Shown here piece by piece: positions 1-64,000 of a DNA stretch of 64,000 nt. A program made the translations under genes and the position numbers. The DNA is from Candidatus Bathyarchaeia archaeon (GTDB lineage Archaea; Thermoproteota; Bathyarchaeia; Bathyarchaeales; Bathycorpusculaceae). Location: positions 1 through 64,000 of the forward strand of contig JBEKTQ010000012.1 of assembly GCA_049515895.1 (NCBI GenBank), read 5' to 3'. Position 1 is the first letter of the stretch; every line of letters starts with the position of its first letter. The notes under the pieces are model-generated. The model saw only the letters and a program-made list of their open reading frames with translations, ran no database searches and was not told the origin of the DNA.

Positions 1-2
1 AC

Positions 3-167
3 TGGCTAGCCCTCCTACGCCAAACAGACGCCTACATCATGGCTTCCAACACTGCAAGCAACAACGAATGGAACTCAAATCCATATTCGAACGGATTCTC
101 AAACCCATTTGGAACAGCAAACACAAGCCCACTTGAACTCTGCATCTACGGAACCATCCAAACATGA
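3..167 (+). CDS. 3' end of a probable secreted/surface protein (truncated by window edge)
   Basis: Open frame from nt 3 (WLALLRQTDAYIMASNTASNNEWNSNPYSNGFSNPFGTANTSPLELCIYGTIQT) to TGA at 165-167; N/S/T-rich. Confidence 0.55.
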   Translation, partial: WLALLRQTDAYIMASNTASNNEWNSNPYSNGFSNPFGTANTSPLELCIYGTIQT

Positions 168-755
168 ACGCCCGACCCAACACCAACACCCACCCCAGCA
201 CCAACGCCAACACCTACTCCAAGTTCAAACCCTGGCTAGAGCGCCAGCAGAGAAAACCAAATAGAAGATTACATAGAAATAGGTTAGGTTTCTAAAAGCA
301 AATAACCGGTATTAACTGCCGGCTTTTGCCCATTACCAATAAACCCATTGAAATGTTGAGCAACATACTGCTAAGGAAAGGTAAATTGTTTTCTAATGCT
401 AGTGATATGCGAGCATGCTTTTTCTTTTTTTGGAGTTTTTCTTAATGATGAAACTAAAGTTCTGAGATGCCCTGACTGTACATATTTAGCATAGAAAAAA
501 CTCGAAATTCTTCTCGGCAGTTTCCACTTTTGATTTCCTAAAGTGATGTTTAAGGCAATTGGAAGGAAAAAAAGAAGACTAAAATGATATTCTTTACTTC
601 TCCAAGAATATAAGCTCCGGATGTAATTACCTTCAATCCAATGATTTTCTCAATGTTTATCATGTAAAACATCCATCTTGGTTAAAGGTCTAAGAATACA
701 TATTTTGCCATCTATTCAAATAGGCGTCAAAACAACAAAGCTGAAAATAGAGGTG

Positions 756-1130
756 TTACTTTATTGTGCCTAACCTTTCTCTCACCGTCGCTAAGAGCTC
801 TTCAGGTTTAACTGGCTTAACTAGGAAATCGTCGGCTCCATACTCGGCAGCTTTTTTTCCAACCTCGCCGGAGGAGAAACCTGTTACAACGATTTTGACT
901 GCTTTGGGGCTATCGGGTATTTTTAGGAGAAGTTCCGTTCCGTCCATATCGGGAAGCTTGACATCAACTAAATAAACGCTGAACATAGCTTTTTTAATTT
1001 TTTTGAGGGCATCTTTGCCTGTCTCAGCAGTCTCAACTGAGTATCCTTCTTTCTCTAATATGCTTTTAAAAGCTCTCAAAATATTAACATCGTCATCTAC
1101 TACGAGAATTTGCTTTCTTTTCCAGAGCAC
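756..1130 (-). CDS. Stand-alone response regulator receiver (CheY-like) protein
   Basis: ILVVDDD acidic pocket, VDVKLPDMDG phospho-Asp motif, VVTG, and KP motif in DFLVKPV. Confidence 0.93.
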   Translation of the reverse strand: MLWKRKQILVVDDDVNILRAFKSILEKEGYSVETAETGKDALKKIKKAMFSVYLVDVKLPDMDGTELLLKIPDSPKAVKIVVTGFSSGEVGKKAAEYGADDFLVKPVKPEELLATVRERLGTIK

Positions 1131-1664
1131 CTAACTCCTCCAACTTGGCGTTAATAAATTCGAAAAAAGAATTGTTGGTTGGGGCATTCCAACCTTTTGA
1201 TGTAGCTGATTAATTAGGTTTGTCCCCGTGTTAAGCAATGTATCTTATAGATGTGTTTAGTGGGACATTAACTTTTGCAATCGACTAAATGGGCTGTGCC
1301 GTCTGGACAAAAGACTTTCTCGCCTACGCAAACCCGGTTGAATCGGCGTTTGCACTCATATAGTTGTCTTTCGCATCCGTCACAATCACGAGATAGCATC
1401 TTGTCACCTTACCTTCTAATATGAATTCGTAAGTAAGTCCACATCATATAAATAAAGATTATTGTTTTCCAGTAGTATCGGCAGTGCAGCCCAACCCATG
1501 TACAGTTGAACTTAGCTCCTTAAGCATGTTGACATGAGCCTCTGAATTCATGGGCATGCATTCACCCCGGGAACTTAAGCAAATGGTTAAAAATGGCTAG
1601 CTTCACGAGTTGGGTATTCACCATAAGTTTTTTAGGGTTTGTTTATGAATAGTGACGGTCATGA

Positions 1665-3635
1665 TTGTTGCACGGAGGGTCTAATTTAGGGTTTTCCGCC
1701 GAAAAGGTTTCTTTTGTTAGGCGGTTCCGTCAACGGTTAGTCTGGTTAGTCTATTTTGCGCTTGGTTTATGCTTGGTTTATTCGCTATTTTATGCGGCGC
1801 GTTACTTCGGTTTGTCTTTTTTCGTTTTGTCGAACAGGGGCATGGTGGACCATGTGGTTAGTGGCAGTTTGGTTTCGGTACCATGGGACGTCGGGGTTTG
1901 GAGTTTCGGTGTTCTTATTGTTTTGGCTCGGCTCTTCTACGATTTACGCATCAAATTAGCAGGCCGGTCTTACCGGCTACCTGCAATCTTTGCTTTGTTT
2001 GGATTAGCCGTTTGGGCTTGTTTGGTCATTCTTGGTTTGGTTAGTTTGGTGAATTTAGCTCTGGTCAGCGCCTTACTTATTGCGCTCTGCCTTTCGTTTT
2101 CTCATGATTTCTTTGCTGTTTCTCGATTTGACCTATTTTTGCGTTTGCTGTTTGGCGCCATTCTGGCTGTTTCGCTTGTCGAAGTTGCCGCTTTGGCTTT
2201 GTTTAGTGTTCCCGTTGCCTTGAACTTAGGATCCGGGTCTATTGGTTTGCATTGGGGTAATGTTGAGTTAAGTTTTTCGAATTTGGCTTATCCTTTTTTG
2301 CCGTATGTTTATTTGCTGTTCGTTTTTTTGGGAATTGCTGCCTTCATTATCAAAATGGCGCCTGCAGGCTGGTTAGGGGCAAAAATAAGAGGCAAACGGT
2401 TTGGTGAGTTTCTTCACCGGTTCAACAGTCCATTTCGGTTAAGTTGGGCCGAGGCGTCAGAGTTTTTGAATGGTCGTTTTGTACTTGTTTTGGCTGTAGT
2501 GGTTTCTGGGGTGGTTTCTTGCTTATTTGTTGCTTTTACGGTTTTGCCATGGACCAATCCGACGAATATGTTGGTGAGCGTAGATTCTCCCAGTTATTAC
2601 CAGTGGATTGCCTATATGCACAGTGTCAACGCCAATTCTGCTTTGTCTTTTGCTTTTGCAAACGATAGGGCTTTGTTTTTGGTTTTGCTTTACGCCTTGT
2701 CTTCTTTGGCTTCGCCGTACGTTGTTATTCAGTATATTGCTGCCCCGTTAATCGTGTTGTTTGGCCTTGCTACACTTTTTGTTTTGAGGCTGATTTGCCG
2801 TTTTCACGCAGTATGGATTTTTGGCGTTTTGCTCGTGCCCTTTTCTTTTCAATCTTTAGGCTTAATCTATTCTGGCTATTTTTCCAACATATTAGCCTTG
2901 ACTTTTGTGCTTGTTTACGTAATTTTGTTTTTCAAGGTTCTTGATTCCGGGTCTAGCTTGAAGTTTTTTGCTCTGTTGGGCGTTTCAGTGCTCATTTTGT
3001 TTACCCATTCTTGGACTTGGTACATTTTTGCGTCTTCCCTTGCCACATTTTTACTTTTGGAATGGCGTTCAGCCGTGCATGATAAACCTTTATGGAGTCG
3101 GTTTAGGCTAAAGACCACCCTTATTGCTTCCACCATTGGGGTTGGATTGGTTTGTGTCCTTGTTCGCAGCTTGTTGTCTTCCGTCACACCAGCTACTTCA
3201 GTTCTTGCCGCAGCACAGTCAAATCTGGGTCTTCCAAATGAAGCATACCTCTTGAGTGGATTTCGAAATACGGTGGATTTTGTTTTAGGAGGCGTCTTTG
3301 CTAATCAGCTGCTTGTTTTCCTTTCGGTTGTTGGTTTTCTGTTTCTGTTGAAGTTTAAGTCTGAAGTTTCAAATTTCTTTATTTCTTGGATTTTTGTGGC
3401 TTGCGCCGCAATTTTGTTTGCTTCACAGAATTTATTTTTCGATAGATTTTCGTTTTTAATGCCCTGGGTAGTTTTGTCTAGTTTGGGATTGTTTTCCATC
3501 GTTGGTTTTGTCGGATCAAGGTTTGGGGGTTGGAAAGGTTGGCGAGTGGGATTAGTTGCGTTGGTTTTGGTCTGCGTTTTCTTAGTATTCTTGAATGGCA
3601 GTCTGAGGTATCTTTTTAACATCAACATCTGGTAA
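1665..3635 (+). CDS. Polytopic membrane protein, probable GT-C-fold glycosyltransferase-like
   Basis: 656 aa, many hydrophobic helices, loop SVDSPSYYQW and FTHSWTW resembling GT-C proteins; glycan-gene neighbourhood. Confidence 0.6.
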   Translation: MLHGGSNLGFSAEKVSFVRRFRQRLVWLVYFALGLCLVYSLFYAARYFGLSFFVLSNRGMVDHVVSGSLVSVPWDVGVWSFGVLIVLARLFYDLRIKLAGRSYRLPAIFALFGLAVWACLVILGLVSLVNLALVSALLIALCLSFSHDFFAVSRFDLFLRLLFGAILAVSLVEVAALALFSVPVALNLGSGSIGLHWGNVELSFSNLAYPFLPYVYLLFVFLGIAAFIIKMAPAGWLGAKIRGKRFGEFLHRFNSPFRLSWAEASEFLNGRFVLVLAVVVSGVVSCLFVAFTVLPWTNPTNMLVSVDSPSYYQWIAYMHSVNANSALSFAFANDRALFLVLLYALSSLASPYVVIQYIAAPLIVLFGLATLFVLRLICRFHAVWIFGVLLVPFSFQSLGLIYSGYFSNILALTFVLVYVILFFKVLDSGSSLKFFALLGVSVLILFTHSWTWYIFASSLATFLLLEWRSAVHDKPLWSRFRLKTTLIASTIGVGLVCVLVRSLLSSVTPATSVLAAAQSNLGLPNEAYLLSGFRNTVDFVLGGVFANQLLVFLSVVGFLFLLKFKSEVSNFFISWIFVACAAILFASQNLFFDRFSFLMPWVVLSSLGLFSIVGFVGSRFGGWKGWRVGLVALVLVCVFLVFLNGSLRYLFNINIW

Positions 3636-3734
3636 TCTTGTCTTTGTTTTGGGGTAATGGACGTTAAGTATGGTCTAAAAAACCTTTTAAGTAACACTAC
3701 CGATATAAGCTGAAATGATGGGGAACCGGCAAAA

Positions 3735-4871
3735 ATGATCAGTAAATCAAAATTATCTGTAATCTCGGTAGTTGCCTTTCTTTTGCTTTCGTTGTCTATT
3801 AGTTTAGTGGGAGCGCAATATACAACTTCACAAACCACCAATGTGACCATCGATTCTCACGGGACATTTACTGCGACGGCATCGAATGTCGGCGTTACAT
3901 ATGACATTCAGGGAACGCCTGGTGCAACAGGAACCGTAACCGCTGACGTTTATAACGGCAATCCTCAACCTACCGCTTCCATTCCAAGGGGAGATTCACT
4001 GACTCATTTCATAGCTATCGCTTTCAACATGAACGCATCTGATTTCACGAAGGCGACAATTAACATAACCTACACCTCCGCGGATGTTCAAAATCTTCAG
4101 CAACCCTACGCGGTTTTCAAGTACGTGGCTTCTACAAATAGTTACACGAAGTTTCTTTCCACCGTGGACACGAACGCGAAGGTTATAACGATTACATTGA
4201 ATAGCATTAACGATCCGGTGCTTGCAATAGGCGGAACCAAGAGTGTAAGCGCAGGCGGGATTTCTGGGGCGGTATGGGCAGCAATAATAGTTGTCATAAT
4301 CGCAGTGATTCTGATAGTTGTGTTTATATTTAGCCGTAGGCGTTCGTGGGCACCCATAAAAGTAGTTGATAGGAACAATCAATTTTCGAATAGCGAACAA
4401 AATACAGATTTATATCCAAACGCACAACCAACAAACATTAATATGGAAAACAAGCCGCAAACCGTCGATTCGACAGAGCGGAAAATCGAAAACCAAGAAA
4501 TGGAATTCAAAGATTCAGCCAACGCGGAAAGCCTTAGTTTAATGCCCCAACCTGAACCGGCAGAAACCAAAGTTGAAGAGGAACAGCGACCTTTGGCAGC
4601 TGTTCCAAACGCCGATATCTTGCCGACAGAAACACCACATCCTCAAATGGAAACAGAGGAACAACAAACTTCTGCAACTGTTCCAAACGCCGATATCCTG
4701 CCGAAAGAAATTCCACAACCTCAAATGGAAACCAGAAGCGTCCAAAATAGTTCGCCAACCGCAATTCAAAATAACACCAAAGTCACTCCTCCAAACGCGA
4801 ACGCACAAAAGAAAAACAATTTAGCCGCGGCAAAGAAAAAGAGAAACAAAAACAAGAAACCAACACGCTGA
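3735..4871 (+). CDS. Single-pass surface protein: signal peptide, beta-rich extracellular domain, TM helix, disordered cytoplasmic tail
   Basis: Hydrophobic N-terminus, T/N-rich beta domain, AVWAAIIVVIIAVILIVVFIF followed by SRRRS, Q/E/P-rich tail. Confidence 0.8.
   Translation: MISKSKLSVISVVAFLLLSLSISLVGAQYTTSQTTNVTIDSHGTFTATASNVGVTYDIQGTPGATGTVTADVYNGNPQPTASIPRGDSLTHFIAIAFNMNASDFTKATINITYTSADVQNLQQPYAVFKYVASTNSYTKFLSTVDTNAKVITITLNSINDPVLAIGGTKSVSAGGISGAVWAAIIVVIIAVILIVVFIFSRRRSWAPIKVVDRNNQFSNSEQNTDLYPNAQPTNINMENKPQTVDSTERKIENQEMEFKDSANAESLSLMPQPEPAETKVEEEQRPLAAVPNADILPTETPHPQMETEEQQTSATVPNADILPKEIPQPQMETRSVQNSSPTAIQNNTKVTPPNANAQKKNNLAAAKKKRNKNKKPTR
4578..4733 (+). repeat. Tandem 78-bp (26-aa) in-frame duplication
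   Basis: EEQRPLAAVPNADILPTETPHPQMET / EEQQTSATVPNADILPKEIPQPQMET. Confidence 0.9.
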
Positions 4872-5087
4872 ACTCCAAATTTTAAAATCTTTTCGTTCCC
4901 AAAACCGGAACCAAAAAAAGAACAGAAAAGGCAACTCTAAGCTAAAGAGAACTTCTCTATTGACTCAGTTAAACCCCTCTGTGCCAAGTTTCCACTCAAC
5001 TTTAGCTTTCTTTGTTCCATGCCTCGTATAAACTTAGGATTAGCTAGAGTTTTTCAGGTTGCCGCTTGTCCACTCTCGCTGTTGATA

Positions 5088-6182
5088 TCAATCAGCCATG
5101 GGATTTCTTTGGACTAGTGCACTTATAGCATTGGCCAGCGCATTAGATGCTTCTTGCCTTGCCTCTATTGATATGTCGGTTTCCAGTTTTTCAAGCTCTG
5201 TATGTAGACTTTCCACTTCGGCTGTAAGCTCCTGCTTCTTCTTCTCGTATTTCTCGCGAAGTGCATCTTGTTCAGCGGTAAATTTGCTCTGCATCTTTTC
5301 CAATTCGGTCTCACTAGACTGAAGATCTTTTTTTGTTTGAGCGAGTTTATCTGCAGTTTTCTTCTTGAAAATCTTGTTCTTCGTATCTTCCTGGATTTTT
5401 ACATCACTCATCAATTCACGTATTCGGTAAAGTAGGGGTTCAGTGTCATGCTCTTTTTTGAGGGTTAGCGCTTTGGATTTTTCAGCATACTCCTTATCGG
5501 TCTCCACAAGAAGATTATTGTTATCAGCCATAGATTTCGCGACTGCCTCTATTTTTGCCTCTTCAAGCTTTTTCTGGGCCAAGGCGCTTTCAACATCTTC
5601 GAAAATCTGCGAACGTTCCTTGACAAACTGCTCGTCCACCTTTATGGCAGAATTCGACTCAAACTGCGAAACGATTAGCCTCAGATTAACGAGCCAGTCG
5701 TCAAAATACTGATCAAATGGCGGAACAGCAAAAACCTCGCTGCCCAACTTGTTCGATGCATCGAGCGTTTTCTCCACGAGCTCTTTCCTCGCGATGATAT
5801 TCTGCTCTTTTTGAAAATCATTTTTGGTTTCCTGCGGTTTCTCCACTTCTACATTCTGCATTTTTGGAATGTCCATTGGGGGCGGTGGCGGTTTTTCAAT
5901 TTCTGCATTCTGTCGCTTAAGATAGTTATTTGACGGTTGCTGTGGTTTTTCAACTTCTAAGCTTGGTTCTTTGAGATAATCATTTTTCGGTTGCTTCGGT
6001 TTCTCTGCTGCCATCAGGACTTTAAGCGAATTAATGTCCGCTCTCAATGATGCAATTTCATTTGCTAAAGCATTAGCTTTGGCGTCAGCCATCTTCTTAA
6101 GTTCTTCAATGTCGGCCAAAAGGCTTAGCTTTTCAGCCTCCAAACTTCTTATCTTGTTGACTCTATCTTTAAGGCTACTCAT
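5088..6182 (-). CDS. Coiled-coil protein of unknown function with four 18-aa EKP repeats
   Basis: 364 aa, K/E-rich heptads; EKPKQPKNDY / EKPQQPSNNY / EKPPPPPMDI / EKPQETKNDF at 18-aa spacing. Confidence 0.8.
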   Translation of the reverse strand: MSSLKDRVNKIRSLEAEKLSLLADIEELKKMADAKANALANEIASLRADINSLKVLMAAEKPKQPKNDYLKEPSLEVEKPQQPSNNYLKRQNAEIEKPPPPPMDIPKMQNVEVEKPQETKNDFQKEQNIIARKELVEKTLDASNKLGSEVFAVPPFDQYFDDWLVNLRLIVSQFESNSAIKVDEQFVKERSQIFEDVESALAQKKLEEAKIEAVAKSMADNNNLLVETDKEYAEKSKALTLKKEHDTEPLLYRIRELMSDVKIQEDTKNKIFKKKTADKLAQTKKDLQSSETELEKMQSKFTAEQDALREKYEKKKQELTAEVESLHTELEKLETDISIEARQEASNALANAISALVQRNPMAD

Positions 6183-6330
6183 TTTCTGTGTACTCCCCAG
6201 ACGACTTATCCATTAGCTTATTTTGCACTTAAGACTTTTGCAACAACAACCCAAAAAGAAACGCGGACTGAAAAGAATGATCTATGAATGTGCATGTTGA
6301 TTCCTAAAAAACTAACGCAACGGCTTGAAG

Positions 6331-7410
6331 TCACTTTAGCTGTTCTCTTAGAATACTGGTAATTCTCGAACCAGCTTTGCCGTCGCCGAACGGATTCACC
6401 CACGTTTTCGTTTTGGCATAGCTGACTTTTGCCGCCTCAAGGATTTTAGCGGGATTAGTGCCGGCAAGGATGTTTGAGCCAACTTCTATGGTTTCAGGCC
6501 TCTCCGTGTTATCGCGCAACGTCACGCAGGGCACGCCGAGGATGCAGGTTTCTTCTTGCACCCCGCCTGAGTCGGTTAAGACCAGTTTTGCTTTGCTTTC
6601 AAGCTCAAGAAACGCCAAATAATCCAGGGGCTCAACCAACGTTAACCCAACTGCACCTATGCCAAAGAGTTCAAGCTGCTTTGCTGCACGCGGATGAATA
6701 GGATAAATTAATGGAACCCCAAACTCGCGTTGAACCCTCTGCAGACCCTTGATGATGCCGCCGAATCGGTTTTTATCGTCTACGTTTTCTTGCCTGTGCG
6801 ACGTAGCCAACATAAACTTGCCCTCAGCAAGAGACAAATCTTTGAGGATTTTGGTTTTGCATTTCGCTATTTTCAAGTTTTGATTCACGGCATCGACTAT
6901 TGTGTTGCCCACCATGAAGACTTGGTTTTCTGATATGCCCTCATGAAGCAGGATTTCTCGTGATTTTGATGTGGGCGCAAACAGGTAATCCGAGCAGTGG
7001 TCAGCTAAAACGCGGTTGGTTTCTTCAGGCATTCGACGATCGTAGCTGCGTAGCCCAGCCTCTACATGCCCAACTTTGATGCCGAGTTTCACAGCGGCCA
7101 GCGCGCCCGCCAATGCCGTGTTCGTGTCTCCTTCAACCAAAACCGCGTCGGGGGATTCCCGCATCAAAATTTCTTCTATGCCGCCGAGCATTTTGCCCGT
7201 TTGTTTTCCATGCGTGCCTGAGCCTACGTCAAGGTTGTATTTTGCGTCGGGCAACTCGAGCTGCATAAAAAAGACTTTGTCCATGTTGTAGGTGTAATGC
7301 TGCCCTGTGTGCAAAATGACATAGTCTAATTGCAGCCGCTGGCATTCGCGTATGATGGGTGAAAACTTTATTATTTCGGGTCTTGTTCCCAGAATAATGC
7401 AAATCTTCAC
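6331..7410 (-). CDS. wecB: UDP-N-acetylglucosamine 2-epimerase (non-hydrolysing)
   Basis: GTRPEIIK, TGQHY, VEGDTNT, HVEAGLRS, TDSGGVQEE, TERPE motifs. Confidence 0.96.
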   Translation of the reverse strand: MKICIILGTRPEIIKFSPIIRECQRLQLDYVILHTGQHYTYNMDKVFFMQLELPDAKYNLDVGSGTHGKQTGKMLGGIEEILMRESPDAVLVEGDTNTALAGALAAVKLGIKVGHVEAGLRSYDRRMPEETNRVLADHCSDYLFAPTSKSREILLHEGISENQVFMVGNTIVDAVNQNLKIAKCKTKILKDLSLAEGKFMLATSHRQENVDDKNRFGGIIKGLQRVQREFGVPLIYPIHPRAAKQLELFGIGAVGLTLVEPLDYLAFLELESKAKLVLTDSGGVQEETCILGVPCVTLRDNTERPETIEVGSNILAGTNPAKILEAAKVSYAKTKTWVNPFGDGKAGSRITSILREQLK

Positions 7411-7628
7411 CAGTACATTGCCTCTTTGACATAATTAGATTGTCTCGCGAATAATAGCTTAACGTTTTTTGGCTTAATTGAAATTGGCAAGTCTGCAGAC
7501 TCGGTTTTTCTTCAGTTTGAGATTGTGAAAGAGCCAAGAATGAAACCTTACCTCTGGTCTGTACTTTGAAACAAAATTGTAAATTCATAAGAAAAATAAA
7601 CTTGGTTTTACGTTAACTCCGATTTGAC

Positions 7629-7898
7629 GTGCTGGCGACGTTTATGACTATAGGTTTGGGTTTCGTAATCAGTGTTTGTGACTATGTGAATGGAAATAGC
7701 GACAAAAGTTTGGATGAGATTACGGAAAAAATACTCTCTAAGGTTCACCCATGTGACCTGCAAGATTTTTTCGAAAAGATCGCGTTATTCAGTTCTCGAA
7801 ACAACCGCTACCAAGAACTGAAAGCGAACTGCGAATCACGGCTTGGCATTAAAGACGGTGAAGCCACTAGTTCAGAAGTAACGGTCTGCAAGAACTAA
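7629..7898 (+). CDS. Small hypothetical protein (real start probably near 7686)
   Basis: Charged helical composition; no recognised motif. Confidence 0.45.
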   Translation: MLATFMTIGLGFVISVCDYVNGNSDKSLDEITEKILSKVHPCDLQDFFEKIALFSSRNNRYQELKANCESRLGIKDGEATSSEVTVCKN

Positions 7899-8485
7899 TT
7901 AACCTGTTATTCTCCACGCAGCCTTAAAATGCCATGCAGAGCACCCTCCACAAACTCAAGACGCATTTCTGAAACGTGAACGAATCCAACTTACGAACAA
8001 GGAAGATTTTGTTCCGCAAAACGAAAGATAGAAGCAATTGCAGGCGGTAAGACAAGCGAATCGGCTGAGTCCTCCTCGAGAGGAGGCTGTCGATGGTCAA
8101 TCTCCCCGCCTGCTAATTCACAGATTGCTCTCATGCAGGTAAATGCTTTATGAATCCAGAATCCAGAAAAAATCTTGTTCACGCATGGAACCTGAAGGCA
8201 ACTTCGCTTGCGTACGAGTGCTTTGAAAGGTAATCGTTGCGTTCGAGGGGGGGTTTGGGGCTTCTTTCGTTGACTTTTGGGGAGATTTGGGGAGATTTCT
8301 AGACGCAACCTGCAGCCAATCCAAGCCCCATTCCAGAAAAGCAACCCAAAACACAAAGAACAAATTTGCCGAATTTTCCACAAACACCATTTGACAGATG
8401 TTACGCGTTGGAAACAATCTTTATATGCTTTTCAGGTTGCCTACTTAGTCAGAAACACAAAAGCATGAGTATTATGGGTGATTGA

Positions 8486-8761
8486 ATGGTTAGTAAAGAT
8501 CAAGGAATAGGTGGAGCGATACTAGCTGTATGCGTTATAGTTGTCGTAGGCTACTTGGTTTTAGTGGTTGATCCCGGCTTGTTTAGCCTTAACGCGACCG
8601 ATGCCCGGCTAGATTCAGTTTTGGTTCTTGTCAGCGCAGCTTTCATCGCCATTCTAGCAATCGGCGCATGGATAGGCTACACCATGGCATCAACCCCGCC
8701 TCCGAAACCAATCGAAGAAATCGCAGCAGAAACTGAAGACAAAGAAGAAACACCGAAATAG
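8486..8761 (+). CDS. Small two-TM archaeal membrane protein
   Basis: GGTGA-type SD; two hydrophobic helices ending in WIGYTMASTPPPKPIEEI, a motif typical of a conserved TACK small-protein family. Confidence 0.8.
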   Translation: MVSKDQGIGGAILAVCVIVVVGYLVLVVDPGLFSLNATDARLDSVLVLVSAAFIAILAIGAWIGYTMASTPPPKPIEEIAAETEDKEETPK

Positions 8762-8829
8762 ACGCGCACGCCACCCCCAAACAACCAGACAACGACAAAA
8801 AGCGCTGCCTTGCCCTCTACTATGGCTTA

Positions 8830-9084
8830 ATGCATGTTGGTGAGACGGATTTGTCTTTTTTTCCCCTTTTAAACGGGTATTCCAGTTCGCGGCATATTTC
8901 AATTTCGGAAACTTGCTTTAAGAACGTGAATTCGACAGATGGCTTCATGAACTTATTCAAGAAAATCGAGCGGAACCTCACCATTCTTGTCATGAGTCCA
9001 CTGGTTGAACTTGACAAGAAAGAACGGGAGAGAAAACTTAACGAGAGATTGAAGCGCATTGAAGAAAAGCACAACCGCAGGTAA
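8830..9084 (+). CDS. Small basic hypothetical protein (start uncertain, possibly 8947)
   Basis: Coiled-coil-like C-terminus ELDKKERERKLNERLKRIEEK. Confidence 0.35.
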   Translation: MHVGETDLSFFPLLNGYSSSRHISISETCFKNVNSTDGFMNLFKKIERNLTILVMSPLVELDKKERERKLNERLKRIEEKHNRR

Positions 9085-9348
9085 ACAGAAATTTTTCTGC
9101 AACGTTTCCGAGAATCAACAAAACGCTGTATCAAAGAGACATGGTCTTGTCCCCCTCAAAGGATCTATGAAAGCCAACATTGAGAACTCAAAAAAAATCG
9201 ATCCATCAAAAAGCCTGAGTGCCCGCCCAATGACCAACCTTTTCGATTTATCTTCATTGCCGTTTCATGAAAAAGAAAAAATATTTATTCGAAACTCTTG
9301 TTTTACTTAGGAAAAGATCTGACAGCTGCCTGTTTAGAGACGGTTGAC

Positions 9349-11049
9349 ATGCGTTTTTTAGGAAAAGGGAAAAGAAGATCGGTTGCAATGCGCGCTGCCA
9401 TAGTCGTTGTTGCAATTGTTATTCTTCTGGCAGTTGTTGGAGCAGTACTATTGTTTTCAACATCGGCTAAATCACCGGCCACCGCAACACCTAAACCCAC
9501 ACCTACCACGGCGCCAACGCCTACACCCACACAAACATCAACCGCAACGCCGACACCAACGCCTTCCCCAACACCCTCACCAACTCCCACACCGAATCCA
9601 ACACCCACTCCAACTCCTAATCCGACTCCTACACCCGCACCTTCAACAACTCCAACGCCAACTCCTGAAGACACACCTACACCAACACCAACGGACACTC
9701 CAACCCCCACACCCACTCCAACTCCAACTCCTAGTCCAGCACCCTCTCCAACACCAATCCCAACTCCAACACCCACGCCGACGCCTACACCAAGTCCAAC
9801 TCCAACTCCAACACCCACTCCAACTCCCACTCCAACCCCAACACCTACACCGACTCCAACACCAACACCTACACCGACTCCAACACCAACACCTACACCG
9901 ACTCCAACACCAACACCTACACCGACTCCAACACCAACACCTACACCGACTCCAACACCAACCCCTACGCCAACCCCTACGCCAACCCCTACGCCAACCC
10001 CTACGCCAACCCCTACGCCAACCCCTACGCCAACCCCTACGCCAACCCCAACTCCAACACCCACACCTACTCCAACGCCAACACCTCCACCCGGAAACCC
10101 TGTATCCACGTTTAATTTCACGGTCTCTGGAGCAGAAACTTCCGTTGTAGAGACGTTTTATCCTTCGAGCATAAGCAACGACAGTTCACACCCACTAATT
10201 GTATTCAGCATCGGCGGTGGATACGCCGGCTTATCAGTTGCAGATTACGTGCCGTTTCTGGATTACCTAGCGTTACACGGATACATTGTATGCGCCGCAA
10301 ACTGCAACCCATTGACAACTCGCGAAACTGGAGTGACGGACGAAACGCAAGCGGAAAATCTAATCGTAAACTATGCCTCTTCAGCAAGCTTTCCTTTAGC
10401 AACCGCGGTAAATCTCAAGGAGATAGGCGCACTTGGACACAGCAGAGGCGGAGAAAGTGCCATCGAACAAGCAGCAACAGATAACCGCATAAAAGTCATA
10501 CTTGGAATGTCCGCAGCGAACGATACATATGCCATCACCAACTCCAGCTACGTTAAGGTGCCAGCAATGTTACTCTTCGGTTCAAACGACCCAAACGCAC
10601 CCTTAAGCGACAACGTAAACTACTACAACAACTTCCAAGGCCAAAAAGAATACATCCAAATATCCGGAGCAACACATGACCTTGGCATATGGAACGGAAT
10701 TCCATACGGTTTTCCATACAACCTGACGACTGCACCGACCACAGAAAAATACGTGCTAGCATGGTTCAACTATTACTTATACTCAAATTCCACCGCTCTA
10801 AACGTCTTTAACGCAGCAGCCCTAGCAAACGACTATTCATCAGGCATAATCTCCAGCTACGCATTAAGCGGGATCAGTGCAAGTCCTCAGGAACTCTTAG
10901 CTTCCGGCACAAGCGTACCCTTACAGCTTGCGCAGGTCCTGAGTTCAACGGCGGCGTCAGCAGCACTTTTCCGGGCGTTTTTGACCTACAACCCCGTTCA
11001 GCCAAAACTGAACATCCTGCGCCGACGGCACGCAACAAAGAAAAACTAA
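9349..11049 (+). CDS. Membrane-anchored alpha/beta hydrolase (chlorophyllase/cutinase-like) on a long Pro-Thr stalk
   Basis: Basic N-terminus plus hydrophobic helix, ~200-aa PT region, nucleophile GHSRGG, candidate Asp in FGSND and His in GATHD; ATG 9349 preferred over TTG 9298. Confidence 0.85.
9841..10044 (+). repeat. Perfect tandem repeats in the PT stalk: 5 x 24 bp then 7 x 12 bp
   Basis: ACACCTACACCGACTCCAACACCA x5 (9841-9960) and ACCCCTACGCCA x7 (9961-10044). Confidence 0.95.
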
Positions 11050-11137
11050 CGCAAAAAAATCGATTCAGCAACCCGCTGACGCCAGGTGACAGAGAGACTA
11101 ACTGTGTCCGACAGACATTATTCACGGCGCGCGAGAA

Positions 11138-11187
11138 AATGGCGCGGGATGTGGGATTGGATTACCCTAAAAAAGCATGGGTTATTT
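11138..11187 (-). repeat. att-like direct repeat, copy 1 (degenerate tRNA-Leu 3' end plus 28-bp core)
   Basis: 46/50 identical to 14006-14055; on the minus strand it ends AATCCCACATCCCGCGCCA. Confidence 0.8.
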
Positions 11188-11370
11188 GATTTTAACGTTA
11201 GCATGACCTGAGCGTGCGCCCTGTCGCTCTTTATGGGTTTGGTTTTTCTTGTTTGAAGAGAGCTTGCAGAACCTGTGCAGATTTAAGACTTATCTTTATG
11301 AAAACTTAGCAGAAATTCATAAAACTGATTAAACAAGAATTGTCTGTAAGCTATGTTGAGGTAAACTGGA

Positions 11371-11739
11371 ACGTTCTGTCCTTCATGTGGCAAACAAGTA
11401 GAAGAAAACAATAATTTTTGTCCATATTGCGCCAAACCGTTACCCCCTGAAAAACCTCAAGTACGTCATGTTTGGAATCCGCCTACGAAACGACCTCAAC
11501 CCCAAGCAGAACAGCGTAATTTCACGCCCCAACAAGAGTTTCTTCTTGGGTTTGTGCGCGCGCGCAAGACGCAAAAAATAAAAACCTGCTGGCGAGTGCT
11601 TGAAAGAGCCAGAGACAAAACAGAAGAACAGCTTAAAGGGAGAATAGTTAGAAAGTTAGAAAATGAGCGCAATAATATTAGTTCCTGTGTTCATAGTCTT
11701 TTTGGTAATGATGGTGTACGTCTTCTATTGGTGTGCTAA
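11371..11739 (+). pseudogene. Double zinc-ribbon protein remnant with ACG in place of ATG; appears broken at the (GC)5 run
   Basis: GAGGT SD, then ACG-FCPSCGKQVEENNNFCPYCAKPL; the hydrophobic stretch EFLLGFV ends at GCGCGCGCGC (11556-11565). Confidence 0.65.
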
Positions 11740-12259
11740 GGAGTCAAGTAAAGCCCGAGCAAAGAGTAAGCTTAAGCATCCTACCGATTGGGAGAAGATG
11801 CTTGAAAGAGAAAGAAGAAAGAAAGAAAACGTCACTTCATTTGTTGTCGCTTTAGCCTATGTTTATATTTGGGCTTTTAAAGAACGTCAATCCTATTACC
11901 GAAAAATTAGCGAAAAAGAAGAAAGACCTTATTACATATCTAATGAAGAATTAAAGAAAATCAACGATTTAGCTAAGCTTGCAGGTGAAGAAACTGGAAA
12001 CGACGAGCTTTGGAAAGTTATTAGTTACGTGGAGCTAACAGGCGCAAGACTAAAAGAAGCCATCAAAGCTGTTGAGTGCGACAAGATTACTTATGAACAG
12101 GTTACTGAATTTTTGCAAAAGCAGGGCAGAAAAGCGCATGATCTTCGCCAAAAATGGATGTTTCATGCTGTACTAATTAATGCGCATCCACAAGTAGCGG
12201 GTAAGCTATTAGGTCATAAGTTTTCGAAAATCACAGTTGACGACGAAGAAGAAAAATAG
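11663..12259 (+). CDS. Degenerate tyrosine-recombinase-like protein with N-terminal TM segment
   Basis: ELTGARLKEA (R), KAHDLR (HxxR), KLLGH; no Tyr after LLGH; hydrophobic N-terminus. Confidence 0.7.
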   Translation: MSAIILVPVFIVFLVMMVYVFYWCAKESSKARAKSKLKHPTDWEKMLERERRKKENVTSFVVALAYVYIWAFKERQSYYRKISEKEERPYYISNEELKKINDLAKLAGEETGNDELWKVISYVELTGARLKEAIKAVECDKITYEQVTEFLQKQGRKAHDLRQKWMFHAVLINAHPQVAGKLLGHKFSKITVDDEEEK

Positions 12260-12444
12260 TTGACTCAATTATTGAAAGCGGAGCCAGATAAAAGATGAAA
12301 TCTCGGGTTGAGGAAATTCGTTAAATTCCCTACATTGTTTTCGACTCAATAATTATCCAAGCCAACCTTAATGACTTTTCTGCCCCAGTAACCTGAGCCA
12401 AAAACAGCCAGGTTAGCGTTTCCATTCATCTCCATACTTATCCT

Positions 12445-13431
12445 CTATTTAACGATGGAAAAATCGTCGACCTTTTTACTTGCATAATCAATTTCATCTT
12501 TTTTATGCCACGCGAGACATGCTTGTATGCCTTCTTCCAGAGAGACTTTGGGGGCGTAACCGAGCGCTTTGTTCGCTTTTTTGATACAGGCGAGGGTCAC
12601 CTTGACATCGCCTCTTTGAGGAGGTTGGTGGTCGATTTTGGCTTTTTTGCCGGTTGTTTTCTCGATGATTCTCACGAGGTTATTGATGGTGGTTTTTCTA
12701 CCCGAGCCAATATTGAATACCTCGCCATCTGAATTGTTTAAACTTGCAAGCAAATTCGCTTGAATTATGTCTGCTACATAGGTGAAATCTCTTGCTTGGT
12801 TGCCGTCGCCGTAGATTGTTATTGGTTCATTTGCCAGGATTGCTTTGAGGAATCTGTGTATGGCTAGGTCGGGACGAAGTTTTGGTCCATAAACCGTGAA
12901 AAACCTCAAGCAAGTCATCGGTATTCCGAAGCTCTTGTTGTATGCCATGCAAAGGTTTTCTGCTGCCAGTTTGGTGACGCCGTAGGGCGAGATGGGTCTT
13001 GGCAATTTTTTTTCTGTGATTGCCCGACTATTTATTTGACCATAAACAGAGGAAGAAGACGCAAACACAAACTTTTTGGGGGTATTCTTTATGCACTTTT
13101 CCAGAAGGCTTTGAGTTGCGAGAATGTTATTGCGCAAGTATATGTCGAAGGTTTGACCCCAAGATTTTCTAACGCCGGGCTCGGCCGCAAAATGAAAAAT
13201 TAATTCTGGCTGTATGTCGTTAAGTTCTAAGTCGAGGACGTCCAGAGGCAGGAATTTGAAGTTTTCGCAGGTTAACAAATGTGCCAAATTGCGAAGTTTG
13301 GTTTCCTTCGAATAATAGTCAGTAAAACAATCTACGCCGACAACATCGAATTTAGAGATGAGGCTTTCTGCAAGATGAGATCCTATGAAGCCAGCAACCC
13401 CGGTAACTAACGCTGTTTTTTTCAAGACCAA
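12445..13431 (-). CDS. NAD-dependent nucleotide-sugar epimerase (UDP-glucuronate/UDP-glucose 4-epimerase-like, extended SDR)
   Basis: TGVAGFIG, ASSSSVYG, YGVTK (YxxxK), RFFTVYGP, RPDLA. Confidence 0.92.
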   Translation of the reverse strand: MVLKKTALVTGVAGFIGSHLAESLISKFDVVGVDCFTDYYSKETKLRNLAHLLTCENFKFLPLDVLDLELNDIQPELIFHFAAEPGVRKSWGQTFDIYLRNNILATQSLLEKCIKNTPKKFVFASSSSVYGQINSRAITEKKLPRPISPYGVTKLAAENLCMAYNKSFGIPMTCLRFFTVYGPKLRPDLAIHRFLKAILANEPITIYGDGNQARDFTYVADIIQANLLASLNNSDGEVFNIGSGRKTTINNLVRIIEKTTGKKAKIDHQPPQRGDVKVTLACIKKANKALGYAPKVSLEEGIQACLAWHKKDEIDYASKKVDDFSIVK

Positions 13432-13655
13432 TACCTCTTAAACTGCATGATGAATAGTTGATGCATACGGCGTCCGCAAATAGTTAATTTCGTCTTTCGG
13501 CAATATTAGGGTAATTGAACTTCTCAAACAGGCTTTGCAGAGTTATTCCTTTAAAGTAATGTTGAAAAGGTTCTGTTACCTCTTCGGTAATCCATGACTT
13601 CTTTTGAGACGGTTGCTTTTCGGTTGATAACTACTCATTGTAGCCAGATATACCG

Positions 13656-13862
13656 TTAAGCCATACCAAAAGAATAGATAAGGTACAGAAATATCACTAA
13701 CATCAAGCTTCCAGCAATAATGCAATCTATCATTATCCTGTTTGCCGATCTTACACCTTGCCAATCCTTTGAATGTTTACGTTTGTACAGTAAGTTGAAA
13801 ACTAATCCTGCAATTATTATTGCAAAACATATAGCAATTGCTTCAAAAATCAAGATTTCCAT
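13656..13862 (-). CDS. Small two-TM membrane protein
   Basis: Two hydrophobic helices separated by a basic loop. Confidence 0.6.
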   Translation of the reverse strand: MEILIFEAIAICFAIIIAGLVFNLLYKRKHSKDWQGVRSANRIMIDCIIAGSLMLVIFLYLIYSFGMA

Positions 13863-14005
13863 TTTTTTCTCTAATCCTGTTTTGTAAACTTAGTATTTGA
13901 ATCTTTACCGTTGCAAAAATTAGTTGCTATGGGTAAATTTTATTCTAACAAAACTCCTCTCGAACCGCAAAACAAATCTATGACATTTGAAGAATAAATA
14001 ATTGG

Positions 14006-14055
14006 AATGGTGCGGGAGGCGGGATTTGATTACCCTAAAAAAGCATGGGTTATTT
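14006..14055 (-). repeat. att-like direct repeat, copy 2 (tRNA-Leu 3' fragment plus 28-bp core)
   Basis: Minus strand TCAAATCCCGCCTCCCGCACCA = part of T-loop, T-stem, acceptor strand (pairs with GCGGGAG), discriminator A and CCA. Confidence 0.85.
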
Positions 14056-14195
14056 ATTTATTCACTACAATTTGCCCTACCCACAGCCTTTCAGAGCAGC
14101 CACAAACACTACCTTGTTTGTCAGAAGAAACCCTGAAGAAAAGCCTGAACCAAGAAATATGAGCTGGAAATAGCAGACATCTAACCCCTTCTTAA

Positions 14196-14238
14196 TGGCG
14201 GGTCCGGTGGGACTCGCTTAATTATTTAAGCGAATCCC
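14196..14238 (-). other. Second tRNA 3'-end fragment (G discriminator, Lys/Arg-like) merged into a 13-bp inverted repeat; probable att scar
   Basis: Minus strand CGAGTCCCACCGGACCCGCCA; plus strand GGGACTCGCTTAA-TTAT-TTAAGCGAATCCC. Confidence 0.7.
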
Positions 14239-15211
14239 TAAAGGAAAGGCAACCAGCGACGCCATTGAAAACACTTTCTCTCTATCAGCAACACTTTCTG
14301 TCTACGGCTATTTTTACGAAGAAGAAAAGCAAAATAGCAGGAATCAATTCGGGTAAACTCTAAAACAAAGAGGTGGCAAGATAAGATTCCAGAAGCAAAA
14401 ACGTTCTTGCAAAAAGTTTGCGAGTAAAGCGCCTCGTCACGGTTAGGTGCTCGTTATCTCCGTGTCTGCTGGAGAATGATAACGGAGCACAGGTTTAAAA
14501 CGGCTTAGGCTTCTGTTTCTGTTTTATTTTGCCTTTCGTTTTCTGTTATAGCTGATTTCTTGGTTTGGTCTTGGATGCGAGGTTTGGCTTCATTGCTGGC
14601 TCTCCCATGAAAAAACACCCCTCCCCCTACCTATTTTCATCTTGAGGAGGCTACCCTACCCGAAAAGGGAATTAGAAAATAAAAAGAATATTGTGCATTA
14701 GCGCTAACCTTGTTATTGAGCCAGCCAACACTACTTCGGGGCTTCACACCATCGCAGCTGTTTGTTCTAAAAGCCGTTTGGAAGATTGGCATTGAAGCCG
14801 AAACTATTGGACAGAACAGTTACAACATCATAACTATCCTATTGAATAAGGCCAGCGCAATTTTGGTTCCCTTTGGCTTAGGTTGCGATGTTTCCGCTAC
14901 AGACGCTATGGCGGTTTTGGCGAAAGTCGTAGCGTTATTTCGGTTAGGTTGGCATACGGTCAGATTGATTGAGACTTATCTTTGTTGCGAATTGTGAAGA
15001 ATTTTTGATTTCGCCTGCAAGTTTCACTGTTATGAAGGCTATACAAATAACAGACAGAACTTCTGTTTTGCGTCCAGTTAGATATGGACTACTACATATC
15101 GCAGTCACTCGATTGAGCATCACCCATTCAGCGCGCGCTTACTATGTATTCAGGATTCATTGAGCTTATATAACAAATGTTCGATAACTTCTTTTTCTGG
15201 CGTTTAGATAA

Positions 15212-16129
15212 ATGTACTATTATGCATGGTACGGCTATAATCCCTCGAAAAAGATGGAGCTTAAAGCGCCAACGATTCAAGGAACAAAGGAAATTTCTGT
15301 TGTCATACCGGTTAGAAATAATCAAATAGGTATCAGCCGTTTTCTTCTAACATTTTTTAACAAATGTATGTCCACTTCGCTACCTCGAGAGGTTATTATC
15401 GTAAGAGACCACGGAACTCCAATTACCGTTCCTGAGGAATGCCGAACTTATGGAACCGAAGTAAAGGTATTGGACTCAGAAGGAACTGGACCTGCGAGCG
15501 CCAGGAATTTTGGATATAGAAACGCCAAAGGAAACTGGATACTCTTTACAGATAGCGATTGTATTCCTTCCTCAACACTTTTAGATGGTTATATCCGAGC
15601 GAGCAACGGATCAGTGGGCTATGCAGGCGCAGTTGCCTCTTTCGGAAAAGATATCATTTCAAGGTATTATGAAAGCCAAAGCATACTTGTCCCATCTGCA
15701 ACTTACAATAATAACGTCTACTCCCCCGACTATCTTATAACGGCAAACTCGCTAGTTTGGAAAGATGCCTTCGAATTAGTTGGGGGTTTCGACGAGGAAA
15801 TCCAAATAGCAGCAGGCGAAGATGTTGACCTCGGCTTTAGGCTGCGAGAAATAGGCCAATTAAGCTTTGCTCCCACTTCTGTTGTTTTCCATGATTTCGA
15901 TAATGGACTTGTGGGATTTGTTAAAAGATTTATTCGCTACGGAAGTGGAAATCGGCAACTCGCAAAAAGATATAGCTTAGCCATTAAGCCAAGACCATTC
16001 AAACCCGCAAATAATAATTTTGCAAATGCGATGTTAGCTTCTCTTCAATATCTGAGCATGCTTTGGGGTTGGCAGTCAAGCAACAAATTTACTCATAACC
16101 GCTACAATGGACTTAAGAATAGGGGATAA
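15212..16129 (+). CDS. Family 2 glycosyltransferase (start possibly 15253)
   Basis: ISVVIPVRN, GPASARNFG, FTDSD (DxD), GGFDE..GEDVDL. Confidence 0.9.
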   Translation: MYYYAWYGYNPSKKMELKAPTIQGTKEISVVIPVRNNQIGISRFLLTFFNKCMSTSLPREVIIVRDHGTPITVPEECRTYGTEVKVLDSEGTGPASARNFGYRNAKGNWILFTDSDCIPSSTLLDGYIRASNGSVGYAGAVASFGKDIISRYYESQSILVPSATYNNNVYSPDYLITANSLVWKDAFELVGGFDEEIQIAAGEDVDLGFRLREIGQLSFAPTSVVFHDFDNGLVGFVKRFIRYGSGNRQLAKRYSLAIKPRPFKPANNNFANAMLASLQYLSMLWGWQSSNKFTHNRYNGLKNRG

Positions 16130-16146
16130 AGCCTTTCTGGAGTGAC

Positions 16147-16402
16147 CGCGCGCGCTGGCACTCAGGTAACTCAAATCGCCTATATTAAAAACACTGGGAA
16201 CATCGCAGAAAACTTGACCATGTCCACGACCAGTTGGAGCCCATCAAACGCTTGGACATATCTCACATTGAATTGGTCGCCAACATCATCAACATTAGCC
16301 GCTGGAGCAACAACTTCAGCAACATTAACTCTTACAGCATCATCAGGTGCAGGTGCACTCTCAACATTCAGCGTCAACATAGTCTTCACGGGCACACAGT
16401 AA
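16147..16402 (+). pseudogene. C-terminal half of a small secreted beta-sandwich protein, 5'-truncated at a (CG)n run
   Basis: AYIKNTGN..LTMSTTSWSPSNA..LTLNW..ATLTLT..FSVNIVFTG; no signal peptide; frame begins at CGCGCGCGC. Confidence 0.65.
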
Positions 16403-16857
16403 ACAACTCACCTTAACAAAACCACATCGGGAGACTCCAACATCAAAATTTCATCCATTAGCTTTCCCATCAAAATATTATGAAAGTCTTCCCTTTCCAT
16501 GCAGTACTTCGCTTCTTAAACAATGTAACGCTCAAAAAACAAATAAGCAATATTTCCAAAAACGCAAAATATCCAAAATCTGCATAACGAAGATTAAACT
16601 AAAACATCAGTGAAAGCAGTGTTGCGGGCATAGTCACGACTAAGCAGAGTAAATGTTAAAAAAAATGGAGATGATGAAAGCACTCTAGGTTTCGCTTTCT
16701 ATATTAAAGTTGGAAAAATTAGTTGGCATGGTGTCAGTTTCTTGGCAATTCGAAGAGGGAATTTTTTTGGGGGGTTGGTTTTTCCATGTGGATGCAGCTT
16801 TGTCGTCTTTTTTTATGAATTTTTTGTTATAAACCCTACCTTTTTCCTTTTTTTCAA

Positions 16858-17871
16858 TTAGTTGCTTTTAGATTCAAACCATTTTATTGTTTCTTTAAGC
16901 CCTTCGTCGAAGCTTACGCTTGGTCTCCACTTCAAAAGTTTTTCTATTTTGTGTGTGTCGGGGCAGCGTCTTTTTGGGTCATCTATAGGCAGTGGTTGAA
17001 ATTTGATTGCTGAATGGCATTTGGATATTTTCTTGATTTTTTTTGCAAGCTCCAGAATTTCTATTTCTTGAGTATTTCCAATATTTACCGCTTCACCAAT
17101 GGCTTTCTCGCAGGTTGACAGGAGCAACAAGCCAGCAACCGTATCTGTTACGTAACAAAATGTCCTCGTTTGTTTTCCATCACCATAAACCGTTATCGGT
17201 TCCTCAGTCAAAGCCTGCAATATGAAACGCGACATAGCCCTGCCATACAAGCCGTCTTCTCGTAAACGTGGGCCGTATGTGTTGAAAATCCTCGGAAGCT
17301 TCACGTCTAATCCATATTGCTCATGATATGCCATAAACAATGCTTCTGCAAACCGTTTTCCCTCATCATAACAAGACCGTGGACCAATCGGATTGACTGT
17401 TCCCCAGTATGTCTCGGGTGTAGGTACAATTTCTGCATCTCCATAAACCTCCGAAGTCGAAGCAAACAGTAAAGTAGCATCGTTCTTCCTAGCCAAGTCA
17501 GCCATATTAGCACTACCCACGGAACTAGTCTGCAATGTTTCAATTGGATGCGCCTGGTACTCATCAGGGGACGCATGCCCAGCCATATGCAAAATGAAAT
17601 CGAACCTTTCTTGGCTTTTGAACGTACAAACATCCTCCTTTATGAATTTAAATTTGGGTTTATTCATCGAATGGTTAATGTTTTTCATTCGTCCAGTTGA
17701 TAAATCATCAACAACCGTTACATCAGCGCCAAAATCAACTAGCACATCGCAGAGCCAACTGCCGATAAAACCCGCTCCTCCCGTTACTAGCACCTTCTTT
17801 TCCGTGAAGGACTCGCCTTTCACGTTGCTTTTTATTTTTTCAATGCCTTCGCGTATTATGTCGTCCATCAT
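16858..17871 (-). CDS. uxs: UDP-glucuronate decarboxylase (UDP-xylose synthase)
   Basis: TGGAGFIG, ASTSEVYG, GPRSCYDEGKR, RIFNTYGP, DDPKRRCPD. Confidence 0.92.
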   Translation of the reverse strand: MMDDIIREGIEKIKSNVKGESFTEKKVLVTGGAGFIGSWLCDVLVDFGADVTVVDDLSTGRMKNINHSMNKPKFKFIKEDVCTFKSQERFDFILHMAGHASPDEYQAHPIETLQTSSVGSANMADLARKNDATLLFASTSEVYGDAEIVPTPETYWGTVNPIGPRSCYDEGKRFAEALFMAYHEQYGLDVKLPRIFNTYGPRLREDGLYGRAMSRFILQALTEEPITVYGDGKQTRTFCYVTDTVAGLLLLSTCEKAIGEAVNIGNTQEIEILELAKKIKKISKCHSAIKFQPLPIDDPKRRCPDTHKIEKLLKWRPSVSFDEGLKETIKWFESKSN

Positions 17872-18024
17872 AGACTTATGCTCCTACAAAACTGGTTGTA
17901 CGAAAGCTCTAACGCTTCCTAGTACAACTTTGCGAATCATTAACGTCATCTTACCTTAAGGTTTCTTATTTAGCAAATATATATTTAAGGTACCTTAATT
18001 CAAATTGCATTTAATCTAAGGGAT

Positions 18025-19374
18025 TTGCCTTTGAAAAAGCAACATAAAGTATCTGTAATAGGCGTAGGTTACGTGGGTTTATGTACAGCAGTCGGATTTG
18101 CGAGCCGAGGTTGTGATGTCCTCGCTTCGGATGTTGACGCTGAGAAGGCAGCAAAAATTAACCAAGGTATTCCCCCTTTCCATGAGCCTGATCTCCAAGA
18201 AAAGCTAAAGGTCTGTATTCAAAGAGGCACACTGAAATGCTTAGTTAACCAATCTGAAAAAGTCGTATGTGATTCAGACTTGACTTTTGTGACAGTTGGT
18301 ACACCGAGCAAACCAGACGGCAGCATAAACCTCAAATGCATAAAATCAGCCGCACATGACATAGGCAAAGCGCTAAAACAAAAGAAACACTACCATGTCA
18401 CCATAATCAAAAGCACCGTCGTACCTGGAACAACACAAAACGGTGTCAAACCAATTCTCGAAAAAGAATCAAAAAAAACCTGTGGTTCAGATTTCGGTTT
18501 ATGCATGAACCCAGAATTTCTCCGACAAGGCTCAGCATTCCAAGACACTATAAATGCCGACCGCGTAGTCATAGGTTCACATGATAAACGATCAGGCGAC
18601 GCCTTGGAAGAATTATACAAAGACTTCTATAGCGCTCATTTACCTCCAATAATTCGGACCACACTTTCCACAGCTGAACTCATAAAATACGCCAGCAACG
18701 CCATGCTAGCCACAAAAATCAGCTTCATAAACACCATAGCTAACATATGCGAAAAAATCCCAGGCGCAGACGTCAAAGTTGTAGCAACAGCCATGGGACT
18801 AGACAAACGCATAGGACCACAATTCCTAGACGCAGGCTTGGGCTACGGAGGCTCATGCTTTCCCAAAGACGTAAAAGCCCTCATCGCCTCCTCAAAAACC
18901 TTCAACTACCCTCCTGAACTTTTAGAATCTGTTGAAAATGTAAATCACAATCAACCTCTCAAAGCGATTGAGTTCTGCAAACAACGACTCGGTAACTTGG
19001 CAGGCAAAAACATTGCTATCTTAGGCTTAGCCTTCAAACCCGACACAGATGATATGAGAGAAGCCCGGGTGATACCCATAATAAACCATCTGCTTAAGGA
19101 AGGTGCCAACGTAACTGCCTACGACCCAGTAGCAGTCGCCGTCGCGAAAGCCCTCTTTCAAAACAAAATCCAATACGCCCCCACAGCCGTTAACTGCCTT
19201 AAAAATGCAGACTGCGCCATACTAGTAACTGAATGGGATGAATTCAAAAAACTCACCCCTGAAGACTTCACAAAAAACATGAGACAACCCATACTCATCG
19301 ACGGCAGAAGAATCTATAACCCTGAGCTCTTCAGCAAAAAACTCAATTTCACGGCGATAGGCCTAGGAAACTAA
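18025..19374 (+). CDS. ugd: UDP-glucose 6-dehydrogenase
   Basis: GVGYVG, KSTVVPG, NPEFLRQG, GYGGSCFPKD, GLAFKPDTDDMRE. Confidence 0.95.
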   Translation: MPLKKQHKVSVIGVGYVGLCTAVGFASRGCDVLASDVDAEKAAKINQGIPPFHEPDLQEKLKVCIQRGTLKCLVNQSEKVVCDSDLTFVTVGTPSKPDGSINLKCIKSAAHDIGKALKQKKHYHVTIIKSTVVPGTTQNGVKPILEKESKKTCGSDFGLCMNPEFLRQGSAFQDTINADRVVIGSHDKRSGDALEELYKDFYSAHLPPIIRTTLSTAELIKYASNAMLATKISFINTIANICEKIPGADVKVVATAMGLDKRIGPQFLDAGLGYGGSCFPKDVKALIASSKTFNYPPELLESVENVNHNQPLKAIEFCKQRLGNLAGKNIAILGLAFKPDTDDMREARVIPIINHLLKEGANVTAYDPVAVAVAKALFQNKIQYAPTAVNCLKNADCAILVTEWDEFKKLTPEDFTKNMRQPILIDGRRIYNPELFSKKLNFTAIGLGN

Positions 19375-19536
19375 ATTCAAAAAGATAGGGCACTACATCA
19401 CGATTGCCATTTATTATAATATTTGCTTTAATCAAGAAGCTCCACTTATCAGAGACAAAGTTGCTTCCTAATGGCAGATGCATAATTCTCGCGCTAATCG
19501 TACGAAATTTAAGTCTGTCTGTCGCGGTCAGCAGTT

Positions 19537-19800
19537 TTAATTATTTTGATTATCGTGTGGGCATTGTAACAGTTTTGAAGAAAGTCGCCAAACAAAGAAG
19601 CCAAGTGCGCTGGCAAGAAATGACAAAACTGTGAAGGTGTCTAATCTCAGCCAGGGAAAAAGGTGAGAAACAGGAGTGGGTAACCATGCTGGCTGAGTAA
19701 TCTGTGTTGCCACCCCGTAGAACCAACCGAGCAAACCAAATATGAAAAGCATTTCTCCAATGACGTTTATGACGAAAATGGGTCTGAAGGTTTTCTTCAT
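19537..19800 (-). CDS. Small two-TM membrane protein
   Basis: Hydrophobic helices, WLRLDTF loop. Confidence 0.65.
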   Translation of the reverse strand: MKKTFRPIFVINVIGEMLFIFGLLGWFYGVATQITQPAWLPTPVSHLFPWLRLDTFTVLSFLASALGFFVWRLSSKLLQCPHDNQNN

Positions 19801-20035
19801 AGCTTTCTATTAACGAAAACATTCACTTTTAAAGATGACTCTAGCGGTAGCTATGATTTTAGGATTTATCCTACTGGGGAGCTTTTGGTTTGATTCAACA
19901 ATGTTTCCATTGTTGTTTCCGTCTTGTTTCTTCATTTTACTCTGAGGTCGTTTTCGCGGCGTGTGAAACCCCGCACCGTGCAGGAGGTTTTGTTAATCGC
20001 CTTATAGTTCAAGAGCAAGCGCGGAATTTGACGAA

Positions 20036-20662
20036 TTAAGGCTTTGTTTGATATTCGCGGATAACAGCGGCTGTTGCAAAAACTATGGTTAACACGAGCA
20101 AGCTGACGGTTATGGGTATTAACCGTATTCCCCATGGAGTAAAGTTGAGAATTAAGCCCACTACAGGTAACAGAGCTAAGCTCATGCCTGCACTTAGGGA
20201 TATACGTTCAATCATGTCCATGTTTACGCTGTTAGTTTTTATGGGGAGGTTTGAGGGGAAAACCATTTTTATAAAAACGTAGCCAGGAATAAATAATACG
20301 TACAATAGTCCTATTGTTATACGAACATACTCTAAGGGGTAACTCGTAGCAGGTATTATGAAAACTGTTAACGCTGTTACAATACTGAGGGCTATGCTTA
20401 TCCAGTACCAAGCCGCTTTGCTTGATAAAACATACATTTGAAGAGTTTGAGGTAGGGAGGTTTCTTTTTTAGTAAAATAGATGATATCTTCACTTTCAAG
20501 TTGGATTAAGATCTTGTTTAATTCCTCATAGGGCAAATTTGTTTTTTCTTGTAACAATTTAAGTTGTTGCGTAGTTTCAGGTTTTTGGCTCTTTATTATT
20601 TCTACTATAAGCTGTTTAATTTGATCATTTGCCTTATTTTGTAAGGTTGAACCTTCAGTCAT
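20036..20662 (-). CDS. DUF1616-family membrane protein with N-terminal wHTH-like segment
   Basis: VLFIPGY..ERISLSAGMSLA..GLILNFTPWGIRL signature. Confidence 0.85.
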   Translation of the reverse strand: MTEGSTLQNKANDQIKQLIVEIIKSQKPETTQQLKLLQEKTNLPYEELNKILIQLESEDIIYFTKKETSLPQTLQMYVLSSKAAWYWISIALSIVTALTVFIIPATSYPLEYVRITIGLLYVLFIPGYVFIKMVFPSNLPIKTNSVNMDMIERISLSAGMSLALLPVVGLILNFTPWGIRLIPITVSLLVLTIVFATAAVIREYQTKP

Positions 20663-20704
20663 TAGTAGCGGACCTATTTTCTCGCTTATTGCAATATTTA
20701 ACTA

Positions 20705-20734
20705 TTAAACTATGACCAAGAATTTGCCGTTTTG
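20705..20734 (-). promoter_or_regulatory. Shared promoter-proximal motif, copy 1
   Basis: 25/30 identity to 23473-23502; both lie ~40 nt upstream of minus-strand starts and end in a TTTAA TATA-like box. Confidence 0.55.
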
Positions 20735-20869
20735 GGTTCTATGATCTTTGAAATTAAGAGGAATATTTTTGATTGATTCTTTGCTTCTGTGTAGATGTGT
20801 AGTTCAAGTCACCGTGTGATTCAAGTGCCAAGAAAGGTATTTATTACGTATTAATATACACTACACAGC

Positions 20870-22105
20870 TTGACGGTGACAGGCATACATTCGAGATATG
20901 GCGCTTTAGCATTGCTACTAATCATTATTACCATGACGATGCCCTTAGCAGCAATTCAAGCACAGACACTGCTAACTGCGTCGCAAACTATTCCTGCCGT
21001 TGGCACGATAGGAGGTTCCCTTACTTGGCTTAAAACAAATGGCAATCTAATCGAGACTACGAATGGCGCTATTTTTAATTTTGAAGGTGTAGCTATTGCT
21101 ATTTTGGATTGGGGATGGACAAACCCGAATTATTACATGGATGGCAACTGGAATGAAAGTTTAATAGCATTTCTTGCTCAATGCGGAGGCAACAGTATAC
21201 GGCTAGACATAAACTGCTACCAATTTAATGACGCATATTTTGCAGAGATTGACCAAGTTGTAAACTGGTGCACACAAAATAATGTTCGTGTAATTCTTGA
21301 CATACATGACGGCGACCCAAATACTATATCAACAACATGGCCTAACGATATGTTAACAATAATGCAGAATCCAAATGCGCCTCTTAACACCATTATAAGT
21401 CCGTATCCTGGAGACGCACCTTATCCTAATGTGAGTTGGATTGGTTTATTAGATTTTTACGTGACACGTTACGAGAATAACCCAACTGTAAGCATGATAA
21501 ACATTATGAACGAACCAATGGAAGCTCAATCATCAAATGATACATACCTTTTCAACATTTGGCGAAACGCCGCGAATCTGGCAGTTGAGTCTATTCAAGC
21601 GATAAACCCAAACATACTGATCGGTGTTTATGGAATGAATTGGGGGAAGACTATGACAGATTGGGTCTCTCAACCGTTACCAGAAAACAACATTGTTTAT
21701 TGCTACGACATACATTTGGCATATGACGTGGGATGGGAGGCTTATGCAAATGATTATATGGCGGGCAATTATACTTTGGCAAAACAAGAGTGGATAGCAT
21801 ATCTAACGCAAAATGACGTTTTAGCTTTGTCCGCTGAGTATCCGGTTCTTGCAATAGAATGGGGTTCACAACAATACAACGGTTATAATGCAACCCTTGA
21901 ACCTGCATATCTTCAATGGACAGAAGATACTTTCCAAATATTTGCCCAATACAAAATAGGTCAAGAATATTGGGCGTTCAATCCAGTGGACCCCATTACG
22001 ATTGTAGGCAATGACGGCGACCTACTTGATTACCCAAATTGGGCGAATGGCACATTAGTACTTGACGCAACAGGACAAATCTGGGAACAATATTGCGAAG
22101 GCTGA
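20870..22105 (+). CDS. Secreted glycoside hydrolase family 5 (cellulase superfamily)
   Basis: Signal peptide; NSIRL, VILDIH, IMNEP (acid/base), IEWG (nucleophile), YWAF. Confidence 0.9.
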   Translation: MTVTGIHSRYGALALLLIIITMTMPLAAIQAQTLLTASQTIPAVGTIGGSLTWLKTNGNLIETTNGAIFNFEGVAIAILDWGWTNPNYYMDGNWNESLIAFLAQCGGNSIRLDINCYQFNDAYFAEIDQVVNWCTQNNVRVILDIHDGDPNTISTTWPNDMLTIMQNPNAPLNTIISPYPGDAPYPNVSWIGLLDFYVTRYENNPTVSMINIMNEPMEAQSSNDTYLFNIWRNAANLAVESIQAINPNILIGVYGMNWGKTMTDWVSQPLPENNIVYCYDIHLAYDVGWEAYANDYMAGNYTLAKQEWIAYLTQNDVLALSAEYPVLAIEWGSQQYNGYNATLEPAYLQWTEDTFQIFAQYKIGQEYWAFNPVDPITIVGNDGDLLDYPNWANGTLVLDATGQIWEQYCEG

Positions 22106-22239
22106 GTAACGCGCTTAGCTAAACAAAAAAGCTGGAAGCAAACAACTTAAATTATTAACACTTTTACCTTTATAGCGATGATTTGGAGTTGTAGTATTTG
22201 ATTGGATTGTTTTGATTTCACTTTGAATTGTGATTTATC

Positions 22240-23433
22240 CTAAGGCAATGGCTTTCGATTTTGACACCCACGCTCTATGATTCGTTGATAAAAATCGACG
22301 TATCGATCTGCAGTTTTAGACCAATCAAAATCTTTGGCCTTTTTCGAATTGTTTCTTATCATAGTCTTCATTAGATCTTTATTATTCCATAATTTTATGA
22401 CTCCTGCTGCTATATCTTTCTCTGTAGGTTCAAGAACGAGGCCATTCTCAAGATGCTTAATGTTCTCGGACACTCCGCCTCTGTTTGTTGTAATTATTGG
22501 CTTTCCAGCCGCCATTGCCTCAATATTGATTATGCCAAAAGGTTCATAAAGTGAAGGAAAAATGCATATGTGAGCAGAGGCATAAAAAGAAGGTAGTTCT
22601 CGTGTGATATTTCCATGGAAAACGACATTTTTCTGAAGATTATTGGATTGAACAATTGTTGTCAACGTATTCATTGATGGTCCATCACCAACCAAATGTA
22701 ATACCGCATATGGCAACTCTTTACAGATTATATTCATGCTTCGAACAAGCACCTCAACTCCCTTTATTGGGACAAGTCTCCCAACAAATAGTAATGCAGG
22801 ATCGCCGGGCAGGAAAATTTTCTTGGCGTTTTTGAACCGGGCAACATCAACACCGTTAGGAATGGGTTCTATTCTTTCCTCGTTTATACCTTCTAGCATA
22901 ATTTTTCTCTTCAGGTAGCTCGAATTCGTTGCAATTCCGTCGAAGTACCTAGACAGAAACCTATATGAGAAGTAATCAAAATAAATCGACCTGTTGTTGG
23001 CTTTTGTATATGCTTCATAGGTTAGCCAACCTGCTGAACGGTATATGCAAGGTATTTTCTTTAGACGAGACAAAAAAAGCAATAGAAGATCTTTGGTGTC
23101 CGGAACATAGTGAAAGTGGATTATGTCAACATCATTATTTATTTTTCTGGTTAGTTTTAGTGAATCGCTTATGAACTTTAAGTCTGGAGGCATGTTATAT
23201 GAACTGGGTAACCACTGATTCTTAATTAATGGGGTAAGTTTGACGTTTTCTGACAGTTCAAGAAAGGTATTCATATCTGGAACTTTTTTGAATTGCTCCT
23301 TCGAGATCCCGAAGACAAAATCAACATCAATCCCTTTTCTGTCGAACTGTTTGACTAAATTGTATGCTACTACTTGAGGCCCACCAATAACAAACGGATA
23401 GATTCCGCCAAGAGCCGAGAATAGTATTTTCAA
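22240..23433 (-). CDS. Family 4 glycosyltransferase (GT-B)
   Basis: IPNGVD, FVGRLVPIKG, PSLYEPFGIINIEAMAAG. Confidence 0.94.
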   Translation of the reverse strand: MKILFSALGGIYPFVIGGPQVVAYNLVKQFDRKGIDVDFVFGISKEQFKKVPDMNTFLELSENVKLTPLIKNQWLPSSYNMPPDLKFISDSLKLTRKINNDVDIIHFHYVPDTKDLLLLFLSRLKKIPCIYRSAGWLTYEAYTKANNRSIYFDYFSYRFLSRYFDGIATNSSYLKRKIMLEGINEERIEPIPNGVDVARFKNAKKIFLPGDPALLFVGRLVPIKGVEVLVRSMNIICKELPYAVLHLVGDGPSMNTLTTIVQSNNLQKNVVFHGNITRELPSFYASAHICIFPSLYEPFGIINIEAMAAGKPIITTNRGGVSENIKHLENGLVLEPTEKDIAAGVIKLWNNKDLMKTMIRNNSKKAKDFDWSKTADRYVDFYQRIIERGCQNRKPLP

Positions 23434-23472
23434 TTAATCATCTCCGAGGAACATAGGCAATGTTTGATTACA

Positions 23473-23502
23473 TTAAAATATGATCGCAAATTTGCCGTTT
23501 TG
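23473..23502 (-). promoter_or_regulatory. Shared promoter-proximal motif, copy 2
   Basis: TTAAAATATGATCGCAAATTTGCCGTTTTG vs TTAAACTATGACCAAGAATTTGCCGTTTTG. Confidence 0.55.
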
Positions 23503-23600
23503 CCATTTTTAACCTTTTGTAAACCAATTGAGAAATTGTAAAGGTATTCAAGATTTTTAAATTCTTTCATGATTCAGCCAAGATTCCAAAAAAAGCAGCC

Positions 23601-24509
23601 TTATTTTTTCGCCCAGATGCAAATATGAGTTGAAAAGTTTCGGATTAATGGCAGATTGTCAAGCAAGTTATCTACCAAGGATAGTTCATTAAGCGGGACA
23701 GGCAATATAGAGAAATAAGATGAAAATATATTATGATACGTGGTTTTCGCCTCATTGAACCCCACCGATTTAAGCTGTTTTCGGAAATATCGAGGGAAGA
23801 AACCTTTCGCGCAATGAACATCTGCCATTGCGTACTCTGTAGGGGTTATCGGGTTTTTACCTAATTGACTGTTAAAAAAATGTTGAAGTATCCGCCCGTC
23901 CAAACCTGGCTTTGTTAATACTAAGCCATTTAAGGAAAGCGCTCGTGTAGCTTTGGGTCCCGTCAAATTGTGCTTTCTATCATGAACCCTTACCATAATA
24001 CCAAGGATTCCTTGAACTTTCTCAAAGGGTCTCCTCATATGTCTCGAGTTTGATTCATGATCAATGTACATGATGCCTTCTTCAGGCAAGACCCGAAATA
24101 TTTCCTTAAAACATGTTGATGGCGAAGGAATGTGGTGTAATGCAGCATGCATAGTCACAATATCGAAAACATCGTCTCGGAAAGGCAAGTTCTCTGCATC
24201 AGCCAACAGGAAATGGACTTTCTCGCCTAAACCTTTTGCCTTGCAGATCTTTAACATCTCTCTTGACAAGTCAAGACCCACGACTTGTTCAAACCAAAAT
24301 ACCTCCTTTTCAAGTAAGTTTCCAGTACCACATGCAAGATCGCAACAAATTCTCCGCCTTTTGCAAGTTTCTATACTTTTTTCAAGTCTTTCAGTTAAGC
24401 TACGTTGTTCAAATGCATTGAAAAGTTCAATATTCTCCTCTTCGAAGATATGAGCAGTGTTCCTATGCAATTCTATGTTAACCTTTTTAACTTCCACGCT
24501 TCTGGTCAC
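23601..24509 (-). CDS. Class I SAM-dependent methyltransferase
   Basis: DLACGTG, GLDLSREML, DAENLPF, ALHHI. Confidence 0.9.
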   Translation of the reverse strand: MTRSVEVKKVNIELHRNTAHIFEEENIELFNAFEQRSLTERLEKSIETCKRRRICCDLACGTGNLLEKEVFWFEQVVGLDLSREMLKICKAKGLGEKVHFLLADAENLPFRDDVFDIVTMHAALHHIPSPSTCFKEIFRVLPEEGIMYIDHESNSRHMRRPFEKVQGILGIMVRVHDRKHNLTGPKATRALSLNGLVLTKPGLDGRILQHFFNSQLGKNPITPTEYAMADVHCAKGFFPRYFRKQLKSVGFNEAKTTYHNIFSSYFSILPVPLNELSLVDNLLDNLPLIRNFSTHICIWAKK

Positions 24510-24574
24510 ATATTCCCTCCTAAACCATTAAGATGTAACTCGTAACACACATTGGTCAATTTATTTACTTTGCC

Positions 24575-25055
24575 GCGCACTGCCTTGTCCCGAAAATGGT
24601 TAAAAATGGTTATAAGTCTGATTTTTCATATTGGAGCCTGTAATGGATTTTTTTTGACGAACGCATTTTGGCAACGCTCAAGGACGGCAAACCAAGAGGG
24701 TTCACTGCGCTTCTGGTCGAAGTGGGGTTTAGCCACAACACTCTGCAGCAGCATCTCAAGCGTCTAATGGCTCAAGGTCTCATTGTTAGGGAAAAAACAA
24801 CCGCAAACAGTTTCGGAAGACCAAAATTTGCCTATCATGCGCCGTCCAGGACCACGAAACAGGTCTCTCTCGCCCTTCAAGATCCGCGTGTTGAACTGGT
24901 GGCCTTGCCGTTTAGTCGCTTAAGGCGCGTTTGCAGGTTTGAGAAGGGCGGCCACTGCAAAAAAACGAGGAGGGATTGTGCGCCTCAAATTTGTTCCCAA
25001 ATCCGAAAATAAGACTCATCACCACTTTACACCAATTAAGGACAAGCCAGCGCGC
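24575..25055. mobile_element. ~480-bp non-autonomous element with ~50-bp imperfect terminal inverted repeats and a wHTH passenger
   Basis: 24575-24625 vs reverse complement of 25006-25055: 39/51 identical; no transposase inside. Confidence 0.65.
24643..25012 (+). pseudogene. wHTH regulator with Cys-rich C-terminus; +1 frameshift in a T8 tract
   Basis: ATG GAT T-run GAC reads MDFFDERILATLKDG only with T7; HNTLQQHLKRL..GRPKFAY; four C-terminal Cys. Confidence 0.7.
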
Positions 25056-25194
25056 TCGGGTGGTGGGAAAGGCGGTGTGGGAGTCACATAATTGGCAAAA
25101 AATTAGAGCAAAAATAGGAAAGGAATAACTATCTACAGACTTACAGACTTAGCGAAGCAACAAAAGATAGAAGAATTGGTTAAATATTTTAGTT

Positions 25195-26070
25195 TTAAGT
25201 CTTAGCCAAAGTAACGGAGTAAACCGCAAAATCTTTACCCATAAGTAGACCTTCCTTCGTGTCAGAAGAGAACAATCTATCTTCAGGAAGTGCCGTAGTT
25301 TCTATGCCTAACATGCTACACAATTCGGCATATTCATCAAGCGTGAGGTGCCCCCGTCCCTTTCCGAAGTTCACATCAAAAGTTAAAACGAGCAATGCGT
25401 TTTTTCTCAGGACTCTTAACATTTCATTGATGGAACCTTTAAGCATTAATTTGGAGTTCTCAGAAGAAATCAGTGTGTGCTCAAGAACAGAAATACATGT
25501 CGCCCCATCAAAGTATGAGTCTGCAAAAGGGAGTTTCAATATGCTTCCAAAGGTGGGTTTGAGATTGGATAATCCTAACTGCTTTTTCATATTCGCAGCT
25601 TTCTCAAGAGATGGCAAGTAAGGGTCTACGGAGTGGACTTCAAATCCTTTTTCCGCAAGGTAAAACTGGAATGAGTTAACCCCGCAACCACAATCCAAGA
25701 CTCTGCCGCCTTTTTTTGTATCTCTGAGTTGATAAGCTGCATATGGATACTCGTATATTCTACTCCAGTGGCTACTTTGGAGAACTCCTGGCAAAATATA
25801 TGTCCTATTTATTTTGTCAATGTTTGCAAGTTTTGATAGGACATTTTCAGTGTCGAATGAATTTGTTTTCCTTGCCCATCCAGAATGTAAGACGATGAAA
25901 TTTTGTTTTCGTTCTGCGGAACTACGAGCGAGTCCAACAAATCGCGTTATTTCCCTTTTTTTTACAAAAGATTTGATTAATGGTAAATGGTGTAATCCTC
26001 TTGAAACGAAGTCTCTGGACTTTGAAGGGGCATAAGCAATTTTCAATATTGATGTCTCCCAGTAACCCAA
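25195..26070 (-). CDS. Class I SAM-dependent methyltransferase
   Basis: SRIYEYPY, VLDCGCG, CISVLEH. Confidence 0.88.
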   Translation of the reverse strand: MGYWETSILKIAYAPSKSRDFVSRGLHHLPLIKSFVKKREITRFVGLARSSAERKQNFIVLHSGWARKTNSFDTENVLSKLANIDKINRTYILPGVLQSSHWSRIYEYPYAAYQLRDTKKGGRVLDCGCGVNSFQFYLAEKGFEVHSVDPYLPSLEKAANMKKQLGLSNLKPTFGSILKLPFADSYFDGATCISVLEHTLISSENSKLMLKGSINEMLRVLRKNALLVLTFDVNFGKGRGHLTLDEYAELCSMLGIETTALPEDRLFSSDTKEGLLMGKDFAVYSVTLAKT

Positions 26071-26429
26071 TTAATGCTTAGATTTAGATGGGAGTACAAT
26101 ATTGCTGAAGAATAAATATAAAACTAACTAATTGAAAACTGTCAGCAACCGAATTTACCCATGAACCCCCGAAACTGCAAAACAACCGAGAACCATCCAG
26201 ATCGAGTGACCGCTATCTAGGGCATTTTAACTATTATCGACATTTTATCGAGACTAATAAAATGAAATAGCACCCGACAAGCCGCACCCAAAACAATCAC
26301 CCGAAGAAACACCAGAACCCGAGATTGATTGTTCATTAAATAAACAATCGTTTACTGCAAGGAAATCAAACAACATCAATTTCTTACTCCAAAGTTTTTT
26401 CTTTTTGCTGCAAAACTGCATCTAAATCG

Positions 26430-26498
26430 TTAGATGTTTTCAGCTATGATTTCAAGTTCTTTTCTTACAGCCTTGTCCCAAGCGTATTGGTGCGCGTG
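26430..26498 (-). pseudogene. C-terminal remnant of a GT4-like glycosyltransferase
   Basis: HAHQYAWDKAVRKELEIIAENI-stop, resembling the terminal (F/Y)xW helix of GT4 enzymes; begins at CACGCGCA. Confidence 0.45.
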
Positions 26499-26716
26499 AC
26501 AATTGCAAGGACTTGTTTAAAACTAAACACCATCGCGAATATTTTAAGAAAAATGACTTTGAAAAACTTATAGACGCATATGTTTACTTCGCGCGCGAGT
26601 TTGTGTCTAGTCATGAGTATGTTCAAAGTTATCTGGCGAGGCTGAATTAGAATCTGGGGACACTGAAATTCTGTTCGATTATTATGCCATTACTAAGGAA
26701 TAAGATTGATGGCGCT

Positions 26717-28474
26717 TCAACCTGACGCACCAGTAGCATTTGTCAAACTTGATGACACATATACAGTATTAAAACGGTTGTCATATACTCTGTCCCAAGC
26801 TGTAGACTCGTTCAGATAAGAAATTCGCTGTTCATAGTCACTGGAGATTGTTCCAGTATATTCAAAATAGCGAATTTCTTTAATTGAAAAAACAAGCACC
26901 TGAGGGTTATTCAACCATGCTATAAAGATATATGGTGATGTAAGAGTGCTAGACGGGTGGGCTATTTGAATATTCGCAATTGCAGGATCCTGGTAGAAAT
27001 ACGTAGCATATCCTCCTATAGTCCATGGAAAAGCTATTGGTACAGCTAGAGGAGTGAATTTTAATAAGAACCTACTAGTAGAAAAGTCCGAACTGAGGAC
27101 CTTTTCAGTTGAATCTAGTTGGTGATGATAGATAAATGCCAAAGGAAGAATTATAATAAGTAAGCAAATTCCCAATGTTCTCAAGTGTTTTGTAAACCGA
27201 ATCTTTTTGCTGATAACAGAAACACCTTCTAGACCAAATATAGCTAACGCGCAGATTGGAAAATACAAAAATTGGAAAGGACGATCTGCCCATAGACCAT
27301 TAAAAAGAAAAATTGGGAAAACACTTACGATTAATAGACCTATTAAAAACTCAAAAAGCACTAATGGAATTGCTTTTGTTTTTCGTCGGAACCAGATAAA
27401 GATTAATCCAACAACAGCAGCCCCAGCCATAAAAAATTGAAAACCTTTTGTGAAAAGCGAAAGGGACTTTGAGGAAAATGTAGAAAGTGGTTGCAAAAGT
27501 AAACTTGTCGGTGAGTGGATTCCAGCTTGTAATAAAGAAGAGAAGGAGTTTATTAGCGCTTCAAAATTTTCAGTTGCGAAAAAAATCCACCAAGCAATCA
27601 ATATTCCAACTATAAACAAAAGAAATTGGATGGATATAGTTACGCCAATCTTTCTCTTAAACAGTTTTTGACCTAAGTAGACCCCAAAAAAGGTTGCAAT
27701 CATAAACACGCTCGTAATAGGATGCGTCATTGAAATGATAGCGCTGATAAGTACAAGAAGATAGGTTGCGTATCTTGATTTAATGGAGCTTTCGCCTAAA
27801 AACAGAAACACAAAAATGCCCATAAAGTAAAGAACTAGAGCAAAGTTTTGAGGACAAAATTGAGTGAAAAAATCAGTATTTACAAGGAAATAAAGAATAG
27901 GCAGAATAAACCCATTTCGGGAACCCAATATTCTTTGACCAATAACCAACAAAAACAAAGAAATTAGCAAAACAAAAATCGTGTTAAGAATAATTCCTAG
28001 CTCAAGAAGTGACGCTCCTCCAGTTACTCCAATAAGATTTCCAATAATAGCCACCATATAGAAAGTGCCTGGAAACTGAAGATACCCAGTGGCCGGAAGG
28101 TGCACACCAGCATTCAAAATTATGTTTTCAGCATAGGCTAAATGTACAACTGCATCATTAATCGTATAAATTGATGGAAACTGGCTTATGGGTAGAGAGG
28201 CGTACATCATCCAAGGTACAAAAATAGTCAGGAATAACTTTTCTAGCTTGATCTCAAATTTACTTTGTGCAAAAAGAATTTGAATTATTACTAAAGCCAG
28301 AATAAGAGCAGTAAAAAGCCAATAAGACCATGGGAGCATACTAATAATATCAGGCGGCCCAGAATTAGGCTCAAAATACAATGCATAGCTAATCCTAAAA
28401 AAAGGATAACCAAAAAGCAAAAAAAATGAAGCAAAAACTGAGAAAATAAATACTAGTTTACGGGCATTCTTCAA
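26717..28474 (-). CDS. Polytopic membrane protein (putative glycan polymerase / GT-C-like)
   Basis: 585 aa with many TM helices, DAVVH..YLQFPG loop, MTHPIT, C-terminal RVYDN. Confidence 0.7.
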   Translation of the reverse strand: MKNARKLVFIFSVFASFFLLFGYPFFRISYALYFEPNSGPPDIISMLPWSYWLFTALILALVIIQILFAQSKFEIKLEKLFLTIFVPWMMYASLPISQFPSIYTINDAVVHLAYAENIILNAGVHLPATGYLQFPGTFYMVAIIGNLIGVTGGASLLELGIILNTIFVLLISLFLLVIGQRILGSRNGFILPILYFLVNTDFFTQFCPQNFALVLYFMGIFVFLFLGESSIKSRYATYLLVLISAIISMTHPITSVFMIATFFGVYLGQKLFKRKIGVTISIQFLLFIVGILIAWWIFFATENFEALINSFSSLLQAGIHSPTSLLLQPLSTFSSKSLSLFTKGFQFFMAGAAVVGLIFIWFRRKTKAIPLVLFEFLIGLLIVSVFPIFLFNGLWADRPFQFLYFPICALAIFGLEGVSVISKKIRFTKHLRTLGICLLIIILPLAFIYHHQLDSTEKVLSSDFSTSRFLLKFTPLAVPIAFPWTIGGYATYFYQDPAIANIQIAHPSSTLTSPYIFIAWLNNPQVLVFSIKEIRYFEYTGTISSDYEQRISYLNESTAWDRVYDNRFNTVYVSSSLTNATGASG

Positions 28475-28553
28475 TGCTCTATTACCTTCTTGTTATCTCT
28501 TTCCAATTCATTGACCATCGCGTTACGAGACCATTTTGGTGAGAAACAAGGTG

Positions 28554-29504
28554 TTAACTAAAAAAGCCCCTTAATTGACCTAAACCTTGTGAATAGCTCC
28601 ATATTATTGAAGCTAAAATGATAAAAGGGAAAAGAGAAAGCTGTTCTTCTTTTACACTTGCATATAAAGACACAACTAAAAGCAGAAATATACCCACCAA
28701 TAGAATACCAACCACAATCGTCAGAAAGCCTAGGATAGCCAAAATAGGGAGAAATACAAAGGACCCAAAAATCAATAATTGGGCTAAAAAGTTGCTTGCT
28801 TTAATCGCTGACAAATTTGAACGTTCCCATTTTCCTGTTCCTACCCCAAACCTGAATTGCTGCTTCCAATATTGTCTAACACTGCATCGACGGTTATGCA
28901 CGACAAATAGACTGCCCAAATACCGTATCTGTTTGCCTGCTTGTTTTAACCGGAAATGTAATTCAGTTTCCTCAGCCGTGGGTAGTTTCTCGTTAAACCC
29001 GCCTGCATCGATAAGAGTCGCCTTTCTATATGCTGAATTACACCCTATAACATTGTCACAAGCAGCGCGCGTGCTCTCCCATGAATTAGTTAGCGATAAT
29101 AAATCGTTTTGTACTGCTCCGAATGCTTTTTCAATTTTACTTGATTTTTCAGGTGTTTTTGTTGAACCGCCTAAGACATCCAAAGTCTCGTCCTCAAAAT
29201 TTGACACTATTTGTGTCAACCAATCTTTTGGGACTTCACAATCATCATCAGTAAATGCAATAATATCTCCTTGAGCATGTTGGATTCCGACGTTACATCC
29301 TGAGGCGCGAGTTTCGCCTTCTTCAAAAAAGACTTTATTTGTATATTTCTTTGCAATTTCAATTGTATTATCTTTGGAGTGCCCATCGACAACAATAATT
29401 TCAAAATTCGTATATTCTTGCCTAACAAGTGATTGCAGGCAATTGCTCAAAGTGCTAGATGAATTCTTTGTCGGAATTACGACTGAAACATGTGGATCGC
29501 CCAT
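28554..29504 (-). CDS. Family 2 glycosyltransferase with C-terminal TM helices
   Basis: VSVVIP, VVDGHSKD, FTDDD, GGFNE. Confidence 0.93.
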   Translation of the reverse strand: MGDPHVSVVIPTKNSSSTLSNCLQSLVRQEYTNFEIIVVDGHSKDNTIEIAKKYTNKVFFEEGETRASGCNVGIQHAQGDIIAFTDDDCEVPKDWLTQIVSNFEDETLDVLGGSTKTPEKSSKIEKAFGAVQNDLLSLTNSWESTRAACDNVIGCNSAYRKATLIDAGGFNEKLPTAEETELHFRLKQAGKQIRYLGSLFVVHNRRCSVRQYWKQQFRFGVGTGKWERSNLSAIKASNFLAQLLIFGSFVFLPILAILGFLTIVVGILLVGIFLLLVVSLYASVKEEQLSLFPFIILASIIWSYSQGLGQLRGFFS

Positions 29505-29626
29505 AATGAATCAACTCAATTTTTTTTCGCTGAAATTAACCTTCTGTAATCCTTTGTATCTAGCAGTAAGCCATTTTTCACATTTTCAATCAGTTCGGAA
29601 GAAAAAGGTAGGTTGTGAGTCCGCAG

Positions 29627-31492
29627 TTAAGCGGGCAACTCTAAATCGCGTTTGTTTATCCATCTTTCAAACCAGACCCCAAAAAGAAAGAGCCTAATTT
29701 TGTAGCGACCGTATAGTTTGTTCTTTTTTCTAAGAACTTTTTCGTTAAAAAACTTGGATAATTCTGGGTCTATTTCATTTAAACGATCAGCACTTTGTTT
29801 CAAGTACGTTGCATATCTTTCATCTAATATCCAATCTTGCAATGGGGGATCAAATCCCCTTTTGCCCCGATGTCGTATCTCATCTGGGACAATGCCTTTC
29901 GTTATCTCTTTCAAAAGTTTTTTTGATTTGAATAGATCAACTTGCAGCTCTGTTGGTATTCGCTGAGAGAATTCGGCGAATCGGTAATCCAGAAAAGGGC
30001 TTCGAACCTCTAAGGCGTAAGCCATTGAAGCTCTATCCACCTTTTCTAGGTAATTATCAGGCAAAGTATTAAACAGCATATCATATAATCGTAGAACATC
30101 GGCAAAGTTATCTGCACCGGATTCCATAGATATTTTCAGTTTGTCCTTTGTCCATTCTTTGTAAATGTTAGGAAGGAATAAGTCAGTCTCTAAGGCATTT
30201 GCAAAGAAAAGCGTCGGATCATAAAGTGACACTTGAAAACCCTTTTTTAGCAGATATAAAGAAACATATCCATTGAGGTTTTCATTTGCAGGGATTTTCG
30301 ATAAAAGAACTCTCAAGGATCGTGGGATTTTCCGAATCATTTGCATTCTGTATCCGATCAAATAGACAGGATATCCGCCGAACATTTCGTCACCGCCGTC
30401 ACCGCTTAGCGCTACAGTAACGTGTTCTCGGGCCATCTTGCTAAGTGTTAATGTGGGAAATGCTGAGTAATCAGCGAGCGGTTCATCAAAAATAAACGCA
30501 TATGTATCAATTAGTTTTTCAAAATCATCTTGTACAAAATAACTATGATGATGTTTACTATGAAAATAGCCCTTGGCAATATTGATGAATGGCGTTTCAT
30601 CATATTTTCCTTCAAAGCCTATTGAGAAAGTATGAAGATTTTTGACATTTGTAAATTCACTCATGGTTCCTACTGTCGTAGTCGAATCTAGTCCTCCACT
30701 TAAGAAAGCACCAATCGGCACATCAGCAATCATGCGCAGTCTAACCGCATTCTTCAGCAGTTCCCTGCCTTCTTCAATAAGTTTTTTGGAGTTATACTCA
30801 GGCTCGTATTTTGGAATTTTGTAATAGTACCATTTTTCGGTCTTTTTAGTTTTGAGATCAAAAACTAGGTTCTGCCGAGCTTCAAGTTTGTACACATTAT
30901 TGTAAATGGTATATGGAGATGGAATAAAGCCCAACGTAAAATAAAGATTCAATGCGTCTACGTTAATATTTTCTTTCCTATTCAAGGAAAGATTATCATG
31001 AGTTAATATTCCTTTTAATTCTGAACTGAAAATAAATTTGCCTTGATCAAGAAAATAATGGAAGGGTTTAACTCCTAATCTATCTCTAGAGCAGAAAAGA
31101 ATTATTTTACTGCGATCAAAAATAACGAATGCCCACATTCCATTAAAATGATTTACACAATCGAAACCCCATTCTAAATAGCTTGCCAATATAACCTCTG
31201 TGTCTGTTCTTGAATTGAAAGTGTATCCTTTGCTTTCCAAATCTTTTCTTATGGTCTCGAAATTATAGATTTCCCCGTTGAAAACAATTATCGATGATTT
31301 GCCATTATGCTCATACACCATCGGTTGGTGTCCAGCTTTACTTAAATCTATAATGGCAAGTCGAACATGTCCCAGAGTTACGTTTTCATCAGCAAAAACA
31401 CCTTCATCATCTGGACCCCTGTGCTTTATTGCTTTATTCATAACTTCCGCTCGATGTTTATCAACGAAATTGAACCCGTTAATACCACACAC
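29627..31492 (-). CDS. asnB: Asparagine synthase (glutamine-hydrolysing) family amidotransferase, probably glycan-modifying
   Basis: MCGI N-terminal Cys, HRGPD, FNGEIYN, LSGGLDS, SGDGGDE, EVRSPFLD. Confidence 0.93.
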   Translation of the reverse strand: MCGINGFNFVDKHRAEVMNKAIKHRGPDDEGVFADENVTLGHVRLAIIDLSKAGHQPMVYEHNGKSSIIVFNGEIYNFETIRKDLESKGYTFNSRTDTEVILASYLEWGFDCVNHFNGMWAFVIFDRSKIILFCSRDRLGVKPFHYFLDQGKFIFSSELKGILTHDNLSLNRKENINVDALNLYFTLGFIPSPYTIYNNVYKLEARQNLVFDLKTKKTEKWYYYKIPKYEPEYNSKKLIEEGRELLKNAVRLRMIADVPIGAFLSGGLDSTTTVGTMSEFTNVKNLHTFSIGFEGKYDETPFINIAKGYFHSKHHHSYFVQDDFEKLIDTYAFIFDEPLADYSAFPTLTLSKMAREHVTVALSGDGGDEMFGGYPVYLIGYRMQMIRKIPRSLRVLLSKIPANENLNGYVSLYLLKKGFQVSLYDPTLFFANALETDLFLPNIYKEWTKDKLKISMESGADNFADVLRLYDMLFNTLPDNYLEKVDRASMAYALEVRSPFLDYRFAEFSQRIPTELQVDLFKSKKLLKEITKGIVPDEIRHRGKRGFDPPLQDWILDERYATYLKQSADRLNEIDPELSKFFNEKVLRKKNKLYGRYKIRLFLFGVWFERWINKRDLELPA

Positions 31493-31577
31493 TCAATAAG
31501 CCTCCAATAATAGTAGCAGGGTTAGTAAATCACAAATTGCCGAAGCAGCACCCTTCATATTTTAGACGTTTTCGAAT

Positions 31578-32636
31578 TTACGGGCCGCGCTGGGTTTTCC
31601 AGCTTATCTTGCTCGGAGTAAACAATGCAATGAATAGACTCAGTTCTCTGTACAAGTAGCCGAAAACCGCTATTCTTACTTTTGGAATTAATAAGAAGAG
31701 CAATAATAATAACAAAAACCAGTACTTCACCATTACAAATGGAAGGAGAATAAGAAGTATAACTGTAAAAAATGGCGAGATTATATAATTATATAATGAA
31801 AAAGGATATATTATTTTTCCAAAATATCCAAAACGACCTAACACACCGATATTCTGCATGACTCTGCTAGTCAAGCCTCTACCTCGACGGATCTCTTGCC
31901 TCGCCCGCACAACAGCTGATTTGCTAATGTACTCAGACACTAATGCGTTGGGTTCATATACTGCTCTATATCCTAATCGTCTTACTTTGTAGGCTATGCA
32001 AATATCGTCGCAGTTCGTGTTTGTATCAATTTTAAACCGTTGAACCAGTTCGCCTCTGATTGCCATCAGCGGTCCGTTAAAAACTGAACACGAATCCAGG
32101 TTAGACTCCGCTTTTCGCCACATTTCGGTTAAGTTTCGGTACATTTCTTCTTCTTTCTGCATTGTGTTACTTCGTCCTCTTGTTACCAGTTTTCCAGTGA
32201 CTGCCCCCACAGATGGATCATTAAAATTTGAAATCAATTTACAAATTGAATTTTCTTGGAGCAACGCATCTGCATCAGTGACCACGATAATATCTGCGTT
32301 AAGCTTATCAAATATCCAGTTAAGGGCTTTTCCCTTTCCCTTGCCGGCAAGACTTTTCCAAACAAACAAATTCTCTAAGTTATGATTGCGATGGTATTCT
32401 TCGGCTAACCCGAAAGTATTGTCAGTACTGCTATCATCTAAAACATATACGTTCGATTCGTTGTTGAATGAAAGAGCATTAAAAGAGTTATCAAGTTTTT
32501 CGATAATTACCCGCTCTTCATTATAACAAGGTATAACGAGAGCTATCTTGAAAGATGATGTTTCCGCTTTTGAAATGCCAGAAGTTCGTCTTGACGCCCA
32601 GAAGGCAAACATATTAAAAAGAATAAACTCGGCCAC
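31578..32636 (-). CDS. Family 2 glycosyltransferase (IcaA-like); frame stays open to ~32681
   Basis: IPCYNEE, DDSSTD, TDAD, C-DD, QEIRR, C-terminal TM helices. Confidence 0.9.
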   Translation of the reverse strand: MAEFILFNMFAFWASRRTSGISKAETSSFKIALVIPCYNEERVIIEKLDNSFNALSFNNESNVYVLDDSSTDNTFGLAEEYHRNHNLENLFVWKSLAGKGKGKALNWIFDKLNADIIVVTDADALLQENSICKLISNFNDPSVGAVTGKLVTRGRSNTMQKEEEMYRNLTEMWRKAESNLDSCSVFNGPLMAIRGELVQRFKIDTNTNCDDICIAYKVRRLGYRAVYEPNALVSEYISKSAVVRARQEIRRGRGLTSRVMQNIGVLGRFGYFGKIIYPFSLYNYIISPFFTVILLILLPFVMVKYWFLLLLLLFLLIPKVRIAVFGYLYRELSLFIALFTPSKISWKTQRGP

Positions 32637-32841
32637 TTGAATAGAAAGAATAATTGCAAAAATTTCTACAACAAGTTCGATATAGCTTCACCTTTAGCTT
32701 TCTTTAAACCAGATATAAAATACTCAGGAATAAATATTTAAACGACTTGAAAATTCAGGTTGACCCGGAACATTGCTTAACCGAATGACCATTGAATATT
32801 GCTGTGCTACATTTGAGATTAGAGTTAGCAACAAATAGGGC

Positions 32842-33441
32842 TTATGAATTTCTTGTAAGATTCAGTTGAAGGTCATCAAAACGGCTGTCAAACTGGATCG
32901 AATTAGATTGGAGGTTGTATCTCCACAATTCAAAGAGTAGTTGATATGCGAATGTGGATCTATTTGAATCCCACATCGCGGGCTTATCCACATTAAAATC
33001 CACATTGTTTAATTGTAAAGTGTTTATCTGTGAATTATTTCCTGAGATTGAAGCGCTAGAAACTGAAAAATTCAAGAGACTTTCCCAATTCAGGCCATCT
33101 TGAATGGAAAACCTATATTCAAATAAGGGCTGAAGAGAACTCGGCGTTCCAAGGGTATCATTTGGCATTTGATCAGTTTCATTACCAAGCTTCACATACA
33201 AAACATAGTAAGCTGAAGACCCCAACTGGTTTCCTACACTTACATAAACTGAGTAATTCTGGCCGACAGCAATGTTAGATGGGTAATTTTCAGCCATCTG
33301 GTTTGGACCTAAAAGATAAAGCTCAGAAAACTGCTCTCCGCCTGGAAGGCGAATAGCACTGTAAAGCGCGGGAGTTGTAATGAGCAAAACTCCAATTAAG
33401 CCCACAGCGATGAAAATTACTTTATAATCTCCAAGCTTCAT
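32842..33441 (-). CDS. DUF1616-type extracellular domain protein
   Basis: N-terminal TM, EQFSELYLLGP..NYP signature. Confidence 0.8.
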   Translation of the reverse strand: MKLGDYKVIFIAVGLIGVLLITTPALYSAIRLPGGEQFSELYLLGPNQMAENYPSNIAVGQNYSVYVSVGNQLGSSAYYVLYVKLGNETDQMPNDTLGTPSSLQPLFEYRFSIQDGLNWESLLNFSVSSASISGNNSQINTLQLNNVDFNVDKPAMWDSNRSTFAYQLLFELWRYNLQSNSIQFDSRFDDLQLNLTRNS

Positions 33442-33448
33442 TAGTCGT

Positions 33449-33895
33449 TCAACTCGGGTTTTGCTTTATATAACTCTTGATATAACTCCGCTTGAACCAA
33501 TACCAAACCAGAAACAAAGCCAGAACGAAATCAAAAGCACCAATCACGGTATACGTAATGGTGAGCCAAAAGGCGTTTTGACCAGAAACAATAGCGGTTT
33601 GTTTGGCGTTTTGAGCGGCGGTTGTTACTTCTTGTGCAATTGGGAGAGCGCTGTCTGCTAGGGCTGCGGCTGCGTTGGAATCTCCAGTTCGGTATGAGTT
33701 CTCCGCTTGAGCCAAGTCGCCTTCAGCAATATTTAGTTGAACCAGTAAACCAGTAGCGTTTGCGCCTGCTTTTTCAGCGTCCAAAACAGCATTGAAAGCT
33801 CCATCTATAGCAGTGTTGGCTGCTTGCAGTTTCGACGCAGTTTGGTCAGCTTGGGCAAAAACATAATGCCCACTGTAAAGGCAGGTGCCAAACAC
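33449..33895 (-). CDS. Membrane-anchored helical protein (both ends probably affected by 1-nt indels)
   Basis: AFNAVLDAEKAGAN helical bundle plus C-terminal TM; hydrophobic signal continues upstream with no in-frame start. Confidence 0.7.
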   Translation of the reverse strand: MFGTCLYSGHYVFAQADQTASKLQAANTAIDGAFNAVLDAEKAGANATGLLVQLNIAEGDLAQAENSYRTGDSNAAAALADSALPIAQEVTTAAQNAKQTAIVSGQNAFWLTITYTVIGAFDFVLALFLVWYWFKRSYIKSYIKQNPS

Positions 33896-34165
33896 CAGGA
33901 AAAAGAAAAGAGTAACGACGAAAAGTTTACAGCATTTTTTTATTTGTTGTTGCCCCCAAGCTAAATGTTACTTTACGTTGATGTCAGTGTTTGGTTTAGG
34001 TTTTAGACAGAGCTGTTCAAGGGAGCAATTTTATTTAATTCTCTAAGCCGCCAACATAGGGAGCTTAACGGTCACTTGTGAAACACAGATTTACAACAAA
34101 ACCTCAAAACATTCAATCTTTACAAAGCAACTTAAAGTTCCAAAGGAAGTTGACCTGGAATCTTT

Positions 34166-34963
34166 TCAAGAGGTCTCCCGTAGCTCGCTACTGCCAGTTG
34201 AGAGTGTATGCGCAGGTTTTGAGGAAATATTAGTGGAGTTTAAGCGGCTCTTTCTCTTTGAAACGTCAGTTCTAAAGAAAATGGCGAGCAGCTTGGCGAG
34301 ACTCTTAACGCCGTCAAAGTATACTAATTTGGAAACGCCATAGTTTCGGTAAGAATATGGAATGTGAACCTCGGTGAATCTTCGAGAACGATTGAAACCC
34401 AAGCAGGTTATTTCAATCTCAACGGCAAAGCCATTTTCTTTTAGCTTTACAGAATCAAGAACCGACCGTCTGAATGCTTTTTGCCCCGTCATAATATCGG
34501 TGATTTCTACGTTATACATCAATCGCGTAACCATGGATAAAATGCGGTTTCCCCAGAAGTGAGCAATACTCATCCCTTCAGGTTTACTTCTAAACCTTGT
34601 ACCGTAGATTATGTCCATTGAACCATCGGCTATTGGTTTCACCAAAGATGGAAGACAATCGGGCAGGTATTCTAAATCTGCATCCTGAATTACAAGAATC
34701 TGGCCATGCGAGCTTTTTATACCAGTGCGTATTGCTGCGCCTTTGCCCATGTTATGTTCATGCCGAATATACTTTACTATGGGAAACGCAGCAACTTTTT
34801 CACCAGTGCGATCTGTTGAGCCATCGTCTACAACTATAATTTCCACGTTGCCCATGGACCCGCTCACGTTGACTACTCTTTGTAAGACCTCGCCAATGGT
34901 TTCTTCTTCACAGTAGGCAGGTATAATGACGCTTACATCAGGGATCGATGCTTGTTCCAGCAT
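34166..34963 (-). CDS. Family 2 glycosyltransferase, dolichol-phosphate-mannose synthase-like
   Basis: VSVIIPAY, VDDGSTD, NMGKG, QDADLEY, GFAVEIE; start taken at MLEQ. Confidence 0.9.
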   Translation of the reverse strand: MLEQASIPDVSVIIPAYCEEETIGEVLQRVVNVSGSMGNVEIIVVDDGSTDRTGEKVAAFPIVKYIRHEHNMGKGAAIRTGIKSSHGQILVIQDADLEYLPDCLPSLVKPIADGSMDIIYGTRFRSKPEGMSIAHFWGNRILSMVTRLMYNVEITDIMTGQKAFRRSVLDSVKLKENGFAVEIEITCLGFNRSRRFTEVHIPYSYRNYGVSKLVYFDGVKSLAKLLAIFFRTDVSKRKSRLNSTNISSKPAHTLSTGSSELRETS

Positions 34964-35191
34964 AAAGTCTAGGACTCCATTAAGTTGGGCAGATAAAAAA
35001 ACTACTTTTTGTCCAAAGACGCAACAATCGGTTTTTGTTAAAACAAACAAAGAAGACAAAAAAAAAATAACACGTTGAAGGTTCAAAACAAAATTTTAAG
35101 ACTAAAATTGAAAGCAAATATTTAGGTCTAAAGCAAACGGGCGATTCGCAGCCTTCCAAAATATTTTACAGAACCATAAAAAAATAGAGAG

Positions 35192-35929
35192 CTATACCAA
35201 GGCGTTTCGCTTCGTTTTTCCCCTAAAATAAGCATCAGCTCTTCGCAAGTGCTCCAAGTTTCCTACATCGTACCAGTTGTTTTGAGTAGCGAAAGAGTAA
35301 ACTCGTTCTTTTGCCTTTAACATTTTAGGAATACCATTGCTTGCAATGTCTTCGCCGGGCTCAAAATATTTCATAACTCTGGGTTCAAAAACTGCCATGC
35401 CGATCCAAGAAGGCTTTTCCAATTTAGGCTTTTCCATGAAATCTTTTACTGCGCCGTTTTTCCCTATTTTCAAAATTCCAACTGGAAGTTTAAGCTCCAT
35501 GGTAAACGGAAGTGTTGCAGCAGCTTTCTTTGCCCTGTGGAAACTCACAAGATCCTTAAAAGATACTTCAGTTAGGTCGTCGCCGTATCTCAAAATGAAA
35601 GTATCAGTGATAAAGCCATTACCTTGCGCACATAAAAGTTCGTCAACCGTGCCTTTTGTTTCAGAATTGACGCTGAACTTTATGTCGAGATCCCTGAATT
35701 CATACCTATAGTTTAATTCATCCTTTTTGTTTATGCATAAAACAATGTCATCAAAACCTTGGGAGAGGGCATCTTCAATTATCCATCTCACACAAGGTTT
35801 CCCAGCTACAGGAATCAGACATTTAGGAATTACGCTAGAAAATGGAAATAAACGCTCTCCTTTCCCGCCAGCCAAAACTAGAAATTTTACGTCACTTTTC
35901 ATTTCATCAAACTCCTTTCTCGCGTGCAA
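35192..35929 (-). CDS. Sugar-1-phosphate nucleotidyltransferase
   Basis: LAGGKGERL..PKCL, YGDD, EKP, WYDVG. Confidence 0.92.
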   Translation of the reverse strand: MHARKEFDEMKSDVKFLVLAGGKGERLFPFSSVIPKCLIPVAGKPCVRWIIEDALSQGFDDIVLCINKKDELNYRYEFRDLDIKFSVNSETKGTVDELLCAQGNGFITDTFILRYGDDLTEVSFKDLVSFHRAKKAAATLPFTMELKLPVGILKIGKNGAVKDFMEKPKLEKPSWIGMAVFEPRVMKYFEPGEDIASNGIPKMLKAKERVYSFATQNNWYDVGNLEHLRRADAYFRGKTKRNALV

Positions 35930-36246
35930 TCATGATGCTTAGACGATCACGATTCTTACCCAACACAACCACCCTTGCAAACGGGCAAGCTAAAATGAAA
36001 CATCAAAGTCACAGCTATCCAATCCCCTTCTGACGAAGGCAGATGCGAAGCGGAAGCTACCCTAACTGGACTTTAAGTCTCTATTTCCCTTCTCCTCAAG
36101 CGGTAAACCCAATCTTTCACTGCAAACCCTTAAAAGACTTCTGCATAAACGAGCCGTAGCAGTATCAGCTCTATCCACAAGAATCCCCGAAAGAGCCTGT
36201 CCTTGCACGCTGAAAAAACTTGTGTTAAACCGCTCAGAATCCGCGT

Positions 36247-36987
36247 TTAATACTCTGTTTCCAATATTATGCGCCTCAAAATTTCAGAGCCATGCTTAAT
36301 TCCCAGTTTCTTCTCGCCTAATCTTGCTCGATATAAAATAGGAATTTCCTCGATGCGAAAACCTTTTCGTTCCACATGATGATTAAGCTCTACCTCGACG
36401 TCAAAGCCTTTGGATTTCACCTTCCAGTCTCTAAGAATTCCCGCACGCACGACACGCAACCCTGTCAACGGATCCTTTAATGAAACTCCGTTTAGTAAGT
36501 TATGAATAAAAGCAATCATACGGTTTCCAAAGTAAAGTATGTCATGCATCTCGTTGAGCGGATAGCTATTGTTAAACCTGTTTCCGCAGACCATGCCCAC
36601 ATCAGGGTTCTCCTCTAAAATCCGAATCATCAAAGGAACGTATTCAGCAGGGTAAGTGTAATCTGCGTCTGTGATGACAACGTAATCAGCTGTTAAATCC
36701 GAATGATTAAGGCCTTTCGCCAACGCGTCGCCTTTGCCAAGTCCATCCTGGAAAACTACGTCGGCGCCAAGGTTCTTGGCAGTCTCGACGGTTCGATCAG
36801 TGCTTTTGCCATCAACTACCAAAATCCGAGGATACTTTAAAGTCTTGGTAAGCTCGGTTATAGTGAGGCCTATGCCTTCTTCCTCGTTCAACGCAGCTAT
36901 AATAACCTGCATCGAAGGAATACGCAGAATTTTTCCGGTCGCCACTTTTTCACCAATTAAGAAACAATCATGTGCGCTAAAACACAT
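36247..36987 (-). CDS. Family 2 glycosyltransferase, DPM/DPG synthase-like
   Basis: AALNEE, VDGKSTD, GKG, TDADYTY, GFDVEVE. Confidence 0.92.
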   Translation of the reverse strand: MCFSAHDCFLIGEKVATGKILRIPSMQVIIAALNEEEGIGLTITELTKTLKYPRILVVDGKSTDRTVETAKNLGADVVFQDGLGKGDALAKGLNHSDLTADYVVITDADYTYPAEYVPLMIRILEENPDVGMVCGNRFNNSYPLNEMHDILYFGNRMIAFIHNLLNGVSLKDPLTGLRVVRAGILRDWKVKSKGFDVEVELNHHVERKGFRIEEIPILYRARLGEKKLGIKHGSEILRRIILETEY

Positions 36988-36993
36988 TTTTTG

Positions 36994-37389
36994 TTAGCCA
37001 ACACACTGTTCAGGGTGGTTCTTGTTGTTCATGCACATGCTTTCCAGATGCAGCCTGCTCTTCTCGGTCTCGACCACTTGTTCGCCTAGTCGCCGTGTTC
37101 GCGTTAGATATTCAGTGTGAGTTTGAAGAAACTCCTTTCCTTTAGGAGTGATCAAATAGAAAGCGCCGTCAAAAGACTCAACCAAACCGTTTTCCAATAG
37201 GCTTTGAAGGTACCGTTCGACTTGAACAAAACTCAAGTTGGCCTGATACATGATCCTGGTCTTCCGCGCCTTCACGGATGCAATAACAAGTATCTCGCCA
37301 ACAATATCCAATTTGCCTCGATTCTTTTTCTTTCCATTTCCAAAAGGAACTGACAGAACAAACACCTCTGCATTACTTTGAAAAACCAA
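36994..37389 (-). CDS. Archaeal winged-helix DNA-binding protein
   Basis: R..LDIVGEIL..KTRIMYQANLS..YL..L..YLITPKGKEFL. Confidence 0.88.
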   Translation of the reverse strand: MVFQSNAEVFVLSVPFGNGKKKNRGKLDIVGEILVIASVKARKTRIMYQANLSFVQVERYLQSLLENGLVESFDGAFYLITPKGKEFLQTHTEYLTRTRRLGEQVVETEKSRLHLESMCMNNKNHPEQCVG

Positions 37390-37442
37390 CTATCCAAGAA
37401 GAACTCTGAAAAGAAATTTTCGAAAACCACTTGGGCTCTTGG

Positions 37443-37832
37443 CTACAGGTGGAGCCAACCTCTGCCACTTTTTTTAATCTGCGCGTTTTTCCCACGGCGT
37501 TGAGGCCACCACATCTCAGCTCTAAATTTCTGAGCGCGAGTCTGCTTGTTTAACACTGTGCTGGCAAACTTTTTCCATCCGCCCTCTGAAGGATGTGGAC
37601 CAAAAACCCGCTCGATATTCTGAACATTGTAAGAACTTAAAATCTCCTTCAGATTCAACGCTTTAAAATCTCTGGTGGCCACAATCACGGTGCCCCGCTC
37701 TACAGCCAACAACGAAAAACTCCGATCCGCCATGCCTTCTGCGCGGACCTTGTCGTCGATACGGTCTCGCCAAAGCAACTTCCACTCCTCTTTAACTTTC
37801 TGCGCTTCAACCTTTGGAACTTCGGCATTCAT
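37443..37832 (-). CDS. Hypothetical protein (start probably MNAEVP)
   Basis: WRDRIDDKVRAEG..ERGTVIVATR..GRGWLH, protein-like composition. Confidence 0.6.
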   Translation of the reverse strand: MNAEVPKVEAQKVKEEWKLLWRDRIDDKVRAEGMADRSFSLLAVERGTVIVATRDFKALNLKEILSSYNVQNIERVFGPHPSEGGWKKFASTVLNKQTRAQKFRAEMWWPQRRGKNAQIKKSGRGWLHL

Positions 37833-38130
37833 TCTCGTTACCACTGTCCTATCCCCCCGTGATTCGGAGCGGAGCGGACTGTAGATTCCGTCTTCACTAA
37901 TCAAGAAGCATAGCATTCCAATTTTATAAAACATGTAGGACCTTAAGTAGAGACCAAAGAGCATACTCCAAAAGTAGGGTCCACAGGTACAGCTCAAAAG
38001 TACTAGTTATTCACCGGATTTCTTCTAGAAAAACAGGGTCGAAAAGTACAGAAAAAAAACAGGTTAAGGCGCTATTACACGTTCTACTTGATTTAAATGC
38101 GTTTCCGCTGATATTGAGCTAAGAAAACTC

Positions 38131-38346
38131 TTGACGATTGAAAAATTCTTCAAAATCCTCAAAGACGGAGAATGGCACGACTTAACCGACCTATCAGTCC
38201 AAATCGAGGTGCAAACAAACAAACTGACCGAGCTCTCACAGTTCCTATCCAAACACGGCGTCATCATATACGAAGAGAAAGCTCACAGAATCAAAATCGA
38301 ACCCGAATGGCAAAACCTTCTCCCAGACGAAATCGAAGCCACGTGA
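38131..38346 (+). CDS. Small wHTH protein
   Basis: ILKDGEWHDLTDL..FLSKHGVI. Confidence 0.75.
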   Translation: MTIEKFFKILKDGEWHDLTDLSVQIEVQTNKLTELSQFLSKHGVIIYEEKAHRIKIEPEWQNLLPDEIEAT

Positions 38347-38483
38347 CGAACAATTATTCCGTCTGAAAGACTGTCAAAACTTAATATGCTCAGATCAGCA
38401 ACATCAGCAAAACCAAATCAGAGGTTAGTATCTGAAGCAATAGGGGAATTTAAGAAGTAGTCACGCGCGCTGGACTTAACCTT

Positions 38484-38538
38484 TTTCGGGTCGTAACCTT
38501 ATGGGACCCAAACTATTTCGGGTCGTAAGCTTATGGGA
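38484..38538. repeat. Two 23-bp direct repeats (32-bp period) inside inverted GCGCGCTG ends
   Basis: TTTCGGGTCGTAACCTTATGGGA / TTTCGGGTCGTAAGCTTATGGGA. Confidence 0.85.
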
Positions 38539-39018
38539 TTGTAACACTATATTTTTTCGCGGGTTATTTATTTCTGTCGCATAGAGTCAAGAGTTTGCTG
38601 AATTTTCAGCGCGCATTTCTTGCTTCTTTTGATTGGCTTTTCTAACCACATTTTGTGCATGATTCCTATATTTCAAAACCTTTCCAGCATACTTAGTTTC
38701 TTTATGTTTATTCTCTCAAACAGCGGGCGTAAGTCGGACCGACTTGCCCCAAACGGGTACGAGCCCCTACTCCATGGATTACACGGTTGCGCCTCTCTTC
38801 AAATTCTTATCGTAGTACTCGCGCCGGAAGGGGGATCCTAGCCCCAATTTGCCATGAAAATCGTTGGGTTAACCATAGATATTTTCATGCCACTTCTATT
38901 GAAGTTTGCTTCATGAGCTTTACCAGTAAAAATCGGATTGCGCGGCTATTTTATATTCTATTGCAAATCTTGGATGAAATTTGCTCTACGATGAGCCAGT
39001 TAATTTGGTTTTGCGCCT

Positions 39019-42000
39019 TTGATGCAAAGCTTTTCAACCAGTTGCGGGCTAATATATCACCGGTTAGGGAGCATGTCCTCAAGCGTGAACGGAATAATCA
39101 GTTGCGCTGAAGAGCGAGAAAGTGTTTATGATTGGATAGGCGCTGTTGAATTCTACCTGAAAGCCTTAGATGCTTTGTCTGAGCAGGATTTTTCGAGACA
39201 AGGAGAGATATGTAAACTAGCTGGTTTCGCGTATGTAAGGGCAGCTATGCAAGCTGAGGACACGAGCGAGTTTAAGAAATTAATGGGCGAAGCTGATGTA
39301 TTCTATCAAAAGGCAATGGAGCTTTACGGCAGGGTGCCTGCAAACAAAGGCAGGGCATGGTTAGTTCATTGCCAAGCAATGATTACTTACATAAGGCATT
39401 GGCTAGCCACCGGGGCAGCGGAAAAGCAGAAATTAATTAAGGAATGTTGGCAGCTAACAAAAGAAGCTCTGAAAGCCTTCGAGGAATCGGACAATTCCGT
39501 AGAGTATGCGAAGACTTACAATGAACTTTCGTTAAGCGCTTTTCTGGAATTTGTCTCTGAGTGGGATTTTCAAACAGCAAGGAAGATTATCAAAGAAGCG
39601 ACTGAAGCTGGAGAGCGAGCGATCAATTTGCTTTCGCGTACGCCTGATAAACGAGAGTTGACGAGGACCTACGTAAGAACTGCCTTTTATCGTTCTGCAT
39701 TTGGCTATTACTTTGCTCCCGAAATGGAAGGAAAAGAACAAGCGCGCAAAGTTGGGCAAGATTTCTGGTTAAAAGCCAAGGATCTCTCAGAAGAAGAGGC
39801 TTTTCTGGAACTCTCCAGAATACCCAGCGCAAAATGTGACGAATATGGCTGGAGCATGGATGAAATGCTGACCAACCATGGCAAAGCCTTCGATTACGCG
39901 AAAAGAACTAGAGACAAGTTTATGATGGGAATAGCGCTCGATTGGCTTTTATATGCTACGGGCTGGAAGGCAATAAGGACCGATAATCCCGATAAGAAGC
40001 GTGAACTCTTTCAAAAAGCTCTGAGGTACGCGGAAGAAGTCAAAAGGCTGTTCTCACCAATGTGTTTCATTAGTGCTAGGGCTGATCTGCTATGGTCAGG
40101 GGCGCCTATTATTGAGTACAATTTTTTTGTAGCCGACTTGGAAACTGATTTGAAGAAACGGCGTAATTTGTTGGAAAGCGCTGTAACATATGAATCTGAG
40201 GCGACAAACGAAGCGGAAGACGCTGGATATCCGACGGTCATTGAATATGTACATCACGCAGTTAGCAAAGCTCAAGCATCCCTTGCCAAAATGGAAACCA
40301 TCAGAGAACGGAAAAAATGCCTTCTCGAAAGTGCTCTTCAACATAGGAAAAAGGATATAGAGATTTCCGAACAGGTTCATCCTTTCATCTATTGGGACAC
40401 CGGCGTTGTATGGAACTATTTGGCTGATCTAGAGCTGGAACTGTCCAACCTTGAGGAAAACATGCCGCGTAGAAAAGAAATGCTTGAAAGCGCTGTCTCT
40501 CATAAGAATCGAGCACTACAACTAGCAATCAAGGAAATTCAGTACTGGGAAAACTTGGGGGAGCTATCATTTTTTGCAGCTCTTGGTGGCTATCAATATA
40601 CTTGCGGCGACTTGCTAATTCACCTTCACATTTTAACCAATGACAATAACTATTTGAAGGAAGCAGTAAAGGTTCTTGTCGGAGCTGCTGATTCATACCG
40701 AAAGCTGACCCTGCACAGCAGAGTTGCTGAATGCTATTGGAAAGTTGCAAGAAGTCTAGACACAATTGGCGATCATTTAGAAGCCGCCGAAAACTTCAAA
40801 ATCGCCTCAAAGAATTACGCGAGCGCATCCGAAAAAATAATGCAGTTCAAAGAATTCTATCAAGACTACGCAATTTACATGGAAGCTTGGAGCGAGATCG
40901 AGAAAGCAAGATTCTATCACGAACGGCAAGAATACCGCTCCGCTTATGAGCACTTCGAAAAAGCGGCAACCCTGCATGAAAACACCAAACGATGGGCATA
41001 TTTAGCTCCAAACTACCGTGCCTGGACTCAACTTGAGTGCGCCGAGGATTTGAGTAGAAAAGAGCAGAGCGAAGAAGCTCTCGAAGCTTTTGAAGAAGCT
41101 GCCCAGCGATTCATCAAGACGAAAGAATCTCTCAGGAAAGAACTCAGGAAAACTGAGGACCCGGGAGAAAAGCAGACGATCACAGAGATGGTTACCGCAA
41201 CCGAACCACGACTTGAATATTGCAGAGCGAGAACATACATTGAAGAAGCAAAAATCCTTGACAAGAAAGGAGAACACTATTCTAGCTCGCAAAAGTACGG
41301 TTCAGCGAGTGACAGCTTCAAAAAAGCACAAGAAATGATAGAATCACCAAAAGACAAAAAGGAATTCGAACTAATAGCCAAGCTTTCTGAGGCGTGGCAA
41401 GAAATGACCAGTGCCGAGGCAGACGCATCGCTAACAGGTTACTTGCGGGCTTCCCGCCTTTTTGAGGAGGTGAAAGAACTCAGCTTAAATGAGAAAACAA
41501 AAATGCTTGTGTTGGCTCACAGCCGCTTTTGTTTGGCATTAGCTGCGGGAACAGAATTTATTGATACGCGCGATAGGGAACTCCACGATAAGACTATTCA
41601 TCACTTAGAAAGCGCGGCTAATTACTACCTAAAAGCTGGCTTCGAAAAAGCGTCGGAATATGCTGAGGCAACCGAACTGCTCTTTGACGCTTATATACAC
41701 ATAGACGACGCTAAAAGAGAAGCAGATCCTGAGAAAAAAGTAAGACTCTATGCGATGGCAGAAAAGGTTTTGCAAACCTCTGCGGGGTCATTCGCCAGGG
41801 CGGAGCATCTTGAAAAAAGAGATCAGGTTTCCGCGTTGCTGGAGACAGTACGACAGGAACGAGAATTGGCTTTGTCCCTAAATGAGATATTGCATGCTCC
41901 TTCATTGGTTTCGACAACTTCCACTTTTGCTACGCCACCTCCGACATATGAAAAAGCTGTGGGCTTGGATCGGTTCGAACACACTGACATCCAAGCCAAC

Positions 42001-42687
42001 TTATCCATGCCACAAGAGGTTGAAGTCGGTAGAGAGTTCGATGTTCGACTCGACTTAGTTAATGTCGCCAAAAACTTCGGGCTATTGGTTAGAGTTATTG
42101 GTTTGGTTCCCTCGGGGTTCAAAGTGGTTGACCTTCCATCACAATATTTGCTCCAAGAAGATTCGCTGGAGATTAAAGGCAAACGACTCGATCCGCTTAA
42201 GGTTGAATCGATAAAAGTCAGTTTGCAGGCTACTGCCGTTGGTTCTTTCAACATAAAACCGCAGGTGATCTATGTTGACAACGCAGGAAATTTCAGAACA
42301 TGCAAACCTGATCAAGTAACGTTGACAACATATCCACAGCTCGAATTTGAGTTCAAGAATGAAGGTGCTCGGAAGGCTTTTGCATTTTTGACAAAAGCTT
42401 TCATCGATGACTACATGCATCGGAGGTTGCCTCTGGAGAAGTCAGGCTGGAAGACGATGATGGACATAGTCAGACAAGGAAAAATTCCACAGTACAGCGT
42501 TTATGGTACTAAAGGGCAACGTGGAACGGCAATTGCTGAACTGGAACGGCGGGGCATAGTTGAAGCCAGAGTTTTTTCTGGTGAAAGAGGCCGTGGAGGC
42601 AAGATACTGAAGATCAGGGTTTTCTACGAGAAAGAAATCGTCAAAAGGCAAATCGACCAGCAAGTAATGAAAAATCAACAAAAATGA
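39019..42687 (+). CDS. Large alpha-helical (TPR/SNAP-like) repeat protein with Ig-like domain and C-terminal wHTH-like domain
   Basis: ~960 aa of A/E/K/Y helical repeats; beta segment (VEVGREFDVRLDLVN..IKPQVIYVD); IAELERRGIVEARVFSGERGRGG. Confidence 0.8.
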   Translation: MMQSFSTSCGLIYHRLGSMSSSVNGIISCAEERESVYDWIGAVEFYLKALDALSEQDFSRQGEICKLAGFAYVRAAMQAEDTSEFKKLMGEADVFYQKAMELYGRVPANKGRAWLVHCQAMITYIRHWLATGAAEKQKLIKECWQLTKEALKAFEESDNSVEYAKTYNELSLSAFLEFVSEWDFQTARKIIKEATEAGERAINLLSRTPDKRELTRTYVRTAFYRSAFGYYFAPEMEGKEQARKVGQDFWLKAKDLSEEEAFLELSRIPSAKCDEYGWSMDEMLTNHGKAFDYAKRTRDKFMMGIALDWLLYATGWKAIRTDNPDKKRELFQKALRYAEEVKRLFSPMCFISARADLLWSGAPIIEYNFFVADLETDLKKRRNLLESAVTYESEATNEAEDAGYPTVIEYVHHAVSKAQASLAKMETIRERKKCLLESALQHRKKDIEISEQVHPFIYWDTGVVWNYLADLELELSNLEENMPRRKEMLESAVSHKNRALQLAIKEIQYWENLGELSFFAALGGYQYTCGDLLIHLHILTNDNNYLKEAVKVLVGAADSYRKLTLHSRVAECYWKVARSLDTIGDHLEAAENFKIASKNYASASEKIMQFKEFYQDYAIYMEAWSEIEKARFYHERQEYRSAYEHFEKAATLHENTKRWAYLAPNYRAWTQLECAEDLSRKEQSEEALEAFEEAAQRFIKTKESLRKELRKTEDPGEKQTITEMVTATEPRLEYCRARTYIEEAKILDKKGEHYSSSQKYGSASDSFKKAQEMIESPKDKKEFELIAKLSEAWQEMTSAEADASLTGYLRASRLFEEVKELSLNEKTKMLVLAHSRFCLALAAGTEFIDTRDRELHDKTIHHLESAANYYLKAGFEKASEYAEATELLFDAYIHIDDAKREADPEKKVRLYAMAEKVLQTSAGSFARAEHLEKRDQVSALLETVRQERELALSLNEILHAPSLVSTTSTFATPPPTYEKAVGLDRFEHTDIQANLSMPQEVEVGREFDVRLDLVNVAKNFGLLVRVIGLVPSGFKVVDLPSQYLLQEDSLEIKGKRLDPLKVESIKVSLQATAVGSFNIKPQVIYVDNAGNFRTCKPDQVTLTTYPQLEFEFKNEGARKAFAFLTKAFIDDYMHRRLPLEKSGWKTMMDIVRQGKIPQYSVYGTKGQRGTAIAELERRGIVEARVFSGERGRGGKILKIRVFYEKEIVKRQIDQQVMKNQQK

Positions 42688-42896
42688 ATAAGGCTATCAC
42701 GGGCTCTAATTTAAGTAATCGGGCATATGTCATCATTATTATGCTTTTAAATCTGGTTTGCTTCTCTTTTTGACATAATAATCTTGAATACAGCCTATTT
42801 CCAAATTCGGCCTCTTCTTTTTTACTTATTATTTCGTGGAAAATACCTACATAATTTTGCGGCTATAGCAATATCCAGGCAAAAGGAGCGATTAGA

Positions 42897-43124
42897 ATGG
42901 AAAATAAATTGAAGGAAAGACTGCATCAGAACAGACTACTGGGAATTACAAAATCTATTTGGAAGCCTAACAAAAGGATTGGAATCTCTACAGACAATAT
43001 CCCCGAATCTCTAGCCAAATCTGTCATTTACGAAGCGTCAAAAGAATACAAGTCTGCAATGGCAGACATCGAGATTAGACGATCTGAAGCAATAATAGAA
43101 GCTCGCCGCGTCAACATTCGATGA
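42897..43124 (+). CDS. Small hypothetical protein
   Basis: AGGAG SD upstream; 75 aa, helical. Confidence 0.55.
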   Translation: MENKLKERLHQNRLLGITKSIWKPNKRIGISTDNIPESLAKSVIYEASKEYKSAMADIEIRRSEAIIEARRVNIR

Positions 43125-43645
43125 GCTTATCGAAGATGAGTCTTTCAATCATCTTCATTCCTAAGCACCATAAATGTTCCTAACTCTTTGTGGTCTGCAG
43201 CATGTACCCAACAGCGTTGCTTCAAAATGTGATTCCAAGATAGTCAAGTAAACCAGCGTTCTTACAATTAAAAAAGTTCCGATAATATCGGCCAACCTAA
43301 TTGGGAGTTAAATAGTCCTAAATTCCCATTGTAAATAAAAGAGACGCTGACCTGTCAGGACTATATTTTTTTGGACAGTTTGCTGCGGGACGCATTAATG
43401 AAGAGATGCGCAGAGTAGGCGAGCTCGTCAAAATTGTTGATCGCAGCAGGATCCTCTTCCAAACTAAAGAAGATCTTTTCATATGCCTTGAATCGATTGA
43501 TCGACCATCTGAAACTCGCCATTGAAGCTTGGGGATTGAACCCGAAGCGCACTGGCTTCTATGTCTCAGGTTTTCTTGAAACTTTACCTCGAGAATATGT
43601 ATTTATTTGAAGGCACATCAAATGGGATTTTGAAGGTCTAAAAAA

Positions 43646-44367
43646 TTGAAGGGAGGAGTTCTTGTCATTGGTTCTCTTCTTTGGGATGACAGTGAAAACC
43701 GAGTAAGATGGCGGGAGAAAAACTTGGATATTGAAAGCAAGTTTCAGGTTTATCTTCCGATCCGTTACGGCAGACTATCCAGTACTCGAAATAATACATA
43801 CACAATGGTTTTTTCAAACAAATGCTATTCAAAAAACTACGGTCTAGGAAAAGGCTGGATAATACCGATAGCAGCTGAAATAGATTCATTTGATGATCTA
43901 AAAAAGAAGCTAGCGAAATGGGTAAAGCAGAGGGTTTTGCAGACGGTTTCTCTTCATTCTGGGGGGCAGTAGCGATTAAATTTAATCCATACAAGAAGAC
44001 CAACACATCGCTTGAGAAAGAATGGACCAGCTTTGTAGCAAACAAACTATCAGGTCACCAGTTGCTGAGTGCAAATTTGAAGACGGAGAGAGCTGCTGTG
44101 GGTTCGAAAGGTTTTCTTACCATCAGATGGCCTTCGGTAACAAATTTGGAAAATCAAAGTGAAGATGTAGATTTTGTCGTCTCTACTGTAACAAAGCCAA
44201 CGTTTTACAAGGGCAGATATCCAACGATTTACCAGATAGCAAATTCGATGTACAAATCAAACTACTATGAGTATTTTCTCAGAAACAGGCAAAATGGCAT
44301 AATTACCTTCCAAGACCAACGTATTCTTGACAGAATAAACTATCTCCAATCTTTGATCAGTCATTAG
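43646..44367 (+). pseudogene. Gamma-glutamylcyclotransferase-fold-like protein split by a -1 frameshift
   Basis: GVLVIGSLLWD N-terminal motif; the two ORFs join at CTA AAA AAG to read DDLKKEASEMGKAEG. Confidence 0.6.
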
Positions 44368-44507
44368 CAGTGCCAACGACTGCAGAGGGGGCCGTTGGGT
44401 CCCGAACCCAAAGTCTGGTGGAACTTAGACTGTAGCGACTTTCTCGATTTAAGCTTGCTAACTTCTGACCCCTATTTGAATAGCCCTCTTCAGATCGAGC
44501 GCATGAT

Positions 44508-45155
44508 TTAATGAAGTAATGACAAGGGTCTATGGGCAATCCACCAGGCGAACTGGTCAACTATTCTCAATTCGCATGAGTTGTGCTTTGCAGCTAACCT
44601 TGATATTGTGGAACCATATTTTTCTTTAAGGTCTTTTATGTCATTCATGAAATCGTAATAATCCTCAGCGGAGAAATCTTTTATTTTTCCTGTTGTAGAG
44701 CGTTCGTTTTTGAAGGCCGCCGCAATAGCTCTATCCCACAATGGAAAGAACTTGGGACAAACTAAATGCATGGTTTTTACGGCGCCAATTGGACCTAAAA
44801 TGCTTTCAAAGGAGCGATAATGTTCTTTTATCTTTTTCTCGTACTGTTTTATGTTTATTTGCATTAGGTCAGTTTTTCTCAGTTCTTCAAGTTCACTGCA
44901 TTTTGAGCTTATAAGAGTTTCAACCCTTTTTTCCCAACCTTTATATTTGTCTTGACCGAGTACTCGACCCATTCTGCCCCAAACATAAAGGAAGCTCCGA
45001 ATTGTCTCGATGTCAACACCGTTCAAAATACCTTTTTTGCTGAACGTTCTGCAGAAATCATTATAATCCTTTTCATCGTCTTCTTCTGAAAATTTTTCTA
45101 CACATTTTACAATAATCCACTTCTTCTCTTCCAAATCCATTTGAGTGCACCCCAT
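44508..45155 (-). CDS. Hypothetical alpha-helical protein with HhH-like motif
   Basis: LGPIGAVKTMHLVCPKFFPLWD..LRIVDQFAW. Confidence 0.65.
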   Translation of the reverse strand: MGCTQMDLEEKKWIIVKCVEKFSEEDDEKDYNDFCRTFSKKGILNGVDIETIRSFLYVWGRMGRVLGQDKYKGWEKRVETLISSKCSELEELRKTDLMQINIKQYEKKIKEHYRSFESILGPIGAVKTMHLVCPKFFPLWDRAIAAAFKNERSTTGKIKDFSAEDYYDFMNDIKDLKEKYGSTISRLAAKHNSCELRIVDQFAWWIAHRPLSLLH

Positions 45156-45374
45156 TTTGAATCGCCTTTAGAATAATTGACCGCCTGGCAAAAGAGTTTT
45201 TCGTGCGAGATTATAGTGGGCTTTAGCCCTTCTGCTAACTTTGGTTCAAAAAAATGGTATATGTGAGCATATGCATAGGTTTCTCCCGGGCTACAATGGT
45301 GGCCTAGTTGGGACAACTTTTTCAAATTCTCGGTCATCAGCCTATGGAAGAAATTACGTTTTTAAGATGCGCAA

Positions 45375-45695
45375 TTAGCTCACATTTGTCTCCTTGACCT
45401 GTCTACAATATTCTCTTAGCCACTTTTCAAAAGCATTAACCCCTCTATACTCTTTGTACCAGTTGCTTTCGCTCGTTTTGTGTAGTAGCCCATATGATAC
45501 CACTCTTTCAAGATGGTCATACATGCTTTTTTGCTCTTCTTTAGGTATGTTTGCTTTTTCCATGATATGTTTAAAGCTGAAAGTATCATCTAAGCTATCA
45601 TAGACCCTCACTATTCGCTTGTCAATAACCACTCTGAAGCTTTTGTCATTCTTCTTTGCCATTTTCAACCACCGACCCAGATTCTGCTCCATCAA
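45375..45695 (-). CDS. Small wHTH-like protein
   Basis: FSFKHIMEKANI..YDHLERVVSYGLL. Confidence 0.55.
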   Translation of the reverse strand: MMEQNLGRWLKMAKKNDKSFRVVIDKRIVRVYDSLDDTFSFKHIMEKANIPKEEQKSMYDHLERVVSYGLLHKTSESNWYKEYRGVNAFEKWLREYCRQVKETNVS

Positions 45696-45941
45696 TTTTT
45701 AAGCTCATCGGTGAATTTCCGCTACTAGAACGATTTTCCCATATATACAAAGCTAAACCAAAAACCACTAGTGGAATTCAACCGATAAAACCATGAAAGA
45801 ATGGATTTTTTACAGTTTGGGCATGGTGGCTGATACCATGTTGATTGAAAACAACCAGGGTTTGGTTTGTCGGAAAAACTCTGAGTCTGAGTTTATGCCT
45901 TCCAAACAACACTTTTTCGTTGTTTTACTCAGTGGCCCTAA

Positions 45942-47777
45942 TCAACTTCTCAGATAATTGTGAATGGTTTTCTTCATTAGCAAAGGTTGAGCTCTTGATT
46001 TATGCCATTCATGAGTCCATTTCCAGTCTGCTGGTCTGGGACATAAGTCACTGCAAGATGCACAGCAGTCCTTCTTCATGTCTTCCAAGAGGATGTCTAA
46101 CTCAAATCCCATGATAGAGACACCTTTCTTTTCGCAAAAGAGTATCTTCATCCCCGTTGTTAGTAACCCCACCATTTCCCAAATAGGTCCCCAGTTGACT
46201 ACTTCCGTGTGGAGATTTTCGCAGTATTTGAGAACCCGTTCAGGATTTCTGTCTTTAAGACCTATTCTTGCTATTTTGGCGAGTTCATCATTGCCTTTGA
46301 TGTCTATTCCACCTATTTCCAGAAGCTTTTTAGCCACTTTCTCTTCTTCTTCATCGGTGATATCTTCTTCGGTGTTCACTCTTGTACCCTTAGCCTTAAT
46401 CATAGTAGGTATGCTGTAAGACTTCTTCAGACGCTCCTGAGTTGATTGTACCGCACTTTGGAATCCTTTATGGTCGAGTTTTTTCGCTAATTCCATTGCA
46501 GACTTCAAATATTTGTCACGAGATTCGTTATCTTCCACAGAATTGCAAATATTGGCAAGGTCAAGGAAAATTTCAAACTCAATATCCAAAGACATTTGTG
46601 TTGCGAGTTCCAAAGCTGAGAGGAGCGTTTTCTTTATTGAGTCAATTTGGGAAAAGATAATTGTTGGATTGCCTTCGAGACTGTTGTTGTAACACCATAT
46701 GAACTGCATTTTCGAGAGTCGTCTTAGTAAATCCAAGTAGATGGTGATTTCTTTGTTTTGATTAGCTCTCTCTAGCAAATTAATGAAGTCATTTTCAACT
46801 TCATAGAGACCGCTGATTATTTTGCCGATTTCTACTCCAAGAAATGGTGCCATTGTTCCTTGAGGAGCATGTGTGGCGACAGCAAACATCATTCGTGTTG
46901 AGTTCAATTTCTTTATCAGTGTTGCAAAGATAGTTTCTAAGTATTCACTTCGCCACATCAATTCGAATGAGAGGTCTCCTGACTTCTGTACAAGTTCTCC
47001 TATTGATTCTAGAAGTTCCACAATCTGTTCACTATCGCCAAGAGGATTTAGGGAATAAACTGCAACCAAAATGGCTTTAATTTGAGTTGATGTATCATCT
47101 TGAGACTTAGCTTGTTCTGCAATTTTCAATAATAGTTTAAATGATTGTTCATAGCTGTTTTCTTTCTGAAGACGATAGGCAACGTCAAATTTTATTTGGA
47201 ACTGCTTGTCCAACAGCTTTTTATCTACTTGCATTAGTTTTGATATTGCTTCACTGTTATCTTTCCAATGTTCCAAATGTTCAATCGGTATTTTGTCAAG
47301 TCTTTTAGATAGGATGTATGTTGAACCACCAAGTGCTACATCTTTCAACTGAGGTAATGTTGATGCAATGTCATTTGATACTGGGATTTTGACAGTTACA
47401 GTTCCTTGACTTGTCCAGTTAGGATTGGATTCATCAAGGACTTCGAAAATGTATTGCTGAATGAAAAGCCAATAGCACTTTCTTGATGTTACCTCAACAA
47501 CAGTTAGAACTACAGGAAGGTCTCTTTGAAGATAATATTTGAGGTTTTTAACCTCAAGAGGATATGATACACAACCATCGGTTATGTTGATAGTGTTTGT
47601 TCCTTTTAGTTGAACCAGTAGTTCCTTTCCTGTTAGTTTTCCGTTTTCCGTTACTTCTACTGACTTGTCTAAACCGTAGTCGAGATTAATTGTACGATTT
47701 ATCCATTCAGAAGGAATAGCTTGGTCAAAAATTTTGATGCTTTCCGTTTCTGTAACGTGCTGAGGCGGTCTTTCCAT
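45942..47777 (-). CDS. DUF4365 PD-(D/E)XK nuclease fused to helical repeats and a Cys-rich tail
   Basis: DYGLDKSVE..LVQLKG..PVVL..CYW; C-terminal C..H..C..CCASC..CP. Confidence 0.85.
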   Translation of the reverse strand: MERPPQHVTETESIKIFDQAIPSEWINRTINLDYGLDKSVEVTENGKLTGKELLVQLKGTNTINITDGCVSYPLEVKNLKYYLQRDLPVVLTVVEVTSRKCYWLFIQQYIFEVLDESNPNWTSQGTVTVKIPVSNDIASTLPQLKDVALGGSTYILSKRLDKIPIEHLEHWKDNSEAISKLMQVDKKLLDKQFQIKFDVAYRLQKENSYEQSFKLLLKIAEQAKSQDDTSTQIKAILVAVYSLNPLGDSEQIVELLESIGELVQKSGDLSFELMWRSEYLETIFATLIKKLNSTRMMFAVATHAPQGTMAPFLGVEIGKIISGLYEVENDFINLLERANQNKEITIYLDLLRRLSKMQFIWCYNNSLEGNPTIIFSQIDSIKKTLLSALELATQMSLDIEFEIFLDLANICNSVEDNESRDKYLKSAMELAKKLDHKGFQSAVQSTQERLKKSYSIPTMIKAKGTRVNTEEDITDEEEEKVAKKLLEIGGIDIKGNDELAKIARIGLKDRNPERVLKYCENLHTEVVNWGPIWEMVGLLTTGMKILFCEKKGVSIMGFELDILLEDMKKDCCASCSDLCPRPADWKWTHEWHKSRAQPLLMKKTIHNYLRS

Positions 47778-47867
47778 TTCCTATCTGCATTGCTATCTCG
47801 TCTAATCAAGTCTTAAGCCTTTTCATAGATGAGAAAGTTAATGCTTTGTTGTAGAATACGCTATTTT

Positions 47868-48008
47868 TCATGACTTTAGATAATCAATGTATCCTCTAAA
47901 GTCTTTGTTTTCCTGTTCCAGTTGCTTGATTTTGCTGAGTTCTTCGTTCTCTTTCTTTAACTGACTTATCTCAGATGATAGTCTACTTTCTTGGTCTTGA
48001 TGTGCCAT
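47868..48008 (-). CDS. 46-aa coiled-coil peptide (below ORF-track cutoff)
   Basis: MAHQDQESRLSSEISQLKKENEELSKIKQLEQENKDFRGYIDYLKS. Confidence 0.45.
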   Translation of the reverse strand: MAHQDQESRLSSEISQLKKENEELSKIKQLEQENKDFRGYIDYLKS

Positions 48009-48115
48009 GTCGGTATACAAATTCTTTTCTTGAATGCTGAATTTTTACATTCTTTGAACATAATTATGTCGATATTATTTATTATTTGAAACTGAGTAAT
48101 CTTTTAGTGACCTCA

Positions 48116-48669
48116 ATGTCTTCAAATAGAAGGGACTTCTACAAGATTACTCCTATAATTCTTAGTATAGTAGTCATTTGCTTGAGTTCCTATAACGTAA
48201 TTCTAAACTTGCCAAATCCTAAGCTTGAGGTTGGTGAATATCCTAATGAAGGATACGAAATGTGGTCAAACACAGTACGAACAGTGGTGGTCAGCCCGAA
48301 TGAAACTGCACCACCAGAAAGTTCTCTTCCGCCTTTCGAAAGTGCACCACCATACGATATTTTTAATGTTACTTATCAAGTCCTGAATTCAGGTAAAGCT
48401 ACCGCTAACAATGTTAGGTTAGTGCTGAGGCAGAGCCTTCAGGCAATTGTTCAGTCCTCTCCACTTATGTTTATGTTAATAGTCCATTACCTTCGAATCT
48501 TTTACAAGTTGTGAAAGACAATTTTACGTTAGGTATACTTGGTTCAGGTTCCAGTTATATTTTCAAGTTTGAAGTTAAAGATGGCAACTTGAATTCGACC
48601 TGTAGATTTCTATTAAATGTCAATTCAGATAATGCTGGGTCAATTACACGTGAAATTGACTATACATGA
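48116..48669 (+). pseudogene. Membrane-anchored Ig/CARDB-like protein with 1-nt frameshift near 48417
   Basis: V(L)NSGKATANNV continues in another frame as VSAEAEP..FKFEV..VNSDNAG; its TGA overlaps the next ATG (ATGA). Confidence 0.65.
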
Positions 48670-49100
48670 AATTTATGTCCATAGACAATAGGACTCCACC
48701 AATCGTAATAGGGTTCGCAGAGGGATTATTAGCTCCAATATTCGAGTTGGTCATCAGCATACTTGTTGCTTCTGCCATTGCAATTAACTCAGCAACAGGT
48801 TCTCCGAACCTAACTTGGGTTATATCCCTATTTTTCTTGATGGATTTTGCAAGAAACGTTATCTCTTGCCTACTTCACACTCAATACGCGATAGGACATG
48901 TAGCTGGAAGCATTTTTGGCATCATTCTATTCTACGGAGCGATTAGTTTTGTTAGCAGAGAGGTTGCTAACTCTTCTCTTCTGATTACCATAATATTGAT
49001 TGTTAGCTTATTTGTAGGTGTATGCATCGCAGTTTGGCAAGGCATCAGAAATAACAGAAATTCTGAAACGCGGTATTATCAATTAATGACTGGATATTGA
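48666..49100 (+). CDS. Four-TM membrane protein
   Basis: Four hydrophobic segments. Confidence 0.7.
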   Translation: MKFMSIDNRTPPIVIGFAEGLLAPIFELVISILVASAIAINSATGSPNLTWVISLFFLMDFARNVISCLLHTQYAIGHVAGSIFGIILFYGAISFVSREVANSSLLITIILIVSLFVGVCIAVWQGIRNNRNSETRYYQLMTGY

Positions 49101-50007
49101 CTTTTTGGCTTTTCGATTTGCTGTTTATTGGCAATATGAGAAAATTTGTAATTGCGATAATGCAAAGTGCAAACGAAGCAACAAGTATGACGATTACTAT
49201 AGGCGAGAAAAGGTCGAATCCATCGTTTCTATAAGTGCTTGTCACATCCACAATTGAAGAGTTCTCAAAAGCAAGTGACAGTATCGGTGCTCCCCAACCT
49301 TTCTCCTTCACAAAAAACATCGGATAACCTACTGCTCTAGAGCCTGTGGAGTTTAGTGATGCATCGACACGAATCCATGTGCCATTAGTTAATAAGACCT
49401 CATTAAACGCATGGTCGTTGAAAATGTTATCAACTATTCGGCATCTGTATCCTTGTGAGATGCAGAGTTCAGCGTATAATATAGCGAATTCTATGCACAT
49501 TCCTTTGCCGTACTGGTAGATTTTTAGGGGGTCGCTGTTTCTTTGAAGGTCTGATTTGTTATAGAAAATCAAATTTTGGTTTTCCCAAACGATGAGTTCA
49601 GTATAGTTGTAGCTTTTTCCCAGCAAGGTCTTAAAGTATTGAATCTCGTTCGGGTTTTGAAGATTTTGAGCTATGGTTCTGTCTTGAACAGTAGCAGAAA
49701 TACCGTAAACTGGTGTTGCAAAAAGTATACACACCAACATGCAACCGAATAGACGTTTGAAAAGAGTTCTGTTTAACATGCGATAGAATAAATAGCTGAA
49801 TAAACCAAAGAAGGACAAAAAAAGCACCCAGAGTTCTTGAGAGAGCCACCCTTCATACACGCCAATAACGATTATGAAGAAAGAACAAACTACAAGAGTA
49901 AGTAGAATAGCAAGGGAATTGCTTACTTTTTCTGCTTTTTCCTTTGAAATCTTACCTTTTAGTTTTAGTCTTGGCAATGATTTGCACTTTCCTAACCAAG
50001 TAAACAA
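49045..50007 (-). CDS. Membrane protein with transglutaminase-like (PNGase-like) domain
   Basis: GKGMCIEFA (Cys), DHAFNEV (His), WIRVDAS (Asp); 3 N-terminal and 1 C-terminal TM. Confidence 0.85.
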   Translation of the reverse strand: MFTWLGKCKSLPRLKLKGKISKEKAEKVSNSLAILLTLVVCSFFIIVIGVYEGWLSQELWVLFLSFFGLFSYLFYRMLNRTLFKRLFGCMLVCILFATPVYGISATVQDRTIAQNLQNPNEIQYFKTLLGKSYNYTELIVWENQNLIFYNKSDLQRNSDPLKIYQYGKGMCIEFAILYAELCISQGYRCRIVDNIFNDHAFNEVLLTNGTWIRVDASLNSTGSRAVGYPMFFVKEKGWGAPILSLAFENSSIVDVTSTYRNDGFDLFSPIVIVILVASFALCIIAITNFLILPINSKSKSQKVNIQSLIDNTAFQNFCYF

Positions 50008-50956
50008 TTGTAAAAGATATACAAGCGACTGTAAATGAGACTATCACTACTTCTTGAGTTGGATTCCCACTTGGAAAAGGATAGTTATCCTTCACATTTG
50101 CCAATGCGATTATTGCTGTTGTCTCTGTGTTAGCAGTAGCCGAGACCGAAGGCACAATTGAACCATTAACTAAAACATAACCAGTTATTACTCCACCATT
50201 GCTCTGTTGCAAAGATGCGATAATATTTTCAACCCTGTTATTGACTGATGCATTTACGATGTTGAGGTCATTTGAGAGAATAAGCGCTAATCCTATCTTG
50301 TACGTTTGATATATATGATAAGATTGGCTGTTTGGGTTAAGAAATGGTTTATCAGCAAATCCGTTTCCATCCCACATCTTAATCATTGCATTGTAGTTGT
50401 CTGTTGCTCCACTAATGTTTCCTTGATTGAATAGAGATATTCCTCTCAAAGCTAACAGGTCTGCATAACTTGTCCAGTCATTCATTTGGGTGTAGTTATC
50501 TACCTCTGTAACTATTGAGTAGTTTGAACCGTTGATTAAGGAGGAACCGTTTGATTGTGAAGAATTACGGAAAACATCAGGAAGGACATCACCGATTAAA
50601 GCTTCATGCTTGTAGGAGATTGGGAGACCGTTTGAGTCGTGGGGTAGATTATTGCTGTTGACATAGTTCTTCAGAGTAGCAGCGATTTCATTGCTTATTG
50701 TTGGGTCGTCATTTCTTAATGCGTAGTATGCTAATAGATTGTCTGAAACTAACCAGTAGGTAGGCGAATTATTAGTTTCTGGAATCAGACCTATCTTTGA
50801 ATTGTAATTGTTTACGAGATATTGCACTGCTTTTTGGTGTATCGTTGCGGAGTCAACGTTGTTTTGTGCCAATGATGGAGTAATTGTTGCAAGCAAGAAA
50901 ATTGCCAAGATAATCGATACTAAAGCTTTTCTAAGCATAAATTCATTCGTGTGCAT
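49952..50956 (-). CDS. Secreted, C-terminally anchored helical (alpha/alpha-barrel-like) protein
   Basis: Signal peptide, YWLVSDN, MWDGNGF, LQQSNGG, NTETT, C-terminal TM. Confidence 0.7.
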   Translation of the reverse strand: MHTNEFMLRKALVSIILAIFLLATITPSLAQNNVDSATIHQKAVQYLVNNYNSKIGLIPETNNSPTYWLVSDNLLAYYALRNDDPTISNEIAATLKNYVNSNNLPHDSNGLPISYKHEALIGDVLPDVFRNSSQSNGSSLINGSNYSIVTEVDNYTQMNDWTSYADLLALRGISLFNQGNISGATDNYNAMIKMWDGNGFADKPFLNPNSQSYHIYQTYKIGLALILSNDLNIVNASVNNRVENIIASLQQSNGGVITGYVLVNGSIVPSVSATANTETTAIIALANVKDNYPFPSGNPTQEVVIVSFTVACISFTIVYLVRKVQIIAKTKTKR

Positions 50957-51348
50957 TTCATGTTATTGAGCTTTGTTATATAGACTATCGAGATTAGTCT
51001 TATCGACATTAGAGACTTCTTTTCAAAGTTTACCAGTTAAACTTAACTTTAAGACTCGCATAAGAGTCAAACGGAGCTAAATAATTGAAGAAAAAAGATA
51101 GCGTAGAAGTAAGTGAAGCAGAGACTTTTAAATCATACGATGAAAAGCTGAATGAGAAGTACGGTGACAATTGGATGGGAAAAGGCAAGTGTACTGGACT
51201 AGAGTTTAAACGGTGGTTAGCTCTACGTGACAATAAAACAGAAATTCCTTGAATCTGTTTCTTGCCTTTGACAGTTATCCAGCGAATTGAAGGGCCAAGA
51301 GTAATAGACCTAGAAAGTAAGACCGCTTTTCCATCAAACATTCTTTTT

Positions 51349-52365
51349 CTATTGTGAATGATGTTGGCTGGGAAAATACGTTTCTAGCGTTGTGTCATGG
51401 TCTTTCTGGGGTTCTTTAGTCTTTTTTGGTTTATCACCGAGTTTTTGAATTTTCTGATTGAATCCTGCAAAACATTCCAGTTTTGAGGTCTTGTTGTTGA
51501 TGAAATCTAAGAGTTTATCACAGCTTTTCTTATGGAATTCATCTCTGAGGTCTTCCCAGTAATGGGTATATGGTCCTTGCTTGGAGACCAGTATTATGTC
51601 GTAGAAGTAAGTGTCATTTCCTAGCCGAATATTATTCACATAAGCTGGCATATGCCTACCAGTGGTTTCATATTTGATTTTCTCATAGGCTTTCTTTAGT
51701 TTCTCCATGTAGATTTCAAGAGATTGCTTTCTGGCATACTTTGCAATACGCCATGATTCGTCTCCGAAGAATCTGTTGAGTTTTTCTTCCGATACGGATG
51801 GGACTCTTCTGAACATTGCAGTAGGATAATTAATTATTATGTCAGCCTTTGCTTTCATCACTGTTTCGAGTGTTTTCCACTCTGCATCGAAGCCTTCGTT
51901 GTCTATGAAGACCAGATTGTGATATGGATAATTAGCGAATATTTCTTCAGCGACTAAATTGCAGTCTTTTTTGAGGATTTCACACTTTTCCCCGAAAACG
52001 CTTGTTCTTATCTTTAATGCTTCATTTTTTTCTCGGTTGTTCTCTACAAGCACATACTTGGAGAATGGATACATTTCAGCGAATGTGTCAACTGCGAAAA
52101 CAGACCCTTTGATTAGTTTTCCTTTGACTTCTTCGATTCTTGTTTTTCCAGCACCAGCAAGTAAATCGACAAACCTGTAGTTGTGACTTTGGAAGTTTTT
52201 ATTAATGATTTTTGAGTATAAATCAGCCCATTGACCGAGTAGAAGTAGTTTAGCCACTGTCCGTTCGTGTCCTTTGTTAAACACTAAAGTGTCTGTTCCA
52301 TCGTCTTCAATAACTAAGCTTCTGACTTTTCTCTCTAACAGTTCTGATTCATGTTTTGTGCTCAT
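51349..52365 (-). CDS. tcmP: Three-Cys-motif partner protein (methyltransferase-like fold)
   Basis: FVDLLAGAG, KGS, LVFID, LNRFFGDESW; overlaps the DUF5131 gene. Confidence 0.8.
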   Translation of the reverse strand: MSTKHESELLERKVRSLVIEDDGTDTLVFNKGHERTVAKLLLLGQWADLYSKIINKNFQSHNYRFVDLLAGAGKTRIEEVKGKLIKGSVFAVDTFAEMYPFSKYVLVENNREKNEALKIRTSVFGEKCEILKKDCNLVAEEIFANYPYHNLVFIDNEGFDAEWKTLETVMKAKADIIINYPTAMFRRVPSVSEEKLNRFFGDESWRIAKYARKQSLEIYMEKLKKAYEKIKYETTGRHMPAYVNNIRLGNDTYFYDIILVSKQGPYTHYWEDLRDEFHKKSCDKLLDFINNKTSKLECFAGFNQKIQKLGDKPKKTKEPQKDHDTTLETYFPSQHHSQ

Positions 52366-53146
52366 TCTTCTTCCCTGTGATGAGTTGGTTATCTTCGAAC
52401 CATGCTGGTCTAATGGCTTTCCTTATCACTAGTGAAGTCTCTGGAAGCTTGTTTAGAAGCTCGGTTGTTTGCTTTAGCGTGGGTTCTCTAAGCTTATGAC
52501 AATAATTGTCATAGCCAACATAAACAATGAATGGGTTAATTTCTTCTATCCATTTAATGAAGGTCTTCAATTCAAAGTCCAAAATTGGTTCAATAGATAC
52601 TATTTTTCTGTCCCAGTCAAGAGCCTTCATAGCTTCATATCTTTCACTTGGAAGAGGAGCACCTGAAACTTTGTCTGTTTGCACTATTTCATCAATGTTT
52701 GTTTCAATTGTTGCTCCCAGAATAGCTTTCTCTGGAATCTGCGGTAAGAGTTCAATGTATCTTTTCGGGTTCTTAGTCATGAAGAGGAAGTCTGCTTCTG
52801 GGAACTGTCTAATGTGGTCTAAGACCTTGACAATCCATTCAGTGGGTATGAAATCAGCGAACATGTCACCCATGTCAGAGACAAAGATTAGGTCTCCTTT
52901 GACGAATCTGACATTCAACTCTGATTCGTTTAAGCTGGGTTTGAAGCCTTTCGAGTACCTTTTGGCATTCTTCAGCTTAGTTACTGCTAAGTCTTTAGCC
53001 CAGCAATAGTTACAGTTGTATAAGCATCCTGAGATGGGATTCCATGTTGCCGTGACTATGTTGAACATTTTGCCATGATTCTTCTTGTTTAAGCTTTGCT
53101 CAATCATAGTTTTAATTAGTGTGAGGGTTTGATTTTTCTTTAGCAA
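52349..53146 (-). CDS. DUF5131 (phage Gp37/Gp68) radical-SAM-like protein
   Basis: TWNPISGCLYNCNYCWA (CxxxCxxC), IFVSDMGD, MTKNP, VSIEP. Confidence 0.88.
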   Translation of the reverse strand: MLKKNQTLTLIKTMIEQSLNKKNHGKMFNIVTATWNPISGCLYNCNYCWAKDLAVTKLKNAKRYSKGFKPSLNESELNVRFVKGDLIFVSDMGDMFADFIPTEWIVKVLDHIRQFPEADFLFMTKNPKRYIELLPQIPEKAILGATIETNIDEIVQTDKVSGAPLPSERYEAMKALDWDRKIVSIEPILDFELKTFIKWIEEINPFIVYVGYDNYCHKLREPTLKQTTELLNKLPETSLVIRKAIRPAWFEDNQLITGKKNEHKT

Positions 53147-53257
53147 ACTAAAATATTCTTCATCAGTAACTTTCGTTAGTCTTCTTGTTTTTGTTGAAAT
53201 GATGTATTCCTCAAGTCCTCTGAGATTATGAAATGGTTGTCTTTTTAGTTTTTTTAA

Positions 53258-54454
53258 CTATACTTCTGTTAGTCTGCCACTTATTGCATCAATCAGGTCT
53301 ATTCTCTTAGACCCATCTTGAGTTACTAAACTGCTGACATAAAATGGATAGTATACCACTGAAACGGTATTTACTTTAGCCTTCCAATAGGCTTCAATCC
53401 GCTTCACTATGTCACTTGCTTCTATCATTGGAGAAATGAATGCCCCTTCCTTTCGGGGTATCTCCTGAATGGTTAGTCCATCAGAGATTGATTTGAGAAG
53501 ACGGGGGTCATTTGGAAATGCTACTACAGGTTTGTATAATGTTACACCTCTATTTCCTGTTCCAGTTTTGACTGCACCTACAGAAGTTAACCTGCTCAGA
53601 ATCTTTCTAGCTTTACCTTCAGAGATACCTATGCCACTAATACTTTTTGAACTGTGCCAATCTCCTTCTTTCATACACTTAAGAACACCAATTTCTTCTT
53701 CACTAAGAAGCCTCAAAAATGGGTAGGGTGAGGATATGCCTTCTTCCGCGACAATCGTTATATCACCGTTTTTAGCATCAAGGCTTACTCTAACAGTTAT
53801 TATCTTCTGAACCGTTCTTTTACTCATCAAACCTGTCTTTTCAGTTTCGCTTATAGTAGCTTGGATTTCCGCTTCATAATAGGGAAGATACTGTAGAGAG
53901 ATAGAGTCCAATTTTTCATTGATTTTTCCTGTTCTTAAGAAACCGCCTTTTGCACGTTCTTCTAAAGTATTTTTCTCTATTCTCTCTGCATCTTGAATCG
54001 ACAAATTGAATTTGACTACACGTTCTTTAACAGATACTTCGGTCGCTAATCCTTTTTCTGAAGCACTTATTTCAATTTCTCCAAGTAACTTTGCAAGTTG
54101 TTCTCTATCCCATAATTCAACACTATGTCCCCTAGCAGTCATAACGGCTTCAGGAGTAAAGTAGCTAGTTGTTACAATGATTCCACGGTCTGCTCCCAAA
54201 TCGTCAACTATCTGTATCAGTTTCATGATTCGGTCCTTGTCTACGGGTAGGTCATAGCATTTCGCTTCGATAATCACTTTAGAAGTGTGCAGTGGACATC
54301 TGTATTCAACCAAAACGTCTATCTGGTGCTCTGCTCCTGACCTTCCAACTTTCTTTGTATCGTGGATGACATCATAGCCCATCTTTTTGAAAAGTTCCGT
54401 GAGTTTTAATTCGAAAGCTAAACCCTTTTCATGAGTTGTTACGTTCTTAACCAT
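53258..54454 (-). CDS. Mrr-family restriction endonuclease with extended C-terminal region including a wHTH
   Basis: KGLAFE..GY..HQIDV..IEAK..GIIVTTSYFT..ELWD. Confidence 0.88.
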   Translation of the reverse strand: MVKNVTTHEKGLAFELKLTELFKKMGYDVIHDTKKVGRSGAEHQIDVLVEYRCPLHTSKVIIEAKCYDLPVDKDRIMKLIQIVDDLGADRGIIVTTSYFTPEAVMTARGHSVELWDREQLAKLLGEIEISASEKGLATEVSVKERVVKFNLSIQDAERIEKNTLEERAKGGFLRTGKINEKLDSISLQYLPYYEAEIQATISETEKTGLMSKRTVQKIITVRVSLDAKNGDITIVAEEGISSPYPFLRLLSEEEIGVLKCMKEGDWHSSKSISGIGISEGKARKILSRLTSVGAVKTGTGNRGVTLYKPVVAFPNDPRLLKSISDGLTIQEIPRKEGAFISPMIEASDIVKRIEAYWKAKVNTVSVVYYPFYVSSLVTQDGSKRIDLIDAISGRLTEV

Positions 54455-54471
54455 GAAACAAACATTCCTTT

Positions 54472-54717
54472 TTACTTACTTCTAAATATCACAATGTTCA
54501 ACCACATTTCTTCAAAACTTTGGTTGCCTGCGTTAGGATAGAGTTCTTTATATGCGCTCGTTATCATCCCAGCGGTTATCATCACATGCGCAAATGACTT
54601 GAAGGTGAGTCCATCAGTACATTCTTTAAGAATCTCAATATTCTTCTGATTATCAGTCACGCTTGTTACCTCTTCAGTGTTTATGGTCCATTTGTTTAAG
54701 TGTTTTTTGCACATCAA
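54472..54717 (-). CDS. Small hypothetical protein
   Basis: 81-aa ORF co-oriented with mrr. Confidence 0.4.
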   Translation of the reverse strand: MMCKKHLNKWTINTEEVTSVTDNQKNIEILKECTDGLTFKSFAHVMITAGMITSAYKELYPNAGNQSFEEMWLNIVIFRSK

Positions 54718-55615
54718 AAATCAAACTGAACCTATGCCAAAATACGCCAAAACCATCTTAAGAATCATCCAATCCCCAAAATCCCAAAAGGAACTCCCGT
54801 CAATCTCCTCTTCATAAGTCTTCGGTCAATCTCCTGTTTTTGGGGGATTTACCAATGTTTATCAATGTCCATTGTTCTTCGTTTTTCTTCGCTGGGTATC
54901 TCTGAGAAGTTTTGCTTTCTTTGTTCACTAAGGTATTTCTTGTATTAGCCATCTTTTTTTAGATTTTAAGCACATTCTTCAATTCTGTTGACTACTTTTG
55001 GTCGTCCAAGAAGAGATTTGCCCTTTGTTGTTAACACATTTACCAGTTTTATCTACACATTCTGATATGTTTTTTAATGGTTTTTTAAGTTCAACCCTCG
55101 GTCAAAATTCGGCTAGAAAGACAGGGGAAAAGCATGTAAATCCTGTCCCCTTACCTCAAACACATTGGTCAGAACGACCCCTGTAGCGTAGTTTTTCTCC
55201 AAAATGAGGGTTTCGTTCGTTTTGGCTTTTCAAGGTTAAAAGATTATTTTCTTTCAAGGAATTAGAAATGTGTTGATTTACACATTTTCCGCAAAGTCTA
55301 CACAATAAAATTGGAAGCTACACAATAGAACTGGACAATGCCATAATCTCTAAACTATTTGCCAAAGCAAAGAGAAAAAAGAAGGTTAACCTGTTTAGCT
55401 TATCGAAATACCCTTGAAGGAAAGCGAATATTTTCACGGAACTGCGGATTTGAGCATGAAGACGTAACAGAAGTGGCTAGACATGAGAACAAAGGTCATA
55501 GACCTAACACAACTTAAGGAATTGTGAGAACTCGCAATCTGAAAGGTGATAAGGCGTACCAAAAGGAAAATCTTAAGCAGTAGACACCGCAACTAACTCT
55601 GAAGCTGGTTCGACA

Positions 55616-56437
55616 ATGGTACACGATGAGAAGGTAAGAATGTCTGAACAAGACGCAATTTACTCAAAAATTCTAATAGATGCCATTCATGTGTGTAAAA
55701 ATTACAGACCACGCTTCGGGTCTCAGAAAAAGGGGTACACTCTTGAGGAATTCAAGGTCCTTTATGGACAAGACCCATTCTATTCTTGGATGGGACTTGA
55801 TTCTCCGCTTCTCTATTCAGCACATAAAGCTGCTGGTGGCATGACTTCAATTTATCGGCAAATAGGCATTGGTTGCCAAGAACTTTTCTTAAGAATATTG
55901 ATGGATTACATTGGACTTACTAAAAATGAGGCTACTTGGTCGTACAAGATAAAAAGACCTGACGGAACATCACGCACTCTTTCGCTTGATGGACGCATTC
56001 CCTTAAGCTCTGTTAAAGAGAAAGCAAAAAAGGAGACTATTCATAACTGGTTGTTGGAAGCTGGACGAAAACTAAGAGTTCAGGAAAGTATCCTGTCAGT
56101 TCTAAACGGAGTAGTTTTTGAGGTTCGGCAAGGGTATAAAAGCAAGGATTCGAAAAGGCAAAATGCAGACATAGCCAATGCAGCTATGGCTTACACCGAA
56201 GGTTATCTCCCCGTAACTCTTCTATTGTCCAGTCAGATTGATAACGACATAGCCAATAGATACGAAGAGCAAAGATGGGTAATTCTCAGAGGTTCGATTA
56301 ATGGTTCTCCCTATTTGTCCACGTATGCCTTTTGCAAACAGATTCTGGGATATGACCTTGCAAGTTTCTTTGAGAGAAATTCCCCACGGTTCAAGAATGA
56401 GGTTGAAAACGTCTTAAAGTTGTTGCTGTCCCCATGA
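55616..56437 (+). CDS. Putative type II restriction endonuclease
   Basis: SLDGRI..FEVRQGYKSKD PD-(D/E)XK-like core; ATGA overlap with the methyltransferase. Confidence 0.75.
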   Translation: MVHDEKVRMSEQDAIYSKILIDAIHVCKNYRPRFGSQKKGYTLEEFKVLYGQDPFYSWMGLDSPLLYSAHKAAGGMTSIYRQIGIGCQELFLRILMDYIGLTKNEATWSYKIKRPDGTSRTLSLDGRIPLSSVKEKAKKETIHNWLLEAGRKLRVQESILSVLNGVVFEVRQGYKSKDSKRQNADIANAAMAYTEGYLPVTLLLSSQIDNDIANRYEEQRWVILRGSINGSPYLSTYAFCKQILGYDLASFFERNSPRFKNEVENVLKLLLSP

Positions 56438-57666
56438 ATAGTGTTGACTTAACATTCAAGCATAATATCAATAAAGGCAGACATGGCTGGATTCGATTAA
56501 CACCCGCTTATTCGATAATTTTAGTGAAGAACATTCTCGATGACTTATCAGATGGCGAAAAAGAGTATGTTCTTGACCCCTTTTCTGGAACAGGAACCAC
56601 AGGATTAGTGAGTGCCGAAAGTGGGATACCTTGCGATTTGTATGAAACAAATCCATTTCTCGAATGGATTGCAAGAGCTAAAACGCGAAGATATTCTTCA
56701 GACCAGATTGAAAATGCTCGAAAAGCAGCATTACTAATAATAAAAGACGCAAACGATTATCCAAGCAATAAACTATGGGCACCAGCTATTTTCAGAATAG
56801 AGCGATGGTGGAATCCCACGGTATTAGATGTTCTGAAACGTGTTTGTTTTGGGATTAGTCTAAATACTGAAAAAGATGATGGGTACATAGCTGATTTGCT
56901 CAGAGTCGCATTTTGTAAATTGCTAATCAAGTGGTCAAATGCAGCTTTTAATCATCAATCCATGAGTTTCAAACAAGAGGCACAAAATGATTCACTCAAA
57001 GACAACTTGCTGAAAGAAATGCTTGATTTCTTTGAACTCGAGTTGAACCAGATATTAGAAGCAGCATCACAAAATCCAAATGCTCAGGTAAATGTTTACC
57101 TTCATAACTCAAAGAAAATGCCTTCAGACATAAAGAGTAGGTATACTTGTGTCATCACATCCCCGCCTTATGCTAATAGAATGAGTTACGTAAGGGAAGT
57201 GAGACCCTACATGTATTGGCTGAACCTAATTAAAGAAAGCAAAGAAGCTGCTGACATAGAATGGGATGCAACAGGTGGAACATGGGGCACAGCAACAAGC
57301 AGGCTCAATGGCTGGAAACCCAGAGGGTTTTTCAAAAATGATAGAGAGTTCTTGGAAATGATTACTAAAATTAATGCGGAAAGTCAATTACTGGCTAATT
57401 ATGTTCATAGATATTTTGAAGACATGTATTCTCATTTTTCAAGTCTCTCTTCAGTCCTAAAACAAAGCGCACAATTGCACTATATCATCGGAAACTCGAA
57501 GTTCTATGATATTATTGTTCCAACTGAAGAAATTTACGCTAAAATCATGAAGAACAATGGATTTGAAAATGTCAAGACAAACCTGTTGAGGAAAAGAAGC
57601 TCCAAAAAAGAGCTATATGAGTTTCATATTTCTGCGAATTATGAAAAATCTTCATTAATGTGCTGA
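56434..57666 (+). CDS. Amino-DNA methyltransferase, probably N4-cytosine, motif I before motif IV
   Basis: VLDPFSGTGTT and ITSPPY. Confidence 0.9.
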   Translation: MNSVDLTFKHNINKGRHGWIRLTPAYSIILVKNILDDLSDGEKEYVLDPFSGTGTTGLVSAESGIPCDLYETNPFLEWIARAKTRRYSSDQIENARKAALLIIKDANDYPSNKLWAPAIFRIERWWNPTVLDVLKRVCFGISLNTEKDDGYIADLLRVAFCKLLIKWSNAAFNHQSMSFKQEAQNDSLKDNLLKEMLDFFELELNQILEAASQNPNAQVNVYLHNSKKMPSDIKSRYTCVITSPPYANRMSYVREVRPYMYWLNLIKESKEAADIEWDATGGTWGTATSRLNGWKPRGFFKNDREFLEMITKINAESQLLANYVHRYFEDMYSHFSSLSSVLKQSAQLHYIIGNSKFYDIIVPTEEIYAKIMKNNGFENVKTNLLRKRSSKKELYEFHISANYEKSSLMC

Positions 57667-57741
57667 ATTGAAAAGATGAGAGAGATTCTAAATCTCTAAG
57701 TTTTAAATATCAACACAGCACAAACAACTAAACGATTCCAA

Positions 57742-58644
57742 ATGACCACTACAACTAAAGAAATGAAACTTACTTTGACTCTGAGAGACCCCAGAGCAAA
57801 AGAAATCGTTGAAGCAATCCCAGTCAAACAAAGAGATGAAGCCATAGAAAAGTACATCATACTTGGAGACATGGTTGTCTCTCACGCTTCACTAACCACC
57901 AGTAAAGAGACCGTGGAACAATTCTTCGCACCCCTCACACAAGATATAGAAAACATAAGAGAACAACTAAGACAGATAGTTCCCACAGTAAAAACTCCTT
58001 CAATGAAGGGGAAAATAACAGTAGAAGCAGTATATAATAGTCTGCGAGAGCACTTCATGGATGACACATTCGAAGATGTCTCAAGAATAGGAAAATACAC
58101 AGACATCCTTGCCACAACTTCAGAGTCAAAAACTCCTGTCCTAATAGAATTAAAAGACTACGATAACACCGTACCTACAATTGAAGTAGAAAAGTTTTGG
58201 AGAGACATAGAACTCAGAGGAACACGATACGGAATATTCATTTCCATGCGAACAGCCATAACAAAGTGCTCAAGTTGCATCAACCTCAAGACAGAAATGA
58301 ACAAGACAGCCATTTTCGTCAACAACAGTGAACTCAACTGGTCAGGACATATCTTCGCTTTTTATGTCATCAAAAAGATAGCGGAACTAGAATCTATCAA
58401 GAAGAAAGAGTTGAAAGGCGAAGAGGTCAACAAAGTGATTGCTAAAGTCAACAAGCACATCCAAGACCTACAGAAACAAGTTGACTCCATAGAAAAGATA
58501 ATCGAAATCTCTGAGAAGCTCAAAACAACCGCTAAGAACAGCCTTGAGGACTTAATCAGCATTTCAAACGCTTTGAAGAGAAATATGAACGAGAAAATCA
58601 AGGATGTGCTTACTGATTTGGAAGGAGTAACCATCTGTGAATAA
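57742..58644 (+). CDS. Coiled-coil PD-(D/E)XK nuclease (RmuC/DUF2130-like)
   Basis: SMKG..TDI..LIELKDY..VEKFWRD..GIFIS; flanking coiled coils. Confidence 0.7.
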   Translation: MTTTTKEMKLTLTLRDPRAKEIVEAIPVKQRDEAIEKYIILGDMVVSHASLTTSKETVEQFFAPLTQDIENIREQLRQIVPTVKTPSMKGKITVEAVYNSLREHFMDDTFEDVSRIGKYTDILATTSESKTPVLIELKDYDNTVPTIEVEKFWRDIELRGTRYGIFISMRTAITKCSSCINLKTEMNKTAIFVNNSELNWSGHIFAFYVIKKIAELESIKKKELKGEEVNKVIAKVNKHIQDLQKQVDSIEKIIEISEKLKTTAKNSLEDLISISNALKRNMNEKIKDVLTDLEGVTICE

Positions 58645-59260
58645 TCTATGTCCATTCTTCAAGACTGACTGTCATGGTAACGAATGTGCAATGTGGAAAG
58701 ACGAGCATTGTCTCATCGTTAATTTCCTTCAAAGTTTTCAACAGTATGCTTCAGAAGGCTCTGAAGCTTCATCGGAAGAGGGAATGGGAATAGATGTTGA
58801 AGTACCTGTAAGAGAAAGTGCAAGAGTGCCTAAGTGGTTGAAAACTGCCACTGCTGAATCTTTAGCTAAGGAAATTCTTGAATTTAAAGATGAAAAGTTC
58901 CCAGATGGAGATAGGTTTGGCACGTACTCTGCTTCTCGACTGTTTTGGAGTAGTAGAGGGGTGCAGAGGTTTGGTTTGACACCTGAAATAGAGACAAAAA
59001 TCGAGCAAGCGGACATGTTGGCAGAACAACAGATGAGGAAAGAAGAAGCTGATAAGCGTGTTGAACGATTCACAAGAGAGAAAGAAGAACTCCCATCGTT
59101 GATAGGTCAATGTGTAGATTATGCTAGGTCGAATGAGTTGAAGAAGCTCACTCAAGGCGAAGTAGAAGCTTTTGTCCAAGAGAAAGGCATGGATATACTA
59201 CCTGAAACATTGAGGCTTCTTTGGACTAAAACCAATTTAGCGTTAAAGACTGGAAAATAA
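58637..59260 (+). CDS. Hypothetical protein with N-terminal Cys4 motif
   Basis: CPFFKTDC..EC.MW..C; overlaps the upstream gene. Confidence 0.7.
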   Translation: MNNLCPFFKTDCHGNECAMWKDEHCLIVNFLQSFQQYASEGSEASSEEGMGIDVEVPVRESARVPKWLKTATAESLAKEILEFKDEKFPDGDRFGTYSASRLFWSSRGVQRFGLTPEIETKIEQADMLAEQQMRKEEADKRVERFTREKEELPSLIGQCVDYARSNELKKLTQGEVEAFVQEKGMDILPETLRLLWTKTNLALKTGK

Positions 59261-59414
59261 CAAAGCCGAAGGCGCGTGTGCTATTCAAAGACCTACCAGA
59301 CTTCAAACAGTACTGGGAAGAGAACATTGGCGAATGGGAAAACTCAACAATAGTCTGAATACATGAGTTTGAGTCGTAAGTAAAATTTAAAATGTCTAAA
59401 GAACAATACCTGAC

Positions 59415-60488
59415 TTGGTGCTTAAATTGGAAAGTGTATTTTCACAAGAGCAAATTGATAAGCTAATATCATGGAAGAGCTTTTTTCAAACGGAGAAAGT
59501 GCAAGCTTGGAAGGTTATTGAAGACAAAGCTGAGGAAGAAATACATAACATCTTAGAAACAACGGGCTTTGCCAAAGGAACTAACCTTACGGAAGCGAAC
59601 ATAGACCAGATTTTTCATTTAATGAGAAGCTTTTCTGCAAATAGAGCATTATCAAACCTTCTATATAGAAACAACACGATTGAAGTTTTTAACCAAAAAC
59701 TGAGAGAACTCTATTTTGGAAATTCACCTTTTTCTCAAAAAGTTAATGAGTTTTTCAAACTCGATGGAATAGGAATGCAAACTTTATCGCAACTTCTTGT
59801 AGCACTAGATTCTAGAAAGTATCCGCTTATCACTTCCCAAACTAAAGATGTTTTAGAGCTTGATGCGCAACAGGAGCAGAAAGCATTGGAGATAGCATTG
59901 AAGAAGTTTGAGATAGTAGACTCCCAGCAATATCTAGATTTAACGCTTGATTATCTCGCGGATTTTGTGATTTTTGAACAAATTAAAGAGCTAACCAACC
60001 TAGAAAAGTATACCTCTGTTAACAATATTATATGGTTTGCCAACAAAGAAGACAAAGTAGGTCCAGAAGAAGCTCTTGAGCAATATACCTCTTTTACTAT
60101 TGAGAAAGACCTTAAGGAATACTTAGCAAAGAATCCACATCTTTTGGAAAAAGGACTTAAAATGATTGGGAAGGAATTTCCAACCAAAGAAGTTGGAAAC
60201 ATTGACCTTCTTCTAGTCGATAACAAAGGCTATGATGTTGTTGTAGAGTTGAAGAAAGGCAGAGCAAGCGATGATGTAGTTGGTCAAATATCGCGTTACA
60301 TGGGATGGGTAATCAAAAACAGAAACAAAAAAACCAGAGGTATCATAGTAGTTAACGAACCTGACCAGCGGTTGGACTACTCTATATTGCCTTTTGGTGG
60401 TTCGATAAAAATAAAGTACTATCGAGTCAAGTTTGACTTAACTGACGAATACAAAGAAGACAAGTCCAATTCCGTTGAAGAGAAGTGA
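59415..60488 (+). CDS. NucS/EndoMS-like (DUF91) nuclease with N-terminal helical domain
   Basis: EKDLKEYL..EF..GNIDLL..VVELK..VGQISRYMGW. Confidence 0.85.
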   Translation: MVLKLESVFSQEQIDKLISWKSFFQTEKVQAWKVIEDKAEEEIHNILETTGFAKGTNLTEANIDQIFHLMRSFSANRALSNLLYRNNTIEVFNQKLRELYFGNSPFSQKVNEFFKLDGIGMQTLSQLLVALDSRKYPLITSQTKDVLELDAQQEQKALEIALKKFEIVDSQQYLDLTLDYLADFVIFEQIKELTNLEKYTSVNNIIWFANKEDKVGPEEALEQYTSFTIEKDLKEYLAKNPHLLEKGLKMIGKEFPTKEVGNIDLLLVDNKGYDVVVELKKGRASDDVVGQISRYMGWVIKNRNKKTRGIIVVNEPDQRLDYSILPFGGSIKIKYYRVKFDLTDEYKEDKSNSVEEK

Positions 60489-61327
60489 AAAGAATGCGAT
60501 TACTCTTCAAGGAAGCCATCGAGACTTGCTTTCACCCATCAGAAGAACGTTCAAAGAAGCTAAATGAGTGGGTTAAAAACGCAAACTCAGCAAGAGACAC
60601 AAAAAATGCAGATGCTAAACTAAACCAGTACGACAAAGCTGAAGAACTAATAACCTTCTACACCTTCGCTCCCTTGGTGTTAAGCTTAAACAGGGTAGGC
60701 TTAACCAATAGAATTCTCGGTTTGGCTGGTGTAAGTACGTTTGAAGAGGAAGTAGTTGATGTTGCTCTGGAACGACAATACAGACCACCAAAAGGCTACT
60801 TGAAATGGATAAGAGATGAAGTTAAGAATCATCCTGTAAAATACATTCGAGAACAGGCTAACGCACACAAAGCAAACCAGCCGTTAGAATCAAACACTCA
60901 CGTTGACGCATTCATAGAAACCGACAAATTGCTAATCTTCTTTGAAATAAAGTTCACCTCAGACATCTCCCACAGCACAACCTTCAACCCTTGCAGAAAC
61001 CAGTTGGCAAGGTTAATCGATGTTGGATTAGATGTGAATGAACACAATGGCAAAGAAGTACTAGTTATTCTGTCAACTCCACGCAGATTCTTCGAAAAGA
61101 AGAGCAGACTCTACTACTATAAAATCGCGGAATACGCTCACCCAGAGAAAATAAAGGAAGACATCGAGTGGAGAAGCCTTTCAACTATTAAAGATAACGT
61201 TTTAGCTGTAAGGTGGATTGCTCTCGGAGACCTGATTGATGTACTCTACAAAGACTTTGAGCATAAGGACAAAGAAGAAGCATTAGAGTTCTTCAAAGAG
61301 AGAAACCTATCGTCAAATGTTACGTAG
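60485..61327 (+). CDS. PD-(D/E)XK nuclease-family protein
   Basis: THVDAFIE..FFEIKFTSD..RNQLAR; GTGA overlap with the upstream gene. Confidence 0.75.
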   Translation: MKRMRLLFKEAIETCFHPSEERSKKLNEWVKNANSARDTKNADAKLNQYDKAEELITFYTFAPLVLSLNRVGLTNRILGLAGVSTFEEEVVDVALERQYRPPKGYLKWIRDEVKNHPVKYIREQANAHKANQPLESNTHVDAFIETDKLLIFFEIKFTSDISHSTTFNPCRNQLARLIDVGLDVNEHNGKEVLVILSTPRRFFEKKSRLYYYKIAEYAHPEKIKEDIEWRSLSTIKDNVLAVRWIALGDLIDVLYKDFEHKDKEEALEFFKERNLSSNVT

Positions 61328-61343
61328 CACATTATGTCAAACG

Positions 61344-61532
61344 TTAGTCATCGTTCCCTCTTGTTTGCCACAGAATAAGGTCAATCTTCTTAGTGTTGGA
61401 AATTCCAGAACTCGGAAATTTCTTATCAAACTCGATAATCGCTTCCTTGCTTTTCTCTGTATTTAGATAATTCTTGTACCAGTCAACAATTGAAACGTAC
61501 AACTTCTTTGTCTTGTTTTTAAGGTTAACTAT
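61344..61532 (-). pseudogene. C-terminal remnant of a helical protein
   Basis: LYVSIVDWYKNYLNTE..FDKKFP..ISNTKKIDLILWQTR-stop with no start codon; GCGCGCGC lies just upstream. Confidence 0.55.
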
Positions 61533-61580
61533 TTAGCGTTTTGGAAGCGCGCGCTTAAAAGCGACAATAAAAAAAAGCGA

Positions 61581-61802
61581 TTATGGTTTACCCATTCGCT
61601 TCTTATATATTTCATCGATGGTAGTAGTGCCCGGAATGTTGTAAGCCTTAGCAATCGCCACAGCTTCGTCAACCCTTTTAGCGTCTAATAGACTGAGCCT
61701 TAAGAGTAAATCAACAAAACCTTCTTTACTCATTCCTTGGGTATTTCTAATCTTTTCAATCATATCATTTACTTCATAGCTAAGATATACTTGTGCAGAC
61801 AT
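61581..61802 (-). CDS. Small ribbon-helix-helix/CopG-like protein
   Basis: QVYLSYEVNDMIEKIR..GMSKEGFVDLLLR. Confidence 0.6.
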   Translation of the reverse strand: MSAQVYLSYEVNDMIEKIRNTQGMSKEGFVDLLLRLSLLDAKRVDEAVAIAKAYNIPGTTTIDEIYKKRMGKP

Positions 61803-62227
61803 ACTGTTTCACAAATTCCTCTCCAAGCAGGTGCTATAAACATTTTTTAAAATTTGAAGAACCCAGATTTAAGCTTATTTTACAATAACAAGTCCAAAGC
61901 TTGGCAATGAGGCGATATTTATTTTTTTTACTTGAAGAATAGACAGCTTTGGATTCCTTTTCAAAAAATAAACCGAAATAAGCCTTTTTCGAAATTGCAG
62001 TTTGTAGCCCTATCTTCTACTCGACCACTCTGGGGCCGTATGACACACACACGCGCTTACTAAACTTCCTGCAATTGTGAACACACCCTGCATGTGTATT
62101 AGCAAGTTTAAACTAAATTTGTAAACCAGTATTTTTTATTGATAAATTAAAATTTAATCTCTATTGCTAATTCGGTTTGTCTTCTTTTCATATTTGAAAT
62201 TCTAAGCAAAACCACCTCGTATTCTTA

Positions 62228-62788
62228 ATGATAGAGGTGTTTGAAATGAGGAAAAAAGCAAAAGGTGTGGAGACAAACAACGATATCAGCTGCTGGATTG
62301 CAAAACTGGAGAAATTCTATGAGGCCTTCGCGAGGGCTTCTAGGAAACATGGCTATCTGCTCGAATTCTTGAAATCGGAGGCTCCGCCCTGCAACGAACG
62401 GGGAGAAAAATTATCGTTTGAAAAACTTTTTAGATTGTATGATGGTGACATACCGCTTGATTTTAAATGGAGATATGAGTTTTTTCTCGAAGACAACGAG
62501 GTCCTAAGAAAAGTTTTATGCTCACTAAAGCAGAACGGCTACGAGATGGCTTTTAATTTTACTGCACCAGATGCTATCCTCGGCAATGTTGCGGTTAGAA
62601 TTGATGATAAGTGGTTTGCAATCGGCGAATGTAAAAGCTTTTGGTCTAACCCCGTATGGGACTCCGAAGGCGAACCCACGATTGAACCAGCAGCCATTTG
62701 GATACTAAAACTGTGGCCTCCATTCTATGTTCTTTCAAACCCAAAAAATAAGGAAATAGACTTGGAAGTCGCGCTTTCAATACCATAG
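62228..62788 (+). CDS. Hypothetical protein, paralog 1
   Basis: FLED..FNFTAPDAILGNVAVRIDDKWFAIGEC..LWPPFYVLSN. Confidence 0.8.
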   Translation: MIEVFEMRKKAKGVETNNDISCWIAKLEKFYEAFARASRKHGYLLEFLKSEAPPCNERGEKLSFEKLFRLYDGDIPLDFKWRYEFFLEDNEVLRKVLCSLKQNGYEMAFNFTAPDAILGNVAVRIDDKWFAIGECKSFWSNPVWDSEGEPTIEPAAIWILKLWPPFYVLSNPKNKEIDLEVALSIP

Positions 62789-62826
62789 GAAAAAGCACAC
62801 ATTAAGCAAAATCTCCCGTTTCTATT

Positions 62827-63390
62827 TTGAGGAATGATGAAATGAATAACAAAGAAGAGAGAAATAGTATCGGCGACAAGTATAGTCTACTAATAGAGGA
62901 ATTCTACTCGCGTCTGTCCGATGCATCAAAGAGAGAAGGATATGCAATCGACTTTTTAATGGGTACAGCGGTTCCACTTGACAAAACTGGCCCACCCGAT
63001 GAGTTAGATGAATTAGGACGACTAAATAGTGCTCGACTACGTCCAGAAGACTATAATATCAACATTTTTCTCGAAGACAGTGATTTTCTTCTAAAAACTT
63101 TAACCGACTTGAAAGAAGCGTATAAGCTGGTATTCAACTTTACTGCAGCAGATTGCATCTTGGGAAATGTTGCTGTAAGAATCGAAGACGAATGGTTTGC
63201 AATTGGTGAATGCGCAATATCGGAAGTCGTTTTGCCCTATGGCGAGGAAGTGGAAGAAATAAACAGCTATTTTGGTGGAATCAGAATTCTGAGGTTGTGG
63301 TCTCCTTTCTATGTTCTTTCAAATATGAATCGAATGAAAACAGAATTGACATTTGTACATCCAATAATTCCAATAGCAATCGAAGTCTAA
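62827..63390 (+). CDS. Hypothetical protein, paralog 2
   Basis: FLED..FNFTAADCILGNVAVRIEDEWFAIGEC..LWSPFYVLSN. Confidence 0.8.
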   Translation: MRNDEMNNKEERNSIGDKYSLLIEEFYSRLSDASKREGYAIDFLMGTAVPLDKTGPPDELDELGRLNSARLRPEDYNINIFLEDSDFLLKTLTDLKEAYKLVFNFTAADCILGNVAVRIEDEWFAIGECAISEVVLPYGEEVEEINSYFGGIRILRLWSPFYVLSNMNRMKTELTFVHPIIPIAIEV

Positions 63391-63763
63391 TTTAAGAACC
63401 TTCCAGCTAGCGGTCTTAGTATTTTGATATATTTCTTATGTCAAAGCTACCCACTATTTCCATGAAGGTTTTTTCCTTTCTTTTTTTATCTCGGATTTTT
63501 GCGATGAATGCCTCCAAAAACATTCTCTTCAATCACCAGAGTGTGACATAACAAAAGAACGCTGCCCAAAACTTGGTTCAAGTAAACTACAGAAAAAACT
63601 CGCATATCAGCTTACAGCTATACAAAATGAAATCAAGAAACTCAGGTCGAAAAATAGCGACCAAGAAGATAGTGTCTTGGGTTGAACTCCAAGAAAACTT
63701 TGCCGAAGCGTGGAACATTCACCAGTGTTCCCAAGTGGAAAGATTGTAATTTTAAGAAACGAA

Positions 63764-64000
63764 TCATTCGGCGGGGTGTAAAAGAGTCTTCACAAGAGCC
63801 TCTACAGCCTTTTCTTTCTCTTGATATGCTTCTTCCCCTAATTTTGAAATCACCGAATTAACCACGGCAGAATATATCGCAGTCACTTTCTCATACGGTT
63901 TGATAGCCATTGAAATTATATAATCAATAAACTCATGCCGTAAGGTCTCCAACGCCTTTTCCGCATTTTCTTCATATATGAAGATTACATCGTTTTTAAC
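63764..64000 (-). CDS. 3' end of a hypothetical protein running off the window
   Basis: The frame of the 63764-63952 ORF stays open towards the window edge. Confidence 0.5.
   Translation of the reverse strand, partial: VKNDVIFIYEENAEKALETLRHEFIDYIISMAIKPYEKVTAIYSAVVNSVISKLGEEAYQEKEKAVEALVKTLLHPAE

Follow-up and report, generated by a model that had tools for sequence, protein, structure and literature searches.

The window, a 64,000-nt stretch of DNA from a Candidatus Bathyarchaeia archaeon of peat, carries an alternating G/C run at each of the 13 coordinates (13/13) listed in a first-pass annotation of the sequence, which had taken such runs as marks of gene truncation and element ends. The runs and their neighbouring features are as follows.

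11127–11133, no strand: GCGCGCG run (7 nt), 5 nt upstream of a direct repeat of 55 bp
11138–11192, + strand: copy 1 of the 55-bp direct repeat; copy 2 at 14006–14059, 91% identity
11371–11552, + strand: zinc-ribbon module without start codon (ACG at the start of its relatives)
11556–11565, no strand: (GC)5 run (10 nt), longest of the window; contigs of two sequencing runs span it
15131–15138, no strand: (GC)4 run (8 nt), left joint of the single-gene GT2 segment; contigs of two sequencing runs span it
15212–16129, + strand: gene for a GT2 glycosyltransferase (305 aa) and the region upstream of it, bracketed by two runs
16147–16155, no strand: C(GC)4 run (9 nt), right joint of the GT2 segment, at which the following gene is truncated
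16157–16402, + strand: C-terminal fragment of a longer gene, whose homologues in G013 and G060 extend upstream past the run position
24574–25055, + strand: multi-copy non-autonomous mobile element with IS1-type inverted repeats; runs at 24574 (5 nt) and 25050 (6 nt)
24668–25012, + strand: passenger ORF of that element, 114 aa, winged-helix, Lrs14/ArsR-like, below curated cut-offs
26492–26496, no strand: GCGCG (5 nt, a length at chance frequency), heading a short gene fragment
26507–26599, + strand: fragment of ~31 aa resembling asparagine synthase, ending in the 26590 run
26590–26597, no strand: (CG)4 run (8 nt) closing the fragment; contigs of two sequencing runs span it
38464–38470, no strand: CGCGCGC run (7 nt), intergenic
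38609–38614, no strand: GCGCGC run (6 nt), intergenic
59272, no strand: run of 5 nt
61547–61554, no strand: (GC)4 run (8 nt), intergenic
62052–62056, no strand: CGCGC (5 nt), immediately 5' of a repeated sequence of ~95 nt

Five runs of at least 8 nt occur in the window, compared with a mean of 0.21 under an order-1 and 0.38 under an order-3 Markov model, a number reached in 0 of 150 simulations per model and in agreement with the earlier expectation of well under one. At a threshold of at least 6 nt the excess is weak (14 vs 7.4–9.9 expected), and enrichment of GC runs in the window holds only for the long ones. None of the five long runs falls within an intact gene, as had been claimed; the one at 16147 heads an 86-aa ORF that is the C-terminal gene fragment. 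Beyond the original list, five more runs of 6–7 nt (7101, 9390, 29065, 39742 and 41567) are all located inside long ORFs, and 20 further runs of 5 nt are present. Since runs of 4 and 5 nt fall inside the ORF proxy in 88% and 84% of cases, with the proxy covering 84% of the genome, they are as genic as the genome itself, and those at 24574, 26492, 59272 and 62052 are meaningless by length alone. The listed runs of 5–6 nt, about half of the list, occur at chance frequency.

The genic and intergenic counts against a Markov background, a check named by the first-pass annotation, extend the enrichment of long runs to the whole genome, which holds 103 runs of at least 8 nt in 3.18 Mb. With 112 sites vs ~15 expected (order-3 Markov), GCGCGCGC is the most over-represented 8-mer, having the top ratio among 8-mers with a both-strand count of at least 60. 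Only 31 of the 103 long runs lie fully inside the ORF proxy, and 72 do not. Ten 10-kb windows contain at least three runs, with lower-GC windows favoured; the ~1.4 such windows expected under random spread are our own estimate and not a program output. The cores of long runs are mostly even in length and read from G to C (49 of 8 nt, 12 of 10 nt), the palindromic 8-mer outnumbers its shifted form (112 vs 57), and other dinucleotide runs have a much smaller long tail. The runs favour neither the starts nor the ends of genes (22, 21, 15 and 11 in the four gene configurations), no flank common to them was found, and neither GCGCGC nor CGCGCG is avoided in the genome.

The runs are real DNA, fixed in the sampled population. 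Those at 11556, 15131, 16147, 25050 and 26590 are bridged by k=31 contigs of the sequencing runs X1 and X2 with 0 differences, a separate metagenome contig is identical to the window over 11212–20126, and similar joints occur in single-contig genomes (G003). No alternative junction at any run is present among the table rows listed for the X1 and X2 contigs, a listing cut short by 641 loose-end rows, 10 joint rows and 1063 contig pieces, and, with every tested junction bridged without differences, there is no sign of the ongoing shuffling of modules that had been proposed. An assembly or library artefact, with chimeric joins at low-complexity GC runs of a metagenome-assembled genome, might be suspected from the 53-contig bin and from a roughly twofold frequency of runs in the outer 2 kb of contigs (24 vs 10.9). 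It is nevertheless extremely improbable: separately built contigs of both sequencing runs show the same junctions at even depth, an agreement that counts against it because a run of 8–10 nt cannot bridge 31-letter words, and both the identical independent contig and the joints of the same type in single-contig genomes point the same way.

Sequence comparisons support the placement of the long runs at homology breakpoints and element ends, to the nucleotide, and the original claim of runs at gene-truncation points and element ends is to this extent borne out. A self-similarity end falls within 5 nt of a run in 15 of 103 cases, compared with 4.6 ± 2.1 at random intergenic positions (maximum 11 in 200 draws). 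At the 16 junctions inspected base by base, the partner copy is mostly without the run, and the partner sequences mostly lack any GCGC site. In only 2 of 21 cases does partner homology pick up again less than 10 kb past the run, so most joints are one-sided (19/21) and not clean insertions; in none of 11 alignment rows, covering 8 runs inside self-similarity matches, is the run a pure insertion within unbroken paralogue similarity. Between old copies the run length varies by GC units (9 vs 7 nt on C1 and C39), and one run is retained at the border of a 1.5-kb unit that has been duplicated.

In the window, the runs at 15131 and 16147 coincide with the points where similarity to G012, G013 and G060 begins. 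Similarity to G012 starts at 15145, 7 nt past the 15131 run, and the orthologous promoter of G012 has no run there; the G013 and G060 homologues continue upstream of 16147, which confirms both breakpoints. The two runs bracket the GT2 gene, and its description as a cassette is supported by an analogue with an empty-site comparison in another genome (G024). The runs at 26590 and 62052 match paralogue boundaries; the ~95-nt sequence after 62052 recurs on C6, C7 and C21, preceded there by different sequence, and 62052 is thereby confirmed as the start of a repeat. The zinc-ribbon frame continues through the (GC)5 run at 11556, and the direct-repeat pair 11138–11192/14006–14059 flanks a 2.8-kb segment. 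The runs at 38464–38470 and 38609–38614 enclose ~140 nt with a tandem duplication, and no IS-type repeat was recognised at this pair. Regarding the supposed GT4-like tail at 26496, the assignment looks wrong: the fragment between 26492 and 26590 instead matches the asparagine synthase gene at 29627–31492 (52%, a weak match with E 2e-5).

Two families of DDE insertion sequences, ~1.1 kb in length and with DDE_Tnp_1 and DUF772 transposase domains, have inverted repeats that begin with GCGCGC. Their transposases are 41% identical, yet the exact tip is common to both: the outermost 6 nt are invariant, and the next 3 nt vary. GCGCGC followed by TGSCTTGTCCC or CAGTKYGTTGC is found at 29 ends in G000. 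Inside GCGCGC, IS1 begins with TG and ends with CA, and TG/CA are the classical ends of DDE elements. The 58 loci with the end motif (51 of them taken from named Bathyarchaeia records, 7 from G016/G012) contain 85 distinct matches to it, 48 of these matches with GCGCGC, 10 with CGCGCGC and 5 with GCGCGCGC. Relatives of these elements were found only in Bathyarchaeia records. None of 6 complete and none of 3 non-autonomous copies showed a target-site duplication. A missing duplication is odd for a DDE transposon.

The inverted ends reported at 24574 and 25050 are the two ends of a non-autonomous member of one of these GCGCGC-tipped families, with CGCGC-ACTGCCTTGTCCC as left and GGACAAGCCA-GCGCGC as right repeat. 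The element has no transposase, is multi-copy in G000, G038, G031, G032, G040 and G009, and stands at 5–20x depth in metagenome contigs; other non-autonomous copies with the same repeats are empty and 160–480 bp long. In length, single DDE_Tnp_1 and DUF772 transposase, terminal inverted repeats and multi-copy state, the autonomous elements resemble IS5 and IS1182-like insertion sequences, and the short copies sharing their repeats resemble the MITE derivatives of that group. Unlike these, a 6-nt alternating GC palindrome forms the tip of both divergent lineages, nine copies lack a target duplication, and the transposases score under every curated NCBIfam family cut-off.

Solitary runs are located near the repeat ends more often than expected (14 vs 3.8 within 2 kb, 24 vs 7.6 within 5 kb). 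In G003, a repeat end is found no farther than 200 bp from 4 of the 23 runs, and IS fragments cut off by (GC)4–6 occur in both G003 and G000. Over 19 genomes of the genus, which are kin and not independent, repeat-end count and run count correlate with a rho of 0.83. Recognisable inverted repeats have their tip at only 2 of the 103 long runs; runs with IS-like sequence no more than 150 nt away (6/103 vs 14/1030 in the null) form an enriched but small minority, and only 3 of 28 IS truncation points in other genomes have a run within 16 nt. Solitary runs number 101 vs 29 IS ends. GCGCGCGC occurs 53 times in G024 (~41% GC) and 15 times in G002, neither of which yielded a match to this transposase family, and in G016 the repeat ends (26) outnumber the runs (17). 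Consequently, these elements cannot account for every run. Ku was detected in G000 and 15 of 18 congeners, and no Ku match was obtained in G024.

The one comparison of a filled with an empty site comes from G024, a related genome without these transposases, and not from the genome of the window. An insert of ~810 nt with one ORF (G024:C14) carries C(GC)4 and (GC)4 at its joints, and the flanking blocks without insert in G074, G076, G085 and a second G024 copy end in CGC and start with GCGC, respectively. The insert replaces ~50 nt rather than adding to them. Simple transposition would not produce such a replacement.

The long alternating GC runs are perhaps best read as joints that the ends of mobile DNA have left behind, an explanation we favour tentatively and place slightly below an even chance. 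Inserted, replaced or cut-short segments would carry (GC)3–5 exactly at their ends, in three grades: the two DDE families themselves; the non-autonomous copies with the same repeats, holding a passenger gene (24574–25055) or nothing; and single genes or fragments bounded by a bare run only (the GT2 segment at 15131–16155; 26492–26597). The run would be the end sequence used for joining. Self-complementary whatever the register, a run can pair not only with other runs but also with a short native GCGC stretch; the joint would regenerate a run of variable length (8–15 nt) and could seed a new one at a native GCGC. Candidate enzymes in this genus are the GCGCGC-ended transposases, and host end-joining may finish the joints, Ku being present. 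Runs at exact insertion, replacement and truncation points hint at an unusual way of joining mobile DNA. The earlier idea of a transposase with a GCGC core has a counterpart in an existing transposon system, and of the broader recombinase or restriction proposal this part stands, while no sign of ongoing shuffling or of fill-in after restriction was found.

Alternatively, the runs may have come first, as Z-DNA- or hairpin-prone palindromes produced by slippage or another process, which break often and collect deletion and rearrangement end-points; to insertion sequences they would be no more than preferred targets, where a 4-bp duplication in (GC)4 would leave GCGCGC on both sides. The runs of transposase-free G024 and G002, the surplus of solitary runs over IS ends, the lack of duplication outside GCGCGC, the TG...CA termini of IS1 inside it, the one-sided joints and the GC-unit length differences between old copies agree with this order of events. 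It is a live rival, though less likely than the joints: partners and relatives have no run at the homologous position, at most CGC or GCGC, so that in those cases the run is new at the joint. The invariant outermost 6 nt followed by 3 variable ones also correspond to the usual two-part build of inverted repeats, the long tail is much smaller for other dinucleotide runs, and tracts shown to be fragile exceed 8–10 nt in length. Excision scars, in which two GCGCGC tips are joined after loss of an insertion sequence or miniature copy and the link to truncated genes stems from earlier element-mediated deletions, are improbable: no scar was found inside continuous homology (0 of 11 rows, 8 runs), the joints are one-sided, runs occur in element-free genomes, G016 combines many elements with few runs, and the run-bounded gene insert of G024 is left unexplained. 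Consistent with scars are the outer base next to solitary runs (A in 50% of flanks, TA in 13%, between the 18 and 9 of 29 IS ends and background), the dominance of even-length G-to-C cores, the co-location with elements and Ku in the genus.

Restriction-type cleavage of resident or incoming DNA at GCGC or GCGCGC, followed by fill-in and Ku-dependent end-joining, would draw on the Ku gene of G000 and most congeners and on the restriction-like genes of the window (Mrr_cat, N6/N4 methylase, NucS-like nuclease), and fill-in of a G^CGCGC cut would, by arithmetic only, give (GC)5. The 8-nt form nevertheless dominates over this predicted 10-nt form, GCGCGC and CGCGCG are not avoided, G024 has many runs and no Ku match, and partner sequences at the joint mostly lack a GCGC site; such an origin is very unlikely, and no evidence was found for the suggested cleavage at CGCG sites with fill-in. 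It is equally doubtful that the run is a functional or repair-driven motif unrelated to rearrangement, such as a regulator or insulator site or, following a proposal made for HIP1 of cyanobacteria, a palindrome multiplied by methylation-linked repair. Intergenic placement, the preference for the palindromic 8-mer over its shifted form and the run kept at the edge of the duplicated unit would suit it; the indifference to gene starts and ends, the absence of a shared flank, the exact coincidence with homology breaks and the missing run at the orthologous G012 promoter do not. HIP1 (GCGATCGC) of cyanobacteria is an over-represented GC-rich palindromic octamer (PMC4390886, PMC5861425), with more than one copy per gene in some cyanobacteria (PMC5861425) and thousands of copies spread through genes (PMC4390886, PMC5861425). 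The octamer studied here is similarly GC-rich, palindromic and over-represented but, unlike HIP1, has ~100 copies clustered in islands, 70% of them outside ORFs and at breakpoints.

Integron gene cassettes share with the present segments the single genes (promoter-bearing or promoter-less), the short recurrent boundary and the arrays in variable regions; in contrast, the boundary here is 8–10 nt only, without an attC-like site of 60–140 nt, the runs have no common orientation, and the motif is missing from the partner sites. Promoter-stem-loop cassettes (PeSL) shuffle genes in T4-type phages, and lambdoid phages have boundary sequences; these motifs measure ~50 nt and work through homologous recombination between their copies. 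As in those phages, single genes of hyperplastic regions are flanked by a short intergenic sequence that recurs and coincides with mosaic joints, although here the motif measures 8–10 nt and is usually absent from the partner. Mobile insertion cassettes, such as MIC231 of Bacillus cereus, are passenger genes between IS-type inverted repeats. The multi-copy element at 24574–25055, with a winged-helix passenger between the repeats of the autonomous insertion sequence and no transposase, is of this kind, whereas the GT2 segment and the G024 insert end in bare (GC)4 with no further repeat.

The window has a G+C content of 40.4%, against 44.1% for the whole genome (3.18 Mb in 53 contigs; the window is the start of contig C12). 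All 13 alternating G/C runs named in the first-pass annotation are found in place:

Alternating G/C runs in the window, by length
5 nt: 24574, 26492, 59272, 62052
6 nt: 25050, 38609
7 nt: 11127, 38464
8 nt: 15131, 26590, 61547
9 nt: 16147
10 nt: 11556

Missing from that list were five more runs of 6-7 nt, all within long ORFs, and 20 more of 5 nt. The proposal that such runs exceed chance expectation holds for the long ones (at least 8 nt) and fails for the shorter ones in Markov simulations of the window. Five long runs are observed against 0.21 (order-1 model) or 0.38 (order-3 model) expected, a number reached in none of the 150 simulations per model. An order-5 model is not usable as a null for run enrichment, because it learns the runs themselves.

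Across the whole genome the long runs are likewise enriched over the Markov background, and they are clustered and non-coding, lying mostly outside ORFs. They number 103 and measure 8-12 nt (55, 33, 13, 1 and 1 of 8, 9, 10, 11 and 12 nt, respectively). The word GCGCGCGC occurs at 112 sites where an order-3 model predicts ~15, and no other 8-mer counted at least 60 times over both strands has a higher observed-to-expected ratio; the shifted word CGCGCGCG occurs at 57 sites, nearly all within longer runs. Genes are represented here by a greedy set of ORFs of at least 70 aa, covering 84% of the genome, rather than by a gene caller. By this proxy, the fraction of runs lying wholly in an ORF drops as the runs lengthen, from 88% of the 4-nt runs through 84% (5 nt), 68% (6 nt) and 53% (7 nt) to 30% (31/103) of the long ones. 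At least three long runs fall in each of 10 windows of 10 kb, compared with an estimated ~1.4 such windows for a random spread, and windows with lower G+C and lower coding density are favoured. No shared sequence was found among the 206 flanks of the 103 runs; the sole bias concerns the outer adjacent base, with A-run-T in 50% of flanks. An origin as TA-flanked, Tc1-like footprints was rejected, as these account for only 27 of the 206 flanks.

The long runs lie exactly at breakpoints of homology. Within the window's genome, a self-similarity match ends within 5 nt of 15 of the 103 long runs, against 4.6 ± 2.1 (at most 11 in 200 draws) for intergenic positions chosen at random. At 16 junctions inspected per base, the only ones for which the BLAST-derived ends are exact, similarity breaks off at one or other terminal base of the run, and at most of them the partner copy carries an unrelated continuation and no run. 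Examples are:

C6:2738
C24:16246
C21:123739
C16:36360
C34:1566
C11:14732, with a 98-bp partner at 100% identity

Most joints are one-sided: when a target split by a two-run insertion was sought, the partner's continuation was regained within 10 kb in only 2 of 21 cases. The genomes compared are a sample, the nearest being too distant for nucleotide synteny (conserved genes 70-83% identical). Similarity to genome G012 begins 7 nt past the run at 15131, and the corresponding G012 position has no run; similarity to G013 and G060 begins directly past the run at 16147. The gene fragment that the first-pass annotation placed at 16147 is borne out, since the G013 and G060 frames extend upstream of the run position, so that the 86-aa ORF 16142-16402 is the C-terminal part of a longer gene, severed at the run. 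The supposed GT4-like tail near 26496 appears instead to be a ~31-aa asparagine synthase-like fragment (a weak match, E 2e-5) ending in the run at 26590, and the asparagine synthase gene that it resembles lies in the same window. At 62052, CGCGC is followed directly by a ~95-nt repeat also present on C6, C7 and C21. A possible element remnant at 26470 (GCCTTGTCCC) has no GC tip. At 11556, a zinc-ribbon module (11371-11552) without a start codon has a frame that continues through the run; in relatives, only the first 30-45 residues are shared.

The zinc-ribbon ORF carries ACG (11371-11373) at the start position of its relatives, with a stop codon three codons upstream, and is probably a pseudogene by start-codon loss. 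In 50 of the 60 congeners searched, the module stands at the start of open frames of 90-350 aa. A 55-bp direct repeat (11138-11192 and 14006-14059, 91% identity) stands on both sides of a 2.8-kb segment that contains the zinc-ribbon remnant, the (GC)5 run, an unknown 198-aa ORF and an epimerase gene; metagenome contigs end at 11276-11307 with several differing continuations. The neighbouring hydrolase ORF 9298-11049 (PETase/chlorophyllase-like, 583 aa) has internal repeats at ~9485-10091, which are also found on C7, on C18 and in most congeners and show a metagenome depth of up to 8x that of their neighbours, with many variant joints. Between the runs at 38464 and 38609 lies a tandem duplication (38480-38560) with a unit of ~35 nt (tttcgggtcgtaa[c/g]cttatggga...).

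The runs are real, fixed DNA. The stretch 10800-17200 is present in peat and wetland metagenome sequencing runs from six studies. Contigs from two of the sequencing runs, X1 and X2, either of which may itself be the source of the genome, span the GC runs at 11556, 15131, 16147, 25050 and 26590 with no differences and even depth. These contigs were assembled per sequencing run from 31-letter words, and the joins are genuine because a run of 8-10 nt cannot falsely link such words. Among the matches listed for X1 to X4, no alternative junction appears at the five spanned sites; X3 and X4 cover the region in short, low-depth pieces only, and contigs lose rare variants, such that rare alternative alleles could go undetected. 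With the same loss of rare variants, the X1 and X2 contigs show no run-length polymorphism of the kind that marks phase-variable simple sequence repeats. A metagenome scan with the GT2 protein returned one separately assembled contig; it is identical to the window over 11212-20126 and so offers no strain comparison.

A 1.5-kb unit duplicated at C1:147998 and C39:622 (87% identity) has a GC run on the left edge of both copies, with lengths of 9 nt and 7 nt, which shows that runs can persist while changing by GC units.

GCGCGC is the tip of two DDE insertion-sequence families, IS1 and IS2, and of their non-autonomous copies. The reading of 24574 and 25050 as inverted ends proved correct, the pair delimiting a 482-bp element with inverted repeats of the IS1 type:

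24574-25055: non-autonomous element in the window; passenger ORF of 114 aa, winged-helix
C10:118397-119506: IS1 in the window's genome; 1,110 bp, repeats GCGCGC-TGSCTTGTCCC, 307-aa transposase
C10:120127-121248: IS2 in the window's genome; repeats GCGCGC-CAGTKYGTTGC

Copies of the small element, 75-91% identical and with the same boundaries, occur elsewhere in the genome and in G038, G031, G032, G040 and G009; in the first three of these the boundaries correspond to query 1175-1657. The genes around the copies are only 70-80% identical between those genomes, and the metagenome-contig depth of the element is 5-20x that of its neighbours. Having the repeats of an autonomous element, no transposase and several contexts, it is a non-autonomous element of the mobile insertion cassette type. 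The IS1 and IS2 transposases are 41% identical to each other. At the superfamily level the two families are like IS5/IS1182-type insertion sequences: they match DDE_Tnp_1 (PF01609, E 1.4e-15; PF05598 (DUF772), E 6.4e-7), have terminal inverted repeats and are multi-copy, with 29 ends and 11 transposase loci in the genome, where the true copy number is probably higher because several loci lie at contig ends. They differ in target duplication and in curated family scores, all NCBIfam scores being below cut-off; the nearest models are IS1182 (86.7 and 150.5 bits against a cut-off of 270) and IS5 (IS5_4; 74.5 and 122.9 bits against 140). MITE-like and cassette-like derivatives accompany them. Relatives of the IS1 transposase occupy 51 loci, every record being named Bathyarchaeia or Bathyarchaeota. 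The 85 distinct end-motif matches, at 58 loci, have GCGCGC (48), CGCGCGC (10), GCGCGCGC (5) or (GC)5 (1) adjacent to the repeat core, and the remaining tips are shorter or decayed. No target-site duplication was found outside GCGCGC in six complete IS copies and three small-element copies; one could be hidden within the GC tip.

A nested structure at C11:14100-17100, flanked as a whole by IS1-type repeat remnants, consists of an IS2 copy cut internally by (GC)5, a 575-nt segment, a second run, a GT2-like gene and a second IS2 copy. The latter has an internal deletion and shares 98-bp and 36-bp stretches with the first at 100% identity.

Only 2 of the 103 long runs are recognisable repeat tips, and IS-like sequence lies within 150 nt of only 6 of them, against 14 of 1030 random intergenic positions. 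Several observations nevertheless link runs and elements. Of the 101 solitary runs, 14 are within 2 kb of a repeat end (3.8 by chance) and 24 within 5 kb (7.6 by chance), both counts exceeding all 300 draws; in the single-contig genome G003, 4 of 23 runs are within 200 bp and 8 of 23 within 5 kb. IS end fragments of 45-125 nt in G003 and the window's genome are truncated at their inner end by (GC)4-6; intact elements have no GC run at these positions. Counts of repeat ends and of GCGCGCGC are correlated over 19 genus genomes (rho 0.83), in which kin are not independent and G+C may confound. G016 has 26 repeat ends yet 17 runs, and no transposase match was found in G002 (15 runs) or in G024 (53 occurrences, ~41% G+C, runs up to 15 nt). 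Only 3 of 28 IS1 truncation points in other genomes have a run within 16 nt, and no run appears as a clean footprint in continuous paralogue similarity (0 of 11 alignment rows, 8 runs covered). Collectively, the G016 counts, the runs in transposase-free genomes and these last two results argue against a simple derivation of the runs from the elements. That the G024 runs near contig starts are tips of collapsed repeats was ruled out, the first 1.05 kb of its contigs C6 and C13 being single-copy.

Bare runs at native GC motifs form both limits of at least one insert that carries a single gene. On C14 of G024, which belongs to another family of the same order as the window's genome, ~810 nt with one ORF lie between two conserved multi-copy blocks, the left joint reading ...CTCCATT-CGCGCGCGC-CTAGCG and the right ...AAGGCA-GCGCGCGC-AACAAAC. 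In G074 the same blocks are ~50 nt apart. The left block in G074, G076, G085 (two copies) and a second G024 locus ends in ...ATTCGC, followed by an A-rich native continuation, and the right block in G074, G076, G085 and the second G024 locus is preceded by ...AAACTCCA-GCGC. The G024 insert thus replaces the native spacer. By direct inspection of the sequences and two MAFFT alignments, each joint falls on a native CGC or GCGC that was turned into a (GC)4 run. This is the one run-bounded insert with an empty-site comparison, and it lies outside the window's genome. In a third G085 copy, C(GC)4 has been inserted into the left block at this very point, with no gene. The GT2 gene of the window has the same build (run, 73 nt, gene, 17 nt, run; 15131-16155), and at its right joint the corresponding position of the G013 homologue is also CGC.

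The G024 region itself (C14:1-1900) contains four short multi-copy blocks (~1-136, 620-692, 1517-1600 and 1696-1900), which keep the same order in several genomes of its family with variable DNA between them. It looks like a recurrent scaffold for variable genes.

The reading we favour, somewhat short of calling it probable, is that the run is the end sequence used in joining. Because alternating GC is self-complementary whatever the register, a run-bearing end could pair with another such end or with a native GCGC and then be sealed, which would yield runs of variable length and seed new ones. The IS1 and IS2 transposases are candidate enzymes for this in the window's genus. Ku-type end-joining proteins are uncommon in archaea. 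A Ku homologue (PF02735, E 3.5e-41) is encoded at C15:73226-73765 of the window's genome and in 15 of 18 congeners, so that it is not special to this genome; none was found in the 12 genomes searched from the order's other families, G024 included. Ku may take part yet cannot be required, given that G024 bears runs without a Ku match. A more far-reaching proposal, which we hold to be unlikely, is that a Bathyarchaeia cut-and-join system uses (GC)n runs as its sole end signal and moves single-gene cassettes bounded by (GC)4-7 alone. Pairing in any register would then regenerate the run at each joint, new runs would be seeded at native GCGC, and the GCGCGC-tipped insertion sequences would be one specialised user of the same chemistry.

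In the main rival the runs come first, being fragile sites that the elements also prefer as targets. Such an order of events would account for the lack of a target duplication as well as for runs in genomes free of the elements; it leaves unexplained why partners and relatives have no run at the joint, and we consider it unlikely. That the runs are excision scars alone fits less well, beside the absence of clean footprints in the paralogue alignments, and is improbable. Their generation by restriction and fill-in also fits less well and is very improbable. Neither gene starts nor gene stops are favoured by the runs (the four configurations number 22, 21, 15 and 11), and a regulatory or repair-driven motif is a similarly poor fit and highly improbable. 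An artefact, set against the joins spanned in X1 and X2, fits less well too and may practically be dismissed.

In their action, bare-run cassettes presumably resemble mobile insertion cassettes, integron cassettes and the promoter-stem-loop (PeSL) cassettes of T4-type phages, although they have none of the defining sites of any of these. The 103 runs have no flanking sequence in common and no preferred orientation, unlike an integron array, in which attC sites and cassettes of one orientation follow an integrase and attI. HIP1 of cyanobacteria, a hyper-abundant octamer palindrome (PMC4390886, PMC5861425), differs in distribution: a HIP-like motif would have thousands of copies in coding and non-coding DNA, whereas the present word has 112 sites, and the long runs are clustered, with 31 of 103 in ORFs. 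Among the papers listed, judged by title and abstract start, none deals with GC-run joints in archaea, nor, for IS families, with GC-tipped archaeal elements.

The Bathyarchaeia, archaea that abound in peat and sediments, are uncultured, and to our knowledge little is known about how their genomes change. If runs of 8-10 nt are insertion or replacement ends, they would provide a simple sequence mark for recently acquired and broken genes. IS1 and IS2 would represent two new insertion-sequence groups, which have an unusual palindrome at the tip and leave no visible duplication of the target. The runs would also raise the question whether so short a self-complementary repeat can mark the ends for a transposase or for end-joining. 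For annotation, they point to pseudogene fragments such as 16142-16402, which a gene caller would list as small ORFs. Were single genes indeed cut and joined at bare runs, this would be an archaeal counterpart of integron or T4 PeSL cassettes, with the shortest end signal known.

The gene content of the window includes two islands:

~6-37 kb: glycan-synthesis island (epimerases, GT2/GT4 transferases, asparagine synthase, DUF1616)
45942-61327 (~45-61 kb): defence-like island (DUF4365 protein of 611 aa, transglutaminase-like, DUF5131, two Mrr_cat nucleases, DNA methylase fragment, NucS-like nuclease with a NucS_C domain)

Many adjoining ORFs of the defence-like island have no Pfam family, and neither tRNA genes nor matches to Rfam families were found in the 64-kb window. 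DUF1616 is matched by two ORFs:

20036-20662, minus strand: profile positions 3-120
32842-33441, minus strand: profile positions 158-280

These ORFs lie on the same strand with 12 kb between them, in an order unfit for one gene split by an insertion, and probably represent two paralogues, both truncated, that border the glycosyltransferase cluster.
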